Shown here: positions 1 to 64,000 of the stretch, one piece after another
Layout: each line of letters opens with the position of its first letter
Numbering within the stretch: the first letter of the stretch is position 1
NCBI GenBank assembly: GCA_001600815.1
Contig: BCKZ01000017.1
Coordinates: forward strand, 98,390-162,389
Source of the DNA: Alloascoidea hylecoeti
Lineage: Eukaryota
Length of the DNA stretch: 64,000 nucleotides
Direction of reading: 5' to 3'
Translations under genes and position numbers: made by a program
Notes under the pieces: model-generated
The model's input: only the letters and a program-made list of their open reading frames with translations
What the model was told of the DNA's origin: nothing
Database searches by the model: none

Positions 1-743
1 GAGTTATTTCTGGATTTCATGTTCTGCACACCGTTTATACTCAACGTCGCGATATGCTCATCGGATTCATTAGCTTCCATTTCTCTATTAGGCGGACCAT
101 ACAATTCTTCAGGTTCCAGTTCGTCTTCGGACTCATCAGCATCCATAGCTTCTGCCTCCAATTCGTCTTCATTAACAAAATTGGGAAAGGCTTGGTGCCA
201 GTTAANCGTTGAAGTGTCGAGCCCAATTACATTTCCCATATTTGATACTTCAATTGGGTTCGGGCCCTGCATATTTTGGGGCGCTTCAATGGGGTGGATG
301 GGAATCTTTGATTAGCACTGGTGCTTGGTGACGGGTCGATGATTGTATTGACTGAATATGTGAGTGTAATGGTGGGTTTTAATTGCTTCCTTTGACGTTC
401 CCGAGCCTTGTTTATTCTTCCACGAGCTCTCTTTTCCTCAAGNTTACGAGCTTGCCATTGATGATACATGTTCAAGTCCATTATTATTGTTGTTGGACAC
501 TTATTTAAGTTTAAGTTTAGTTAGCACTTTCGGGTGTAAGGGTGTTTGGAAGCTTTAAATTTTGGAAAATTTTATTCATTGAGATTTATCATATACAGAC
601 GCATTCCCGACGACAACGCATGCAGGTGACTTTTGCATGGATCCAAATTTTTCCAACGCACTACTTCTTGTTGACAAACACAAGAGTGGATATCAAACAT
701 TCAGTATCGTATCTTAAGGCCGCCTCTACACGCAGCTATAGTG
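1..743 (-). mobile_element. Possible terminal part of a DNA transposon (CACTA-like end) with a disrupted acidic ORF running off the left edge
   Basis: Visibly more GC-rich than the flanks. The minus-strand ORF starts at ATG 481 and changes frame near ~315 into an open acidic frame (NEDELEAEAMDADESEDELEPEE) that continues past position 1; the region has two N bases. The minus strand reads CACTATAG from 743, and ACGCA motifs recur at ~599-735. No transposase motif seen. Confidence 0.25.
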
Positions 744-2396
744 ATTATCCAAACCACTATCACAAATTAAACTGTGTTAACGTTAGTTGCTACCTAGTTC
801 ATTTTTATTGATGATAACTCTTTATTTCTTGTAGAATCAGTATACTCTTTTATTTATCTATGTAGAGAACTAACTTTATACCGGTGTACACTAAAAGATA
901 TCATCAACCATAGTATTATGAAACATGAACTACAAATTTTAAGACCTTTGAAGAACCCAGGAGTACACACCTCACACTGTTCATTATTCCTTTCTTCGCT
1001 AGCACTTATTTCCAATTAAATAACACGACTCATAATTCCGAAACCGTCTTTGGTCGCGAAATATAACCAACAAATAACAAAACTAATAACTGTTACACTG
1101 ATCTAAAAAGAATATTTTGTTGGGGTTATTTTTATATATGATAAACACATTAAAATTTAATTGCTACATGCAAATGTGCCGTTAGATGGTAAAAATTAGT
1201 TACGCATCAGCGGCTGGCTTCACTATGTATAATAACCATATGCATATATAAAGTCTTAATTTTATGAATAAGTACAGTACATGGTGTTATTCCTATTTTT
1301 TGAAGAAGTAATCGATATCTACAAGTTTCAAGAATAATAATTGGCGGGTTTGGTGATTTTTCCAATCATAAGATTCATTAAAGAAAGGAAAAGTTGTTCA
1401 TTTTGCAACTCTCTTTGCGCATTCTAATCTCAAATATTTATGTCGTGCATGTTTTTCAAAATGCCTAAAATTATTATTCAGACAACCAATAATTTACCGA
1501 CAATTAATCACTCTAACGGAAATCAGAAGCATATATAACAAAGGATTCCACGTTTCTGCCAAACAATTTCTTGACAATTATTCATGAGCGGTATAAAAGA
1601 GAAGTATTTGTGCTATTTACCGCCAACTATTCATCCTTTTATTGTCCTTCTCAAGAGTAACGAATTTTTTGATTCGCTTGCTAAAATTACCAAAAAACAC
1701 TGTATACTGAACAGCCAAGTTCCAAACCTAGCTATGGATAATCATGCTGACAGATATAACAAGTTGACTCTAAAGTGTCTTAAAGTTAGAAACATCATTT
1801 ACGATGACGACTGAAGCTCCGCAGTTCGCAGTATATATACTTACAACAAACTTGTAGATAACAAGGGGATGTAAAAGTAAAGGCGAAGTTCGGAGAGAGA
1901 AAAGGCAGCTGCTAATCATGATATCATGATGCCTGGAAGGAAGGAGGGTTGAGATGTTTTAGCATATGTGATTATGAGTCAGGAGATGGATTTGGAGGGA
2001 TATCTATACCGTGAAGTTCAGCGTGAACATTCTGGAAGTGGATAAATGATAAGTTTATAATTATCTAGCATACTGTATTTTCGGACTCCACCATTGTTAG
2101 GATTTCCGATCGATTGCAATAATGAGAATGAAATATATGACACTTTAGCCTCTCCTTAACCCTATGTGGTTATATGATAGCTTTTAATAGAAGATTATCA
2201 TACATACATGATATCATGGGGTCAACGTAGATATTTCATGGCATATGAATCATATGATATATAAAAGAGTCTCGGAAGTTGTTGAATATATTGGTGTAAG
2301 ATTAAATGATAAAGAAAGCAAAAAGTTTACTCTTCACAGTCTTTTATTTCAATAATATTTTTACAACAGTCTGAATAGATCAGCAGTAATATAGCT

Positions 2397-3947
2397 ATGG
2401 TTCACAAGCCTACTACACCAATTTTATTTGATATAAGATTTAATAACGTACAAGATAACGTCATAGTTCTAAAAGGTGATGAATTAGAATCTCAGTCATT
2501 TTTATTAACAGGGAATATTGTTTTATCATTATCAGAACCCATTAAATTCAGAAATATTTCAATAAAGATAAATGGAAAATTGAAAATTAAATGGACACAA
2601 AGATATGACACAAATAGTACTTCGAGATTTGGTACGGATGATAAGTGTGGGATCTTTTATTTACCTGCTCATCACTGGGAATTCTTATACAATAAAAAAG
2701 TAGATTTATTACCGTCTCTAAGTAATAATAATTGCAATACATGTAATAGTAAATTTGGGTTTAATACTTATAATAGTATTGATGATTCATCACAATTTTA
2801 TACATATACAGAAGGGAATTATGAAATACCATTTCAAATACTTCTAGATGGATCAATTCACGAATCTATTGAGATCCAAGAATGTTGTTCAATTATTTAT
2901 AAAATTGATGCAATTATTGATTTGTTACCATTTCAACGGCCACGTTTCATAAGGTTGATACCAAATCATAATACGTTGATAACTACGAAGTATTTACGAA
3001 TAATTAGGCAAAAATCATTAATAGATTTATTATCTCTATCAAATACAACAATATCAGTTCATAACAAATGTAAAATGAAAAATGGAAACATTGCAATGGA
3101 ATATTTTTTGGATTTACAAACAAAATTAATATCAATAGGTCATGACTCAAAAATTAAATTTAATTTATCATTACTTTCATTATTAAATGGATTAAAATTG
3201 GCAGAAATTTTAGTTTCTTTAGATGAAGATATTAATTTAATTGGGATGAAGAATGATAATTTCAATAAAGGTTCTAAAACAAGGGAAATTTCAAATAAAA
3301 TTATTATTATTGATGATGAGCATGATGATGTTAACAAGTTGGATTATAAACTAAGTGATTTCTTAGAATTACCATCAAGTTTAAGTAAATGTTCTCAAGA
3401 TGTTTCAATTTCTTTGTCAAATAATTTAAAAATTACTATAAAACATCGGTTAATATTTCAAGTATCATTAATACATGATGATAATCATGTATCAAGATTA
3501 TCATTCTCAGTACCTATTATTCTATTCATTTCAACCCACTTTCCAATTGATGTTGTTAAGGATCCAGAGGAATTGGTTAACGTACATAATGATAGATTTA
3601 TTTATAAAAATTTGGATGAAGAGACATTATTTGAGTTTTCTAAATTCAAATCTCATTATGACATGAACCTAGATTTGGAATTACCTCCCCTGTACCAAGA
3701 TCACGTCTACGATCAAATTCTGGATCTTTGGAATTCAAACTCAACTGACTATAACTTAAACATCAATCAGTTACAATTAGATGAAGTCAACAATTATAAT
3801 GATACTAATTCAATGACAAGAAATAATTCCAACTCAGATGGAAATGTAAACTTGGGTATGCACATGGATTGTATTCCTTCTTACGAAATAGCCATGAAGC
3901 AAGATTTTTCTACAGGATGTTTTGAGCCAAGCCCTGGCTACACGTGA
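2397..3947 (+). CDS. Alpha-arrestin (Rod1/Rog3/CreD-like Rsp5 adaptor), 516 aa
   Basis: Arrestin-N features (LLTGNIVLSLSEP, GNYEIPFQILLDGSIHESIE, SIIYKIDA) and C-terminal PY-type motifs LPPLYQDHVYD, IPSYEIA, PSPGY. Confidence 0.85.
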   Translation: MVHKPTTPILFDIRFNNVQDNVIVLKGDELESQSFLLTGNIVLSLSEPIKFRNISIKINGKLKIKWTQRYDTNSTSRFGTDDKCGIFYLPAHHWEFLYNKKVDLLPSLSNNNCNTCNSKFGFNTYNSIDDSSQFYTYTEGNYEIPFQILLDGSIHESIEIQECCSIIYKIDAIIDLLPFQRPRFIRLIPNHNTLITTKYLRIIRQKSLIDLLSLSNTTISVHNKCKMKNGNIAMEYFLDLQTKLISIGHDSKIKFNLSLLSLLNGLKLAEILVSLDEDINLIGMKNDNFNKGSKTREISNKIIIIDDEHDDVNKLDYKLSDFLELPSSLSKCSQDVSISLSNNLKITIKHRLIFQVSLIHDDNHVSRLSFSVPIILFISTHFPIDVVKDPEELVNVHNDRFIYKNLDEETLFEFSKFKSHYDMNLDLELPPLYQDHVYDQILDLWNSNSTDYNLNINQLQLDEVNNYNDTNSMTRNNSNSDGNVNLGMHMDCIPSYEIAMKQDFSTGCFEPSPGYT

Positions 3948-4052
3948 CACTGAGCTGCATATCATAGAGTTTAAGGTACTAAACTTAAATTTAAATGTAC
4001 TAATGATCGTGAAAGATTTATTTTAGATAGATATGAGTATTTAATGAAAGTT

Positions 4053-4099
4053 AAAATCTATTAATAATTCAGATTAAAAATCTATTAATAATTCAGATT
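4053..4099. repeat. Tandem duplication of a 23-bp unit (AAAATCTATTAATAATTCAGATT x2)
   Basis: Exact copies at 4053-4075 and 4077-4099. Confidence 0.9.
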
Positions 4100-4324
4100 G
4101 AACTGATCATGATAATGTGTGTTTCTGATCTAGAGAGTGTAAGCGGTGATTGCAAATCATAAGCTTTGTATTAAGTCAGCTAGCAAGGCTGAAGGGAACG
4201 GACAAAAACCAGAAATCATAACGGGATAAGTTATCTGAAAGTTGTCTCATATTTAAACAGAAGGTTGCTAAGGAATGAATCTTTTTTTGTTTGAGGTTTT
4301 CATTAAATATGTACAAGATGATGT

Positions 4325-4636
4325 TCAAGGAGCAGCAGTTATCAAAGATATGGCGGATCCGGAAGATATGGCGGAAGATGATACGGTACTGGTGATATTC
4401 GCCGATCGTGATGTCGGCAGAGGCCCAGGAGCTGTTTGTGTATAGTAGTCATTCCCACCAACAAGATTGTTAGGTATTGTTGATACAACGCCAGATGAAA
4501 GATATACCGGCGGGATTGTTAAAATTGGTACTGGCGCTCGTGCGATCAATCGTCCAAAAAAGACACTTATTGGAGCAGCTAAACATAATGCTGAGAATAA
4601 AACAATAACTTCGATGTATTTTGAGAATAGAAACAT
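4325..4636 (-). CDS. Small putative secreted Ser/Thr/Pro-rich protein, 103 aa
   Basis: ATG start, hydrophobic signal-like N-terminus (VIVLFSALCLAAP), S/T/P-rich body, higher GC than flanks. No recognisable family. Confidence 0.45.
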   Translation of the reverse strand: MFLFSKYIEVIVLFSALCLAAPISVFFGRLIARAPVPILTIPPVYLSSGVVSTIPNNLVGGNDYYTQTAPGPLPTSRSANITSTVSSSAISSGSAISLITAAP

Positions 4637-5118
4637 ATTAAATCCTGTTTGCCGAGTTGATATAAGTGGTAATTAAAAAGTTAAGATTATATTTTCGGAA
4701 GAGTAGCAATTTATAATTTTGATCATGGGTGGCTTCTCCGAAAAATATTAACATCATGCATGAACACTAAATAGTAAATACTAAATACCCATAGCTACGT
4801 CGTATACCGATTTATTTCTATTGGTATTAAAAAAACCAATTCCATTAAATATGTGTATATGAAATAGTAGATCTTAATATTTAAAACTTGAAATACAAAT
4901 ATGAGATAAAAAATAAATAAAAGAAACATGGCGTTGAAATGATGAAACAGATATAATCCGATCAAAACCTAATGGAGCAAAATTGCTGTAAAAAATATAA
5001 TGCTTAAACTTAGATCTAGATAGCAAAGTTGAAATTGTTAAAAAACAAAAAACGTAATATTAGTTGAAAAAGAACACTGGTCTAGATTAAATGCACCAAC
5101 AATAATAATAATAGTAAT

Positions 5119-6867
5119 TCAAAGGTTTTCTTTATTCTCATCAAATTTTTGATTAGCAGCTACAAATCTTCTGCTTTTTCTAATGATGGGAGATAATCCT
5201 AATGTACAATTATTATGATTATCATTATCAAAATTCAGTAGTTTCTTCAAAGGACTTTTAAAATCATTTTCATTAAATAATTTGGTTTTATTATTATTAT
5301 CATGATAGAATGGTGAATGTGGTAACCTGCATTTATAAATATTATTAGATTTAGTATGGGGCTTTGATATTCTACAAGGTGATTGATTAACTTTATGTAG
5401 GAATCTTGTTGATGGTGAAGATGACGATGGTAATGACGACATTGCTCTTGGACTTTTTCTTGGTGTTGATAATAAACTTTGTAGACGTGTTCGTTTACTA
5501 GGTGTTTGCAGCAATGAATCTTGTGAACTTTTGAAATCAGACTCCGGCTCTGTTTCGGTTTCGGTTTCAGTTTCAGACGAAATGATTCCCTCTTTAATGA
5601 CACGAATCTTTGATGGTGTTGAAGGAGGTGTAGTCAATTGTTCTTTCTCACTTTTACTTTTACTTTTGCATTTTGATTTCTTTAAATTTCTTTTCAAATC
5701 CAATCGGGTTTGTTTTAAAAATAAATCAGGTATTTCATTCTTTAAATATTGAACCCAATCATCACAATCGGCTTCGATAAAATAATCAATATATTTATGC
5801 CAAGCACTAAAAGAAACCGAAGTTCTATTAATTAGAATAACTATCCCCCCATTTTCATGGATCTTTTTTGAAGTTGATTTAACCAATGATTTGATGCCAT
5901 CGACTTTTAAAGAAGTACCAATGATTAAAAAAACATCAGTTGATTTAAATCTACTTAAATCAGACACCAACCCTTTTGAAATTTCTTCTCCTGCTGGATG
6001 ACTTTCACCATATAAAACAATATTTGGTCTTAAAAAGCCAATTCTACTTTCTGGACATCTTTTACCAAGTTTTTTCTTTTCTAATTGTAAATTTTCACAT
6101 ATTGGACATATTGGTACTTCACCATTTTTCAGAATATTTATATCTGTTTTGGACCAAGTGGTTGTATATGAACACATGGTACAGGTTAATGTATTTATAT
6201 CACCATGTAATTGAACAACATCTAATTGTTTCCACCATTGTGTAGTTGTCATATGTTGTTGACTAATACTTGAGGATAGTACCGAAAATAATTCCTTTTC
6301 CTTTTCCTCTTGCTCTTCTTTATTCTGTTTTAATTTTTGCTGTGTAATATGATTATCAGTAATATCATCACACATTCTTTTCCCACATCCAACTTTTAAG
6401 CCTAAACATCTTTCAATACCATCTATATTTTGGGTATAACAACGAACCAACTTCCCATTTCGTTTTAATGCTTTTATAAATTTATGTGTTTCCGTTATAT
6501 TTGCAAGTTGTATACGGGAATATAATTCAGACATAAATGTACAGAAAATACTTGTTGATTCAGTTTCCCGAAATAAAGAAATATCAAATAAATCTTTACC
6601 TTTTACAATTGAGTTTGGGTATTGCGATTTGACCATATTGTATAATCCATCTGATGATCGAAAATCCTACATAAATGTTAAGTTAATTGTTAAATTTGAT
6701 AATAAATTGCCATTAATATAATCTATACTTACTGGTATTCCTGCATTACAAGATATACCTGCTCCAGTAAGAACAATTGTTTTTTTACTTTTTAATATTT
6801 TTGTTGCACATTGTGATAAATGAATTCTTGTATTTGGATCTTTTGAATTTAATTCTAGTTTAATCAT
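5119..6867 (-). CDS. HST3: NAD-dependent histone deacetylase Hst3 (sirtuin); exons 6867-6733 and 6666-5119
   Basis: Splicing a 66-nt intron (6732-6667, GTAAGT...ACTTAAC...TAG) restores TGAGISCNAGIP|DFRSSDGLY. Also YTQNIDG, QLHG, CxxC...CxxC, RPNIVLYGE and GTSLKVDG, as in Hst3. Confidence 0.93.
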
Positions 6868-7638
6868 TTTTAATTTTATCAATATTTTTATATTTCAATT
6901 CTGTTTTTTCTGTATCTCAGGGGTTACTCTATTTTTCTTTACCCTTATCCAATTATATCCCCGCTATTGTTTTTGTGTCGGAAAATAAGATGATATAATA
7001 ACACTCAATAAACAAGTAAATTTTATAAATTTAAATTATTCGGGGAGATAACAACAATAACCTATTATTATCTTTCTTGAATTTATATTAATTTATTTCG
7101 ATCGTTTGTTTATTTGTTACACTAATACCATTAAATTTGTGTAAAATCTTTGAATTCAAAATCTATTATCAAATTGAGTTTCTTAATTCTTTTATAATCT
7201 TCTTGAAATATATTTTTCGTTATGTCTCGTCTACGAATTAATCTGTGTAGATATTTATTCCATAAGGATCGAGAGAATTGAAAGAAGAAAAACAGCGGAA
7301 GAATGAAACTAAAAATGTTATGTCGCGTTTTTGATATTGTAGTGGGCGTTTGGGTGTTTGGAATATAAGATAACCGATACAATTCAAGCAATGAATAAAT
7401 ATAAATCAATAACGGTATATTAATATTAATATTGATATGTTAATGGTGAGATTTCCTGTCTTTTATATTTATATTTATTTATATATTTAAAAGTTTTCTT
7501 CTTTTTTTAATTTTCATGTTTTAATTTTGAAACCCATCTTTATTTATTTATTTCCTAATATGGATCACGACGTTCCCAAGACAACACACTATGTAAACCT
7601 ATTTAATGTATCAAAATTTCCATTATTGCTATGTATTA

Positions 7639-9711
7639 TTACTGTTGTTGACTATTAACAGCCAATTCCATGATTAATCTTGTAGCTAAATGTAAAAAAG
7701 GATATGCTGAAAATGTGGATATCTCATCTTCTTTTTCTTTTTCCGTCATATTTGGATCAATTAATTTCGGAATTGTTGCAATTGAAGTTGAAGTTGATGA
7801 TTCCCAACCATCAAATTTAAAATCAACAAGGTAATTATTTGGTTCAATTTGATATAATTGAATTTGCATTTTCATATAGTCTGAAGAGTAAGGATGTGAA
7901 TTCAATTCATTGTCATTGTCATTATCATCAGTTGAAAATGGAACCGTAATTGGGTTTGGGTTTGGATTTGAATTCGGGACTGGAGGGGTATATTTCCACC
8001 TAACATGGATTGTCCACAATTCTTGATCATTAGGTTTTGTCCAAACAGCCCCTAAACTTTTTAATGCTCTATATATTTCTCCCATTACATCCAAAGGATA
8101 CGATCTACTTCTTATACCGAAATGCCATCTTGTTTTTGATTTTTTGATACTGATTTGAGAGATCTTTTTAATGTCTTTTAATTTTGGACTATCAGCATAC
8201 ATTTCAATCATTTTTTCGCGATGATATGAAGGTAATGACGTCTGTAAAGTTTGAATTTTCGATTCAAATGGTTGAGGATTTGAAGTTTGTGATAATTGCA
8301 TTGACATTGGCAAATGATGACCATCCATTGATACACTTTGATGACGATCATAATGGTGATGATGACTACTATGAATGCCATCGTCAGGATTTTCTAGATT
8401 CTGTGATGAATCGTCATCTTCATTATAATCAGATGCATTCATGACATTATTAAGTTTGCTTCTTAATTCATCTGCCATGATTTTATTTTCCTGAACCAGT
8501 TGATAAGCATCTCTAATTTGACTATCATTTTCTTGACAATTACTATTTGTTCGACTTAATGCTTCATACACTTCTTCTTTATTATAACCCATCGTCTCTC
8601 TTAATGCACCAACAACGGAATCATCAATTGCAAGTGCTTTATTTGAAACTTCCTTTTGTTGCTTCAATTGAGCAGTCACTGGTAATAAATAATCAGGTAA
8701 ATCTATCTTAAACCACGGATCATTCATGATTTCATAAACAGTTATTCTACTTAATGGGTTAACAACTAACATTCTTGTTAATAAATTTTTAGCTCCATTT
8801 GATAAGAAATTTGGTATTGCATAATGACCAGTACTTATTTTTTTAAATAAGGCGGGGATAAATTCATCATCAAATGGTAAACGACCACATAGCATTACAT
8901 ATAAAATAACCCCACAACTCCAAACATCAACTTCTGGGCCAGCGTATAATTTCCCAGATATAACTTCAGGGGCAGCATAATTTGGAGATCCACAGCTTGT
9001 TTTTAAAAAATTTCCATCAATCATTATGTTTGATAAACCAAAATCACCAATCTTAACATCAAGATTATCATCAAGGAATAAGTTTTCAGGTTTTAAATCA
9101 CGATGTACGATCTTATGTCGATGACAGTAATCAATAGCAGAAATGATCTGCTGGAAAAATCTGCGTGCTTCAGATTCGTTCATTTTCCCATTTGTTACGA
9201 TATAATCAAATAATTCTTTACCAGCAAATTCGATAACCATTATAATTTCATATTTTGATTTTATGACATCGTATAATTTGATAATATGAGGATGGCTCAA
9301 TAATCGTAAGTATGAGATTTCTCGTTCAATTCTACCTTGCATATCAGATTTTGCTAGAATTTTCCGATTTATAATTTTTAAAGCAACTTTTTGATTTGTA
9401 TTTACATGATAAGCTAGTTTAACTTTCCCAAATGAACCTTCTCCTAAAGTTTTGATGATTTGATATTTACCTATTCTACCTAATGAAGATTTAGAGTTTT
9501 GGGAATCTGTACTGTCACTTGTAGTTGTAGTTGTAGTTGTAGTTGTAGTAGTAGATGATTCATTACTACCATTACTACTACCATTTCCATTACCACGAGA
9601 GGTAGAACGATGATGGTGGTGATGGTGATGATGATGTGAACGGCTTTTAGATTCCTGAGATTGTGAAGAAGTAGAAGATTTCAGAGAATCATTGTCATTA
9701 ATTGAAGACAT
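7639..9711 (-). CDS. SNF1: AMP-activated protein kinase catalytic subunit Snf1, ~690 aa
   Basis: N-terminal poly-His tract, kinase domain (LGEGSFGKVK, HRDLKPEN, DGNFLKTSCGSPNYAAPE), UBA-like region, C-terminal KTRWHFGIRSRS and PFLHLATRLIMELA. Start placed at ATG 9711 (MSSINDND). Confidence 0.97.
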   Translation of the reverse strand: MSSINDNDSLKSSTSSQSQESKSRSHHHHHHHHHRSTSRGNGNGSSNGSNESSTTTTTTTTTTTSDSTDSQNSKSSLGRIGKYQIIKTLGEGSFGKVKLAYHVNTNQKVALKIINRKILAKSDMQGRIEREISYLRLLSHPHIIKLYDVIKSKYEIIMVIEFAGKELFDYIVTNGKMNESEARRFFQQIISAIDYCHRHKIVHRDLKPENLFLDDNLDVKIGDFGLSNIMIDGNFLKTSCGSPNYAAPEVISGKLYAGPEVDVWSCGVILYVMLCGRLPFDDEFIPALFKKISTGHYAIPNFLSNGAKNLLTRMLVVNPLSRITVYEIMNDPWFKIDLPDYLLPVTAQLKQQKEVSNKALAIDDSVVGALRETMGYNKEEVYEALSRTNSNCQENDSQIRDAYQLVQENKIMADELRSKLNNVMNASDYNEDDDSSQNLENPDDGIHSSHHHHYDRHQSVSMDGHHLPMSMQLSQTSNPQPFESKIQTLQTSLPSYHREKMIEMYADSPKLKDIKKISQISIKKSKTRWHFGIRSRSYPLDVMGEIYRALKSLGAVWTKPNDQELWTIHVRWKYTPPVPNSNPNPNPITVPFSTDDNDNDNELNSHPYSSDYMKMQIQLYQIEPNNYLVDFKFDGWESSTSTSIATIPKLIDPNMTEKEKEDEISTFSAYPFLHLATRLIMELAVNSQQQ

Positions 9712-9908
9712 TATTACTATAAATGTTTGTAGACTGTAAGTGCAAACCTTATTTAGCCAGCAAAATAACAATTGAGAAAACACACAAATGAAAAATGCAG
9801 CACAAAAATATAGCAGAAGAAATGAAAAATAAAAATATAAAAATATAATAAATAAAAGTTTCATTTATTAACATTTCCAATAGATTTTCAGGGGATGACA
9901 GAGTGTTT

Positions 9909-9916
9909 CCGGGTAA
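9909..9916. promoter_or_regulatory. Reb1-type site CCGGGTAA upstream of SNF1
   Basis: Exact match to TTACCCGG (reverse strand), ~200 bp upstream of the SNF1 ATG. Confidence 0.55.
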
Positions 9917-9932
9917 CCATATATAACAGAGA

Positions 9933-10721
9933 TTATCTGTAGTAAACGCGTTCTTTTCTTCTTCGTGAATATTCTTCTTCACTTCCACTTCCACTTCCAT
10001 CGTCTCGTTCTCGTTCTCGTTCTCTGGGACGATACGAACGTTCTCGATCATGTGTTCTGCGGCGGCGTCTGTAATCGTCATAGTCGTGGTGGTATTCATT
10101 TTTTTCTCGTTCTCGGTATCTTGATCTGGGGTCAGTCGTCGAGTGTCGATGTCGTTCACCACTTCTATCTCTCGATTCTCTTACTTCTCTCCGTTGTTTT
10201 CTTTCTAGTTCAAGTTCTCTTCGTTTCTCTTGGATCAGTTGTTCTGGAACACCATCGCGGTCTAACTGGGCTGATAATAATAAATCCCATAATTCAGTAC
10301 AAAATTTCGATGCTTCTTCAGGGATGAACTCTCGTAATTGTAGTTGGATTGATTTTATATTCGGCTGAATGAGTTAAATTTATTAGTTTGATTTATCGTG
10401 ATTGAAAATTTATATACTACTTAGTACTTACATATTGTGCCTGCTTTAATAATTCCAAAACAAAGTCAATTGTGATATCATCATCCGGTAAATATTCATT
10501 TAACTATAATATATTCAAAAGTTGTTAATATGATTTACTTTTGTAGTACAATTTGTATTTTTATAGCTTACCTTCTTACCAACCCAAGTTTCCATTATAG
10601 CCTCATTCACTTTACTTAAATCGACTTTTTCATCAAAAGAAGCAGGATATTTATATTTTGTGAATTCCCTTTGTTCGCTTTTTGAAACTTCAACATTTGT
10701 CGTTAGGAAGTTCTTAAACAT
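9933..10721 (-). CDS. PWI-domain splicing factor with Arg/Glu/Ser-rich tail (SRRM1/SRm160/Pwi1-like); exons 10721-10572, 10503-10432, 10364-9933
   Basis: Not called as one ORF in the track. Introns 10571-10504 (GTAAGC...TATTAAC...TAG) and 10431-10365 (GTAAGT...AACTAAT...CAG) join YPASFDEKVDLSKVNEAIMETWVGKK|LNEYLPDDDITIDFVLELLKQAQY|PNIKSIQLQLREFIPEEASKFCTELWDLLLSAQLDRDGVPEQLIQEKR (PWI domain), then an RE/RS-rich tail ending at TAA 9935-9933. Confidence 0.88.
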
Positions 10722-10959
10722 CGGTAATAATTATAAATTTATAATGGTGTATTTCAAATTTATAGATATTTGATGTGATGATATGTACTGCAGTCTGTTA
10801 TTTACTCTATCATGATTTTATTCCCAACTCCATTTAAATATACTCAATTATCTGGCAGTTTCTATGGATTTTTGTAGGTGAACTACTCGAATACTCATAT
10901 TCAAAAACTTAATTAAAAAATTAAAAATGCCATCCAATTATAATTTTTTTTTTCCCTTT

Positions 10960-11135
10960 AAAATTTTGCAATGTGTCTATTTACCTCCCTATTCACCGGA
11001 CCTAAATCCGATTGAGCTATTTTGGGCAGCATCAAAATCTCGTGTTAAACGTGAGCTTGTTGATAAAGAGGAGGAATTAATTGAAAAATCGTGATGCTGT
11101 GAAAACCATACTAATAGAATATTATAAAACTTTTT
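10960..11135 (+). mobile_element. Tc1/mariner/IS630-family transposase C-terminal relic
   Basis: From 10978 reads YLPPYSPDLNPIELFWAASKSRVKRE, the diagnostic DDE third-motif region, then a frameshift and truncation at ~11135. Confidence 0.85.
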
Positions 11136-11430
11136 GGGAAAATAGTTAATTAACTCCCACACAGAACGCTAATTAATTATTGTACATATCACCAATTACT
11201 TTTTACAGAAAGCGCCAATTAAAATCCAAGGATAAGTCTAATTAATTTTCAGCAATATCGCCAATAATTTTCGCACAAATCACTAGTTAATTTTCAAATA
11301 AGTGGCTAATTAATTATTCCTACGGATCGCTAAATAATTTTATAGAATAGCCCTAATTAATTTACGTAAATAACGCTAATTAATTCTCAGAAATATCGCT
11401 AATTATTTACGAAAATAGCGCTATTAATAG
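11136..11430. repeat. 13-unit degenerate tandem array, ~23-bp period, conserved core CGCTAATTAATT with variable ~11-nt spacers
   Basis: Core starts at 11144, 11167, 11190, 11213, 11236, 11259, 11281, 11304, 11328, 11351, 11374, 11397 and 11419 (spacing 22-24 bp, mostly 23). Confidence 0.9.
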
Positions 11431-11503
11431 GTGGAAGGACTATCGTATGAGCTGTTGAAAATAGCATTGACTAAATTTGCAACTAGAAAAGATAAACATC
11501 CCT

Positions 11504-12320
11504 CTATTCAGCTTTTGTGTATCTCATCTTGTAGAACGAAATGAGCCTATTAATGTTCCCTTGGTTTTTAAATAAATCTGGAACTTTTAAATTAGAAATT
11601 CCAGCTTGTTCTCGCATCAAAATCCATTTGGAACAATGCAACACTTCATGATCGAAAGTTGGCTTATTCTCTCCGCAATGATCACACGGAATTGAACCCG
11701 ATGCCAGGCACATTTTCGTTTTATATTCGATCACGCCAGTACCACTTAGCAATTGCGAAATGGCAGAGCTAATCTGTTTGTCTAAATCACCAGTGAAGGC
11801 CAGTAGGGTTTCTTTACGTGATGTTGGAACTTTGAGTCTTTTTGATCGATTATATTTGTACAATTTAGGGATATTATTGGCTGAGAAAACCTGAATCCAT
11901 TTGATTTTCAACCATATCTCAACTTCCAAGCTAGTTGTTGTTGATTTAAGGTAGGAAACTTTATTTTTAAATAGTGCTTTATCCTGTGATTCAATGACGC
12001 GATTAGCGACTTTAAATTAATATCGTTTGTAGCCTGAAATTGTCTGAAAATTGGTTGTAGGTTAATTGATTGTTGATGATATTGAATTTCATTTTCCATT
12101 ACTTTTGTAATAGGATTAAAGCGCGGTAAATCCAACAGGCTTCTTCCCCGATTAATTAGATTACGGGCTTCAATTTTGAGATTTATTGGAGGTTCCCCCG
12201 TCTCGATATGGAGAAAAGTGATGGGAGTTGCTCTCAAAACCCCTAACACTAATCTTAAACACTTGTTCTGAATTATGTTTAATTTGGTTACATTTGTTTT
12301 TGTAAGGTTTTGGGAATCTA
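11504..12320 (-). mobile_element. 5'-truncated, frameshifted non-LTR retrotransposon (LINE) ORF2 C-terminal fragment
   Basis: Post-RT motif KLNIIQNKCLRLVLGVLRATPITFLHIETGEPPI (~12290-12185). After a frameshift at ~11910-11930, SQLLSGTG...CDHCGENKPTFDHEVLHC (C-x2-C-x8-H-x4-C knuckle), typical of LINE ORF2 ends. Confidence 0.8.
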
Positions 12321-12377
12321 ATTATAATTAATTTTGTAAGGTAAATATTTGGATATGTGATCAGTCGACATATAGCT

Positions 12378-12385
12378 CCGGGTAA
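12378..12385. promoter_or_regulatory. Reb1-type site CCGGGTAA
   Basis: Exact consensus ~70 bp upstream of ATG 12457. Confidence 0.55.
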
Positions 12386-12456
12386 CACTCAATGTTTATA
12401 TTTCGCGAAACCTCTGAAAATTACTGCTAATTTCAACATTTCGTATATTTGTTTAA

Positions 12457-14898
12457 ATGTCTGATGAAACTCCAATAAGATGGTCAACAGCTAAATGTCG
12501 AAGAGCAATTAGACCATTAAGCTCACGACTCAAAGCCTTTCACGATCAGATTAATACATATTCATCTGCGTACATAGATTCAAAACAGAATATCAAAATT
12601 GAAAATAAATGTTTCCCATGGGGTTCGAATACTAATCAAATTCATGAGGAAGAGGTAATTGGAAGAAATATATACGGCAAAAGGAAAAGGAGGAAAGATA
12701 ATTTTGCTAGTCATATTACTGTTAATAATGTTTTTTCACCTATTGTTGTAAATGTTGAGGAAAATAAAACGCGAAATAAAAGGGAAATCAATGAATTTGA
12801 TAAAACACCAATACATACCTATGATAATAAACGATTATCATTATTGAATCAAACTCCTTACAATCAGACTTGGAATTTTAATACGAATCAGCCATTAACT
12901 TCAGATCTTTTTTTATTCCACCAAAAGAAATGGGTTAGTGAAGAAGAAAGTGAAGGATATACAGAGATTTTCACATCATTCAAACGTTTTTTAGCATACA
13001 CATATAAAGGGTCAGCAATTAAATTAACTGAAAAATCGGCATTTCAAATTGGTCGATGTATCACATACACAGAAGATGATATAGAAGATGTAGATTGGTA
13101 TGAATATTCGGTTTTAATGTCACAATATAGACAATTTATTGTTTTAGGGCAAGGTATTGGATTAATTATAAAATATTCAAGTGATATTTTATCATTATTA
13201 CCTGTTTTGACTTTATATTGTTGTGAGATTAATGCAATCGAATTATCAAGATTAATGTTTGAATCTTACTTAAAATTAATTGATGATGAATTATTTTGGA
13301 TCGATTTTAAAATGATTATATATTTACAGGAAAGAACAAGAATGGATAAAAGTATTATATTACAAGCTTCTTGTGGAAAGATTAATTTACATCTTCATTC
13401 TCATTTAAATTTAAATTTAAATGGAAATGGAAATAGAAAAGATATTGAAAAAATAATTAATAATGAGAATTTTTATGATATTTTAAATTGGGATCTTGAT
13501 AATAAATGTGATTTTAAGTATCAAATCAATTTAATTCTTTTTTCAATTAAAGCTTTACATGATAATTATTTTAGTAAGAAAAGTAAATATCATAATAACG
13601 TCTTATCATCAACAGATTATGAAGAAAAACAAGAAAACATACATGGTATACTGGAAAGAACATTAAGAGTTTTCATTACATACTGTTCAAATGAATGGCT
13701 GAATCCATCTTTAAACAATAATGATATAATTAAAAAATCAATTAAAAGATTATTAAGTTATTTATCAAAAATTGCAGCATATGATTATTTTTCAAATTTA
13801 ATATCTGCATTTAAACTTTGCATCTATGGTATGAATTATATCATTAGGAGAAGATCGGACGATTTGTTTTTACATTCTTTACCAACACCATCAAATGCTA
13901 AAAATAATGATTCATTTGATACTGAAGAAAAACCAATAGATGATAGTATTGACTTAATTGAATTAATAATCTCATTCACGGGTAATAATTTAAGCGTTAT
14001 AAAATCAATTGTTGAGTTATTAATTTCTAATCATAACATACTGCTAGCATCGGCATTATCACAACAATTTATTAATAAATTTGGTAGTCTAGAATCAATC
14101 ACATGGCATGATAAAATTGAATCAAAAATCATTAAAGAATTAAATAAAAATAATGATAATGATAAATTGATCTTTTTGGAAAGTCTAGGAGCATGGATTG
14201 AGAAAAAGACCCCAATAAAGCCACGACATATTCTAAGGACAAGGAAAAGAAAATTAAGAAGCTTTAATGATAAAAATGATAATAATAATGACCCAAGGAG
14301 TAGCAGTAATAATGATGATGAGGATGATGATGATGATGATGATGATGAAGAAATTGGGAAACCGGTTATATTCAAGTTAAATACCACACCAAAACGTGTC
14401 ATGCTATCTCCTAAATCTGTTAAAAGATTAAAAGAGTTGTACTCTGCGCATATTACACCAAAAGTCAAAAGAATCAATCCAAATCGGGATGTAACCATAT
14501 TAAGTGGTACTAACGTTAGCACCACGACTACAACAACTGATAATGATCTTTTTTCAGATGGAGATAATACTGATGATGATGGATATTCAACTGCTCCTGA
14601 AACTCCTGAAGATTATCAAAGAACACTACAACATTCTTCCCAACATTTAGAATCTCCTTTAAACAATAAAATAACAAAATCATCAGTACAATCAAATTCA
14701 TTTTTGAACAAGAAAATAAATAAAGATGAAAATAATCATATTACGAGAAATATAAGGACAGCAAATATAAATCTAAAAGAAAGGTTTAATAATAAAAGTT
14801 TAGCGATTAAAAATGCAAAAGTATCTAAAAGATTTACTAAAAAGCTGATAAAAAAATTAAGGAAAAATGCTGGTAATGATGATGGATCTATTATATAG
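12457..14898 (+). CDS. Uncharacterised 813-aa protein with acidic/basic low-complexity C-terminus
   Basis: Long uninterrupted ORF with a Reb1-type site upstream. The N-terminal WSTAKCRRAIRPLSSRL resembles a motif I recall from uncharacterised fungal proteins. Basic NLS-like clusters (KRKRRK, RTRKRKLR) and several S/T-P-x-K/R sites. Confidence 0.85.
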   Translation: MSDETPIRWSTAKCRRAIRPLSSRLKAFHDQINTYSSAYIDSKQNIKIENKCFPWGSNTNQIHEEEVIGRNIYGKRKRRKDNFASHITVNNVFSPIVVNVEENKTRNKREINEFDKTPIHTYDNKRLSLLNQTPYNQTWNFNTNQPLTSDLFLFHQKKWVSEEESEGYTEIFTSFKRFLAYTYKGSAIKLTEKSAFQIGRCITYTEDDIEDVDWYEYSVLMSQYRQFIVLGQGIGLIIKYSSDILSLLPVLTLYCCEINAIELSRLMFESYLKLIDDELFWIDFKMIIYLQERTRMDKSIILQASCGKINLHLHSHLNLNLNGNGNRKDIEKIINNENFYDILNWDLDNKCDFKYQINLILFSIKALHDNYFSKKSKYHNNVLSSTDYEEKQENIHGILERTLRVFITYCSNEWLNPSLNNNDIIKKSIKRLLSYLSKIAAYDYFSNLISAFKLCIYGMNYIIRRRSDDLFLHSLPTPSNAKNNDSFDTEEKPIDDSIDLIELIISFTGNNLSVIKSIVELLISNHNILLASALSQQFINKFGSLESITWHDKIESKIIKELNKNNDNDKLIFLESLGAWIEKKTPIKPRHILRTRKRKLRSFNDKNDNNNDPRSSSNNDDEDDDDDDDDEEIGKPVIFKLNTTPKRVMLSPKSVKRLKELYSAHITPKVKRINPNRDVTILSGTNVSTTTTTTDNDLFSDGDNTDDDGYSTAPETPEDYQRTLQHSSQHLESPLNNKITKSSVQSNSFLNKKINKDENNHITRNIRTANINLKERFNNKSLAIKNAKVSKRFTKKLIKKLRKNAGNDDGSII

Positions 14899-15417
14899 AA
14901 TATAAATATATATATATATAGGTCGTTGAGAAATTAAACTGTATAAATTTTAATTCTGATATCAAACGTTAAGGATGATTATAGAGATTTAAAAATATAA
15001 TATTGATGCTGTTTTATGGATATCTTTACCGAGAGTATGATATACTTATATATTATGAGTGAATTTTAATAAAATTTTGAAAACTAAAGCTAAATGGTGA
15101 AATAGATTTTTTATTTATAATTAGCTCCCAAAATTTTATTAATTTAATTATTTCCTACTAGGTCGGAATATGAGGAAGTAGCTAGTTGCTAATACAACAG
15201 CTGTGAGTACTTTCTGAGGCATTCACATCAAACAGTGTCTGACATTCTAAATATGGATAAGAGTATAAAATGAGAAAAGTAAATATTGTAAAATAAGACT
15301 TCAAAAATAGATTGATTTCATTATGTCGGGAAATTTTCATATAATCTGAAATACCTCCTATTAATCAGCAAATCAGTATATGTATATAACAAATATTAAA
15401 ACATTTACTATGCTCTA

Positions 15418-15704
15418 GAGTTGCGCTCGGGCGAAAACTCGGGTATTTCAGAGATACCCCCGAGTCTGAGTCCGATACTTCCGTATACCCAAATATCACC
15501 TGATATATTTTCACTTCATGAAATCCTGAAAATTTACCTACCACTCTATAATTACATAATTTCACCTACCATTATTACATAATCGTTTAAAAAATTAGAA
15601 CCCCGAGTTCCAGTCCGAGTTTTGGAAAGTCAAAATTTTCGCCACCGAGTTTGAAAACTCGTGGTCGACTAGTTTGAAAATTTTCTCGGACCCGATTGTA
15701 ACTC
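15418..15704. mobile_element. Non-autonomous DNA transposon (MITE, probably Mutator-like), ~287 bp
   Basis: Flanked by the exact 9-bp direct repeat TATGCTCTA (15409-15417 and 15705-15713). Imperfect TIRs GAGTTGCGCTCGGG / CCCGATTGTAACTC match 11/14. Multiple internal CCGAGT/ACTCGG motifs lie near both ends. Confidence 0.75.
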
Positions 15705-15829
15705 TATGCTCTAAAATATACAGAAATAGGCATAGATAAATTTTATTTTATTGACTAGCCTTCCTCCCCTAAAAGCCGGGAGGGTTGTAAGCTTAAGAAT
15801 TCCAATGTCACATGACTTGAATAATATGG

Positions 15830-15837
15830 TTACCCGG
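15830..15837. promoter_or_regulatory. Reb1-type site TTACCCGG upstream of MRPL28
   Basis: Exact consensus ~67 bp upstream of ATG 15904; an E-box-like GTCACATGAC lies ~20 bp upstream of it. Confidence 0.55.
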
Positions 15838-15903
15838 TCTAAGGTTTGTAAAAATTACCTCCATCAAAGTGAAATCTTCAATTTTATTTCAGCGAAAAAC
15901 AAC

Positions 15904-16577
15904 ATGAATATAAATATTTTCCGGTTGAAGCCTGTAACTAACAGTTTACAAGGAATAAATAACACCAATGGGGTTATTTCTGGAAATTTTTTGAAAGCTG
16001 GAAATAGTCTTATTATTGCCCGAGGTAAAAGAACTAGTGGTTTAAATGGAGCTGCTGCGTCAAAAGCAGGTAAGTGTTTTGATGATTTGTCAATATGAAA
16101 ATGAAAGAAGAATTGTTATTAATAATTTTGATGTATCTTTCAGTTACACTTCTTAGTGTTATCAGTGCACACAAGATGATTCCTCGTCGTATTAAGTTAA
16201 GTTTCGAGGATCAAATTAGATATCAATCAATTCATAAAGCATGGTGTTTATATCAAGAAAAGAAACGTAATTTAAGAAATTTTAATTTAAAGAAACAATA
16301 TGTTAGTGCACAGGAAGCATGTGATGATTTAGAATCATTAAGTCTTAATGAAGGTATAGATGAAAAGGGAGGTTTCGCCTTTTTATACCATTCTGCTACT
16401 GTCACTGAAAGAGGGAAAAGATTTCCATTGGATATGAAAATTCCAACAGAAACGCCGCCAACTAGAATTTGGAATGATAGTTGGAAACCTCAAACTGAAG
16501 AAGGGCAAGATCCAAAGTCAGGTGTTAGAGAAATAGAAACAAATAAAGAAACGGTAAAAGAAACGGCAACGGACTAA
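15904..16577 (+). CDS. MRPL28: Mitochondrial large-subunit ribosomal protein mL40; exons 15904-16069 and 16144-16577
   Basis: Presequence-like exon 1 ending RGKRTSGLNGAAASKA; 74-nt intron GTAAGT...CAG (16070-16143). Exon 2 VTLLSVISAHKMIPRRIKLSFEDQIRYQSIHKAW...ERGKRFPLDMKIPTETPP matches Mrpl28. Confidence 0.85.
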
Positions 16578-16950
16578 ACGAAATAGTATGAAAGGGTTTG
16601 AAAGGTTCAGCTAGATCGCATTTGTATATAACATATCAATAATTGTAAATACAGGCTTGATGCTTTCAAATTTAAAGATATATCTTTAATTCATTGTAAG
16701 CTTAGAAGTGTGAAATTTCAATGCTTTGTAAAGCTTAACTTGCAATTCTTTTGCGAACTTTTGATTAGAATTCTACTGATAGCCGTATATGTATAACTAT
16801 GATGATATAGTGATTATCATTGATATCTCTGACTAAAATTAATAAATCACCACAGATAAGAAATTTTTAAATAAAATAAAATAAAAATGTACAATTCAAA
16901 AAAACATCTAAATCTGTATATAATATATATGTCCATACAAAAATGAAAAG

Positions 16951-18612
16951 CTACCATAATCTATTAATCAATCTAATAAGCCAATTGCGATGAATATCAA
17001 CTTCATTATCGCTGTGGTCTGTAAGGTCATTGTGAGACCTATTTGTCTTTTTGTGTTCAATGTTTGGTAACCATAACCAAAAGACCAGCATTACAGAAAC
17101 CAAAGCAATTACAATTGGATGAACAACAAAAGTTCCAAAAAATTGTGATATCAGACCAATCAGAAAAGGAAACAACGCACCTCCAAAAGAACCAAAAGCT
17201 GTCATCATAGTCAATGAAACAAGTTCAATTCTGCTAGGTATCATACGGACTACCAATGAAATCATTAATGGATAGATCGGCCCAACACAGACTCCAACTA
17301 ATGAAGCAGTTACCGCAGCTGAAATTATATTTGGGATCAACCACGTTAATAATTCAAGAGCTATAATTCCAAATATTAGAACAATTATGGGTCTTCTTAA
17401 CCCCAACTTAGATAGTGGTGTAGTAAGTACAAATCTTCCAAAAGTAAGACCTCCCCAGAATCCAGAAGAAACATAACCAACAGCAGATGCTTTACCATCA
17501 CGGTAATCAATTAAAAATGTATCTATCCAACCACCAAGGCCAACCTCTTGGCCTTGATAAACAAAAACAAAAAGACAAATACACCATATTTTCCAAGATC
17601 CAACGGCCTGCCGTAGTTCACCTTTTCGATTCTTAACGACAAGTGATTCTTCATCTGTTGTTATTTCATGCTCTTGTGCCATTGTCTCCATAGTTTCATT
17701 GGAGTCCTTTTTCCTTAAAAATGGTATACAATCATCACAATTTTTAAAACTCCAGAAATTGAATGTTAAATTGATAATCTGTAAAGCTAGTAAAATAAAA
17801 TAAAAATAAGACCATTTAACACCTTTTGAACACATCGTTGTTGCTGCAATAGGTGATAAAGTTGCACCAAGACCATAAGAGCCATGGAAATAACCAAGAT
17901 ATTTACTTGATTCTTCAAATGATGAAACGAAAATATTAAGCTGTGTATAACTTGTTGCAATACCTAAACCGCCAATGAAAAATGCGACAACCATTACTGG
18001 GAATGGAGGTGAGCAGCATATAATTATAAACATAATTATGCTAAATATTATTCCATAAGTTATCATTTTCCGTCTTCCTAATTTTCTATATAGTATTTGA
18101 CTTGTGAAAGCAATACATAAGAACCCGATTGCATTTCCTAGCCAAATAAGAGATACTATAGAATAAGTAATGTTATAATATTCTTCAATATATGGAATCA
18201 TAGCACCAAGACTGCCATCACTAAAACCACCTGCAAATTGCCATATACAAGCACTGATTAGTCTGAATTTATTTCTTGGAGGTTTGTTTAAAGTCAATCC
18301 GTTGTGAATGCTCTCTAGATCTGAATCTGTAGGTATTTGCCTATCATTATTTTCGCCTTCTACTGAACTTGAGTTTGAGGAAAAAGATATTACTGATGAA
18401 ACTGAACGAACTTGTGTTAGCGATGGCGCTTTATCAAGTTTTTCATTCAATTGTGGTAATGTGTCTGTTAATTTTTTTTCAAAATTAGAGTTGACTTCAG
18501 TGCTGACACTATTTTGCAATTGATGGGCTGCAATAGAGCTTTTTTTCTCATCTGAAGAACCAGTTATGCATATTGAAGACTGTTCCACGACTGAATTAAT
18601 AGAGGCGGGCAT
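16951..18612 (-). CDS. Major facilitator superfamily transporter (Bsc6/fucose-permease-like), 553 aa
   Basis: About 12 hydrophobic segments; motifs GFSDGSLGAMIPYIE, GYFHGSYGLGATLSP, YQGQEVGLGGWI, SGFWGGLTFGR. Confidence 0.88.
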   Translation of the reverse strand: MPASINSVVEQSSICITGSSDEKKSSIAAHQLQNSVSTEVNSNFEKKLTDTLPQLNEKLDKAPSLTQVRSVSSVISFSSNSSSVEGENNDRQIPTDSDLESIHNGLTLNKPPRNKFRLISACIWQFAGGFSDGSLGAMIPYIEEYYNITYSIVSLIWLGNAIGFLCIAFTSQILYRKLGRRKMITYGIIFSIIMFIIICCSPPFPVMVVAFFIGGLGIATSYTQLNIFVSSFEESSKYLGYFHGSYGLGATLSPIAATTMCSKGVKWSYFYFILLALQIINLTFNFWSFKNCDDCIPFLRKKDSNETMETMAQEHEITTDEESLVVKNRKGELRQAVGSWKIWCICLFVFVYQGQEVGLGGWIDTFLIDYRDGKASAVGYVSSGFWGGLTFGRFVLTTPLSKLGLRRPIIVLIFGIIALELLTWLIPNIISAAVTASLVGVCVGPIYPLMISLVVRMIPSRIELVSLTMMTAFGSFGGALFPFLIGLISQFFGTFVVHPIVIALVSVMLVFWLWLPNIEHKKTNRSHNDLTDHSDNEVDIHRNWLIRLINRLW

Positions 18613-21073
18613 GATTAATATCAGTACTACTGCTGCAATTGAAGAACAAAAATGGTTTGTATATTTAATGAGAAAACTATGTAGGCTTTTATAATCTATC
18701 TTGTAAAATAAAAGCTTTTTTCAATTTGCGACTTTTGTTGGCAGCGGCAATTTTATCCTTTCGCCTAACATGCATAATATTGAAAATGGATCATACAATT
18801 AAAATTTTAGAAACTGTAATTACAACGTTAATATTCCAGTTTTTTTGTAATATTTTCAACGGAAAAATAATAGATCAGTTAATCCCTGCAGAATATTAGC
18901 ATACATCAATATATTTCAGGATGGATTGCCAGAAATATCCAAAAAATAATGAGACTACCACCGGAAACAGTACTACAACTGTCATTATAACCGCTTTCTT
19001 TTCTTAAAAATTTAAATTCCTGATTTAATTTTTCATAAAGAACAATAATTTAATACTAGCCAGCTTTATCAGTATACATAAATTTCAAACGTTTTCATAA
19101 AAAGAGAAAAGTACATGTAAAGTTAATTTAAATTTCAAAAAACAACTACAGATTGCTTATAATTAATTCATTATCTCTTATTTTTCCAATAACGATTCAC
19201 ATTCCACCTAGAACCATCATAATCATAATTAATATGCGATTCTAGCCAGAAATATGTAGTGCAATTGCAATTACAATTGATATCTTTTTTTCTTTTTCCT
19301 TTAAATTTCATTCGATAAAAAGACGCTTTTTATAATAAACTATATAATATCATCATTTTAGAGATGTTCAAACGATCTTCTTCAACAATTAATACATTCT
19401 CACTATCCCAATATAAATTTCTCATCCGCATACATTAAGATTAATGTCAACAATGGATATCATTTATTACAAATAAGAAGTCATATTTTTCAGATCTAGA
19501 ACGCTATTTTAGTTAGTGTATTCTTCTTTTTGCAAAGTTCTAGACTTCTACAAGTTTTGGCTAACTACGTATTTATGATCACAATTATAGTATATATAAG
19601 AACACTAATTTCAATTAATATTCATTACAGCGATAAATAAACATTGCTTAAGCTTTCTTCTATGATATCTCATTATAGTATATTCTGTTGTATAAATTCG
19701 AATTCATCAATTCTTCATAAACCTAGGCCTATATTATAATGAAACAGTTTAAAGATTTTCTTTGTTAACGTTGCAATTGTGCATTGGTTTATTTTATCAG
19801 TCAATAAAATGATAAAATGAATGAAGGGCAAAAAGACAATATTAATAATATTTAAACGTATATGTTTCTACTTAATTTAGGCCACCTCTTAATCGGTCAT
19901 GTGATGACTAAAATATATAATTCTGCTAAACAATCGGCCATATGATAAACTAATATTCAGTCAAGTTGTGGAATAATTATCGACCAGGTATACCAACTGC
20001 AAATATTCGAATTCGGCTTAGTCTTGTCTTCTTTCGAGTGATTTTATTTTAAATTTGGTGGTGGCCACAGCCTGCTGCTGTCTTTTTCAAGTTGATAGGG
20101 ACCATTATTACCTGTTAGTTTTATTGATTCTGTTGTTCTGAAGTTGACACCATCTGGCCAAGCAATAGTACACCACATAGCTGAATATTTAGTTCAAAAT
20201 AAGGGGAATATTTTTTCCTTCATATGACCGGATATTAAAAAATTAAGCCGTATGTTGGAATAATTATAATATTAATACTTGTAATGCAAGGATACTTTAG
20301 ATTCGTAAATGTCTAATTAGCCGCACATAGAGCTTGATCTCAACATAGTGTTTCAACATTTTTACACCCTTGGATATTAATCCAGTCACAGATAACACAT
20401 GTTTTATTAAAGTAGAGAACAACTTTATATGGAAGAAAAATAAAGGCCCAGATCTTTCCTCCTGATTATGTCGCTTACAGCATATTAAGATGAAATTAAA
20501 TAATATCTAGATCTTAAAAAGTAGATTTTGCGAAAGTCTATTAACTTCTTTTTTTGAAACTGGGCATATGAAAAATTGAAATGATAGGTTTATATATATG
20601 CACATCTGATATTTTAGTCTTTATAGATAACTGAGTTATTTCTCACTTTACTGGATTTAGAGAATAATTTCACGTATAATATATCATTACTAATCAAACC
20701 TAATGTTCAGTTCAAGCCCAGATTCAACAATTAGGTCTAAAATACAACTACATAAAGAGCTTTTGTTACCAGTAGTAATTACTAGTACTTATATCTTAAA
20801 ATGTCCCATATATCAAATTAATTAAAGATCAATTACACATTATCTATAGCAGTCTCTATATATTGTTATTATATTTTAGCTACATGTCGTTGAAACCATA
20901 GGCTATAGGCATTAACCCTCGTCATCTCATACTTTTAAATCATTAGTTAAAGAAAAAAATTAGATATTAATATCCAATCACAATTGACCAATCAAACCCC
21001 TTTGCAATATAACTCTATTACTCCAATGTTACAAATAATAAATAATAGTTTGTGACTGTGTTATTTTTAGAGG

Positions 21074-22570
21074 TTATTCTTCTTCCTCTGGCTCAGGTTC
21101 ATCAAATCTTCTTCTTCGAACATTTGCAATCCATCTTCTTCTCCTCCATTCACCTTTAATACTATTACAACAATCATAAATCCATTTTTCATCAACATTT
21201 TCATCTATATTTTCGTCCAAAGCTACAAATTCTAAAGCAGCTTCATTAATGTAAATGTCAGGTCTTAAATCAATTTTCCATATTGTAGAAATGTCTTCAT
21301 GATGTTCATCTGATGAGTTAGATTTACTGGTATGATGCGATAGTTGATGATGAGGAGGATAACTACTACTACTGTTAACAAAGACATATTCTTCTGGTGC
21401 TCTTACATTCTCCAGATGATGAACACCAATAGGACCTTTTGACACACTATCCAATCGTGATGGCTTTAATAAGGTGAAAGAATCTGGTGAAAAACAATAA
21501 AGATCCCATGTTTTTAAATCTTTATCATAATGAGATATTTCAAAGATTTCAACTTCATGAATATCAGCCTGATAATCAACAGGAAATTGGTTATTTGAAA
21601 AGTTTTGTAATGATTTAATGAATTCATCAATTTTTGGATGAAAAGACGATAATAATGTTAAACTTATTGGTTTAATAGTAGGATGAAAAGAAAGTGTAAT
21701 GGTCCAGCCAAGTAAAACTAAAACAGGACCCCATGGAATAAATGGGATCATATATGGAGATAAATAAATTGAAAGTAAAACAAAAAGTATCAACCCTAAG
21801 AAAACCAGAGAAGAACAAGATTCATTTTCCCAATAAGCGAAACGAGACATGATATCTAAGATTTTATCATAAGTGAAGGTATATAAACCCATTCTGTTTT
21901 GAAGATCAACAAGATTCATGTAGAACTCCCTGCTTAATTCTGGAGCTGCTTTAGGTGTAGCTGGAGGATTTAATGGTTCTTTGCTAGGTTCGACGATATT
22001 CAATGCAATTGAACTGTTATCGTCATCGTAAGGGATTATTGAAGAAGGATGCCGTTTCATATAGGAGGGTGTCATAACACATAAAACAAGAAATACGATC
22101 GGAAGAGTAGGTAACACATAAGGATTTAGCACAACTAAGGTGTAGAGCAGTAAAATTGATAGAGAAAGAGTTGGTTTGTGCCATGTCATTACCTGCACAA
22201 TGAAGTCTATAGTCTCAAATGGAAAAGCTGTTCTTGCGTTCAAAGCAACAAAATTGCGGCTCATGAGCCCAACGCTGAAAGGCGGTCGAGTTTTCTGTCT
22301 TTCCAAACGCATTCGTAGAGCTGGTTCATGAATATTAGGTAGAGAGTTATTAGGGGCAGATATCGGAAGTGCCAAATCCAGAACCCTTTCCATCAATTTT
22401 TCAGCATAACCGTTCATTGTGGCCGCAGAAGCACGGGCCGCTAGGGACGAACCATGGGTTGCACTGGGCGATGAGCCGTACGAGGGAGCTGCTGATGAAG
22501 CACTGCTGGCTCCAACGGCAACTGAGCTATCTGAGGCATAGCTCATCAGATAAGAAGAAACCGCGTCCAT
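21074..22570 (-). CDS. Pex24/Pex28/Pex29-family ER-peroxisome membrane protein
   Basis: FSVGLMSRNFVALNAR, PELSREFYMNLVDLQNRM, hydrophobic reticulon-like segments and a DysF-like C-terminus (VEIFE...WIYD...WRRRRW). Start placed at ATG 22570. Confidence 0.85.
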   Translation of the reverse strand: MDAVSSYLMSYASDSSVAVGASSASSAAPSYGSSPSATHGSSLAARASAATMNGYAEKLMERVLDLALPISAPNNSLPNIHEPALRMRLERQKTRPPFSVGLMSRNFVALNARTAFPFETIDFIVQVMTWHKPTLSLSILLLYTLVVLNPYVLPTLPIVFLVLCVMTPSYMKRHPSSIIPYDDDNSSIALNIVEPSKEPLNPPATPKAAPELSREFYMNLVDLQNRMGLYTFTYDKILDIMSRFAYWENESCSSLVFLGLILFVLLSIYLSPYMIPFIPWGPVLVLLGWTITLSFHPTIKPISLTLLSSFHPKIDEFIKSLQNFSNNQFPVDYQADIHEVEIFEISHYDKDLKTWDLYCFSPDSFTLLKPSRLDSVSKGPIGVHHLENVRAPEEYVFVNSSSSYPPHHQLSHHTSKSNSSDEHHEDISTIWKIDLRPDIYINEAALEFVALDENIDENVDEKWIYDCCNSIKGEWRRRRWIANVRRRRFDEPEPEEEE

Positions 22571-23549
22571 AGAAGTTGAATGGAGTTTGGTTTTGATGGG
22601 TTTATGATTATATAATTTATATTCAAACCACCCAAACACCCAAATTCAAACAATGATTATAAATGTCAGCCTTACTAATACACTTTGAGGGGGACATCGA
22701 TTAATAGAATGAATAATATGAGTATGAATAATAAATAAATATATTTCATATGCAATTTAATATTTTTGAAATAACCCCTAATAAGTAATTATAATATCTT
22801 ATACTATTATTAACTATGGTGAATCGCTGGTGATGGCAGTCTACTACTATGGTAGAAATACTAGAAACGGATTTCCGATACGAGATCATGATAAACTATT
22901 CAAATGCATAAAACCACAATTAGCTAGCTAGCATCTAGGCCTCGTATCGCAATGCTCTAATTTATATCTTGCTATCGATGTCTCATGTTCATGGAAATGT
23001 TGTTTTAAAAAATGAAAGTTAATCTGGTAAGGATATAATAATGCAATTTGCATACCAAATATAAACTTATATGATTACAGAGAAACACATTACTTTAGGT
23101 AAAGGCTCAGCAATCTTTTCGTAACTAATTTCGTGATGTTTTCATTTGATATTTATGGAATGGGAATGAATGTCTTGCTTCATTATACTGAAAGTGAAAG
23201 GTTTGTGCGGTGTTATCGAAGTTTGTTCCCATAACATTGCAAAATGTTGTCCAATGTACCAAATTAATGTGTTTAACTGTAATCCTCTAATTATTATGTA
23301 CTCGATCATACTAAATTCGTATGTTATAACCAAAAATAATAGTGGAAAGTTGCAAACGTCTTATAAAGCCAAGTGAAAATACTTTCTCGAAGCATCAACA
23401 CAAAAGTTCTGGTCAAATTTTCGCGAACGCTAGTTCTAAAGCTAGCGCTAAGTGAATCTGATCATCATGATGATTTGAATATGACAAACTAATTGATCAG
23501 AAGAGATTATACACTAATATACAGACATGTAATACATTTGTCTGAAGAA

Positions 23550-24260
23550 TACACATCAGATGAAGTAACAAATTTGTTTCACTCAGAACGTGTAAAGCTC
23601 TTGATAAACTTCATTTGAGAATATTTCATCGAAACCTTAATTATTTTTAACAATTATGGACTCTTCTGACAACAAAGCTAAAGCAATATTTCGTCTATTT
23701 TATGGGAGTAGGTCATTCTTCTGATGAAATTGGTAATTACAAACCTACTGGTTTTGCAGAGGATACCAAACCAACTGGAGAAAGTCAATTTTAACGATAT
23801 TTCCGCGAAATCATAGGGTCTAATAAAAGAATTACAACAAATTCCCACGACAAACATGCGATACTCTGCTGTTACGGAGAGGTTTCGCGGAAACATCAAG
23901 CCAGAGATGTATCAAAGAAGCAATACAATGGATAATAATACCTTTTATTCAAGCCTTTGACGGAAGTCTTTTTCCATATAAATCAAAAAAGAAAAAAAAT
24001 CCAAGAGGAAAATATAATGGAACGCCCGCGCTGTCCAAACATAAACTCCACTTAAAAGCATATAGGACGAGCTCAAGATTTATACATGAAACAAGCACAC
24101 AGAATTAGTTACAATGAAAGGTGGTGTCAGAAAGTCAAGAATTGTCTTTCAGAAGTCTTATCAGAGTTATGGGATCAGCTAGAACAATAGTTTTATGACC
24201 AACTCATCACATTCATGGCAAAACGACTAAAACTAGTTATAGGTGTATTGACTACTATAA
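23550..24260 (+). mobile_element. Heavily degraded Tc1-like transposase relic
   Basis: Fragments in the expected order: TSDEVTNLFHSER (~23553; cf. FSDESKFNLFGSD), MDN (~23928), MERPRCPNINST..*DELK (~24017-24078; cf. LDWPPQSPDLNPIE..WDELK), VLSELWDQLEQ*FYDQLITFMAKRLKLVI (~24155-24241; Tc1 C-terminus). Many stops and frameshifts. Confidence 0.6.
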
Positions 24261-24883
24261 TTGTCTCCAGTGATGCGTAGACAGCTTATGGAGCGTGAGT
24301 TATATTTTGTTTAGTAGTATTTCCTTGAGAATCGGTTCTCTAATCAAGATTTTATGTTTATAAATTGTCTGTTTTTCAGAGTGAAACAAAGTCGTTGTAA
24401 ACCATCCGTTCGCCTACTGTACACGTTTGAGTTTTGAGCCGTTAACGTTCGAATGATACCAATATATCGATCTAGACATACATTATAAGGAATTCTTCAG
24501 TACTAGTATAAAAGCATCTATTTCTAGGTTATACCATTGCAATTGGGTATACTATCCTGTTATATGGCGATCGGAGATTTGCAAGCTACTGTGAGTTCCC
24601 AGTATTGAAGCATATGTGTTCTGATTATATATAAACTAAACACTTTGTTTTATAATTAATAATAATTACAATCAAAACATAATAGCCATAGTTACAATTT
24701 GAATGCATTTACTTCAATAGCCGTTTCCAATTGAATCATATAAATACCTTATTTGAATGGAATAAGTTTCACCTATCCAACGGTAAAATAAAAAGAATTC
24801 TATCAATTGTTTTGAAATGATCATATGTTCATGAATTAAAACATTAACGGAATATCTTGCAATTGTATATTAAATTAAGACTA

Positions 24884-25870
24884 TTACTGCTTTTTTGATT
24901 TTGCTTCCTTTTCACTTAACTCTTTAACCCATAGTTTCCCTTCATGTGCGTCTGTATCTTGAAAACCAGCACTCTTATTTTTAAACTCATCATCACCAGT
25001 AGCACATACAATCCATTTACCATTTATTGAAACATCAGTAGCTAAGACAGTGGCAGGAAATTTAGGATATTGCTTTAGTCTTTTCTTTGCTTTGTGATCC
25101 CATAAACATAGATATCCATCACTACCGCCAGTGAAAAACGTTCCATATGGATGAAAAGATAAAGTATTTATGGGAGATACAATATCAGTTGGTTCTTGTG
25201 CTGTCTTATCTGGATGCCTATGGCATTTAAAGGCATATTTTTTCTGTTGTACTGAAGGAGAAGGATCAAAGAATTCCACAGCTACTCTTCCCTCAATTGA
25301 GGTTTCAGCATATCCAGTTTCATCAGGCATACATTTTAGGGAGGTTGTTTGATATTTGAGGCCAGATTCCCTTGTTTGTAAAGGAGAAGAGAGGTTTCGA
25401 ATATCATAAATATGCAATTGACGTTTTGGCATAGCACAAACAACCAAAGAGGAAGTTGTATCCATACAGAAAACTTTCCCTGGTAAATTTATAGAAGCTA
25501 TTAAGGAATTTGAAGTTGTATCTGTGAATTTTAAAGCTGAATCCCAAGAACCAGATACCACCACCTTATCTATAGTTGATAAAGATTGAATAGCATTTTC
25601 ATGTGATACTATAGCGGTTGTATATTCCTTCTGAGGGTCCCATTTATAAGCGTTTCCATCTACACCACCGTAATAAATAGTATTCCCTACCCAAGTAGTA
25701 CATAGAATGGGACATTTTGAATCTGAGGAAGCCAACAAACTTTGAGAATTAACATCATATAGTCTAATTAAATTATCCCAGGATCCTACAGTTAGGTAAG
25801 CAGCATGCGATTGTGAGGGATGAAATCGCAAAGTGGAAATAGTATCAGGAATAGAGTCAATCAAATTCAT
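24884..25870 (-). CDS. BUB3: Spindle checkpoint WD40 protein Bub3
   Basis: WD40 repeats (GSWDNLIRLYDV, SGSWDSALKF) and the Bub3 signature RESGLKYQT...SIEGRVAVEFFDPS...KKYAFKCHR, plus KKRLKQYPKF. Confidence 0.9.
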   Translation of the reverse strand: MNLIDSIPDTISTLRFHPSQSHAAYLTVGSWDNLIRLYDVNSQSLLASSDSKCPILCTTWVGNTIYYGGVDGNAYKWDPQKEYTTAIVSHENAIQSLSTIDKVVVSGSWDSALKFTDTTSNSLIASINLPGKVFCMDTTSSLVVCAMPKRQLHIYDIRNLSSPLQTRESGLKYQTTSLKCMPDETGYAETSIEGRVAVEFFDPSPSVQQKKYAFKCHRHPDKTAQEPTDIVSPINTLSFHPYGTFFTGGSDGYLCLWDHKAKKRLKQYPKFPATVLATDVSINGKWIVCATGDDEFKNKSAGFQDTDAHEGKLWVKELSEKEAKSKKQ

Positions 25871-25940
25871 TTTTGAGAAAACACTCTTAATTTTCAAATT
25901 TGATCTATTAAAATGTAAACAAAAGGTTAGGTCCTAATAG

Positions 25941-25948
25941 CCGGGTAA
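25941..25948. promoter_or_regulatory. Reb1-type site CCGGGTAA upstream of BUB3
   Basis: Exact consensus ~70 bp upstream of ATG 25870. Confidence 0.55.
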
Positions 25949-26849
25949 TTAACTGATGAATCTGGAGATGTAAAATGTGAGGCTAATTAATGCTTCAATT
26001 TTGACCTAAGTTATATATCAGAGTGACTAGTAAACAGCTGTGTTCCCGTATTATGGCGTTTCATGCTAAATATCTTCATTAAAACGTCCATTCGAAATTC
26101 CATCTTCAAATGTTGCAATTTGAAGTGAAAATGGTTTGATAGTTTTTTAGAATCGCTGCAGATCAAAATAGATCTTGTACCAGTCAATTGCAATTAATCT
26201 AGTCTATTTATTCTAAATGAAGAATTCTTATAATTAAATATGTAACTATGACCTACTATAATTATACACTATAGCCTATGGTTATAACTTATCAGGTTAT
26301 ATAATTATATAAAATAAAATATCCTTCTAGAAGCCCATTTAAATTCTTATAATGCCTCGATCAAGAATTCAATGGAATTGGAAGAAGTAATAAATCCGAT
26401 ATACGTATAAGTTATATCCCCATTGCAATTGGTATATTGTTGGATAGTAAATGTTCAAAAAATTAATATTAGAGCTGTGGCGCTATAGAATCTCATTTAT
26501 ATTGATTCTTATTTAACATAAATTCAATAAATACTAATATCATTATTGTTATAAGTGTAACTATAATAAAGCCAATATGAAAAAATAAATAAAGAGTAGA
26601 TAATTAAAATAGTAATGGTAATTGTAATTATAAGTAAGCCCAGCCCACAAGTATAAATTATATTTATAAGTTAATTACTTATAATTAGTTAAAAGTACTA
26701 ATGTTGATATAAAAATAGATATATTCACCATATACTTCTTCCGTATAGCCAAGTAAAATAAAAGAAATCAAAAAAAAAAAAAACATACAAAAAAATGAAT
26801 AAACAAACCATATGTATGATTTATTTCATATATATATATCTCAAACATT

Positions 26850-27992
26850 TCAATTATCTTCATCCATTTCCCCCTTTGCTCGTTTTAAGGTACTTTGCAC
26901 TAATCTAAGTGAATAAGCAGGCCCCATTCCATCACATTTTTCATTGCCCATCAATTCTTCCATAACTTCATCAATATCAATTAATTCATTATCAGGATCA
27001 GAATTAATCATATCCCAAACAGTACCTAATGATACAACCTTATCACCTGCTGGATTAACATAACTAACATGAAGTGGTTTATAAGGTTTATCTTTGTGAA
27101 ATCCAGTTTTTAAAACTTCATCATAAAATTTCTTTTCTGGAAATGTAAAATGACCACTTGATAAATTCTCATTATGATTAGGATTTAATATATCATCAGA
27201 ATTTCTAGTTTCTAATAAAACTTTATTTTCTGATGTCATTATTGTATTACGTTGCTTTAATAATTCAACTTCTTTTGATAATTTTTGCTTTTCTTCTTCA
27301 CTTTGCATTAATTTCACACGTAATTCTTTTAATTTCATTTCTTTACGTTCACGAAAGGCTCTTTGTGCAGCTCGATTTTGTGCTTTTCTTCTCGAGTATG
27401 GATCTGCTGATGAATCTTCATTTGATCCACGTCTTTCATTACTTCCATTTGAATTTCCTTTTTTATTTGATGACATATCATATAAGTTATTAGAACCTTC
27501 AACTTTTAAAATAATCTCCGGAGATTCGTGGTTTTGTAAAGATGTCGATGCAGTTCCTTGCGATAAAACCGATGGGGAAGTATGCGAAGAAACATTTGTA
27601 CTATCCTCACTTGCACTATTAGTTTGCCGATTACCGAAAACATCATAATTTGTAGTAGTTCCGAGTCCTTGTTGGAACTGTAACTGTTGTTGTTGTCGTT
27701 GAGCTTGTTGGTGCTCAAGTAAGTGTTGTTGACTCAATTCCAAACCATCTCCAAAAAGATAAAGATTGGGATCATTCATTGCCAACCCATTGTCACATTG
27801 ATTAGGAATATGTTGTTGAGTTGGTGTTGTAAAATTCTCAATAGAATTTGGTCCAGAAAGGTTCAATTCACATGGAACTTGGTATTCAATTGAATCCACG
27901 TCCATCGCCGAAGCTTGGTGGTTTGGATGTGAGTAAGGATGATTTCCTTGAAGTCCCGTCGGACAATCAAATAAATAATTCATATCAGTCAT
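26850..27992 (-). CDS. YAP3: AP-1-like bZIP transcription factor (Yap3/Fcr3-like), 380 aa
   Basis: Yap basic region RRKAQNRAAQRAFRERKE followed by a leucine zipper; C-terminal VWDMI...IDIDEVMEELMGNEKCDGMGPAY as in Yap3/Fcr3. Confidence 0.78.
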   Translation of the reverse strand: MTDMNYLFDCPTGLQGNHPYSHPNHQASAMDVDSIEYQVPCELNLSGPNSIENFTTPTQQHIPNQCDNGLAMNDPNLYLFGDGLELSQQHLLEHQQAQRQQQQLQFQQGLGTTTNYDVFGNRQTNSASEDSTNVSSHTSPSVLSQGTASTSLQNHESPEIILKVEGSNNLYDMSSNKKGNSNGSNERRGSNEDSSADPYSRRKAQNRAAQRAFRERKEMKLKELRVKLMQSEEEKQKLSKEVELLKQRNTIMTSENKVLLETRNSDDILNPNHNENLSSGHFTFPEKKFYDEVLKTGFHKDKPYKPLHVSYVNPAGDKVVSLGTVWDMINSDPDNELIDIDEVMEELMGNEKCDGMGPAYSLRLVQSTLKRAKGEMDEDN

Positions 27993-28169
27993 TATATTGC
28001 AAGTTTCAAGTCTCAGGAGGTGGGATCTTAAGAGGTCAACGTTGAGTGTGAATATAAATTGGTGATGGAGGTTATTTGTAATAAAGTTCCGAATTATAAA
28101 ACACGTGACGATACTATTATATTAACTATGGAAGTTATTTAGCCTAAATGTATACAATTATCATATCAT

Positions 28170-29723
28170 TTACCATAATCCCATCGGTTTGGCATATGCC
28201 ATCGGTTTCATGGGGGGATGAGGAACGGCTTCAAAGACATTATAATTCAGTTTATAATCTCCATCGTTATTCTCAACGTTAATATAAGCACCTTTATTTC
28301 CTTGGCTATCACAATAATTTGGAGCGGAGAAAACTGTAATCAGTCGGCCATTGTGTTCGACTTCATAACCTCCCATTCGTACTTCATGAGATCTGATAAC
28401 TGCTTTCAATTTATTTGCTTTACAGAACTTTTCAGTGACATCTGGGCCAAATTGAATTCCAACACCACGTTTGCTTGCTGAACGACCAGGTAATGTTTGT
28501 GGATCGGTCCAAAGCATTTCCATTACAATTCCATCTTTCGGTGGTTGATGCTTATTATGTGGGAAGAAACGATCAATCTTTTGTAATTCTTCCAATGTGA
28601 CATCATCTCTAGAAAATAATCCTCCATGTAATACTAAATACTGTTTCCCAATTATTGATCCTAATGGCAAACTACCAAATGATTCACTAAACATTTGAAA
28701 TAACTTATCAGTGTACTTTGCACTACACTCTCCTTCAAATCCATACACCTTATTCATATCATCAGCTTCATGATTACCTCTATTGATAAATAAGGAGTTT
28801 GGATAAAGTAATTTATAGCAGTATAATGTGAATGCAATTTCTGTTGACCAACTACCTCTATCAACAAAATCTCCATTGAACAAATACGCTTGGTTTTCAC
28901 TTGGGAATCCATTTTTATTAAAGATATTCATCAGATCAAAAAATTGACCATGAGTATCACCACAAATAGTTAATTTTTTAGATTTATCATTAACTGGTAA
29001 TGAAATATCAACTAATGATGCTTCCTTTTTAAATACTTCATTTGTTGCAGCAACAATTGCATAGGCATATTTCTTTGTAAGTTTTTTACCGTTCTTAAAA
29101 CGTTCTAACATATCATTTAAAAATTCAGGTGTCATTGTCACCTTAGTTTTTTTGTGTATTAGACCTTCTTCGTCTTTTACTTCTGTTGTTGTAAAATTTA
29201 ATTGTGATCCATCATAATTAGGTTCCATAATAACCGAATTAATATTAAATGTATCAAAAACACTAATATTTTCATCAACTTTGATTGCATTTTCAAAGGC
29301 TTTTTTTCGAATTATTTTCTGACATTCGTCAAGCGATTGTTTTGCATTCTTATCTTTTGGGACTCTATTTAAAACAATTTTTAAATCTTTAACAGCATTT
29401 TTATAATTTAGAATTGCAATATTTGCAACTGCTCTTCTATAATAAGCTTTTGTATATTTTGGATTTAATTCAATAGATTTTGTTGAATCAGATATCGCAA
29501 GACCATAATTTTCCATTTTAATATGTGCTTGAGCTCTATTTGAAAAATATATTTCAACTGTTGGATTCAATTCAATAGCTTTTGTATAATTTTCAATAGC
29601 TCCTTCAAAATCAGTAGTTTTCAGTAGCTCATTTCCAATGTTTTTAAACTTTTGGGCTTCGGTTTTGGAATCAGTTGTTCCATTGGAAACCGTTGATGTT
29701 GTTAAATTTGAATTAGAAGACAT
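28170..29723 (-). CDS. PPT1: Ser/Thr protein phosphatase 5 (TPR + PPP domain), 517 aa
   Basis: Three N-terminal TPRs; GDTHGQ, NGDFVDRG, RGNHE, SAPNYC; C-terminal FEAVPHPPMKPMAYA. Confidence 0.96.
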   Translation of the reverse strand: MSSNSNLTTSTVSNGTTDSKTEAQKFKNIGNELLKTTDFEGAIENYTKAIELNPTVEIYFSNRAQAHIKMENYGLAISDSTKSIELNPKYTKAYYRRAVANIAILNYKNAVKDLKIVLNRVPKDKNAKQSLDECQKIIRKKAFENAIKVDENISVFDTFNINSVIMEPNYDGSQLNFTTTEVKDEEGLIHKKTKVTMTPEFLNDMLERFKNGKKLTKKYAYAIVAATNEVFKKEASLVDISLPVNDKSKKLTICGDTHGQFFDLMNIFNKNGFPSENQAYLFNGDFVDRGSWSTEIAFTLYCYKLLYPNSLFINRGNHEADDMNKVYGFEGECSAKYTDKLFQMFSESFGSLPLGSIIGKQYLVLHGGLFSRDDVTLEELQKIDRFFPHNKHQPPKDGIVMEMLWTDPQTLPGRSASKRGVGIQFGPDVTEKFCKANKLKAVIRSHEVRMGGYEVEHNGRLITVFSAPNYCDSQGNKGAYINVENNDGDYKLNYNVFEAVPHPPMKPMAYAKPMGLW

Positions 29724-30450
29724 TATATTAATAATAACACAAAAATTTGAAGAAAAAAATATTCAAAAAAGTCGTAGAATTATAAAAGGATAGAAAGGTT
29801 TTAAAATTTATTATGGTTATTTACAAATGGGAATAACGGTTTTGTCCTTTGAAGTTTTATCTTTCTAAAGTGAATTTTAAAAGTTTGGGGTGTTCACAAG
29901 AAAAAAATAGTAAATAAACCGACTGAATTTGGTTAAAATAAACCGCAATGTGATTATGTAAGCACCGCGTTATTTATAATTGCCGGCCATGTAATATAAT
30001 AGAAAAGTTTTTACCTATAAAAGATAAACATTTTTAATCATTACAATTAATCCATTGATATCAGATATTTTAAACATTATTTTATTAGTGGTAATATAAT
30101 ATACAGAGAAGTAAAAATTGAAATGGAAAATAATTCCAAGTAATAAGAAAGAACAGATATTTCTAGATTGATCGTTTGCCCAAAAAAAAAAAAATTAAAT
30201 AAATAAATAAATAAATAAATTAAGAAAAAACACAACCCAATAAATTCAAAATAGACTAATTATTTTGTATTTATAATTAGTAAATGATTTTAAAAAAAAA
30301 CAATAATTGCTGTGATCACTTAACCAAGACTGAATAGCATTTAAAGTAAGTATTATAAGAAAAAAATCAAAGGTTGGCACTTATTCTGAACGAAAAATGC
30401 AAATATAAATAACTAATGTATTCATTGTGATTATAACTTATAATTATGAT

Positions 30451-31242
30451 CTAAATCATCATCAAAAAGACTAATCCAAAAAATCCGCAGAACAAAGCAC
30501 TATATTTATTCATATGCCCCATAATAACCAAATCAGATGAAGCACTATTTTTTAAAGCTTTTTCTGATTCACTAGCAGCAGCATCATGATCAACTATTGT
30601 TACTGAAGTGCTTTCGGTGATCGTTATAAATTCAGTAGTTGGTTGAAACTTAAATGGACAAGCAGTATCGTTACTAATAGTGTTATTGTAACTCTTTTGA
30701 CAATTGAGCTGTATATTCCCATTATTATATATAAATCTTCCAGAAATTATTGCATCAGTAGTAGCAGTACCTGTTGGAGCAACAACATTTGTAACCGCAG
30801 TTGGATGGGGGGCAGCTGTTTGTGCAGCCATAGCTAATTCATATTGTCTTGATATTTCACCAGAAATATCGTTAATCCAACTGGATGCACCAGCCATACT
30901 TAAAATATCAGTATACCATGGTATCTTTTCAATAAATGTACCGAATTCTGTTTTTGGAAAATCGGATTCAACTTCAGTCATACCAGGATTTGGCTTCCTT
31001 GCAATTTTTGCATAATATGATAAAACTGGAGGTGGAATTTCGACATGTGCTGTTTTTAAATAAACAGAATAATGATCAGGTTTATTTAGTAAATCGTTAA
31101 AAAAAAGGGCTATGATAGCTAAATCATTCATTTCAACAGCTGAAGATATAAATGAGTATGTTGGATCATCTTCTATTTGTTCGTCAGCAAAAATGCTTGT
31201 CGTTAGAATACTAATGATACCGAATAGTTGAAAAAATCTCAT
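30451..31242 (-). CDS. Srp1/Tip1-domain (Tir/Dan/Afb1-like) GPI cell-wall protein, 263 aa
   Basis: Signal peptide; domain ending FPKTEFGTFIEKIPWYTDIL (the PWY motif of Srp1/Tip1 proteins); Thr/Ala-rich stalk; hydrophobic C-terminal GPI signal. Confidence 0.75.
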   Translation of the reverse strand: MRFFQLFGIISILTTSIFADEQIEDDPTYSFISSAVEMNDLAIIALFFNDLLNKPDHYSVYLKTAHVEIPPPVLSYYAKIARKPNPGMTEVESDFPKTEFGTFIEKIPWYTDILSMAGASSWINDISGEISRQYELAMAAQTAAPHPTAVTNVVAPTGTATTDAIISGRFIYNNGNIQLNCQKSYNNTISNDTACPFKFQPTTEFITITESTSVTIVDHDAAASESEKALKNSASSDLVIMGHMNKYSALFCGFFGLVFLMMI

Positions 31243-32711
31243 TTTATTAAAGAATATTATTATTTATTTAAGAAGAGAAGAAATAAAAAGCTGGATGTTC
31301 AATTATAGATATAATATTTATTTTTTCTCTACATTTTATTGATAACCCAATTGGGAAGCAAATGTCCTTAGAAATATTAACTATTATGAAGAACCTTATA
31401 ATTATTTTGATGGATGGAAATAACCAGATCTACACTTTAATAATAAATCTAATATAGTTGTGTTCAATATTGTAAATGTTCCTTATATATATATATATAT
31501 ATATATAAGTTATATAATATAGGTATAGATAATTCAACAATGTTGTAAGCTTTTGTTTATAATTTATTGAAAAAGTCTTGTAAATTCATGCACATAAATG
31601 TTAGTTAACAAAATAATCTTTAAAGCCTTATTTTCTCTTCGTATTCGATATAAGGCTTTATACTTGATCTTTCAAATGTCGTTCTCAGATTCTAAAATTA
31701 AAATCTTCAAAGTGTTTTTGTAAAATTGGTATTATTTTATAAAATACAGGTTCATTCTTGAAGATTAACCATTGTGTCTCTCAATGACAAATTTTCTGCG
31801 GATAAAAAAACTTTTCATTTCTTATGTAGGCACTGAAACATCACTATTATCTCCGGAAACTCTATTATACCAAGAATTTATCTTTACAAAAATATTAATA
31901 TTTGATCTAAGTATCTAAAATTATAAAAAATTGAGGGAAATTATTCTATTTGTAGTGGAATTCAGTACTATTTCCATTTTGAACGAATTTAAATTTCTTC
32001 CCAATTTTTATTCTTATTGGTTTGCGTTAAGGGTCTATACTTGTATATCTCACCTTATATATGGTCTCATATAGTCACATACATCATATCCGATTGCTTA
32101 TATCGGAAATTCAGATGACTAAAACTCTCTTAGGTCCAGGTCCCATTCCGTTATTTCCGTAGTTCCGTTCCAACATTTCTGAAATTCATGTTATATTTTT
32201 GGACTATGTATAAGCTTATATTTTGTATCTAATACGTACGAATATGTATGTGCATATCCATATGCATCTTAGTCATGCATTACCCTATAGAGTAAGTCTT
32301 CGTAGGTTGCAGATAATGTTTGCAAGATCCAACATGTAACAATATTAATGTTTGGGCAATATTACTGTTTAACTAGTACGAGTGACACTTATTATTATTT
32401 TGATTGAAAAGTTTGTATTCAATAAAATTTGCTGTACAATTAATAATCTATATTAAACTAGCTAATGCCTAGACAAGAAAAGATTTTCAAGTGAAAAGTA
32501 TGTTATTATACAAATAATTATTCAAAGAGTAAAATTAGAAGAAGAGCGAATAGTTCAAATTGAAGGTATCAAAATGTGTTTTTTTTTTATAATAAAACGA
32601 GAAATATCCATAAATAGTGACAAGTGACCATACGCACAAGAAGTCAAAAATAGAATATTAAAATTGGATATATGAAAAAAGTAAAAATAAAAACAATGAT
32701 TGATAAACATT

Positions 32712-33254
32712 TTAAATGAATAAACCAGCAATAATGAAGATTGCACCACCAATAGGTGGAGTTCCAATCTTAAGATAATCAGCACCGCCAGTGTATGATG
32801 GAGTTATAACTGGACTAGAAGTAGGTGCAACGGAGGTAGGTGTAACTTCTGTTGTGGATTTAGTTGTATGGCAATCTGTCTTGGTGCAAGGAGCAGTTGT
32901 GGTAGTAGTAGTATCTTCTTTGGTTGTGGATTCAGTTTCAGTTGGATGGCAATCTGTCTTGGTGCAAGGGATAGTTTTAGTAGTAGTATCTTTTGTGGTC
33001 GTAATAGGGAAGGTAGGGATAACTGGAGTAGCTGGGGTAACATTTGTAGTACATTCTTCAGTGGTAGTTTCAGTTTCGGTTGGATGACAATCTGTCTTGG
33101 TGCAAAGAGTAGTGGTAGTAGTGTACTTGGTGGTCGTAGTAGTGTTACTTTGGGTAATAGGGAAAGTAGGGAAAACTGGAGTCACAGTTTCATTGCCAAA
33201 TTGAGCAAGAGTTCCAACAGCAGCGGTGGTAATCAAAATGTAAAAAAGTTGCAT
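32712..33254 (-). CDS. Thr-rich GPI-anchored cell-wall protein with CTKTDCH repeats, 180 aa
   Basis: Signal peptide MQLFYILITTAAVGTLAQF from ATG 33254; three CTKTDCH and two PV(F/I)PTFPIT repeats; C-terminal YTGGA...GGAIFIIAGLFI GPI signal. Confidence 0.85.
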   Translation of the reverse strand: MQLFYILITTAAVGTLAQFGNETVTPVFPTFPITQSNTTTTTKYTTTTTLCTKTDCHPTETETTTEECTTNVTPATPVIPTFPITTTKDTTTKTIPCTKTDCHPTETESTTKEDTTTTTTAPCTKTDCHTTKSTTEVTPTSVAPTSSPVITPSYTGGADYLKIGTPPIGGAIFIIAGLFI

Positions 33255-34049
33255 CTCAGTTCTGTATTCAAGAGTTGATATTGAGTAATAGACATTTAAT
33301 AGAGAAATGGCATCGTATAAATAGCCAAACTTCAAAATTATTATATTGGTTCTTAGTTCTATATTTAGATGATTCATAGAAGATACATGGGTCCAGCAAC
33401 TTTTAGTGGTGATATCTACCTATACCAGTACCATCTTAAATATCCATCAAGGATGGGAAATAACACCCAATCTTTGTCAACGCTTGATAAAATAGTTCTT
33501 TATTTATTGATGTCTAGATAGCTTAAAGCTATTCTCTCATATAACCCTGTATGACGTTTAAACTTCTGCTGTGATGAGTAGCATTGAGTAGTAAAAAACT
33601 AGTATTGTATATTCAATGTATTGAGTAGCAAAAAAACCTTGTGTGAAAATTTCGCCAAAGAAAAGTTTATATATATACCCTATTGCCCTGCAGCAGAGTC
33701 GTAAACTTGATCTTAATTCTATGATTAATTAACCAATCTATAGTGCATTGCAGATTCAAAAGACCAGGGAATTGGCTGAGAGATGCAGGTCCAACTCGTA
33801 CAGGGAACCGGGACAAGATCTGGCACCTAGTTTTTGAAGATGGCACTCGTGCCACCACACTCAAATTGTGGGATTTTGTTTCTCTCGATATTTATTTTCC
33901 ATCAATGATTCATGAGAATATAATTAGTAGGACATTCCAATCCTAATATTAACTTTTAACTTACATTTTATTCAATTTTGGACTCAATAAAATAAGAGTT
34001 GAAGTTGTTGAACACTAAACACCAAAAAAGCTCTCTATCGAGTTTAGAA

Positions 34050-35120
34050 AATCAATCCAATTGAAACTTTAATAAATAAAACATTCCTTGTTTTTGCAGT
34101 TCTAGCTCAATATACCCAGGTAATAGAAATCTTCTTCTTTTTTTATCAAAGGTAATCAGCTCAATACCTTCTTTCAATTCTTGTGGGTTTGCATTAGGAA
34201 AATTAGCACGTATGAATAATACCGTCCCCAGTAGAGTTTGAATATTTAACTTCAACCATTTCTTTTTCCTTTTCAATTTTTAAATAATCATCCTTAATAT
34301 TTCTGTTTGTAATAATGAAATGTATGATACTGTTCCATAGTAATACATAGTATCTTTAAAACTTATATTTTTATCATCGTAATAGCCAAATGCTCTAAGA
34401 AATTTCTCAACCTAATAAAACAACAGCTGATGAAATACAGATGAAAGTTTGTTTATTTCCTTCGCCATCAGAACATTGAGAAAAGAGTGGATAAAAGTGA
34501 CTTGTAATAAATCATAATATATTTATAATAAAATTGTTTCCACATGTTTTGATTTTAATTAATAATAATAATTTGTCCAGATGCAGTATTTGGTTCAGGA
34601 ATATATAATTTCAATCTCATTCATTCTCTTTTAAATCAGCTATACCACGTATTTGTTTCTTCTTATTAAATCAATTTCAATTCCAGCAATATCATATATA
34701 TAAGAACTTACTGCTCTTTTCCAAAAATACGCGTACCTTTCCATTTGATTTAAAAAAAATTTGGCTCATATAATTGCATATTATCAATATCTAAAAGTAA
34801 AACATTTTCAATAGATGATATTAATAATTCCAAAAATTCATATTGATACTTCCAAATTTAAATAATTCTGAAGTTTCTGATCTTAATCTATAAGGTAGAA
34901 CATTTTGTACAAATTTTTGGGAACCATTTTGCATGCATAGCTTTGAATCATTTATATTCCTCATGAATTGACATAATTATTTCAACAGGTAAAATATAAT
35001 TTAAACCATTTAGAATATATAGTGATATAATAGCTATCGGTATATAACGGATTATTTTTACCATCATCGCCATAAACAATACCACAGCCTGAATATAAAT
35101 GATATTCTTTTGTGAAAACT
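34050..35120 (-). pseudogene. Decayed alpha-1,2-mannosyltransferase (Mnn2/Mnn5, GT71) pseudogene
   Basis: Motifs in order across several frames: SGCGIVY, LPVEII, LLISSIENVLLLDIDNM, FWKRA..YDIAG, IPEPNTASGQI, FYPLF/SQCSDGEGNKQTF, VLFIRANFP..KRRRF. They are collinear with the intact gene at 49973-51793 and broken by many stops and frameshifts. Confidence 0.85.
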
Positions 35121-35607
35121 GGCGCTAGTTAGCATGATAATTTGCAAGATAAAATCTTTGTTTCTGTTCTATATCTATCGTAAATAAATGCATAAATACC
35201 ACCACAACATAAAAAGCATAATATGGTATCGCTAGAATATCCTGTAACTCATGAATTTGTGTTCATTCATCATCGATGCCGGATTATTTAGGTGATATCC
35301 CACCGGATTATCTTATGTATATCAGTCATATCATGCATAATGATTCTTCAAATTCAAAGATCATATGGAGACTATTGGTTAATATTTCGGGACTGAGCCT
35401 TAAGCTTACTACGATATAAAATGTGTTTAGCAATAATAATAAGGGAATGTAATGATGTATGGAAATTATAATTGTCTCATTTGATTAATATTTTGCCAAT
35501 CATGAACTACATGTATATGCTAATATATTGTACAAAACTATGAAGTGTTTTTCAACTGACAATTTCAGTTTACTATCTCTCTCTTTTATTAAAATCACTA
35601 CCCATAA

Positions 35608-38600
35608 TTACTCCACCACAACCCAACCACTGGCCTGTTTCTTTTGCTTCACGTGAATCACTGGCAACTCCCATCCCACCCCTGGCCCCAATCTAGGTTT
35701 AACCCAACAATCTCTTTCCGTGGAACTGATCATTTTAGGTGCATATGGGTAACCAAGTGGCTTAGAGTATGCCAATAATGAACTCTTCTTCGCCACATTA
35801 GTTAGTAAGGATCCCGTAATATCGACCAAGGGTCTCAATCTGATTTTTGAAGAATCATTTCCATGAAGTGACTGATAAACAAGATAATCCGGTGGGATAT
35901 CACCTAAATAATTCAGCATTGATGATGAATGAATATACACAAATTCATCATCTTCACGAGTAATTCGAGATTCCAGCAAGGTCTTGTAAGGAACATCGAT
36001 AACTCTATTCCGTGAGGGTTTCTTAACTTCCACTGAAATGAGATCTGCTCGGGCTGCAATTTGATCTATGAATCCAGCTGCAATCATTTGTTTTAATGCC
36101 TTTAACTGAACTTTTGAAGGTGGTTTTAATTTGAGGCTCTTCTTAACAATTTCATTTCCATTAATAGCAATAGATTCTTTTTGTGTATTAATAGCAACAA
36201 TGTAGTGAAGTTGTTTTCTCAAATTTTGAATTTCCTGCATGATTTTATTCTTCAAAAATGCCCTCTTTACGTAAATTTCAGCATTTCCCTTTTCAGCCTC
36301 ATAATCGTAAGCACATATAGCAGATAAAAGTTTCATAGCATCACTTTTCGAATCTAATTTGGAGAACATAGCATGTGCTTTGAAATATTTTTGTCTTAAC
36401 TGCCGTTTTTCCTCTTTATCTAAAGAATCGGTATCATTGGAGTCGTCAAAGTTTGATATGCCCAATTCCTGCTCATAGATAAAAGGGTCTCCAACAGATA
36501 AACCTGCAACAATAGCAATAATGTATGGCATGCATTCAAATTGGTCCCCAATTATCAACATCTTAGAATACCTTGGTGATATTGGGAATAAACTCATATT
36601 TTTTCCAAGTTCTGTCAAGTGTTTGTGATCATCAAGTGCATTTAAATATATCAATAACTTTTCGGCTTTCGCAAGATGTACACGATCTGGTGGAGTTGGG
36701 AAAGGAAATTTTATTACATTGTCAATTCCCATACTTTTCATGAGCAGAACTACACCTTCAACGGGCATTCTTAAAATTTCTGGTTTTGTGAATTGATCAA
36801 AATCACTCTCATAAACTGCTGATGAGTATAAGCGATAGCAATGACCTGGTCCAGTTCTACCCGCTCTTCCTGCTCGTTGTCCTGCACTTGCTTTACTAAT
36901 CCACTTAATATTATATCTTTGAACACCTGTATTTTCGTCAAATTCACGCTCCTTGACACGACCACAATCGACCACATATCTAATTCCTGGGATAGTCAAC
37001 GAAGTTTCAGCAACATTTGTTGCAATAATGCACAACCGGGAATTTGCAGGTGGATCTTGGAAAACCTTCATTTGTTCTTTTGTTGGTAATAATGAATATA
37101 ACGGCAAAACAAATAAATCTTCAACTTGGTCTTCTTCTTCCTTAGCAAGCACTTCTTCGAACCCATCTTCTTCATCACTATCAGCGTCATAGTCATCAAC
37201 TTCACTTTCAATCCCACCAATTTTCTTTTCTTCGAAATCATGTTCTTCGTTTCCAAATTCTATCTCTTCAACCTCTGTTGTGGTATTTCTTGCTGAAACT
37301 TGAACTTTTATATTTTCAGAATCTGATACTCCCTTTATTTGGTCTTTTTTCTTATTAGAAAATTCTTTCCGTAGTCTTTTCACAATATTTGTAATTTCGT
37401 TTTGACCTGTCATAAATACAAGTATACCACCAGGTGGTAAGCGTTTATGGATCTTGCTAACCTTTTTAAAAGCCTCCTCGGAATAATTGGGTACCGTTCG
37501 TTTGTTGAAATGAATTCCAACAGGGTATTGACGTGCTTCCACGTTGAGAACAGGTGGTGGAGTTTGAAAAAGAATCCTATTTTCTGTAAAATCACCCACT
37601 CTAAGAGTAGCGGACATAATAATAAGTTTTAATGGTTGTATTAATTTATCTGTTTCGCTCATTTCTCTCCGTAATTTCACTACTCTACTAAGCATTCCAA
37701 TTAAGATATCAGTATTCACATTTCTTTCATGGGCTTCATCAATAATAACAACTGAGTAATTTTTTAATAACAAATCGTTCATCATCTCACGTAATAAAAC
37801 ACCATCAGTCATAAATTTAATGGCAGTATCTTTCTTAACAGTGCTATCAAACCTAATTTGATGACCAACTCGGAATTTATGGGTTTCGCCAAGTTCAGTA
37901 GCAACTCGTTCCGACATAGCAACGGCAGCGACTCTTCTAGGTTGAGTTACTCCTATCATGCCTTTGGATTCGGAACTAGTACCAAATCCAGCTTCGAATA
38001 GAAATTGTGGTACTTGTGTAGTTTTACCAGAACCTGTCTCACCACATAGAATAATGCAATCATTATGATAAATAGCCTCCATGATTCTATGTTCTTCTCC
38101 AACAACAGGTAATTGAAGGCGCTGTTCTTGAATTTCATTGGTTCGTTGGACATCAACAAAGAATGCTTTACGAGTGCTTTTTTCATCAATTGGAATAAAT
38201 TGTTCAGGAGGTGTAGCTTCTCGATCCTCAGGTCTATCTATTGGTTTATAATCAGCATGAGATTGAATAATTGGGGTCATAATAGGTTCACTATCACCAT
38301 TCTGTTCTTTTATAATTTTATTGGCCCACATCTTAAATCCAGCACCTTTAGATGTTGGGACTTCTTCCTTTTCATTCTCATTGTTACCATCATCATCCGA
38401 TCCTGATTCTGATTCAATGGATGCATTATTTACTACTTCAAGGTCTTTCTGAACTACTTCTTCTAATGAGGAATATTTTTCATCTTCAAAGCCTAACCAT
38501 TCTTCTACGGATTCATTATCACTGGCAGATGAATCCTTACTATGATCTGAAGCTTCAGATCCACCTTCAGATTCAGATTCAGATTCGTCGGGTTGGCTAT

Positions 38601-39453
38601 CGCTTTCATCACCTGAACTTTCAAAATCCATCATCTCATCCTTCTTGTGTTTTCTTGCATTTTCAGCTTCAAGTCTTGCACGCCAGGAATATTTCATCTT
38701 TCCTGATTTTTGAACTTTGGGCAAGTTTTGAAATGTAAAACTGGACAATTTCACTCCATCTTTAGTTTGTGGTCGATGGTCTATGAACTGAGATTCAATG
38801 ATATTATCTTCATCTTTAGGTATTCCATGTTCATGACTTAATGAGTCGGTTGGTTTTGTTACTTCTTCCATAGTATCATTCCAATCTTTGACCTCTCGTT
38901 CTTCGTACAAGAGAGCTTTAGTCTCCTCATCTCCTCTTCCTTGTCTTTCTAATTCCAAAGCTTCAAGTATTTTTTCTTTCTTGGTCTCTTTACCTACCCC
39001 TAATTGTTTAGAACTGGAAAGTAATGAAGTATCAAAAGATGTATGTGATAATTTTTCTAAAATGATATTCTTCTCTTCACGCTTGAGTTGTCGTTCCTAA
39101 ATATTGATCTTGTTAGAGTAGTGCTTGAAAAGTATAAATATTCATATATTTGAACTTACGATGTACTTATCAAGTCTCTTTCGTTTGTTTCTTGATATTT
39201 TGTTCTCTTTGACAGGAATTAATGACTCTTCTAGTTTCCGTTTCCTTTCAGCCTTTTCTTCTGATGTCATTGGCAATAGTATTTCACTATTTGGATCCAC
39301 TTCTTTTGTTTCATTAACTGAATCATTGGCGTCTTGATTATTGTCCTCCTCATCACGATGGAACTGCTTCTGGCGAGCACGACGTAATGTGTCTTGCCTT
39401 TTCACCGTACCTGCCCTGGCCTTTTCATTAAATCTTTTTCTATATTTTCCCAT
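35608..39453 (-). CDS. ECM16: DEAH-box RNA helicase Dhr1/Ecm16 (18S rRNA processing); exons 39453-39160 and 39096-35608
   Basis: N-terminus MGKYRKRFNEKAR; a 63-nt intron (39159-39097, GTAAGT...CTCTAAC...TAG) joins KRLDKYI|ERQLKREEK; GETGSGKT, DEAHER, MSAT and QRAGRAGR motifs. Confidence 0.95.
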
Positions 39454-39759
39454 TTTTCATAAGGCCGTCTTGGGAGGAATACTGGTTGTGGTAACTTTTC
39501 AGACTTTTCAAATTTTCCTTCTGAAAAATATCAATGAGTATTGACACGTGATACAACTTTTATCTATTACAAAAAAATATACATCATTAAAGAATAACAC
39601 TTTTAATAGATTTGATTTTCAATATTTATGTTCTTTATTCGAATGGAAACAATCAATAATAATAAAAATAATAAAAGGCAACAAAAGCAATCATAATTTA
39701 ATGAAAAGTTTAATGGATTTCAAGCCTTCAACAAATATATACAAATGATAATAATAATA

Positions 39760-40823
39760 ATTTTGATACATTAAAACCAAATGTATATGCATATGAAATT
39801 TTAACAAATGAAGAATTTAAATTTTTAAAACCTGATATTAGTAAATATGTCGATTATTTAAATATTTCAAAAATAAAAATGAAATGTTAATGTTAACAAT
39901 AATAGTGCCAGTACAAATGATATTAATTCAAAATAATAATATTGAACAAGCTACTAATTATCTATTAGAAAATCAAGATGCAATTATAGTTGATGATTCT
40001 CAAAATTCTGAAAAAATAGAAGAATCACTCTATATCCATCAACAACATTCTAAATATGATATTGATGATAGTTCAAATAATGACTTTAGTAATGTTTCCA
40101 TTATACATGGTAAGAGGCAACAGGAAACAGAATTATCAAAAATCAATGGAGATACAAAGAGTAAAACATTAACAGCTGCACTAAGATTGATTTATGAAGC
40201 TGATGGTGATGAAAGAGATGATACATATAATGATGTTGAAGTTCTTAAAACAACAGCAACTACAAAAAGAAACAAAAATAGTAATAATAATAATAATAAC
40301 GTTGATGAGGATATTGATGATGATGATGAAGATAAAAAACAATCTTCAACATCACAATATGATAAAAATGAAGAATTTCTTTGGGATTTATTTAAACGTG
40401 ATAAATCATTATTTGAAAAATCATCAAGAAAATCAAAGATAAGAAAAGATTTGAAAGATTCAACTAAACGGTCAGATGAACAAATTGAAGGATGGTGATG
40501 AATGTTACTTAAAGAACTACGAAGAATAAAATTTTTAAAAGAAAAGTATTTGTTTCAGGGAAATATACAAAATAGAGAAAAACAATAATTCCTGAGGATG
40601 ATGGTGATGAAGGGAGTGATGAAGAAGTTGATAGTGGACTTTCGACAAGTCCTGCAACTAACACTACCTCAAATACAAAATCAAATTCAAATACGAAACC
40701 AATGCAAATAATCCAAAAGATGATAAACGAACACATGCCAGAAATGCACAGAATAAAGCTAAACGGGTCAATCGTAACAGAAAAGCCGGTTTTGCTAAAG
40801 GGATGAGTAAAGCAGGAATATAG
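39760..40823 (+). pseudogene. CUE3: CUE3/RQT3 (ASCC2-like) pseudogene, N-terminally eroded
   Basis: CUE tail NNNIEQATNYLLEN; KTLTAALRLIYEADGDERDDTY; SDEQIEGW followed by TGA TGA (40496-40501) where the family continues (x)RML; after frameshift(s), C-terminal ARNAQNKAKRVNRNRKAGFAKGMSKAGI* (to 40823). Confidence 0.8.
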
Positions 40824-41668
40824 CTTGATATATATTAATCTCATGTTTTAAATCTACTATTTATAAAAGTGTTAAAGAGTTACTATCTGAAAAATGTTTT
40901 TGCTGAGATTTAAAATTTGTTACAATTGATTATTCTAAGATCTATCCATCAAACTAGACAACTAAATTGTTCTTAAAGAAACAAAACCCAAAAATTAGTT
41001 GATAAACAATTTTAAATAAAAAAAAATACATTTCACTTATAATTTAGACCAAGTTGATTTGGCGAATGTAATAAAAATACTTTTGTCAATCGAATTGAAT
41101 ATACAGTAAATTATATCTCATCGTATGAAAATAAGTCATTATATTAAGACTTCAATGACTTCTGTAGATACAGCCAAACACTTCATTTTGGCCAAATAGT
41201 GGGGTAATACTTATCTGGCCACCTTTCCGAGTGCAATCAATGATGTATTAAATTTTGGGCGAGCTTCACGGGTGTCAAAGTATTAAAGTTGAAGATCCAT
41301 TAATATTGAGAGATTATAATTATAGATCCCACTCAATAATACAGGAATCGAAAATATTTTCTTCATGAATTCCATAGGGGTGGATTCCAGAGTACGATCA
41401 AGACAGAAACATAAAAATGTCAACATTCCTAGCCTCCAATGAACTCGGGATCGGATCCTGAAACGAATATTGACCTCCTGATCATCTACAATCATGTGTA
41501 TGTAAATTTTTATCGTTATTTCTACTATAGTTAGTTATATTACTAAGTAGTGCATAAGTACTAATTTGTTTATTCATCTTTCTTTATTTTTTAATTAATA
41601 ATAGACTTAATTCAGTTCATCATAAACATATTTAAAATAGTTAAGTAAAATATATAACATCAGTGAAT

Positions 41669-42410
41669 TTATTTCTTTTGTCCTTGAGCAGTGACAGCAG
41701 CGGCACCAGCAGCACCAGCTTCAGGATCCAATAATATGATGGTTTAATTGGTTTTAAATCATCATCTAATTTATAAACTCATGGAATACCAGTGAGTAAA
41801 TTCAAATTAGCGATATCAGCATCACTAAATCCATCCAAAGTTTTAACCAAAGCACGTAATGAATTTCCATGAGCAGCAATTAAAACAGTTTTACCTGACA
41901 ATATATCTGGTTTGATATCTGATTCCCAATATGGTAATAAACGTTCAATAACCAATTTTAATGATTCAGTCTTAGGTAAATCATCTCCTGGAACATCGGC
42001 ATATCTTGGATCATTAGCTTGCGAAAATTCATTGTCATCGTGAATAACTGGTGGTGGAACATCAAATGATCTTCTATAAGTCTTGAATAATTCAGGTCCA
42101 AACTTTTCTAAAGCATCTGCTTTATCTTTTCCTTGTAGATCTCCATAATGACGTTCATTTAATCTCCATGTTCTCTTAACATCAATCCAAAGTCTATCTG
42201 AGACATCCAAAGCAATGTTAGCAGTTTGAATAGCACGCGATAGCTTGGAGGTGTAACGGGCTTCAACCCAGATTCCTTCAAAAATTCTCCGGCACGATGC
42301 GCTTCCTTTTCACCAGTAGGAGAAAGACGAACATCGACCCAACCAGTAAATAGATTCTTTTCATTCCAATCGGATTGACCGTGACGAACTAAAATAAGAG
42401 TATGAACCAT
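41669..42410 (-). pseudogene. GPM1: Phosphoglycerate mutase GPM1 pseudogene
   Basis: Full-length homology from [23 protein letters not shown] to the C-terminal Ala-rich tail. Lesions: a frameshifting deletion at ~42256 ([14 protein letters not shown]), TGA at 41781-41779 (TGIP*V) and a 1-nt deletion at ~41731 (YY/LDPEA). Confidence 0.92.
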
Positions 42411-42931
42411 TGTTGTAAGATGTTTATAGTTTGTAGTGCCAATTGATCTGAGAATTGCCTGAAACAAAAAATCAGAAGGAAGAAAAGGTGGGGTTTTCAT
42501 TATAATTTGTCCTTAAGTTGAAATGCAACTTTCCCCAAACAACATGTAAAGGAACAATCATGACATCGTCATTATTTTGGGTGTTCCTTTGGTTATTGTT
42601 TCGCAAGTACATTCAACATTTCTTGGATGCATTTTATATTGGTTCCTGAAAAACATTCCACAGCTCTTGAACTAGCCAGTTCGGAATTGTATTTCATTCT
42701 TACCGCACATTTGATATCTTATTATGTTTATGACTTCTAGAACTTTTCCTATTAATAGCTTTTGGATTTATCTATATAAACGTAAGATAAATCCCACTTT
42801 AAAAGGGAGGAGGTTAGCTTTAATACATTTTTCCTGTTTAGATCTTGATCGTCGTCTGTATCTGATTCCGCCAGTTACATCTACTGTAAGCTATTAAGTC
42901 ATTAGTAGCTTACTTCACACAACAAAGTTAT

Positions 42932-43004
42932 GGTGTTGTGGCGCAATGGTGAGCGCATCGGATTTCGGTTCCGAAGGTTGCAGGTTCGAGTCCTGTCAAC
43001 ATCG
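42932..43004 (+). tRNA. tRNA-Arg, anticodon UCG (reads CGA), intronless
   Basis: Cloverleaf: acceptor GGTGTTG/CAACATC, D-stem GCGC/GCGC, anticodon stem TCGGA/TCCGA with loop TT-TCG-GT, T-arm GCAGG-TTCGAGT-CCTGT, discriminator G. A T5 terminator-like run starts at ~43052. Confidence 0.93.
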
Positions 43005-43592
43005 GTCCATTGTGAAGCGGAATACTCCTGTTCATTTCTGGATTTCTTCTCTTTTTGCCTTTTTGTTTGAAAAAAAACAATTGTCCATACACCCCCCACC
43101 CCCTGATCAGAAAAAATCCCACGGCCCTGATTCTCCGATACCGATAAATATATATAATCCAGAGATTGTTGTACCTGTGGGGTATAACAATTTTTTTTTA
43201 AATAATTCTCTGCTCATAATTTGTATCCTCTTAATTATAGCTATTAATTATATGCATAACTATACCCAATTGGGGCGTTAAACAGGATCAACTAAGTCGA
43301 TAACTACTAAAAAATGACCAATTTTATTTAAACGCCAGTTGCAATTAATTTCTCTTCAAATGACTAAATAAGTCCCTGTACTGCCGATCATAAATATTAA
43401 TAACCATCCGCTTTCAGGTATAAAAACCGCATAATCAACACTCAATATAGAAAAGATGCCTCAATAAAAAATTTGACAAATAAATGAAAATATAAAAGTA
43501 TATACTCCTTTGTGGTTTTAAGAGATGAGGTAAATTGTATTAAAAAAAGGGCATTTACAGTTGATTATTGATTGTAGGGTAGTTTCATAAAT

Positions 43593-45443
43593 TTATGGTT
43601 TCCAGCGGATTAATAGTTTTTCATCCAACCATTCATCAATTCCTTCTCTAATAACTGTTCTTGTTGATTTATCTTTCACATCAAAAACGTATTTATTTAT
43701 CCTTATATACTCAATATTTGGTTGTGCTGCAATAATTATATTAACAACTTGTTCATACCTAACCCAATGATCTAGTAAATATGTCGATTTAGTACCCAAA
43801 TAAGATGGTCCTTCTTCACCAAATAAATCAAGATATTTTAATTTTGGTAAATTTGAAACCAATGCTCCAATATAGGGTTGAATTGAAGAATTATGAATCC
43901 TTAAACCTATTAACTTTTTGCATTCAGCTATTTGTAATAATAATTTAATTGATATTAATTTATAAGGATCACAAAAAGATGATTCTTCTCTTGAATCAAT
44001 TGATAAATGCTTTAAAGTATTTTTATGAAATAAAATTGATTCAATATATTTTTCACATAAATTATTCCAAGATGAATAATTTGATAATTTTGTAATATTC
44101 CAATGAATTTTTAAATCAAGACTTTTTAAATTTTTAAAACTATAAATAAAATTTGATAAACTATCAATTAAATTTTCTTTTATATCAAGAGTTAAAACAT
44201 TAACATTTGGCATTTTATATTCTAATCTTTTTAAAAAGCTTGGTATTAAATTTCTTCTTTGTTCATTAATATTATTATTATTATCATTACCAAAACCTTG
44301 AACTTCTGTTATATTAGATAATGAAAAATTAATTAAATGATTTAATTCCATATTATTAATTAATAAATCAGCATCTTGTGGATTAACTAAAGTACCAACA
44401 ATTCCAAACCTTAATAAATTTAATTTTTTCTTAGAATTTTGAAAGACTTTAAAAAATGATGTTAATGAATTAAGATCTAATTGTTCTGATGATAAATGAA
44501 CCATTGAAAAAGAAAATGCAGTTGATATTTCATGAGTATTTGGTAAATCTTTTGCTATATATAAAGATCTTAATTTTTCAATGTTTTTGGAATTACATAA
44601 CATTTTAGCAATTAATTTTAAAATATCTGAATTAACATAAGGTGATATTGATAAATATCTTAAATTTGAAAAATTCATTTCAGATAGTTTTAAAACCCAT
44701 GAACCAGGTCTTAAAGCCATTTCTAAATCCAATGTATCGATTTTATCTCGATTTGGTAATGAATTTAAAATTTCAATAGTCATTTCCGGTGATGATTTCC
44801 AAATTAACGATTGTAAATTTATTAATTTTGGAAATATATTAAGTACTGCTTGAGATACTTCATATTCTGGTAAATCAAGACTATTATTACATTCAAATCT
44901 TTTTATAAATTTTGATTTAAAACCATCATCTTTCTTTAATGTCCTTAAACATGCTCTTATTCCTCCAACTGATCTAACCAATGTGTATGCAATATCAATT
45001 GTTGCAATTGGGAATTCGGAATATTGTTGACTTCCGTAGTTTGAACTATGATAAAGATCCACTTGAAAACTTTTATCAGAATCATTATAAAATGGCTCAT
45101 GAATTATTGATCTTTTCTTATAAATTTCTTTATTAAAATGCCGAAGTGCTGGATCAATCACTATACATTGATAAAGGCGTGATATTGTGGATTCAAATAA
45201 GGATCTTGAAGTTAAACATAAGTGAAATGCATCTGCCTGGTTACACTCTCTGGATATTTGTTCTCTTATTTCGAATGGTAATGTATCCAGATATACTGAA
45301 GATGGTGATCTTTCAATTTTTGGAATGTCTGATATAAATCCTGTTGTAACCGAAGGTTGAATGATTCCAGAGCTTATCACCATAGACCGTGAGTAAACAA
45401 ATGGGAGAAGATGAGAAACTCCTCCGTAGTAAGGTTCATCCAT
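43593..45443 (-). CDS. F-box protein with degenerate leucine-rich repeats
   Basis: F-box YLDTLPFEIREQISRECNQADAFHLCLTSRSL; LRR-like LxxLxL repeats (NLQSLIW, NLRYLSI, NLKSLDL, KLKYLDL). Start placed at ATG 45443 (MDEPYYGG); uncertain. Confidence 0.82.
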   Translation of the reverse strand: MDEPYYGGVSHLLPFVYSRSMVISSGIIQPSVTTGFISDIPKIERSPSSVYLDTLPFEIREQISRECNQADAFHLCLTSRSLFESTISRLYQCIVIDPALRHFNKEIYKKRSIIHEPFYNDSDKSFQVDLYHSSNYGSQQYSEFPIATIDIAYTLVRSVGGIRACLRTLKKDDGFKSKFIKRFECNNSLDLPEYEVSQAVLNIFPKLINLQSLIWKSSPEMTIEILNSLPNRDKIDTLDLEMALRPGSWVLKLSEMNFSNLRYLSISPYVNSDILKLIAKMLCNSKNIEKLRSLYIAKDLPNTHEISTAFSFSMVHLSSEQLDLNSLTSFFKVFQNSKKKLNLLRFGIVGTLVNPQDADLLINNMELNHLINFSLSNITEVQGFGNDNNNNINEQRRNLIPSFLKRLEYKMPNVNVLTLDIKENLIDSLSNFIYSFKNLKSLDLKIHWNITKLSNYSSWNNLCEKYIESILFHKNTLKHLSIDSREESSFCDPYKLISIKLLLQIAECKKLIGLRIHNSSIQPYIGALVSNLPKLKYLDLFGEEGPSYLGTKSTYLLDHWVRYEQVVNIIIAAQPNIEYIRINKYVFDVKDKSTRTVIREGIDEWLDEKLLIRWKP

Positions 45444-46925
45444 GACTTGATATAACAATAGTGAGTTGTTTAATATTATATATGGTAGATGATATAGTAT
45501 ACGTACTGTGTAACTTATAATTGTGGTAGTGTTAAAATAGGAATTAACCCCTGAGTTTATCGGGAATCCGTAATAAATAAGGAAGTGAGCAAAATCGTAT
45601 AATAGTAGCAATGAGTCTGTGTATCAAAAAAACAGGTTACGGAATGAAATAATCAAAGAAGTTCAATACAAAAGTAACAGGTACGGTATAATATAACATG
45701 AAGTTAAGTACGGATTTCAGTACAACCATGTACCATCTTATGCATGATATTCTAATCGTCACGTGTGTGGACGTTCGATTATGTTAGCTCCTACTCTTAT
45801 ATTCTGAACAAGCACATCTATGCTGATTTCGTTGGGTATTCTCACGATACCTTTTGATTTCAATGGAGTATGAAGGTTGTGTGTCACCTAATTATACTTC
45901 TAACAATATAATTTTACAATAGAAAACTAGATTTTAGTGACTGAATATTATAACTGAGCACTAGGCGCAAAACGTAACAATATAATTTTATAGTCTAGTT
46001 GTTAATTATAACGTTGAATGGTATATTTAAAAGTATATATATTAACTAAGATATTTCCAGATATCTAGATATCTAGAGATAGAGACGGAACGGCGTTAAC
46101 GTTGTGTATATGTACAATATATTTTAGCGGGATGAACTACTAATACACTGTTATACGGTTTGAAAAGCCGTCCTCGATCAATATTAATGAAGGAATATCT
46201 AAGCAAATGAGAAAATAAATATTTATTGTACTTTTCAGCCGATATTACCCAATCATAGATGAGTCCATATTTCCCCTCTAATAAGAAACTCCAACTTGGT
46301 TCCTCTTTATAACCTTACATCACTAATTAAATGTGTATATAATTAAAAATTCTGGCATATTTGATTCAACTAATCTAAGTTAAATGCCTACCTCGAGGAA
46401 TTCGAAGTATTAGCGGTTCATCAGAAATCTTGCATTGTTAGATTAAACTAAAACAAACATGTGGGAACTTAAGCTTAAGACTAAACATGGTGTAAAAAGT
46501 AAAGTTTTAATGAAAAACGGCTGGTTGAGAACCTAACTAATTATATTTATAAATGTGGTTAAGATGAAATTCGGAGTATTAGGGAGTAACCAGTTTACTA
46601 ATGTATAATTAAACCTAACTTAACGATTAAAAGAGCATGCTTAATATAAAATAATTAATAATATACTTACAATCTCCATTAATTATGTATTTTCATAAAC
46701 TACCGGTAAGCGTTAAGCGCTAACAGAACTTTATACATAAATAAACAATCAATTGTAATACATTCCTATCCTCTACTTTAATTGGTCAATTCTCAAGACT
46801 AATATTAATGTCCTAAAGAAAAAAAATATTCTTGATAGAAGGTATATATTATTTAAGAGAATTGAATAGCTCTAAATAGATTCAATAATATTTCAAGTTA
46901 AATCAGTTATGATTACAATTTTAAA

Positions 46926-48635
46926 ATGAAAATAATTCTAATAACTTGTTCAATTGGTTTATTCTCTTCATTAATATCAGCCTGGTCTCCAACTAATTCC
47001 TACGTTCCTGGTATTGTTGAATGTCCTCCAGAAAATCTAGTTAGAACTGCAGATGGTTTAAGTTCATGTGAAAAGGCTTGGATTGAAAAAAGACATATTG
47101 TTACTGATGCTGCAATGTTAGATTATTTTGCTAGAGCAAATCTAACTGATTTTGATCATCATGGGTTCTTATCAAATGTTTCTCTTAATATAGGTATGGC
47201 GTTTTCTGGTGGTGGTCTTAGAGCAATGTTAGCAGGTGCTGGGCAATTTTCAGCTCTTGATGGTAGAACCGTAAATTCAAATACAACCGGGTTAGGAGGA
47301 TTAGTCCAGGCATCAACATATATGACTGGCTTATCAGGAGGAAGCTGGTTACTTGGTACTCTTGTATTAAACAATTGGACATCTATTGAAGATATTTTAG
47401 AACCAAATTCTAAAATTTGGAATCTTAAATATAATCTGTTAAATCCTGGTGGCTTAAATCTAATAAAATCTTTTAAATACTGGAACAATATTTTGAAGGA
47501 AGTTGAAGATAAATTTGATTATGATTTCCCTGTAACTTTAGCAGATCCTTGGGGTAGAATGTTATCGTCCTATTTAATAGACATGCCCATAAATTACAGC
47601 TCTGGTTATACCTGGTCAGAAATTCCTCAACTTGGTGCTTTTGTTAATCATGATATGCCTTTTCCAATTATTGTTGCAGATGGACGATATCCAAACACAA
47701 AAATCATAAACTTAAATTCAACGGTTTTCGAAATAAACCCATTTGAATTGGGATCCTGGGATCCAACATTGAAAGCATTTACAAACGTTAAGTATTTAGG
47801 AACAGCTACAAATAAAGGTAAACCAATTAATGATTTATGCTTTGCGGGTTTTGATAATGCCGGATTTATAATAGGTACTTCATCTTCGTTATTCAATGCA
47901 ATAGTTCAAAAAATTGAAGAAAAGTTACCTCTAAAGAAAATTCTCGTAAAGATAATCGATGGAATTAAACGTAAGATCGGTGTTCTATATCATGATATTG
48001 CAATATATCAGCCAAATCCATTTGCAAATTTTAATTCTTTAAGCTCAATCACATCTTCTAAATTTTTATCTTTAGTTGATGGTGGTTTAGATGGACAAAA
48101 TGTTCCTTTATATCCATTGCTTCTAAAGGAAAGACAGGTTGATATGATATTTGCATTTGATAATTCAGCAGATAGAAATAACTGGCCTAATGGGGATTCT
48201 CTTATTTCCACATATGAAAGACAATTTGGAAAACAAGGCATTGACATGACTTTCTCATATGTCCCGGATAATGAAACCTTCTTGAAACTAAACCTAACTA
48301 AAAAACCTACATTCTTTGGCTGTGACGCTTTAAATTTAACTGACTTACCATCAAGTAATATTCCCCCTTTGGTTGTTTACATTGCAAATAGAAGATTTTC
48401 TTTTAATTCAAATGTTTCAACATTTAAATTGAAATATTCAGAAACTGAAAAACGATCCATGATTAAAAATGGTTATGAAGTTACAAGCAGAAATAATTTA
48501 ACATTAGATAATGAATGGAATGCATGTATAGGTTGTGCTATAATTAGACGTGAACAAGAAAGAAGAGGAATTGAGCAAACAGATCAATGTAAACGATGTT
48601 TTCAAGAATATTGTTGGACAGGTGAGATTTGCTGA
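46926..48635 (+). CDS. Secreted lysophospholipase / phospholipase B (Plb family), 569 aa
   Basis: Signal peptide then AWSPTNSYVPG; SGGGLRAM, GLSGGSW catalytic Ser motif, LVDGGLDGQNVP, C-terminal ACIGCAIIRREQER...CKRCFQEYCW. Confidence 0.94.
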   Translation: MKIILITCSIGLFSSLISAWSPTNSYVPGIVECPPENLVRTADGLSSCEKAWIEKRHIVTDAAMLDYFARANLTDFDHHGFLSNVSLNIGMAFSGGGLRAMLAGAGQFSALDGRTVNSNTTGLGGLVQASTYMTGLSGGSWLLGTLVLNNWTSIEDILEPNSKIWNLKYNLLNPGGLNLIKSFKYWNNILKEVEDKFDYDFPVTLADPWGRMLSSYLIDMPINYSSGYTWSEIPQLGAFVNHDMPFPIIVADGRYPNTKIINLNSTVFEINPFELGSWDPTLKAFTNVKYLGTATNKGKPINDLCFAGFDNAGFIIGTSSSLFNAIVQKIEEKLPLKKILVKIIDGIKRKIGVLYHDIAIYQPNPFANFNSLSSITSSKFLSLVDGGLDGQNVPLYPLLLKERQVDMIFAFDNSADRNNWPNGDSLISTYERQFGKQGIDMTFSYVPDNETFLKLNLTKKPTFFGCDALNLTDLPSSNIPPLVVYIANRRFSFNSNVSTFKLKYSETEKRSMIKNGYEVTSRNNLTLDNEWNACIGCAIIRREQERRGIEQTDQCKRCFQEYCWTGEIC

Positions 48636-49224
48636 ACAAAAGATTATGTATTTAAAGTTTGTAGCTAAAAATGAGATTGATACAAACCAGTATTGAGGCA
48701 GATAAGATGTTGTGGGTATTGATCATATGTAATCTTCTGTAAAAAACTTATTTTAATTCGATATTTCTTTGGATCATACACTTCTGACATTCACATTATT
48801 TGAATTATATTATTATTAGGTTCCAGACAATGATATTTTGTATAGCTCATAATAAACCCTATTTATTCTTAAGAAATCATTATAAATATATGTAAGGATA
48901 AAAGTACTTTCAACTCAAAAGTTATTAATCTCTTCGTAATTAATATGCATGCACATATTGGTTTTCGAGTTGCCAGATTAATCACTGCATATGCAGCGTT
49001 AACGGCAATTATTGTAGTATCATATCATTTTGATAAAATATAGCGATTTTGATTGGTTCATTAAGCCATCTTTTCCCTCTTTTAAAAAAAGTTGATGAAG
49101 CACCAGAAACAGGTATATTAAATAACTCTATGTCCATTATGAATATTCCCTCCCAAATTTCTTGATCTTTTATCATCAATAATTGGGGTATATAACATTG
49201 ATCTAAAGTTTCTACTATTATTAA

Positions 49225-49225
<1 letters not shown>

Positions 49226-49270
<45 letters not shown>
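49226..49270. repeat. (ATT)15 microsatellite
   Basis: Perfect trinucleotide run; reads as poly-Asn on the minus strand within a possible gene relic. Confidence 0.9.
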
Positions 49271-49272
<2 letters not shown>

Positions 49273-49972
49273 CTGGACTCTTTATATTTGATTCTGATGT
49301 TAATGAACAACTTAATAATCCTAAATCATTTATAATTGATCATTGTGATATAATGGAGTTAAATTACCATCTGAATTATTACAATTGATGGTATATGTAA
49401 TAGGTTCATAGAGAGACTCCTCAGAGTCCTCACCATCTAAAAATATTGGTCAGTACATGTATTACCTAGTTTTCTGCTAAATATTCCATTTAAGACGTTA
49501 TGATATGCGATCCAATTATATATTAATTAACAGTTTTCTTTTACTATCTGATACGAGAGGAAATTAATTCGGATATATATGAAAGAGGAAATTAAGAGAA
49601 ATCCGTATTAATCGGCCTAAGGGAAATTTTTTACTTAATTTTTTCATGGAAGAAGTTTAAAGGATAAAAACAAGTGATAGTGGTCAACCATTTTTTGTCT
49701 CATTAATAAAAAAAAAAGACCCTTACAGCAGGTATAATATAATTAATAATTTATATTTATATGTGTATGTTTAAGAGTCAAGATTAGAATTATATAATGC
49801 TATTACTAGTACAGAAAGAAAATTATTGGTAAGCAACAATTATTGTAACTTTTAAGATGTAGTATCGTTACTATTAAAATAGGAAATAAAGACAAATTTT
49901 AAAAATCCAATATAATGAAAAGAATTAGAAAAAAGTGATTTTTTAAATCAACAAAATTGTAATATTAAGTAT

Positions 49973-51793
49973 TTATTCCATGTCTTTAGAAGTTCTTTCT
50001 AAATATTCAACATGATCAGTTGCAATTGAACAAACATCTTTTGTACTTATATTTTGTTCTTCAAATGTTGAAAATTTAAAATCTTTTGCATAATCACAAA
50101 TTAAATATTTTATATTTTGCCATGTTATTAATTCAAAATCATAACCAACTATAAATCTCATGCCTGTACCATATATTCTTCTTCTTTCTCCATTTTCTGA
50201 TATTATAACTTTATCATTGAATAATCTAACTGGATTAAGCTTTGGAAAGTTTGCATGGATAAACATAACACCGGATTTTATATCGTTGTCTTCTTCCCTT
50301 TTGTGTTTTAAATTTTTGTTTTTTAATGGTGGTGATTGTTCCTTTTCATCCATAGTTTTATAGTTTGATTCTGATTCTGTAATTAAGCCAATTGTTATAT
50401 CCTGAGGTATTAATGTTTGAAAATACTCTATTAGTGAACCAAACATTGTATTTTTATTCTCAACTAATTTTTGATCAGTATTCATCTCTTCGTAGTGACG
50501 TTTTGAAAAACGTTCTTTTCCACTGGAAATACTGGAAGTACTTATCTCAATTTGTTGTTCATCTCTTTTCTTTTTCAAATATATTAGATAATCTTGTACA
50601 GGGTCATGTTGAGCCATACCAGTACCATGAAATTCACCATCTTCAAAATAACCAACAGCACCGAGGTTTGTATTCACTTGATAATAAGGTTCGTCTAAAC
50701 AAGCGGCAGCAGCAAGGAATGTTTCTTTGTCACCTTCACCATCGGATCCTTGTGAAAATAACGGGTAATAATAATCAGGACCATAAATATTATAATATAA
50801 AGATAATAATAAAGATTTCCAATGTAAAGATTTAGAAAACATTAACATTCCTGATTCAGTTGTTGGATCTGGTAATGTTCCTTTAAGATCATGAAATGGT
50901 ACTTCATTTAAATCTAAAATTGATAAATCACCTCTAACTCTTTCATTTGAAATTTCAAAACCTGCAATTTTATAATAATCTGGTGAAGTTGCTCTTCTCC
51001 AAAAATCCGGCCATGTAACTAAACCAGTTCTTACAAAAGGATAAGATGTTAATAAAGAATTTAAAGATCTCGTTGGCATATTATCAGCATCAAGATATAA
51101 TATATCATCAAATGACGAAATTAATAAGGCTAAAACTTTATACTGATAGCCTCTTATATTAAATTCATTCATTGTTTTTTCACCAAGTTCATCTTCAAGA
51201 ACTATACATTTTGCATCATAATCAGGAGCAACTTTTTCACAAAAATCAGCCTCATATTCTTTTCGAGTTGGTATAATAATTTCAATAGGTAGAGTAGTTT
51301 TTAAAGATCTTAAATTATGCATTGATAACAAAACAAGCCATGTATATCTATCACCACCGACATAAACGATACCTTTACCACTTGCACCTCTTGTAACTAA
51401 ATCATATAACGCTCCAGATATTGGGGAAGAAATTGAAATAGATGTAACAAATTCTGAATGGACTTTTGATAGATTCTCAATTTCCTTTGTAGAAACGTCA
51501 AGAAAGCTATATAAGTAATCTTTTGAGAACACATGCTCGGGTGGACTATCTGCTCCAGCATGATATATTTTTTGATCGGTTTTATATTTCTTTAGTGGGT
51601 CAATTGAAGGTTTCGTTTGTTTTAATAAATCAAACAAAGGACCATAGTCTTTCATATTCGGATTATTCGTCTGTTTAACATTTAAGATTTGTATCTGGGA
51701 TACCCCGTGAGAATGCCGGGTTATGATGAAAATCAAACATAATAAGGATAATATGACAAAAACAGACCTTTTCCGGCAATTTAGCTTTACCAT
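49973..51793 (-). CDS. MNN2: Golgi alpha-1,2-mannosyltransferase (Mnn2/Mnn5, GT71)
   Basis: Type II membrane anchor after ATG 51793; GKGIVYVGG, GYQYKVLALLISSFDDILYLDADNMP (DxD), WPDFWRRATSP, TESG, YYPLFSQG..GEGDKETF, MFIHANFPKLNP. The MNN2 versus MNN5 assignment is uncertain. Confidence 0.85.
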   Translation of the reverse strand: MVKLNCRKRSVFVILSLLCLIFIITRHSHGVSQIQILNVKQTNNPNMKDYGPLFDLLKQTKPSIDPLKKYKTDQKIYHAGADSPPEHVFSKDYLYSFLDVSTKEIENLSKVHSEFVTSISISSPISGALYDLVTRGASGKGIVYVGGDRYTWLVLLSMHNLRSLKTTLPIEIIIPTRKEYEADFCEKVAPDYDAKCIVLEDELGEKTMNEFNIRGYQYKVLALLISSFDDILYLDADNMPTRSLNSLLTSYPFVRTGLVTWPDFWRRATSPDYYKIAGFEISNERVRGDLSILDLNEVPFHDLKGTLPDPTTESGMLMFSKSLHWKSLLLSLYYNIYGPDYYYPLFSQGSDGEGDKETFLAAAACLDEPYYQVNTNLGAVGYFEDGEFHGTGMAQHDPVQDYLIYLKKKRDEQQIEISTSSISSGKERFSKRHYEEMNTDQKLVENKNTMFGSLIEYFQTLIPQDITIGLITESESNYKTMDEKEQSPPLKNKNLKHKREEDNDIKSGVMFIHANFPKLNPVRLFNDKVIISENGERRRIYGTGMRFIVGYDFELITWQNIKYLICDYAKDFKFSTFEEQNISTKDVCSIATDHVEYLERTSKDME

Positions 51794-52333
51794 GTTTTTG
51801 AAGATGATAATATTAGCAAGCAAGTTTCTTAATACTGAGAACGTTTATGTCTGCTTATGTAATCCAATCTAATAAAGGTGGGCTAAATTAAGTCAAATGA
51901 CTGTGATCTGCACGGATTGTCGCTGAGAAGAATAAACGAAGCCCCATCTTGTCTAAAAATGAGAAATATACAATGAAACGGAAACCCGAATGGAAAGTGG
52001 TGTTTCAAACTTCAAGTCTCTGACCTTAATACAGTAAGTTACATACAAAAGGAGGAATGGAGATAAAACGGTAATTGTATGCAACCAAAGTGGCCACACC
52101 ATATTACATAAATTATTATATTTTCTTAGGTAATCCTTTTATATACATCCGTACATCCACTATCTCTCAAAACGGAAATTGAAGTCACATAGCCCATGCT
52201 CACGTATACCGCACATATTCTTCCCGGCACACTCAAGTCAGACTGATATATACACACGCTTCTAAACTTTGATCATTGAAAATATCCAAAATTACTCTGT
52301 AGTAGTAACGACAGTCTGACAATTTGAATCAAC

Positions 52334-53203
52334 ATGCCACGTATGTATCGATTTTACGCTGTGTTTTGTTTTATCTCATATCAATCAATATTTGAGGATG
52401 GTTAGAAATGTTAAAGGTGAATCCGACGAGAGGATGAATAATTGTTGAAAATGAATGTTACCACTAAAATATCGGATCGTACTATGTTTTATCAACAATG
52501 AATGAATTATTATACACACATCGACTCCACAAATCATCTATTGATATGAATAATCAAAACATTACAGAGACTCATCTATAATTATCTTTCAGAATTAGCT
52601 TACTAACTAAACTGATTTATAAATATAGGTGCACCAAGAACATATTCTAAGACCTACACCGTCCCAAGACGTGCATACGATTCCACTCGTTTGGACGCCG
52701 AGCTTAAGCTCGTTGGTGAATACGGATTAAAGAACAAGAGAGAAATCTACAGAATTGGTCTCCAACTTTCAAAAATTCGTCGTGCTGCTCGTGATTTATT
52801 AACCCGTGATGAAAAGGATCCAAAACGTTTATTTGAAGGTAATGCTTTAATTAGAAGATTGGTTAGAGTTGGTGTTTTAAGTGAAGATAAAATGAAATTG
52901 GATTACGTTTTAGCTTTACGAATTGAAGATTTCTTGGAAAGAAGATTACAATCTCAAGTTTTCAAATTAGGATTAGCAAGATCTGTTCATCATGCTCGTG
53001 TTTTAATTAGACAAAGACATATTCGTGTCGGAAAACAAATTGTTAATGTTCCTTCTTTTATGGTTAGATTGGATTCACAAAAACATATTGATTTTGCTTT
53101 GAACTCTCCTTACGGTGGTGGTAGACCAGGTCGTGTGAAGAGAAGAAACCAAGCAAATGCTGCATCAAAGGGAGATGGTGAAGCTGAGGAAGAAGAAGAG
53201 TAA
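52334..53203 (+). CDS. RPS9: 40S ribosomal protein S9 (uS4); exons 52334-52340 and 52629-53203
   Basis: ATGCCAC|GTATGT...TACTAAC (52601)...TAG|GT gives [12 protein letters not shown]...[19 protein letters not shown]...[14 protein letters not shown]. Confidence 0.97.
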
Positions 53204-53547
53204 ATGATTAACAATCACAATATAAAAAAAGGTTCATTTATTATCTATCTATCAACAGAATACATTCAATCCTAAATTCATTATTAACTTAAATGCTTTG
53301 TTCAATTACGTGATTGAAATTGTTAATATCAAAGTATTTTTATGTATAGTAAATACGGTCGATTATATATACAAAATATAGTAATTTGACTTATTTATCG
53401 CCCAATTATTATTCCTTTAAACATATTTAGATCATACAGTGATGGTGGTGAGTGTATGCGCAGTAATTTATTTAAAATTGAGTATATCTAACCACTCTTA
53501 ATTAAACCTCCTAGAATACAATCACATACCCATAGAAGTATTAAACA

Positions 53548-54234
53548 ATGGGTAAAAGGTAATTATAAGATTTATTTATTGATTGGTTGTGATATTGTGG
53601 GAGTGGAGGTTTGATAATTTTTTCGTGTTTATATTTTATCAGAGATGAAATAATCACAACTGAACATTTAATTATAAAGAGAAATCCTAAAAATATCAAA
53701 ATGACATTTACATTTTAAAAGATCAGTTATAAATTGATATTTGTAGCGTCAGAAAATATAGATCAATCAAACCCATCTTATAATCTACAATATCAGACGC
53801 TCGTCTTATAAACTTGAACCATATGTCTGACTTGTTTATGACAAATAGGTAACATAACTTTATAAATAGTCGTGGTTATAGATATTGTTGATATTAAAGC
53901 TAATGGTTCAGTTCAAAAAGGCGTCATAAATATTACCATGGTAAAACAGGACGTGTCTATAATATTACAAAATCATCAGCTGGTGTTGATGTCAATAAAA
54001 TTGTTGGTAATAGATATCTTGAAAAGCGAGTTAACCTAATACTGGAACATAGAACTGAATTGTTAAGCAGGGTAAAAGAAAATGGTTTCAAAAAGTCAGA
54101 AGCAATCTAAAGGTGAACTTGTTCAATTAAAGAGACAACCTGTTAAACCAAGAATTGCACATCTTGTTTCAACGGAAGATAATATTCCCCAAACCTTGGT
54201 TCCCGTAACCTGTTGCTTATGAACTTTTATTTAA
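53548..54234 (+). pseudogene. RPL21: 60S ribosomal protein L21 (eL21) pseudogene retaining its intron (53559-53869)
   Basis: Exon 1 ATGGGTAAAAG|GT. Exon 2 reads S-RGYR/DIVDIKANGSVQKG/HKYYHGKTGRVYNITKSSAGVDVNKIVGNRYLEKRVNL..EH/..KGELVQLKRQP..PR.AHLVSTEDNIPQTL, with internal deletions and several frameshifts. Confidence 0.92.
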
Positions 54235-56894
54235 ATTTTTAGATACATTATAGAAATCTTAAAATCATCAATTTTCCCATGTTCAACATTTTTTAAAATT
54301 TTAATGATATAGCGCTATAGCTAGGTCCAGAGTTTCCCTCTTTGCTCGGACAGAAGCACATTAGAAGGTCACAGACATTCTATCCAAAGGTTCTTGAAAA
54401 GGCGCGATTACATTTAAATGTATATTAATTTTGATTCTGGATGTAGTTTTGATTTAATATCATTAAGCATTAAGAGTCTAGACGTTATGATAATAGCTAG
54501 CGCTAATGAGCCATGGCATTTCCAATAATTTAACATGAGAATATTATTATAATTATAATGTGAACTCGAACACAAAAACGGATGGACGCGAATCCAATCG
54601 AACCGGAATTATGTAGTAGAACCGTATATAAACAAAATTAAAAAAATTCGACAAGCTGATAATAATATTAGTAACTAGCTATGACATATACTCAGCAGCT
54701 AGTTCTTAACATGATAAACCATAACTATTAATATTAAAACACTGCCAATTGCAAAAATGTTAATAAAGTTTGAAAAAGCACTCACATATGGATATCTGCA
54801 TCCATGCATCCATCCAGATTATAAGATATTATTTTGGTGCAGAACAAGAATGTAGAAATAATAACTTATATAGTTAGCTATAGCTATAGGAGGACTAGGT
54901 GTAAGTAGCTAGCGTTAGCTATTATCCATAGCAGATTGTGCCAACATATTGTTTATATTGTTTATCTGGTCTAGGCATGAATATAACCATGTGACATCTG
55001 AATAATATCGGAGTTTAAGCTTAAACTAAGACCACAAGATTCGAATTTACGAAAGCTGCACCAATTATAATTATAACATCTATAGCAACTTGAACTGTAA
55101 TCACGTATCTTATAAGTATCTTATTTAAAAGATATTTAAAATTACATACAATTAATATTTTATAATTACATTTGATTTTGTGTTATGGATCGCGATATGG
55201 CCAATGGCCATCACCATACAATATCACTAATCATAGTAACAAATTGCATGCGTCCCTCTCCTTAATGTTACACGATTAATATTGATCAGATACACATCAA
55301 ATCTTAATACCTATTGGTTCTGTAAATACTCCTAATAGTCATATGATGAGTCATTGATGACCACCTCAGGATCGTGAGTGGCCTTGCAATTGGGAGAAGA
55401 AAAACGCCCAAATTAGATGTCGATGCTTATGGTTAACGGCATATAAGCGGTGAATATTTATATTTCTCTAATTTATGCTTAACACCAACGAAGAACGATT
55501 ACATATATTGGCCGATGTTAACAATAATATCAATACTTGGACCTTTAAATACAAGCCATAATAAACAATTAATTAAAATTGAAAAAAATGTAATATAAAT
55601 AAGCTTACTCTGCGTAATATTTAATTTGCTTAATATTTAATTTTCTTAATCTTTATCTTCCCTCAATTACCCCTTACATACTTATTATTACCTACTTACA
55701 TATTATTAATGTTAATTTTATATTATCCCTATTATAATTATAAACCCTTAATAATGATAACTTGATAACATATATATGAAAGCCTCTAGAAGAACAGGTA
55801 TACCTAAAGCTGATAAATGCATCATATAATATTAAAACTTTAATACATTTAAAGCTTAAGACCACATGCAGCGTATCTATTACTCGTACCCACCGATGAA
55901 ATGTAAGAAACCAGAATCATCGATAAACATAATATATATTTAATATAAATATTGAAATTATGTTTTTATTAATGAGGTCATCAACTCACACTTCAAAAGA
56001 TTTACATAACATAAATTTATACATGTTACGGCTATCAAATATTGGTAATCAATTTGAGATTATCTTTAAATGAAACCTTCTCTTCGATTTAATAGATTCC
56101 AGGAGGAGCGTTGCCTTTTGCTTTATTATAATTATTAGTTTGTTGAAACTTTGTTCACAAATGATTTGTACTGACCAAATCGAATAGCTTTACGGATGCA
56201 ACTTATACTTTTTGACACATCTTTGTATCCCTTCAAGGTCAATGATCGATCTGAAATGACACATCTTCATGATCTACACTCAACTACTGCCTCTTTTATA
56301 CATGAATATAGTTGACTCTCAAATTATAACTTTTGATTGGAGAAGCCGATCCGGAATATTTGTCTCTAATAGAGCAGCAAGGAACAAGAGTATGACCATC
56401 ATTAAATGTTGATGATCTATCGACTTTCATTTTGATTTGTAATTTTAGATCATAAAGAACCTGAACACAGACGCAAATCAACTCCAACACTGTAATTGAA
56501 GATAAAAAATACCAGTGTGTGTATGTACAAAGAGGAACATCGGGAGTAGGGTAAAATCTTAATTACAAGTTTATAACTTCATTATATATATATATATATA
56601 TATATATTTTTAAGAACTGGAACCAAATCTCTCGTTATGCGGGGGATAAATTATCGGAAAAGGGCTGAAAAATCATCGACATGATAACGAAGGTCTTTTT
56701 TCTTTGTAGTTGATGTGGCTTTTAATAATTATACTCTTAGTTTTCCAATATCGATTTCTATTACTTGGTGTTAATTTACGATCAATAAGGTGATGGTATA
56801 CGTGTTATAAAATACAAGATCATTGATCATCAACTTGAAATACTTTAATTATATAGTCTATCATATACAAATTTCAAATAAATATTAATTCAGC

Positions 56895-58880
56895 TTAAGC
56901 ATAACAACACATAACATTAAGAATATGATTTTCATGTTTTTCGATATCACAAATAAAATAATTTGTTACTATTTCTTGAAATTGATTCTTATTTATATTT
57001 GAATTAATATTATTTATTGTATTATAATAATTATTATAATTATTATTGTTAGTATTATTACTATGATTGATATTTCCATTATTAAGTTCATAATTTTCAT
57101 ATTCATTATATCTTGTTGTATTACTTTCACAAACAAGATATCTTTCACTTGGACTCATTCTTATAGAATTTATTTTAAAACCAAGTTGATATTTGTTAAA
57201 TTCTTCAAATTTTGGTTTTTTAAGAATTGATTGAAATTGATCATCATCTCCATCTAGAAGTTGTTTAATAAATGATGATTTGTCATTATAATCACACATA
57301 TGCATAGAAATATCAAGTGGTAAATTATTATTATTGTTATTGTTATGATAACCGAAATTAGATAATTTCATCATTAATGAAGATGGTGTTTGTAAAGCTT
57401 TAAATAGGGATTTCAAAGAAATACTTGATAATTCATCATTTATTCCAATAAATAAAAATGTTGTACTTGATGCAATTGCATAAGTTTTTTGTTTTTGAAA
57501 ATTTTCAAATTTCAAGTTTTCCTTATCGTTATCATCAAGTTGATTACTATCAGATACATTACTATTATAACTATTATTGTTACCAAAAAGATTGTTGTCT
57601 GTATAAGTGTATTGATTTTGATCATCCATTACTTTATTAAAATTATAATCAAGGATATTGAAAACTCCACCAATTTCTTTACCAGTTGATTTTAATAATA
57701 CAGATAAATGATAAAAATATGGTGATGATGATGATGACGATGATGATATTTTTATTGTAATTAAAACAAATATAAAATCACCCATTGAACATAAACAATG
57801 ATATTTAAATTTTATACCAGGTATTGATAATTTTGTACTCCAAATTAATTTTCGTTTTTCTTTATTATAACATTCAATAAATAATTTATTTGTATTTGTA
57901 TTATGAAGATTTTGTGATTGTTTGATTGAATTTAGATTTGAGTTTAAAATAGAATTTGAATTAATAGGTTTATCTAAAATTGCAACAATTTCTTCAGTTT
58001 CTTCATCATCATCATTATCATTATTATAATAATTATCATAAATATTTGAACAAGTTGAAAAACCTTGTAATTGTTGATTTTTTAAAATAATTCTAGATCT
58101 TGAATTTACATTCTGTTTTAAAGTTCTTTTTATCCTTGAATTTGAATTTGAAGATTTAAATGATCTGGAATGAATAGATGATTGTTGGTGATAATAATCA
58201 TTTTGATTAGAAATAAAATTCTTATTATAATTACGTTTATGTGAGGATTTATAATTTAATGGTGAAAAATTTAACATTGGTTTTTCATAAAATGTAAATA
58301 TTGAATAAGAACTATCAAATTGTAGTTTTGGTACAACTAAATCTGAAGAACCATTTAATTGAACATATGTTTTACTACCTATATCAAGTACTGAAGTGAT
58401 GTCATTACTTGTTGTTGTTGAAGGATTTTTGCGAAAACAGGTAGTGTTGGGTATATAAATTGCACAACTTGTTAGTAAACCAGAAGAATCTCTTTTTGAT
58501 TTTCCGATATAGAATTTAGCGCAATGTTTTTCAGTTGCAACAACAGTATTATTGTGACTGTTATCATTATGCACATTATTATTTTTTGGTTTAAACTTGT
58601 TATAAGCATTGAAATTTGAGTTGATACTGAACTTTAAATTTAGATTCTTAACTGACTGAAGTCTATTAAAAGCTTTCATCCATGGTTCATTATTACATCG
58701 AGTGAGAAATGGTTCATTTAAAATGTATCTGATTTGAGATTCATGATTGAAAGTATAAAGTTTTTTACATGTTGAAAAAAGGATTAATAGATCATGTAGA
58801 GATAAATGTTGAAATATTGAATAAAGGATCTCTAAAGGAAGATCCAAAAGTAAATTCTGATTCTGTTGGAATTGAGACAT
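56895..58880 (-). CDS. F-box protein, Asn-rich; paralog of 59294-60700
   Basis: F-box LLLDLPLEILYSIFQHLSLHDLLILFSTCKKL just after ATG 58880; shares ordered sequence blocks with the neighbouring ORF. Confidence 0.85.
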   Translation of the reverse strand: MSQFQQNQNLLLDLPLEILYSIFQHLSLHDLLILFSTCKKLYTFNHESQIRYILNEPFLTRCNNEPWMKAFNRLQSVKNLNLKFSINSNFNAYNKFKPKNNNVHNDNSHNNTVVATEKHCAKFYIGKSKRDSSGLLTSCAIYIPNTTCFRKNPSTTTSNDITSVLDIGSKTYVQLNGSSDLVVPKLQFDSSYSIFTFYEKPMLNFSPLNYKSSHKRNYNKNFISNQNDYYHQQSSIHSRSFKSSNSNSRIKRTLKQNVNSRSRIILKNQQLQGFSTCSNIYDNYYNNDNDDDEETEEIVAILDKPINSNSILNSNLNSIKQSQNLHNTNTNKLFIECYNKEKRKLIWSTKLSIPGIKFKYHCLCSMGDFIFVLITIKISSSSSSSSPYFYHLSVLLKSTGKEIGGVFNILDYNFNKVMDDQNQYTYTDNNLFGNNNSYNSNVSDSNQLDDNDKENLKFENFQKQKTYAIASSTTFLFIGINDELSSISLKSLFKALQTPSSLMMKLSNFGYHNNNNNNNLPLDISMHMCDYNDKSSFIKQLLDGDDDQFQSILKKPKFEEFNKYQLGFKINSIRMSPSERYLVCESNTTRYNEYENYELNNGNINHSNNTNNNNYNNYYNTINNINSNINKNQFQEIVTNYFICDIEKHENHILNVMCCYA

Positions 58881-59293
58881 TATTGATAGAAATAGATGAG
58901 AAACAGACGGATTTGAAGGAAAAAAAAAGAAATTTGATGTATTATTTATATAAAAAAAGAGAAGTTTTTTAATTATAATTAGCACTTAGTAATTGATAAT
59001 TGAAATATTTCAATGTTCATTGCCGAATCTGTCCGCGGGCATAAATAGGCTTAATTCATTCAATTCGACAACCACAGATCTTCGTTGTTCCCAATTGGGC
59101 AACTTCTGGAACTATTTTGGTTTCTTCCTATGCATATGCTGTTTGTTTTAGTTATTATGCATATGATATAATATCTTATCCGGATCCCCACAAATCCACA
59201 ATTTATATAATAATTACAGCGCACACGAGCACGGATTCGTATGTTCGGATATCCGGATATGTTACCAAAATAATATATATGTTTTATTTTATT

Positions 59294-60700
59294 TCAATGA
59301 ATATAGAAATTAATGTCATATTTCTTCCTTTTACCAAAATCATAAATACAATAACCGTACTTCATAATTCCACTAAGATGACTATTTCCACGTGCATCTT
59401 TAAATCTAGTTAATGTTATATCATGACAATCATCATATAATCTATTATTAATATCTGTTGTTTCTTCTTCTTTGTATTGTCCAATTAAAAATCTTTCATC
59501 TGATGTTATTTTTAGATAATTTATCGGTCTATTTTCATATTCTTTTAAAATATTCCAGGTTTTAATATCATCATAAGTTGGTGTTAACGTTGTGATGTCT
59601 AGTGATCCCCCCGTGCCCCTGTTTGAGGATATAACATCAATATTGCTATTAAATCGACATAAATCGATTAATTCTTTTGACATATTATTTGGATAATTAT
59701 TTATATCTATAAAATTACAACTTTTATCTAAAGTTGATAATAAATTAAATAATGGAATAAATCTTGATTTTTTTAAAAATGAAACAAATAAATGAGTTGA
59801 ATTAACACACATTTTTGGGTTTGTTGTTTTTGTTGCAACCATATCTAAATCTGTATAAACCATTAAATTTCTAATTTTACCAATTAATTGACCAGTTTTT
59901 TTTAATAAAACATATAAATGTAATGTATAAATTGATGATACAAAATGAGTTGTTGTTTCACCTAATATAAATATAAAATGCTCATTTATTGACATATCCA
60001 TGAAATAAATATGTTTTGATTGAACTTTAATAATTGCCTCCCATTCATTTATATCTGTATTCAAATCATTAATATTCAATTTATGATCACTTGAACTTGA
60101 ACTTAAGCTTAAGCTAGGTGCTAGATATTTAACTTTTATAACTCTTCTACCATCTAATATTTCATCTTTTATGAAATAATTCTGTTGTTTTAATGCTGAT
60201 TCTTTTAATTTGAGATCCAATTTAAGTTTCGATATAAAACGAATTTTAAGATTCCCTGCTTTGTTATCTTCTTCGATAAATGGTTGTACGGACTGGTCAA
60301 TATCTGTCCCACCACTATCTACACTCAAATCAACATCAGTGTCAATATTTAATAATGGTAATTGATAATGTATCTCTTCCAATTTATGTTCCTTATATAG
60401 ATTACAATTAAAAGAAAGTGGGAAATGATAATATCCAACATCAAAAGATTTGCCACAATTTGGAGTGTTTAAGCTCTGGAATCTCCTAAGTGATTTGATC
60501 CATCCTTCATTATTAATTCGTGTTAAAAAGGGATCCTTAGTTTGTGTAAGAATTGATAAAAATGTATCGTCATTTGAAAATCTATGAAACTGGGTACAAG
60601 TTAGTGACAAGTTTAGAAGATCTTCGAAATCAAGATATTTAAATAATAGGTAGTATATCTCATTCGGTAGATCAGTCAGAGCCAGAGAAACCCCAATCAT
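59294..60700 (-). CDS. F-box protein, 468 aa; paralog of 56895-58880
   Basis: F-box LTDLPNEIYYLLFKYLDFEDLLNLSLTCTQF, followed by PFLTRINNEGWIKSLRRFQS (cf. PFLTRCNNEPWMKAFNRLQS in the neighbour). Confidence 0.87.
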   Translation of the reverse strand: MIGVSLALTDLPNEIYYLLFKYLDFEDLLNLSLTCTQFHRFSNDDTFLSILTQTKDPFLTRINNEGWIKSLRRFQSLNTPNCGKSFDVGYYHFPLSFNCNLYKEHKLEEIHYQLPLLNIDTDVDLSVDSGGTDIDQSVQPFIEEDNKAGNLKIRFISKLKLDLKLKESALKQQNYFIKDEILDGRRVIKVKYLAPSLSLSSSSSDHKLNINDLNTDINEWEAIIKVQSKHIYFMDMSINEHFIFILGETTTHFVSSIYTLHLYVLLKKTGQLIGKIRNLMVYTDLDMVATKTTNPKMCVNSTHLFVSFLKKSRFIPLFNLLSTLDKSCNFIDINNYPNNMSKELIDLCRFNSNIDVISSNRGTGGSLDITTLTPTYDDIKTWNILKEYENRPINYLKITSDERFLIGQYKEEETTDINNRLYDDCHDITLTRFKDARGNSHLSGIMKYGYCIYDFGKRKKYDINFYIH

Positions 60701-60793
60701 TGCTGTTAATTATGAGGACAAAAAGAAGAACATAATAAAAGCGATGGCACGTGACCCGACGATTACCCAGACATGACTCAGCAGCGGCGACTG

Positions 60794-60801
60794 TTACCCG
60801 G
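60794..60801. promoter_or_regulatory. Reb1-type site TTACCCGG in the ~190-bp divergent promoter between the F-box gene and TGL4
   Basis: Exact consensus roughly midway between ATG 60700 (-) and ATG 60890 (+); a CACGTGAC E-box lies at ~60748. Confidence 0.55.
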
Positions 60802-60889
60802 ATTGCCAAAACTGGGGATGCTGATGTATGCATAAACAAATAATTAATAATAAAGATTGTTGGGCTTTTCTGGAGACATTATAAAAACA

Positions 60890-63319
60890 ATGAACACGAC
60901 TGGAATCTCTCGAAATGACTTCAATAAATTACACTCCATAATGTCGAGAATTTGCTCGCAAGTTGCTGGATCTCCCCAAAACCTCGAAGATCCCAAAAGT
61001 GCCGGAAAAGATGAAAGTTGGGAGACTTTGCTCAAAGAAGCTTTACAAACAGCGGCTATATCCTCGGACAAAAACAACATTTTTGGTACTGTTGCTGATC
61101 GTGATCATGACCAACCCAATATTTCTTTATTCAGCACGTTAAAGTCCATAGCAAAATTTGGATTATCATATACACCATTTTTTAAATCGCAAGATATAAA
61201 TAGTAAAGAAAAATTAATAGACGATTTATTAAAAAGACAAAAATCAGCATCAAATTATTCTGAATGGTTTAAAACTTCTTATGATTTAGATATCTTATTA
61301 AATAATGAAGAATGGAAGAAAATTGATGAATCGAATTTATATGACTACAAATTAATTTTAAATCGATTGAATCAATTAAGAAGTGCAAGATTATCTAAAA
61401 ATTATAAATTAATGATCAATTTAATAAGAACAAGTTTAATTCGAAATTTAGGTGATATGGGGAATATTAATTTATATCGTCATTCTTTAACTGGTACGAA
61501 AAAATTGATTGAAGATTATATATCTGAATGTGAAATATCTCTTGAAACTTTATTAAATATTAATAACAATGATAATGATAAAAAAGATGCTAATATTGAT
61601 GATGGTTATTTATTAATGTTATTGATTCAAACTAGAAAATCTTTTGGTAGAACTGCTTTGGTATTAAGTGGTGGAGGATGTTTTGGTTTATTTCATATTG
61701 GAGTTTTAATTGCTTTAATGGAAACTAATTTATTACCGAGGATTGTATCTGGTTCCTCGGCTGGTTCAATTGTTGCTGCTATATTTTGTGCTAAAACAAA
61801 TCAAGAAATTATACCTTTATTAGATGATATTTTTAAAGAAACTTTTTATATTTTTTCAGAACCTAAAAATGAATCTTCAAATACAGATACAAATGAAAGT
61901 TTTTTAAAAGATTTAACTCATTTTTTAAAATATGGTACTTGGTTTGATAACAAAGGACTCAAACAAACAATGATTAATTTTATTGGAGATTTAACTTTTA
62001 AAGAAGCTTATTATAGAACTGGTAGAATTTTAAATATAACTGTATCACCAGCAAGTGTTCATGAAACCCCAAGATTGTTAAATTATTTAACAGCTCCTGA
62101 TGTTTTAATTTGGTCTGCTGTTTGTGCTTCTTGTTCATTACCTGGTGTATTTGAGTCTTCAATAATTTGGGAAAAAAATGCAACAACCGATGTATTAAGT
62201 GAATGGAATCATGAATCTGTCAAATTTGTTGATGGTTCTGTTGATAATGATTTACCAATAACAAGAATTTCTGAAATGTTTAATGTTAATTATACGATTG
62301 CTTGTCAAGTTAATCCTCATATTGTTCCATTTTTAAAAATGTCTGTACAATGTGTTGGTGGTGAAGAAGAATATGAATATTCTGCAAAATTAAAAAATTT
62401 AATGAGTAAAATTTATGAATTATCATCAACTGAAATAATTCATATATTAGAAATGTTTTCAAATTTTAGTTATTTTAATAATTTTCAACAAAATATAATT
62501 TTAAAATTAAAATCAATGTTAATTCAAAATTATAGTGGTGATATAACAATTTTACCAAATATGAATTCAATTTTAATTGAATTTGATAAATTATTAGCAA
62601 ATCCTGATCCTGAATTTTTAATGAATTCAACTATACGTGGTGCAAGAGCAACATGGCCAAAAATTGGTTTAATTAGAAATCATTGTGCTATTGAATTAGC
62701 TTTGGATAGATCAATTACAATTCTTAGAACAAGAATGATTTCAAATAATACAAAATTATCAAAATCAATTTCAATCTATAAAACTCCAAAATTAAAATCA
62801 TCATCTAAAAATTTACAAAGAAATGTAGCTATTAATGTTAATTCAAATGATGAAGATTTGGAATCATTAAGTAATATTTATCATAATGATAATGAGAGAA
62901 AAAGACATTCAATAAATTTATCAAGTTTATCATTAAATACAAGAAAATCAATTCATGAATTCAATTTTAATGATGAACAACAACAAAATAATTATAATGA
63001 AACTGATGTTGATAATTGTTCAGAATCAGTTAAACCAATACGCTTGGTAAGAAGTCATAGTTCAACACTTTTTAAAACTTATAAATCTAAAAATGGTTCA
63101 AATTCAAGCTTAAATTTAAATAACCTAAAGAAAATCAACAAAAATAATAAACAAAGTAATACTAGAATGAAAAGATCAAAATCAAATCTTGAACAACATG
63201 AATTCATGTATAATTACAATAATGATGACAATACTAATAAATACAACACCAATATAAAAATTTTAAAACCCAACAATTATAAAAGACAACCAACAATATC
63301 AATATCAATTGGTAATTAA
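60890..63319 (+). CDS. TGL4: Patatin-like triacylglycerol lipase (Tgl4/Tgl5 family)
   Basis: IRTSLIRNLGDMGNINLYRHS, FGRTALVLSGGG, GSSAGS (GxSxG), LTFKEAYYRTGRILNITV, FVDGSVDNDLP, GARATWPK. TGL4 versus TGL5 is not resolvable. Confidence 0.88.
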   Translation: MNTTGISRNDFNKLHSIMSRICSQVAGSPQNLEDPKSAGKDESWETLLKEALQTAAISSDKNNIFGTVADRDHDQPNISLFSTLKSIAKFGLSYTPFFKSQDINSKEKLIDDLLKRQKSASNYSEWFKTSYDLDILLNNEEWKKIDESNLYDYKLILNRLNQLRSARLSKNYKLMINLIRTSLIRNLGDMGNINLYRHSLTGTKKLIEDYISECEISLETLLNINNNDNDKKDANIDDGYLLMLLIQTRKSFGRTALVLSGGGCFGLFHIGVLIALMETNLLPRIVSGSSAGSIVAAIFCAKTNQEIIPLLDDIFKETFYIFSEPKNESSNTDTNESFLKDLTHFLKYGTWFDNKGLKQTMINFIGDLTFKEAYYRTGRILNITVSPASVHETPRLLNYLTAPDVLIWSAVCASCSLPGVFESSIIWEKNATTDVLSEWNHESVKFVDGSVDNDLPITRISEMFNVNYTIACQVNPHIVPFLKMSVQCVGGEEEYEYSAKLKNLMSKIYELSSTEIIHILEMFSNFSYFNNFQQNIILKLKSMLIQNYSGDITILPNMNSILIEFDKLLANPDPEFLMNSTIRGARATWPKIGLIRNHCAIELALDRSITILRTRMISNNTKLSKSISIYKTPKLKSSSKNLQRNVAINVNSNDEDLESLSNIYHNDNERKRHSINLSSLSLNTRKSIHEFNFNDEQQQNNYNETDVDNCSESVKPIRLVRSHSSTLFKTYKSKNGSNSSLNLNNLKKINKNNKQSNTRMKRSKSNLEQHEFMYNYNNDDNTNKYNTNIKILKPNNYKRQPTISISIGN

Positions 63320-63371
63320 TTGAACTTAAATGTTCAACATTAAAATCAAAATATCACTATAGCTATGATTG

Positions 63372-63390
63372 CTACTACTACTACTATTAT

Positions 63391-63428
<38 letters not shown>
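63372..63428. repeat. Imperfect (CTA)n microsatellite
   Basis: CTA run interrupted by TTA units, just downstream of the TGL4 stop. Confidence 0.85.
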
Positions 63429-63922
63429 ATACAACTGATTTTAATTAATAATTTATATTATCAATTTAAAGATTTGATAAATTAAAACGTTACGAATAGC
63501 ATAAAAACATAAAAGCATACTAACACAATGGCATAAAGACAAAAGAAAATAAAATGAATTTTTTTATATAATGATAAAAAGGAAAGAGGGTTATAATTAA
63601 TCAGTTATAATAAAAAAAGGGAATGAAATATATGCCAACATAAACATTAAAAAGATAAAATAACTAGGTGTAGCATTAATTTTAACAAAAACAAAAATGT
63701 ATGATATATATTTTTCATGATATTACACATTACCATTAATATTCACCTGTTGAGATAATTATCTCGAAATTAGGGTTGAATACAATTAATTTTCTATATG
63801 GCTATAGCTAATTATGGTAGTCTTGATCGAAATAATGTGATCACATGATCTGTTACCCTGCCTTAGACATCTTATTAAATTTCAAAATAGTGGTGAATTA
63901 TAAGATTATAGATTTAAAAATA

Positions 63923-64000
63923 ATGTCATCACTAGGTTCTCAATCACAAAGCCGGAAAGAACGATTAGCACAACTTCGATCATTAAAACGGAAAAATGAA
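63923..64000 (+). CDS. Start of a Cwf18/CCDC12-like splicing factor (runs off the window)
   Basis: MSSLGSQSQSRKERLAQLRSLKRKNE matches the N-terminal RKxRLxxLxxLKRK motif of fungal Cwf18. A TTACCCTG Reb1-like site lies at 63853. Only 26 codons are visible. Confidence 0.65.
   Translation, partial: MSSLGSQSQSRKERLAQLRSLKRKNE

Follow-up and report, generated by a model that had tools for sequence, protein, structure and literature searches.

What kind of object is a strictly periodic array of short units that lies beside both a Tc1-type transposase relic and a fragment of a non-LTR retrotransposon (LINE) in a budding yeast? We addressed this question in a 64-kb window, by which we mean the whole stretch of DNA analysed (64,000 nucleotides), and all coordinates below refer to it. 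Taken as a whole, the answer that we consider likely is that the array is the right-hand terminal-inverted-repeat region of a Tc1-type (DD34E, Tc1-MP1/Dici-like) transposon with its tip at 11441/11442, that its units would be docking sites for transposase, and that the relic would have been brought to its present position by a LINE.

A strictly phased array with a conserved core

Thirteen core-like units recur at steps of 22-24 bp over 11144-11441, with core starts at 11144, 11167, 11190, 11213, 11236, 11259, 11281, 11304, 11328, 11351, 11374, 11397 and 11419; nine of the 12 spacings are 23 bp, two are 22 bp and one is 24 bp. The exact core is found in units 2 and 11 only, and units 1 and 13 carry three mismatches apiece. 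Allowing at most one mismatch, the word CGCTAATTAATT has six matches in the 64-kb window, where 0.96 are expected; all six fall inside the array, and none of 100 shuffles equalled this number. The autocorrelation of the array at lag 23 is 0.514, a value that none of 1,000 shuffles reached (shuffle maximum 0.432 over lags 5-75). Information content within the unit peaks at CGC (1.3-2.1 bits), with CGCTA the most informative part of the core. Core positions have a mean modal count of 10.9 of 13 and spacer positions one of 7.1 of 13, and pairwise identity between units is 0.65 as against 0.36. Unit positions, autocorrelation and shuffles thus bear out an earlier reading of this DNA, made without database searches (hereafter the sequence-only reading), which had described a strict 13-unit array of about 23 bp with a conserved core: the periodic array is real.

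The same reading had held that the spacers differ in every unit. They are indeed poorly conserved, but they are also weakly alike, with a pairwise identity of 0.358 compared with 0.295 ± 0.015 after shuffling, and none of 2,000 shuffles reached the observed value. The units of the array therefore share ancestry and descend from one another. Tandem Repeats Finder detects the right third of the array only (11330-11428; period 23, 4.4 copies, 74% matches).

The array is the right end of a Tc1-type transposon

By Pfam and tblastn comparison, the plus-strand sequence at 10969-11149 is what is left of the C terminus of a Tc1-type (DDE_3) transposase, probably of the DD34E kind; its frame shifts near 11088 and closes with a stop codon at 11147-11149. 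The open reading frame ending at 11094 matches the Pfam family DDE_3 (PF13358) with an E value of 4.8e-10 over profile positions 107-146 of 146. With the 44-residue relic as query, 14 proteins among 641 candidates matched at E ≤ 1e-3, the closest being P0001, which is 88% identical to it and runs past the window's stop with FRDAVKSIPKEYYKNFCKHSS... At 146 residues P0001 is itself a fragment; it was the best family protein found for this yeast's element, the search yielding no full-length transposase. When P0001 was aligned to the window by tblastn, 39 of 47 residues were identical in frame +1 at 10948-11088 and 13 of 21 in frame +2 at 11084-11146. Since the continuation of P0001 is matched in the next frame, the window copy has been frameshifted near 11088. 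It is dead, and only about its last 60 codons and its right end survive. In intact copies the frame would go on for about 13 more codons, entering the first unit or two of the array.

The relic also accounts for the left edge. The sequence-only reading had placed there a hairpin-forming sequence preceded by T5, and the letters are present, with GGGAAAATAGTTAATTAACTCCC at 11136-11158 and T5 ahead of it at 11131-11135. They lie, however, within the frameshifted transposase frame, T5 and "GGGAAAATAG..." encoding the ...T-F-W-E-N-S-stop of the transposase tail, and so are coding sequence, neither a tail nor a tip. The array, which had been taken as a separate feature between the Tc1 relic and the LINE, belongs to that very Tc1-type element as its 3' terminal region. 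As an object it is nothing out of the ordinary, a transposon end contiguous with the relic, and on the evidence of its periodicity, its multiple copies and their common boundary we assign the 13 units at 11144-11441 (plus strand) to the sub-terminal and terminal part of the right terminal inverted repeat.

The evidence on copies comes from assembled contigs of two strains (X1 and X4, samples of organism A) and of other organisms (X9 and X10), aligned to the window at 80% likeness. No contig of X9 or X10 aligned at that level, which is not proof of absence. The depth of single-copy flanks in X1 is 57-59. Summed contig depth, which is not the same as copy number, is 558 at 11016-11092, 315 at 11093-11246, 868 at 11247-11323 and about 1970 (1971) at 11324-11477, with 3890 at position 11409 from 20 contigs; X4 gives a profile of the same shape at lower depth. 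Twenty distinct contigs over 11409 imply many distinct copies of the array, and because no contig fits two places of the stretch, the rise in depth does not come from units aligning with one another's positions. Where contigs pass the frameshift, one from X1 has an extra T inserted behind 11090, and one contig each in X1 and X4 departs after 11089 as a loose end and then reads as P0001.

The sequence-only reading had named a single-copy array among its refuting conditions and the comparison of spacers between copies among its checks. On the first, the array proved to be multi-copy and associated with the Tc1-type element, not single-copy. On the second, one other copy (record 3) aligns over 11130-11385 with 43 differences and one gap, that is, 256 bp of array at 83% identity with the spacers included; each spacer is therefore specific to its place in the array and has been passed on as such from copy to copy. 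Several contigs depart from the window within the array (before 11353 and behind 11343 and 11391 are instances), and the number of units seemingly differs between copies.

At the right edge the copies end together. After 11441, seven contigs in X1 and five in X4 continue unlike the window, and the 30-letter consensus of these loose ends has an agreement of only 0.51-0.57, about that of unrelated AT-rich flanks, although it begins G, T, A in both strains. These loose ends delimit the terminal unit and transposon tip at 11419-11441 on the plus strand (...GGTGGAAGGACT), beyond which a G and then TA probably follow in the consensus of the family. The family end would accordingly be ...GGACTG followed by a TA duplication, with CAGTC as the tip; the window's own end reads ...GGACT-A-TCG, two letters short of the inferred ...GGACTG-TA. 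In addition, a single short contig in each strain links 11006 with 11203, the two lying on opposite strands. The inverted orientation of the array rests on that contig, whose pieces are consistent only with an inverted array (11362 down to 11203) followed by sense transposase from 11006. Such a layout would correspond to a left end that an internal deletion has brought up against the gene's 3' part. The contigs of the two strains showed no complete element, with both ends and a full transposase.

These data bear on two other identities that the sequence-only reading had proposed. Under the first, the array would be a structured 3' UTR proper to the LINE family, closed by a hairpin with a short A tail. 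Its position is the expected one, past the minus-strand ORF2 stop and ahead of the insertion tail, and the reading was right to place it there: the stop lies on one side of the array and the true LINE tail on the other, this being a T10 in an insertion bounded by a 14-bp duplication (see below). The array is not, however, the LINE's own UTR. Copies of the array should then always lie downstream of the LINE ORF2, yet summed depth is 315-1971 per bin in the array and only 59-246 in the LINE part (11478-12700), or 5-68 times the single-copy level as against 1-4 times, and the copies run into unrelated flanks after 11441. The supposed T5 and hairpin are transposase coding sequence. Nor did folding of the minus-strand RNA, which had also been suggested as a check, reveal a structure: on that strand, the LINE's, the array has a z score of −0.25, with 43 of 100 shuffles folding as well or better, the other strand (z +0.14) does no better than shuffles, and a search of Rfam over 9000-14000 gave no match at E ≤ 1. 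Finally, the array stands inverted beside transposase sequence in one contig per strain. In our view the LINE-UTR reading is already refuted for the family, and we regard it as very improbable for this array.

Still less credible is the second identity, one arm of a Mutator- or Foldback-type element with the tip GGGAAAA. A long, internally repetitive terminal repeat is a hallmark of Foldback-like elements (PMC3688188), and the view of the array as a long modular terminal repeat is in essence the one favoured here. But the proposed tip is inside the transposase frame, the boundary shared by the copies is at the opposite, right edge (11441), and the linked gene is of DDE_3/Tc1 type, with no Mutator or Foldback-type protein nearby; among the alignments listed there were no copies ending at 11136 with 9-bp duplications. 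Each of the two proposed identities was half right.

Placement among known Tc1-type elements

Although the window relic keeps only the E side of the catalytic triad, P0001 retains 34 residues between the second D (VMDNSPIH) and the E (NPIE). It matches DDE_3 at E 3.8e-20. When P0001 was compared with longer proteins, 35 of 142 candidates matched at E ≤ 1e-5. The best of them, P0015 (434 residues; E 5.2e-19, 41% identity over 84% of P0001), matches DDE_3 at E 1.1e-24, and the remaining 34, at E ≥ 2.7e-10, are fungal Tc1-like transposases of about 325 residues. P0001 and P0015 have in common a C-terminal tail and a KKRK run, which in P0001 is the KKRKK of its first residues (MNKKRKKD) and in P0015 stands as AKKRKA; the corresponding part is absent from the window relic. 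By these comparisons the transposase would fall in the DD34E, Tc1-MP1/Dici-like group, and the array would belong to a new member of a known family.

Tc1-MP1 of Mucor piriformis encodes a DD34E transposase of 434 residues between 141-bp terminal repeats (Chang et al. 2023, PMC9977792) and appears as FUN-MUPI-1 in the Dici family (PMC13469147). Dici comprises IS630/Tc1/mariner transposons of yeasts and Mucorales with DD34E transposases, multi-copy in yeasts; the transposases have 432-478 residues and a GRPR-like motif flanked by two helix-turn-helix motifs, and in the published table all 24 elements have TA duplications and terminal repeats range from 8 to 187 bp (PMC13469147). The element described here resembles Tc1-MP1 in a long terminal repeat that begins directly after a short 3' UTR and, to judge from P0001 and P0015, probably also in its DD34E signature, in the basic KKRK-type run of the catalytic domain and in a similar C-terminal tail. 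It differs in host, a budding yeast rather than a Mucor, in having 13 units in about 300 bp where Tc1-MP1 has 6-7 in 141 bp, and in an otherwise unrelated unit sequence, with the tip CACTA there and the inferred CAGTC here. The inferred tip equals that of three yeast Dici elements, from Candida parapsilosis and both Diutina elements in the table, whereas the present terminal repeat, no shorter than 240 bp and probably some 300 bp, is longer than any size tabulated (PMC13469147). Candida Cirt2 was considered as the family and rejected, being a pogo/DDxD element with 46-bp repeats (PMC13469147).

Metagenomes were also scanned. The 21-nt terminal word of the window gave no matches, and P0001 matched 41 loci, the best at 61% identity over 56 residues and none closely related. 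An inverted-repeat search at four of the 41 (L004, L013, L037 and L029) found no transposon-like ends, and a periodicity scan of all 41 gave as its only signal a 27-bp period inside the open reading frame of L029. That locus lies with L032, L033 and L038 on one 76-kb metagenome contig, which holds four or more copies of a unit of about 1.9 kb, some 80% identical to one another. The unit carries a Tc1-like open reading frame of 478 residues whose C-terminal tail resembles the Tc1-MP1 type; in L029 and its sister copies no terminal inverted repeats and no phased motif were detectable. Separately, the stretch 10900-11700 is almost wholly represented (0.88 of the words sampled) in a wood-decay metagenome run, besides three runs of organism A.

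A common 23-bp step and candidate docking sites

We compared the array with the ends of Tc1-MP1 and Tc1-OP1 by counting by hand on the printed sequence (PMC9977792, supplement s1.txt), whose blocks for Tc1-MP1 sum to the stated 141 bp. In the left repeat of Tc1-MP1 the hexamer T[G/A]CG[C/T][A/T] starts at 21, 44, 67, 90, 113 and 136, with a further copy at 159 in the 5' UTR, and in the right repeat it starts at 1, 24, 47, 70, 93 and 116, all steps being 23 bp. Counted from the inferred tip at 11442, the GCG of the window units falls at 22-24, 44-46, 67-69, 90-92, 113-115, 137-139 and 160-162, and onward to 299; by this hand count its register agrees with that of the Tc1-MP1 hexamer to within 1 nt in all seven comparable units. 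Read from the tip inward, both elements have AT-rich sequence ahead of the GCG. A rougher hand count of the 169-bp repeat of Tc1-OP1 gave about seven copies of a 15-nt word at steps of 20-23 bp, with one of 33 bp.

This regular end architecture is visible in the published relative but passes without comment in the available text of both papers: that of PMC9977792 does not mention a 23-bp periodicity, the terms 'tandem' and 'direct repeat' each having no occurrence, and in the available main text of PMC13469147 'tandem repeat' occurs in the methods and references only. A limited literature search, which is not proof of novelty, found no paper on tandem binding sites in the long terminal repeats of a fungal Tc1 element. 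The sizes of the terminal repeats tabulated for Dici also offer a lead, though a weak and post hoc one: 15 of the 23 sizes are no more than 4 bp away from a multiple of 23 (for example 115, 138, 141, 164 and 187; P 0.01), and among the 17 periods tried a period of 28 does nearly as well (P 0.0135).

Variation between copies appears to point to the core in the same way as variation between units. Among the 19 substitution sites listed inside the array, cores account for five and spacers for 14 (binomial P 0.02), a count that draws on 40 of 119 variant rows and may be biased. At two of the five core sites the change brings back the consensus or the 23-bp step, as does the majority insertion behind 11268. 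The core is apparently better kept than the spacers between copies as well as within the array.

Because the same register is found in Tc1-MP1, the best reading of the units is as putative phased docking sites for transposase. Each 23-bp unit, with its AT-rich stretch and GCG-centred core, would be one site for the N-terminal DNA-binding domain, whose two helix-turn-helix motifs, in a paired-type domain, would fit a bipartite site made of the AT-rich part and the GCG part. The dozen or so phased sites at each end could load several transposase molecules and help the two ends to find each other. Alternatively, the array may belong to the transposon end and have no binding role, as a minisatellite expanded by slippage or unequal exchange whose phasing is only apparent. 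The shared ancestry of the units, spacers included, is what such an origin would leave, as is a number of units that apparently varies between copies, to judge from the contigs that depart inside the array; and among the tandem repeats in the terminal repeats of Galileo/Foldback elements only some bind transposase (PMC3688188). Expansion of this kind nevertheless sits poorly with a core so much better kept than the spacer, both within the array and between copies (five sites as against 14), and with the same 23-bp step and register from the tip, by hand count, in Tc1-MP1, where the unit sequence is otherwise unlike. We regard a purely expanded minisatellite as unlikely. Docking sites, which the sequence-only reading had preferred to a slippage minisatellite, are thus in essence favoured by the retention of core and register, with the amendment that the units do share ancestry.

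More tentatively, and with rather more doubt than conviction, we suggest that the Tc1-MP1/Dici clade as a whole may share a 'ruler' end, in which GCG sites are set at 23-bp steps from 22 nt off the tip and the register has been kept between yeast and Mucor despite divergence of the units themselves. Were this true, it would imply 6 to 13 transposase molecules arrayed along each end. To our knowledge a synaptic architecture of this kind has not been described in Tc1/mariner elements, for which one to three sites per end is the usual view.

The relic appears to have been carried by a LINE

The window relic has no left end and therefore could not have transposed to this position on its own, and its surroundings suggest another route. 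To its right, at 11504-12315 on the minus strand, tblastn identifies part of a 5'-truncated LINE ORF2; it is spread over two frames and has a Cys/His motif at its C-terminal end, the open-reading-frame pieces reaching 12321. Four ORF2-like proteins (P0055, P0071, P0059 and P0061) align to 12303-11929 with E values of 0.9-4.1e-9; all four contain RVT_1, and some Exo_endo_phos and/or RNase H. A HMMER search with the 137-residue LINE piece gave 49 matches at E ≤ 1e-3 and none at ≤ 1e-10; six long ones were scanned, of which five contain RVT_1 and three of these also Exo_endo_phos, P0050 being unrelated. The 170-residue piece had no match in a word-based search and no Pfam family. Between the transposon tip and the ORF2 stop, downstream of the frame ending at 11504, lie the 62 nt of a presumed LINE 3' UTR (11442-11503, minus strand), which contain no A run; the 11478-11554 bin has a depth of 142, about 2.5 times single copy.

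A candidate 14-bp target-site duplication encloses the whole. Its left copy (ATCCAATTATAATT) lies at 10932-10945, abutting a T run, and its right copy (ATCTAATTATAATT) at 12316-12329, beginning 13 bp past the last LINE homology (12303). The two agree at 13 of 14 positions and are the sole pair of 14-mers with at most one mismatch between 10860-10960 and 12280-12460; any such pair arose in 18 of 1,000 shuffles, and the duplication is significant only at about 0.02. Directly after the left copy the plus strand has T10 (10944-10953), which we take as the A10 tail of a minus-strand LINE insertion, since target-primed reverse transcription predicts it at just this place. On the minus strand the order is the 5'-truncated LINE, the 62-nt presumed UTR, the antisense relic from the tip inward, about 15 nt, and A10. 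One duplication thus encloses LINE, relic and tail, and the LINE is truncated at its 5' end, as in insertions that carry a passenger. The region 10946-12315 looks like one target-primed LINE insertion of 1.37 kb, which suggests that the transposon relic was carried in by it. A progenitor LINE would have had a Tc1-type transposon inserted in its 3' UTR; its transcript would have been polyadenylated early, inside the transposon, which would explain the sharp truncation near 10966; and the chimeric RNA would then have been retrotransposed into the present site.

The alternative is that the transposon inserted in place, into the 3' UTR of a resident LINE, and that its left 1.3 kb was later deleted. 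The tip does adjoin a TA in the presumed LINE UTR, as such an insertion would have it. The deletion would, however, have had to take the left end and yet stop about 15 bp short of the A10 tail, and both strains have the same structure, with no empty or intermediate form among their contigs. We consider this course of events improbable, and the LINE-borne origin preferable to it.

Passengers of this kind are known from human L1, in the form of 3' transduction and chimeric retrotransposition. The present insertion shares with L1 3' transduction a 5'-truncated LINE, foreign sequence before the poly(A) and one target duplication around the whole; it differs in that the passenger is the antisense end of a DNA transposon. 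We know of no report of such a LINE-carried DNA-transposon end from a budding yeast. For the yeast LINE Zorro3, alternate-template behaviour, or template switching, has been described (PMC7175516).

Two minor features of the LINE part may be recorded. An exact 11-bp word (TTTTGTAAGGT) occurs at 12298-12308, in the LINE 5' end, and at 12332-12342, in the flank, on either side of the right duplication copy, and may be microhomology used at the 5' junction or chance. At 11982-12087 one contig per strain skips 104 nt, with several small indels nearby, corresponding to a diverged LINE copy elsewhere in the genome.

Discussion

The reading of the array as a transposon end explains a puzzling periodic sequence, which thereby ceases to count as unexplained. 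In budding yeasts DNA transposons are rare; to one such yeast the locus adds a high-copy Tc1-type family with non-autonomous derivatives, as well as an apparent case of a DNA-transposon fragment moved by a LINE. The interest that remains lies in the strict 23-bp architecture held in common with a distant relative and in the LINE-borne history.

Tc1 elements of the IR-DR type have two or three binding sites at each end, well separated, and differ in this from the dozen or so abutting candidate sites at a fixed 23-bp step described here. What the two arrangements would have in common is more than one transposase site, present as direct repeats in long terminal repeats, as in Sleeping Beauty as well as Bari-like elements (PMC3688188). 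Galileo and Foldback-like elements likewise have long, internally repetitive terminal repeats, and extra sites for their THAP transposase have been shown within the tandem repeats (Marzo et al. 2013, PMC3688188); they differ in belonging to the P/THAP-domain superfamily, in much longer units and in terminal repeats of 0.5-1.2 kb. The authors of that study proposed that many weak, short sites confer specificity (PMC3688188). If the 23-bp units are binding sites, the element would offer a simple system for asking how a transposase gains specificity from many weak, phased sites and how such sites drive the pairing of ends.

The neighbourhood of the insertion holds a gene for a SNF1/AMPK-type kinase at 7639-9864 (minus strand), with Pkinase, UBA_2 and AdenylateSensor domains and runs of nine His and 11 Thr near its N terminus. 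Adjoining the LINE insertion on the other side is an open reading frame of 813 residues (12457-14898, plus strand), acidic and Asn-rich with an Asp/Glu run and with no credible Pfam family. Elsewhere in the window two trinucleotide runs stand out, CTA repeated about 22 times with a 21-bp superstructure at 63363-63436 and TAT repeated 19 times at 49216-49272.

Follow-up and report, generated by a model that had tools for sequence, protein, structure and literature searches.

A cluster of non-processed gene relics in the duplication-rich genome of the budding yeast Alloascoidea hylecoeti

Reciprocal gene loss after the whole-genome duplication of the Saccharomycetaceae was reportedly described by Scannell et al. 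in 2006, and Marcet-Houben and Gabaldon are said to have dealt with that whole-genome duplication/hybridisation in 2015. Extra copies of phosphoglycerate mutase exist in S. cerevisiae, where GPM2 and GPM3 are non-essential diverged paralogs of GPM1. The survey by Lafontaine and Dujon (2010, PMC2876123) reports 871 pseudogenes in eight yeast genomes, mostly subtelomeric family members. Most of these arose from species-specific, mostly segmental duplications, and the whole-genome duplication left only four of the 871. Pichia sorbitophila (Millerozyma farinosa), a budding yeast outside the Saccharomycetaceae with two diverged gene sets, is described as a young hybrid between species whose genome is at an early stage of resolution (PMC3284337).

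The locus described here lies in a 64,000-nucleotide stretch of DNA from A. hylecoeti (the window, to whose positions all coordinates refer). Within 20 kb, relics of GPM1, RPL21, a CUE3-type gene and an MNN2-family gene are disabled and interleaved with intact DHR1, PLB, MNN2-like and RPS9 genes. A preliminary description made from the sequence had reported four decayed genes; all four are found at or near the positions it gave, with matches far beyond chance. Lesions are recognisable in the coding sequence of each relic, and intact long open reading frames in the same stretch measure 569–1162 aa. The stretch is that of an AT-rich yeast chromosome, and the window contains three F-box-type genes and two MNN2-family genes. 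As with the published duplicated pseudogenes, the relics carry frameshifts and stops without a sign of retro-processing, there is a functional paralog (here for GPM1 only), non-coding flanks are duplicated, and the relics themselves may have been duplicated. Two features set the locus apart from those in that survey (PMC2876123): four conserved housekeeping-type relics lie in 20 kb among essential genes with no subtelomeric sign, and one of them, RPL21, occupies what is presumed to be its ancestral position. The window was compared with contigs from four runs (X1–X4), which represent three samples.

The GPM1 (phosphoglycerate mutase) pseudogene occupies 41669..42410 on the minus strand. Aligned to P0002, an intact protein of 249 aa, the relic is read in three frames (identities 44/51, 152/182 and 18/20). 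Its lesions number three: 7 nt are deleted between 42256 and 42257, a TGA at 41779–41781 stands in place of a Leu of P0002, and a single nucleotide is missing at approximately 41731. Pfam His_Phos_1 (PF00300) matches two of the frames (E 6.4e-16 and 8.4e-13), the yeast mutase 1qhf_A is matched over residues 53–210 (E 6.7e-70), the N-terminal LVRHGQS with its RHG motif is kept, and similarity to the dPGM/His_Phos_1 family extends over the whole length. The relic is 75–79% identical to GPM1 of other yeasts. Among 5.8 billion proteins the closest to it is P0002 (86.5% identity; the runner-up has 78%), and a metagenome scan with P0002 returned only relatives at 75% or less. Both the deleted and the undeleted forms were seen in the contigs of all four runs. 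The undeleted form has seven extra letters behind 42256 that restore the reading KPDILYTSK, which is the P0002 sequence; its depth relative to the total was 49.6/68.3 in X1, 19.7/32.2 in X4, 10.6/22 in X2 and 125.6/177.8 in X3. The 7-base deletion is present in contigs of three independent samples and is therefore not an assembly error. An intact GPM1 copy is present in the same organism and is probably P0002. The window T at 41920 is read as A by every aligned contig in all four runs.

The relic and P0002 are identical at 212 of 245 residues (13.5% protein divergence) and share 12 derived residues. Judged against four yeast outgroups, the lineage-specific changes number 10 versus 9, and at sites conserved in at least 95% of 118 other mutases the changes are 5 versus 1. 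On this sequence comparison, the pair is old and evolved symmetrically. The near-equal numbers on the two branches, taken with the excess at conserved sites, indicate that both copies were constrained together for a long time, after which the window copy passed through a short phase of relaxation. The summed contig depth over GPM1 exceeds that of single-copy contigs by a factor of approximately 3.3 to 5 (about fourfold across the four runs, a rough value and not a copy number), and there seem to be more than two copies. The 5′ flank of the relic (42412–42494) also aligns to a second copy. Beyond this flank, a multi-copy element (42600..42930) was recognised from raised contig depth: the bin 42304–42970 reached 483.8 in X1, where single-copy bins lie at about 20–29, and a similar rise was seen in the other three runs. 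Loose contig ends are numerous at 42645–42920. The element lies directly upstream of a tRNA-Arg(UCG) gene (42931..43005, plus strand), which is the sole tRNA found in the window by ARAGORN.

The second relic (39914..40823, plus strand), which we take to be CUE3, consists of only the C-terminal ~45% of a CUE-domain protein, with its conserved C-terminal motif kept. It covers residues ~335–626 of proteins of 624–665 aa and gave 84 matches at E≤1e-3, the best at 6.9e-20. All six of the top matches checked carry a CUE domain at about residues 315–378. Pfam did not find this domain in the reading frames of the relic, where only its last helix is recognisable, and the N-terminal half (residues 1 to ~335) was not found anywhere in the window. 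The lesions are two in-frame TGA codons at 40496–40501, a frame change near 40700 and the truncation itself. A second-copy contig with one extra A behind 40700 joins both frames, so that the second copy is in frame at the one site seen. The relic's left edge falls where the unique DHR1 contigs end (39712–39820). On its other side, a non-coding spacer (40824..41141) can still be aligned with a second copy elsewhere at an identity of at least 80%, with differences of +2, +18 and −6 nt at 40880, 40937 and 41141, respectively. Variant and window forms of the spacer have similar depth; both were present in all four runs at 40880 and 40937, and the deletion at 41141 was seen in three of the four.

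The RPL21 (eL21) pseudogene (53548..54222, plus strand) shows frame changes, a 6-residue gap and a decayed 5′ part. Ribosome chains of the Protein Data Bank match it over eL21 residues 53–119 (E 8.3e-21, including the gap) and 115–153 (E 6.7e-9) in different frames, and Pfam Ribosomal_L21e (PF01157) matches with E 2.7e-14. There are at least two frame changes, decay is severe in the N-terminal third, and the C-terminal end is altered. By eye, a start ATG-GGT-AAA can be placed at 53548, approximately 235 nt ahead of the point where coding similarity resumes. A gap of this size fits a retained intron, with a degenerate 5′ site (GTAATT), and an intron remnant at about 53559–53785 is probable. The neighboring RPS9 gene (52334..53203, plus strand) is intact, with exon 1 at 52334–52340, exon 2 at 52629–53203 and an intron at 52341–52628 (GTATGT...TACTAAC...TAG). 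Contigs break inside its exon 2, and at position 53092 T and C occur at similar depth in X1, X3 and X4, with only C in X2; these observations indicate a second RPS9 copy. RPL21 beside RPS9 is presumably also the arrangement of both S. cerevisiae sister regions.

The MNN2-family (Mannosyl_trans3) relic at 34130..35176 (minus strand) is heavily decayed, and its remains are spread over all three frames with stops. Pieces like residues 69–539 of the intact paralog in the window were found by tblastn in all three frames (the best group reached E 3e-17 against a 1.85-kb sub-database and 7.6e-9 against the window). The Pfam Mannosyl_trans3 (PF11051) match, at E 2.5e-4 and 21 bits, is just under the cut-off of 22. 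The intact MNN2-like mannosyltransferase (49973..51793, minus strand, 606 aa; Mannosyl_trans3 E 2.5e-82) is only 35–61% identical to the relic, in pieces. Two further intact genes lie between GPM1 and this mannosyltransferase: a 616-aa open reading frame (43593..45443, minus strand) without a Pfam family, F-box-like by eye only, and the phospholipase B gene PLB (46926..48635, plus strand; PLA2_B E 1.7e-184, profile 1–490 of 491).

The DEAH helicase gene DHR1/ECM16 (35608..39453, minus strand) is intact, with the Pfam domains DEAD, Helicase_C, HA2 and OB_NTP_bind. Its exon 1 (39160–39453) and exon 2 (35608–39096) are separated by a 63-nt intron (39097–39159, GTAAGT...TAG). A fragment of the DHR1 3′ coding end lies inverted at 35255..35416 (plus strand), recognised as an inverted repeat (35262–35320 versus 35875–35933; 59 nt, 92%) and by tblastn with DHR1 residues 978–1020 (58.7% identity, E 5e-8). 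The open reading frame P0121 of DHR1 matches itself at 100% in the protein collection. Of the 7,886 proteins matched there at E≤1e-50, none represents another long DHR1 reading frame with more than 60% identity, and none of the 120 shorter matches listed exceeds 66%. A tree of this single gene places the lineage outside the Saccharomyces (Saccharomycetaceae) duplication clade, as had been proposed.

Contigs at 80% nucleotide identity or more revealed second copies of parts of DHR1, of the 3′ part of CUE3 and the spacer that follows it, of GPM1, PLB, the MNN2 family and RPS9, so that partner copies are found for most genes of the block. The mismatch in the listed pieces is 9.0% and 12.5% for DHR1 and 11.6% and 14.6% for PLB, whose second-copy contigs are about 85–88% identical. 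The indels of a DHR1-like second-copy contig (−14, −145, +6) sum to a multiple of three. No such contig was seen for the RPL21 relic, the 616-aa reading frame or most intergenic DNA; depth is no more than single-copy over the MNN2 and RPL21 relics and in most intergenic bins. The contigs are short, and none of those listed bridges two second copies. In the second copy, the CUE3 part and GPM1 are not joined by any contig, and 41150–41640 is at single-copy depth only. The contig totals are 24–27 million letters per isolate run.

We conclude that the relics are genuine and form a non-processed cluster, and that the genome around them, which is roughly 25 Mb in size and belongs to an isolated lineage of budding yeasts, is rich in duplications. 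The non-processed nature of the relics, claimed earlier from the intron of RPL21, is borne out by the alignment of second copies to the GPM1 5′ flank and to the spacer downstream of CUE3, and by the probable intron remnant seen by eye in RPL21. Since the spacer 40880–41141 and the flank 42412–42494 align in this way, duplication took place at the level of DNA and included non-coding sequence, and the depth over GPM1 argues for more than one duplication layer. Our best reading, to which we give roughly even odds, is that repeated duplications of this kind made the copies redundant. They would most likely have involved multi-gene segments copied at several different times rather than in one event. 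The function of each relic would be carried by another copy, so that disabling mutations were tolerated, and the relic DNA would have yet to be deleted. That working copies exist elsewhere had been predicted for the core functions: this holds for GPM1, through the undeleted form in all four runs, and for RPL21 it would follow from essentiality. We infer live copies of both RPL21 and CUE3 elsewhere. The CUE3 3′ part, the spacer and GPM1 (about 39.85–42.5 kb) may constitute one duplicated segment, the left edge of which would have cut CUE3 in two and left this copy dead on arrival. Selection would have maintained the GPM1 copy over most of its past, until its three lesions recently disabled it. 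The RPL21 relic could be the one that stayed in the old place next to RPS9, with a copy elsewhere having taken over, and the MNN2 relic an old dead family member whose intact relative lies 15 kb away on the same strand. The segment boundaries and the order of these events are likewise what we infer from the alignments.

The strongest challenge to repeated duplications is that the window is one of two homeologous blocks with loss under way, after a whole-genome duplication or hybridisation of the lineage's own, independent of Saccharomyces. We regard this as possible but rather unlikely. The second copies of neighboring conserved genes, at similar mismatch levels in DHR1 and PLB, speak for it, and the pattern could be complementary, with GPM1 dead here and intact elsewhere and DHR1 intact here without a second long frame in the collection. 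The RPL21 relic beside RPS9, an arrangement presumably shared by both S. cerevisiae sister regions, the contig totals and the DHR1 tree point in the same direction. Contig totals about twice the usual yeast genome fit polyploidy, and independent small duplications would rarely strike neighbors. DHR1, CUE3, GPM1 and RPS9/RPL21 are single-copy in most yeasts, and extra copies of them in one 20-kb stretch mean that part of it may be one large block. Against a single event stand a GPM1 depth that suggests more than two copies and an alignable spacer that is hard to square with 13.5% GPM1 protein divergence. The old symmetric GPM1 pair beside a still-alignable spacer, the additional GPM1 copies, the C-terminal CUE3 part and the inverted DHR1 fragment all point to different ages. 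Of the sister-block claim, the second copies of several neighboring genes are borne out, and differing ages and more than two GPM1 copies speak against its origin in one event. This age argument is weak in that it assumes P0002 to be the same copy as the spacer contigs, and the flanks might also be alignable through gene conversion or because a 3′ UTR is conserved. In the published yeasts, whole-genome duplication has left very few relics (PMC2876123). A polyploidisation or hybridisation of this isolated, large-genome lineage, unreported in the literature searched, is likewise a minority possibility. On that view the homeologous blocks would still carry dead partners that can be recognised, among them the genes of a ribosomal protein and of a glycolytic enzyme, and further segmental duplications would lie on top.

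It is less probable still that one large segmental duplication of tens of kilobases, confined to this block and not genome-wide, left the four relics as its fractionation products. The second copies of the DHR1, CUE3, GPM1, PLB, MNN2-family and RPS9 parts would suit it, and pseudogenes inside duplicated segments with adjacent genes are numerous in published yeasts, D. hansenii having 62 and Z. rouxii 41, for instance (PMC2876123). However, no bridging contigs occur among those listed, the depth over the MNN2 and RPL21 relics and most intergenic DNA is single-copy, and the duplication layers seem to be of unequal age. That the lesions are errors of sequencing or assembly, or that the second copies are no more than the second haplotype of a heterozygous diploid, is very improbable. 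The discrepancy at 41920 means that the assembly is not error-free. However, the read check that had been proposed returned the 7-nt-deleted GPM1 form in four of four runs from three samples; an X3 contig of 3506 nt covers 53107–54299 without a difference from the window; and over the remaining lesions there is no contig difference among those listed. The RPL21 and MNN2 relics bear many substitutions besides indels, long reading frames are intact nearby, and in X3 and X2 the depth of the variant form and that of the window form are each near the single-copy level rather than half of it.

Compared with gene loss after the Saccharomycetaceae event, this locus is alike in a dead copy here with a live one elsewhere (GPM1), in the interleaving and in the second copies of neighbors. 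It differs in lineage by the DHR1 tree and in that the relics of that event are almost all gone (four pseudogenes, PMC2876123), whereas the GPM1 relic has just three lesions. Unlike GPM2 and GPM3, the window copy is an extra phosphoglycerate mutase of GPM1 type that is broken, not merely diverged. If the hybrid reading is true, P. sorbitophila (PMC3284337) would serve as the model; the heavily decayed relics and the 13.5% GPM1 divergence found here would make any such event much older.

Recognisable relics of conserved genes are rare in well-studied yeasts, and four in 20 kb, including eL21 and phosphoglycerate mutase, mark this genome as one that duplicates DNA unusually often, loses it slowly, or does both. 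Should the second copies turn out to be scattered, the region would be an ordinary though dense case of segmental-duplication decay. If they are collinear genome-wide, it would represent an independent yeast polyploidy with gene loss midway between young hybrids and the ancient Saccharomyces event, which would be useful for the order and tempo of duplicate loss.

The preliminary description of this stretch had reported four decayed genes among intact ones, and this was borne out. Lesions or frame breaks were found in a GPM1 relic (41669–42410, minus strand), an RPL21 relic (53548–54222, plus strand), a CUE3-type relic (39914–40823, plus strand) and an MNN2-family relic (34130–35176, minus strand). 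Interleaved with them are the intact genes DHR1 (35608–39453, minus strand), PLB (46926–48635, plus strand), an MNN2-like gene (49973–51793, minus strand) and RPS9 (52334–53203, plus strand), and an intact ORF of 616 aa. The window is AT-rich (G+C 24–36% in 2-kb bins) and carries typical budding-yeast genes, including a SNF1-type kinase, a SIR2 family member, a PPT1-type phosphatase, DHR1, PLB and others; Pfam was run on 21 long ORFs and matched 16. The 616-aa ORF (43593–45443), which lies among the relics, is F-box-like by eye only. Two further ORFs (56895–58880 and 59294–60700) are assigned to the F-box by Pfam and are 40–44% identical over their N-terminal 60–70 residues or so. All three are on the minus strand, and they look like a locally expanded family.

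The remaining DNA was scanned with Pfam as stop-to-stop ORFs of at least 35 aa outside annotated genes, covering the 300 of 331 that lie between 44 and 55734. Between 30249 and 55734, four of 150 such ORFs had matches, all of them belonging to the relics. Between 44 and 30259, matches were seen for three of 150: a DDE_3 transposase relic (10882–11091, E 4.8e-10) and a PWI-domain reading frame (9936–10373, E 2.8e-9), both outside annotated long ORFs, and one sub-threshold match. The sequence is continuous except for single ambiguous bases (N) at 206 and 443. DNA beyond the window was judged solely through searches of protein collections and public contigs aligned on the stretch. The stretch was present in six of ten sequencing runs, and four of these (X1 to X4) were used as assembled contigs, not raw reads. 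X1 and X3 come from one sample, X4 from another isolate and X2 from a wood-decay metagenome. X4 differs from the window at 20 of approximately 9,000 letters in its four long listed pieces and is thus a different strain.

The GPM1 relic aligns over its full length with P0002, an intact phosphoglycerate mutase of 249 aa from an NCBI assembly that is probably the intact GPM1 copy of the same organism. The alignment is split over three frames, with identities of 44/51, 152/182 and 18/20. A Protein Data Bank search with the central piece gave yeast phosphoglycerate mutase (E 6.7e-70). On the minus strand, 7 nt are deleted between 42256 and 42257, a TGA stands at 41779–41781 where P0002 has leucine, and 1 nt is missing at about 41731. 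At 42256, forms with and without seven extra letters are both present in all four runs; the deleted GPM1 allele therefore exists in three independent samples, and assembly error was rejected as the source of the lesions. For the lesions other than this deletion and those of RPL21, no contig differed from the window among the rows listed, a minority of the total. With the seven extra letters in place, the reading KPDILYTSK is recovered, which is the sequence of P0002, so that a working-type GPM1 is present in the same organism. The expectation that partner copies survive elsewhere is thereby supported for GPM1, and such copies are plausible for the other relics. P0002 is by far the closest protein scored, with 87% identity over the GPM1 query piece against 78% for the next. 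A metagenome scan with P0002 gave no close match, the top identity being 75% among the best 80 of 367 relatives. In the four runs, contig depth summed over GPM1 is approximately 3.3- to 5-fold the value for single-copy contigs, a ratio that is not a copy number. At 41920, a synonymous position in the relic, the window has T and every aligned contig in all four runs has A; this T is either an assembly error or a variant private to the assembly.

Identity between the GPM1 relic and P0002 is 86.5% (212/245), and the two share 12 residues that are absent from all four yeast outgroups, which makes them sister paralogs of this lineage. The lineage-specific changes are symmetric, with 10 on the relic branch and 9 on the P0002 branch. 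At sites conserved in at least 95% of 118 other mutases, the relic shows a mild excess of changes (5 versus 1), one of which replaces Pro with Leu in the conserved PTGIP motif. These figures indicate that the pair is old, that the window copy was under selection for most of its time and that it died recently.

The RPL21 relic, unlike the recently dead GPM1, is deeply decayed. Residues 53–119 (six missing) and 115–153 of eL21 lie in two different frames. By eye, residues 33–51 or so lie in the third, and the first 30 codons can hardly be made out. The start, ATG-GGT-AAA, is at 53548, and coding similarity is seen again only about 235 nt further on. This gap fits the proposed retention of the intron, although the 5′ splice site has degraded to GTAATT. 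An X3 contig of 3,506 nt equals the window at every base over 53107–54299, including the RPL21 relic. The neighboring RPS9 is intact and has a canonical intron with a GTATGT 5′ site and TACTAAC. Contigs break in exon 2 of RPS9 within 52741–53107, and T and C occur at similar depth at 53092 in X1, X3 and X4, with only C in X2. The breaks and the T/C pair point to another RPS9 copy in the organism whose coding sequence is nearly identical. In contrast to exon 2, the intron and the 5′ region are unique.

The relic that we take to be CUE3 contains an open frame of 217 aa (39845–40495). Among 1.84 billion representatives, 84 proteins resemble this frame at E≤1e-3 (best E 6.9e-20), and in each of them the similarity falls at residues of about 335–545 of about 600–665. 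Similarity by tblastn continues past two in-frame TGA codons (40496–40501), and the conserved C-terminal 35–43 residues follow in another frame (40689–40820). Residues 1 to about 335 of CUE3-type proteins have no match anywhere in the window; the relic therefore consists of a C-terminal part alone, and it may never have been complete. The CUE domain is at about 315–378 in all six top CUE3-type matches checked, and Pfam found none in the relic. A Protein Atlas search with the relic ORF gave no usable match, and NCBIfam assigned no family to two CUE3-type homologs. The MNN2-family relic is also deeply decayed. Its pieces correspond to residues 69–539 of the MNN2-like paralog in the window at 29–61% identity and are spread over all three minus-strand frames, with stops included; the Pfam match gives weak support (E 2.5e-4, one bit below the cut-off).

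DHR1 is intact, with a 63-nt intron (39097–39159) that joins LDKYI to ERQLKREEK. Its 5′ site is GTAAGT and its branch site is of the CTAAC type, differing from the GTATGT and TACTAAC of RPS9. The S. cerevisiae DHR1 ortholog is not known to contain an intron. An inverted copy of 59 nt of the DHR1 3′ coding end (35262–35320 versus 35875–35933, 92% identical) sits 290 nt past the stop codon, with a weaker protein-level trace over 35255–35392. A second long DHR1 ORF was not found in the protein collection: the best non-self match was 60% in a near-length search, and no shorter match exceeded 66% among the best 120 of 846. The indels of the listed DHR1-like contig add up to a multiple of three. DHR1 has three CTG codons, one at a conserved Leu, which are too few for judging the genetic code.

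Second copies, that is, contigs of X1 to X4 at 80–95% likeness to parts of the window, were identified for the MNN2 family, for RPS9 exon 2 and for PLB (mismatches 11.6% and 14.6%; 17 differences listed in 46951–47069). Others cover the DHR1 helicase core (36556–37323; a 615-nt record, mismatches 9.0% and 12.5%), the DHR1 C-terminal part (joint at 35962/36275), the GPM1 5′ flank (7 differences in 42412–42462), the CUE3 3′ part (+3 nt at 40594–40596 and +1 at 40700) and the non-coding spacer behind it (+2, +18 and −6 nt at 40880–41141). The extra A behind 40700 brings both frames of the CUE3 relic together; the frameshift there is thus specific to the window copy. Unique DHR1 contigs stop at 39712–39820, and on the left, second-copy cover sets in where the CUE3 relic is truncated. 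The right edge of this cover is at a multi-copy element upstream of a tRNA gene (bin 42304–42970). This element (42600–42930) lies directly 5′ of tRNA-Arg(UCG) and shows many loose contig ends; in X1 its bin reaches approximately 20 times the single-copy depth, and all four runs show a raised value. The region that separates the alignable spacer from the GPM1 3′ end (41150–41640) is G+C-richer by eye, has single-copy depth and no Pfam match, and may be an insertion splitting the duplicated segment. An alignable spacer is unexpected given the age implied by the GPM1 protein divergence. This spacer beside an old GPM1 pair, together with the raised GPM1 depth, suggests more than one duplication layer; the segment that carries the relics may itself have been copied again more recently.

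We consider there to be about an even chance that the relics derive from repeated DNA-level duplications. Piecemeal duplication is favored by the differing ages, by the extra copies that GPM1 apparently has, by a CUE3 copy that is only partial, by the inverted DHR1 fragment and by the linked family members in the window, as well as by the base rate published for eight yeasts (PMC2876123). According to that study, pseudogenes there arose mostly via species-specific, mainly segmental duplications, many lie within duplicated multi-gene segments, and just four remain from whole-genome duplication. The preliminary description had proposed gene loss after genome duplication or hybridization, with a sister block elsewhere; this is a distinctly less probable source of the relics, and one large segmental duplication is unlikely. 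A single block or genome-wide event would account for the partners of several neighbors that are normally single-copy, for contig totals of 24–27 million letters (approximately twice the usual yeast genome) and for the dead and alive states of GPM1, perhaps also DHR1, which appear complementary. Some evidence points to a more complex history with several duplication layers.

A small yeast order is described as ranking first in genome size (24.15 Mb), gene number (8,732) and mean gene-family size (1.49; PMC12322030), and neither the available text of that paper nor that of a review (PMC10833146) ascribes a genome duplication to it. Our search of the Saccharomycotina literature found no report of an independent whole-genome duplication. 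The closest DHR1 proteins are 50–60% identical and spread over several orders. A maximum-likelihood tree built from DHR1 alone (31 sequences) places the DHR1 of the window after the Dipodascus/Sugiyamaella group and outside the clade of Saccharomycetaceae, Wickerhamomyces, Cyberlindnera, CUG-Ser yeasts and the Pichia group. This position agrees with the earlier suggestion that the lineage probably lies outside the Saccharomyces duplication clade, and a large duplication in this lineage would accordingly be a separate event from that of Saccharomyces.
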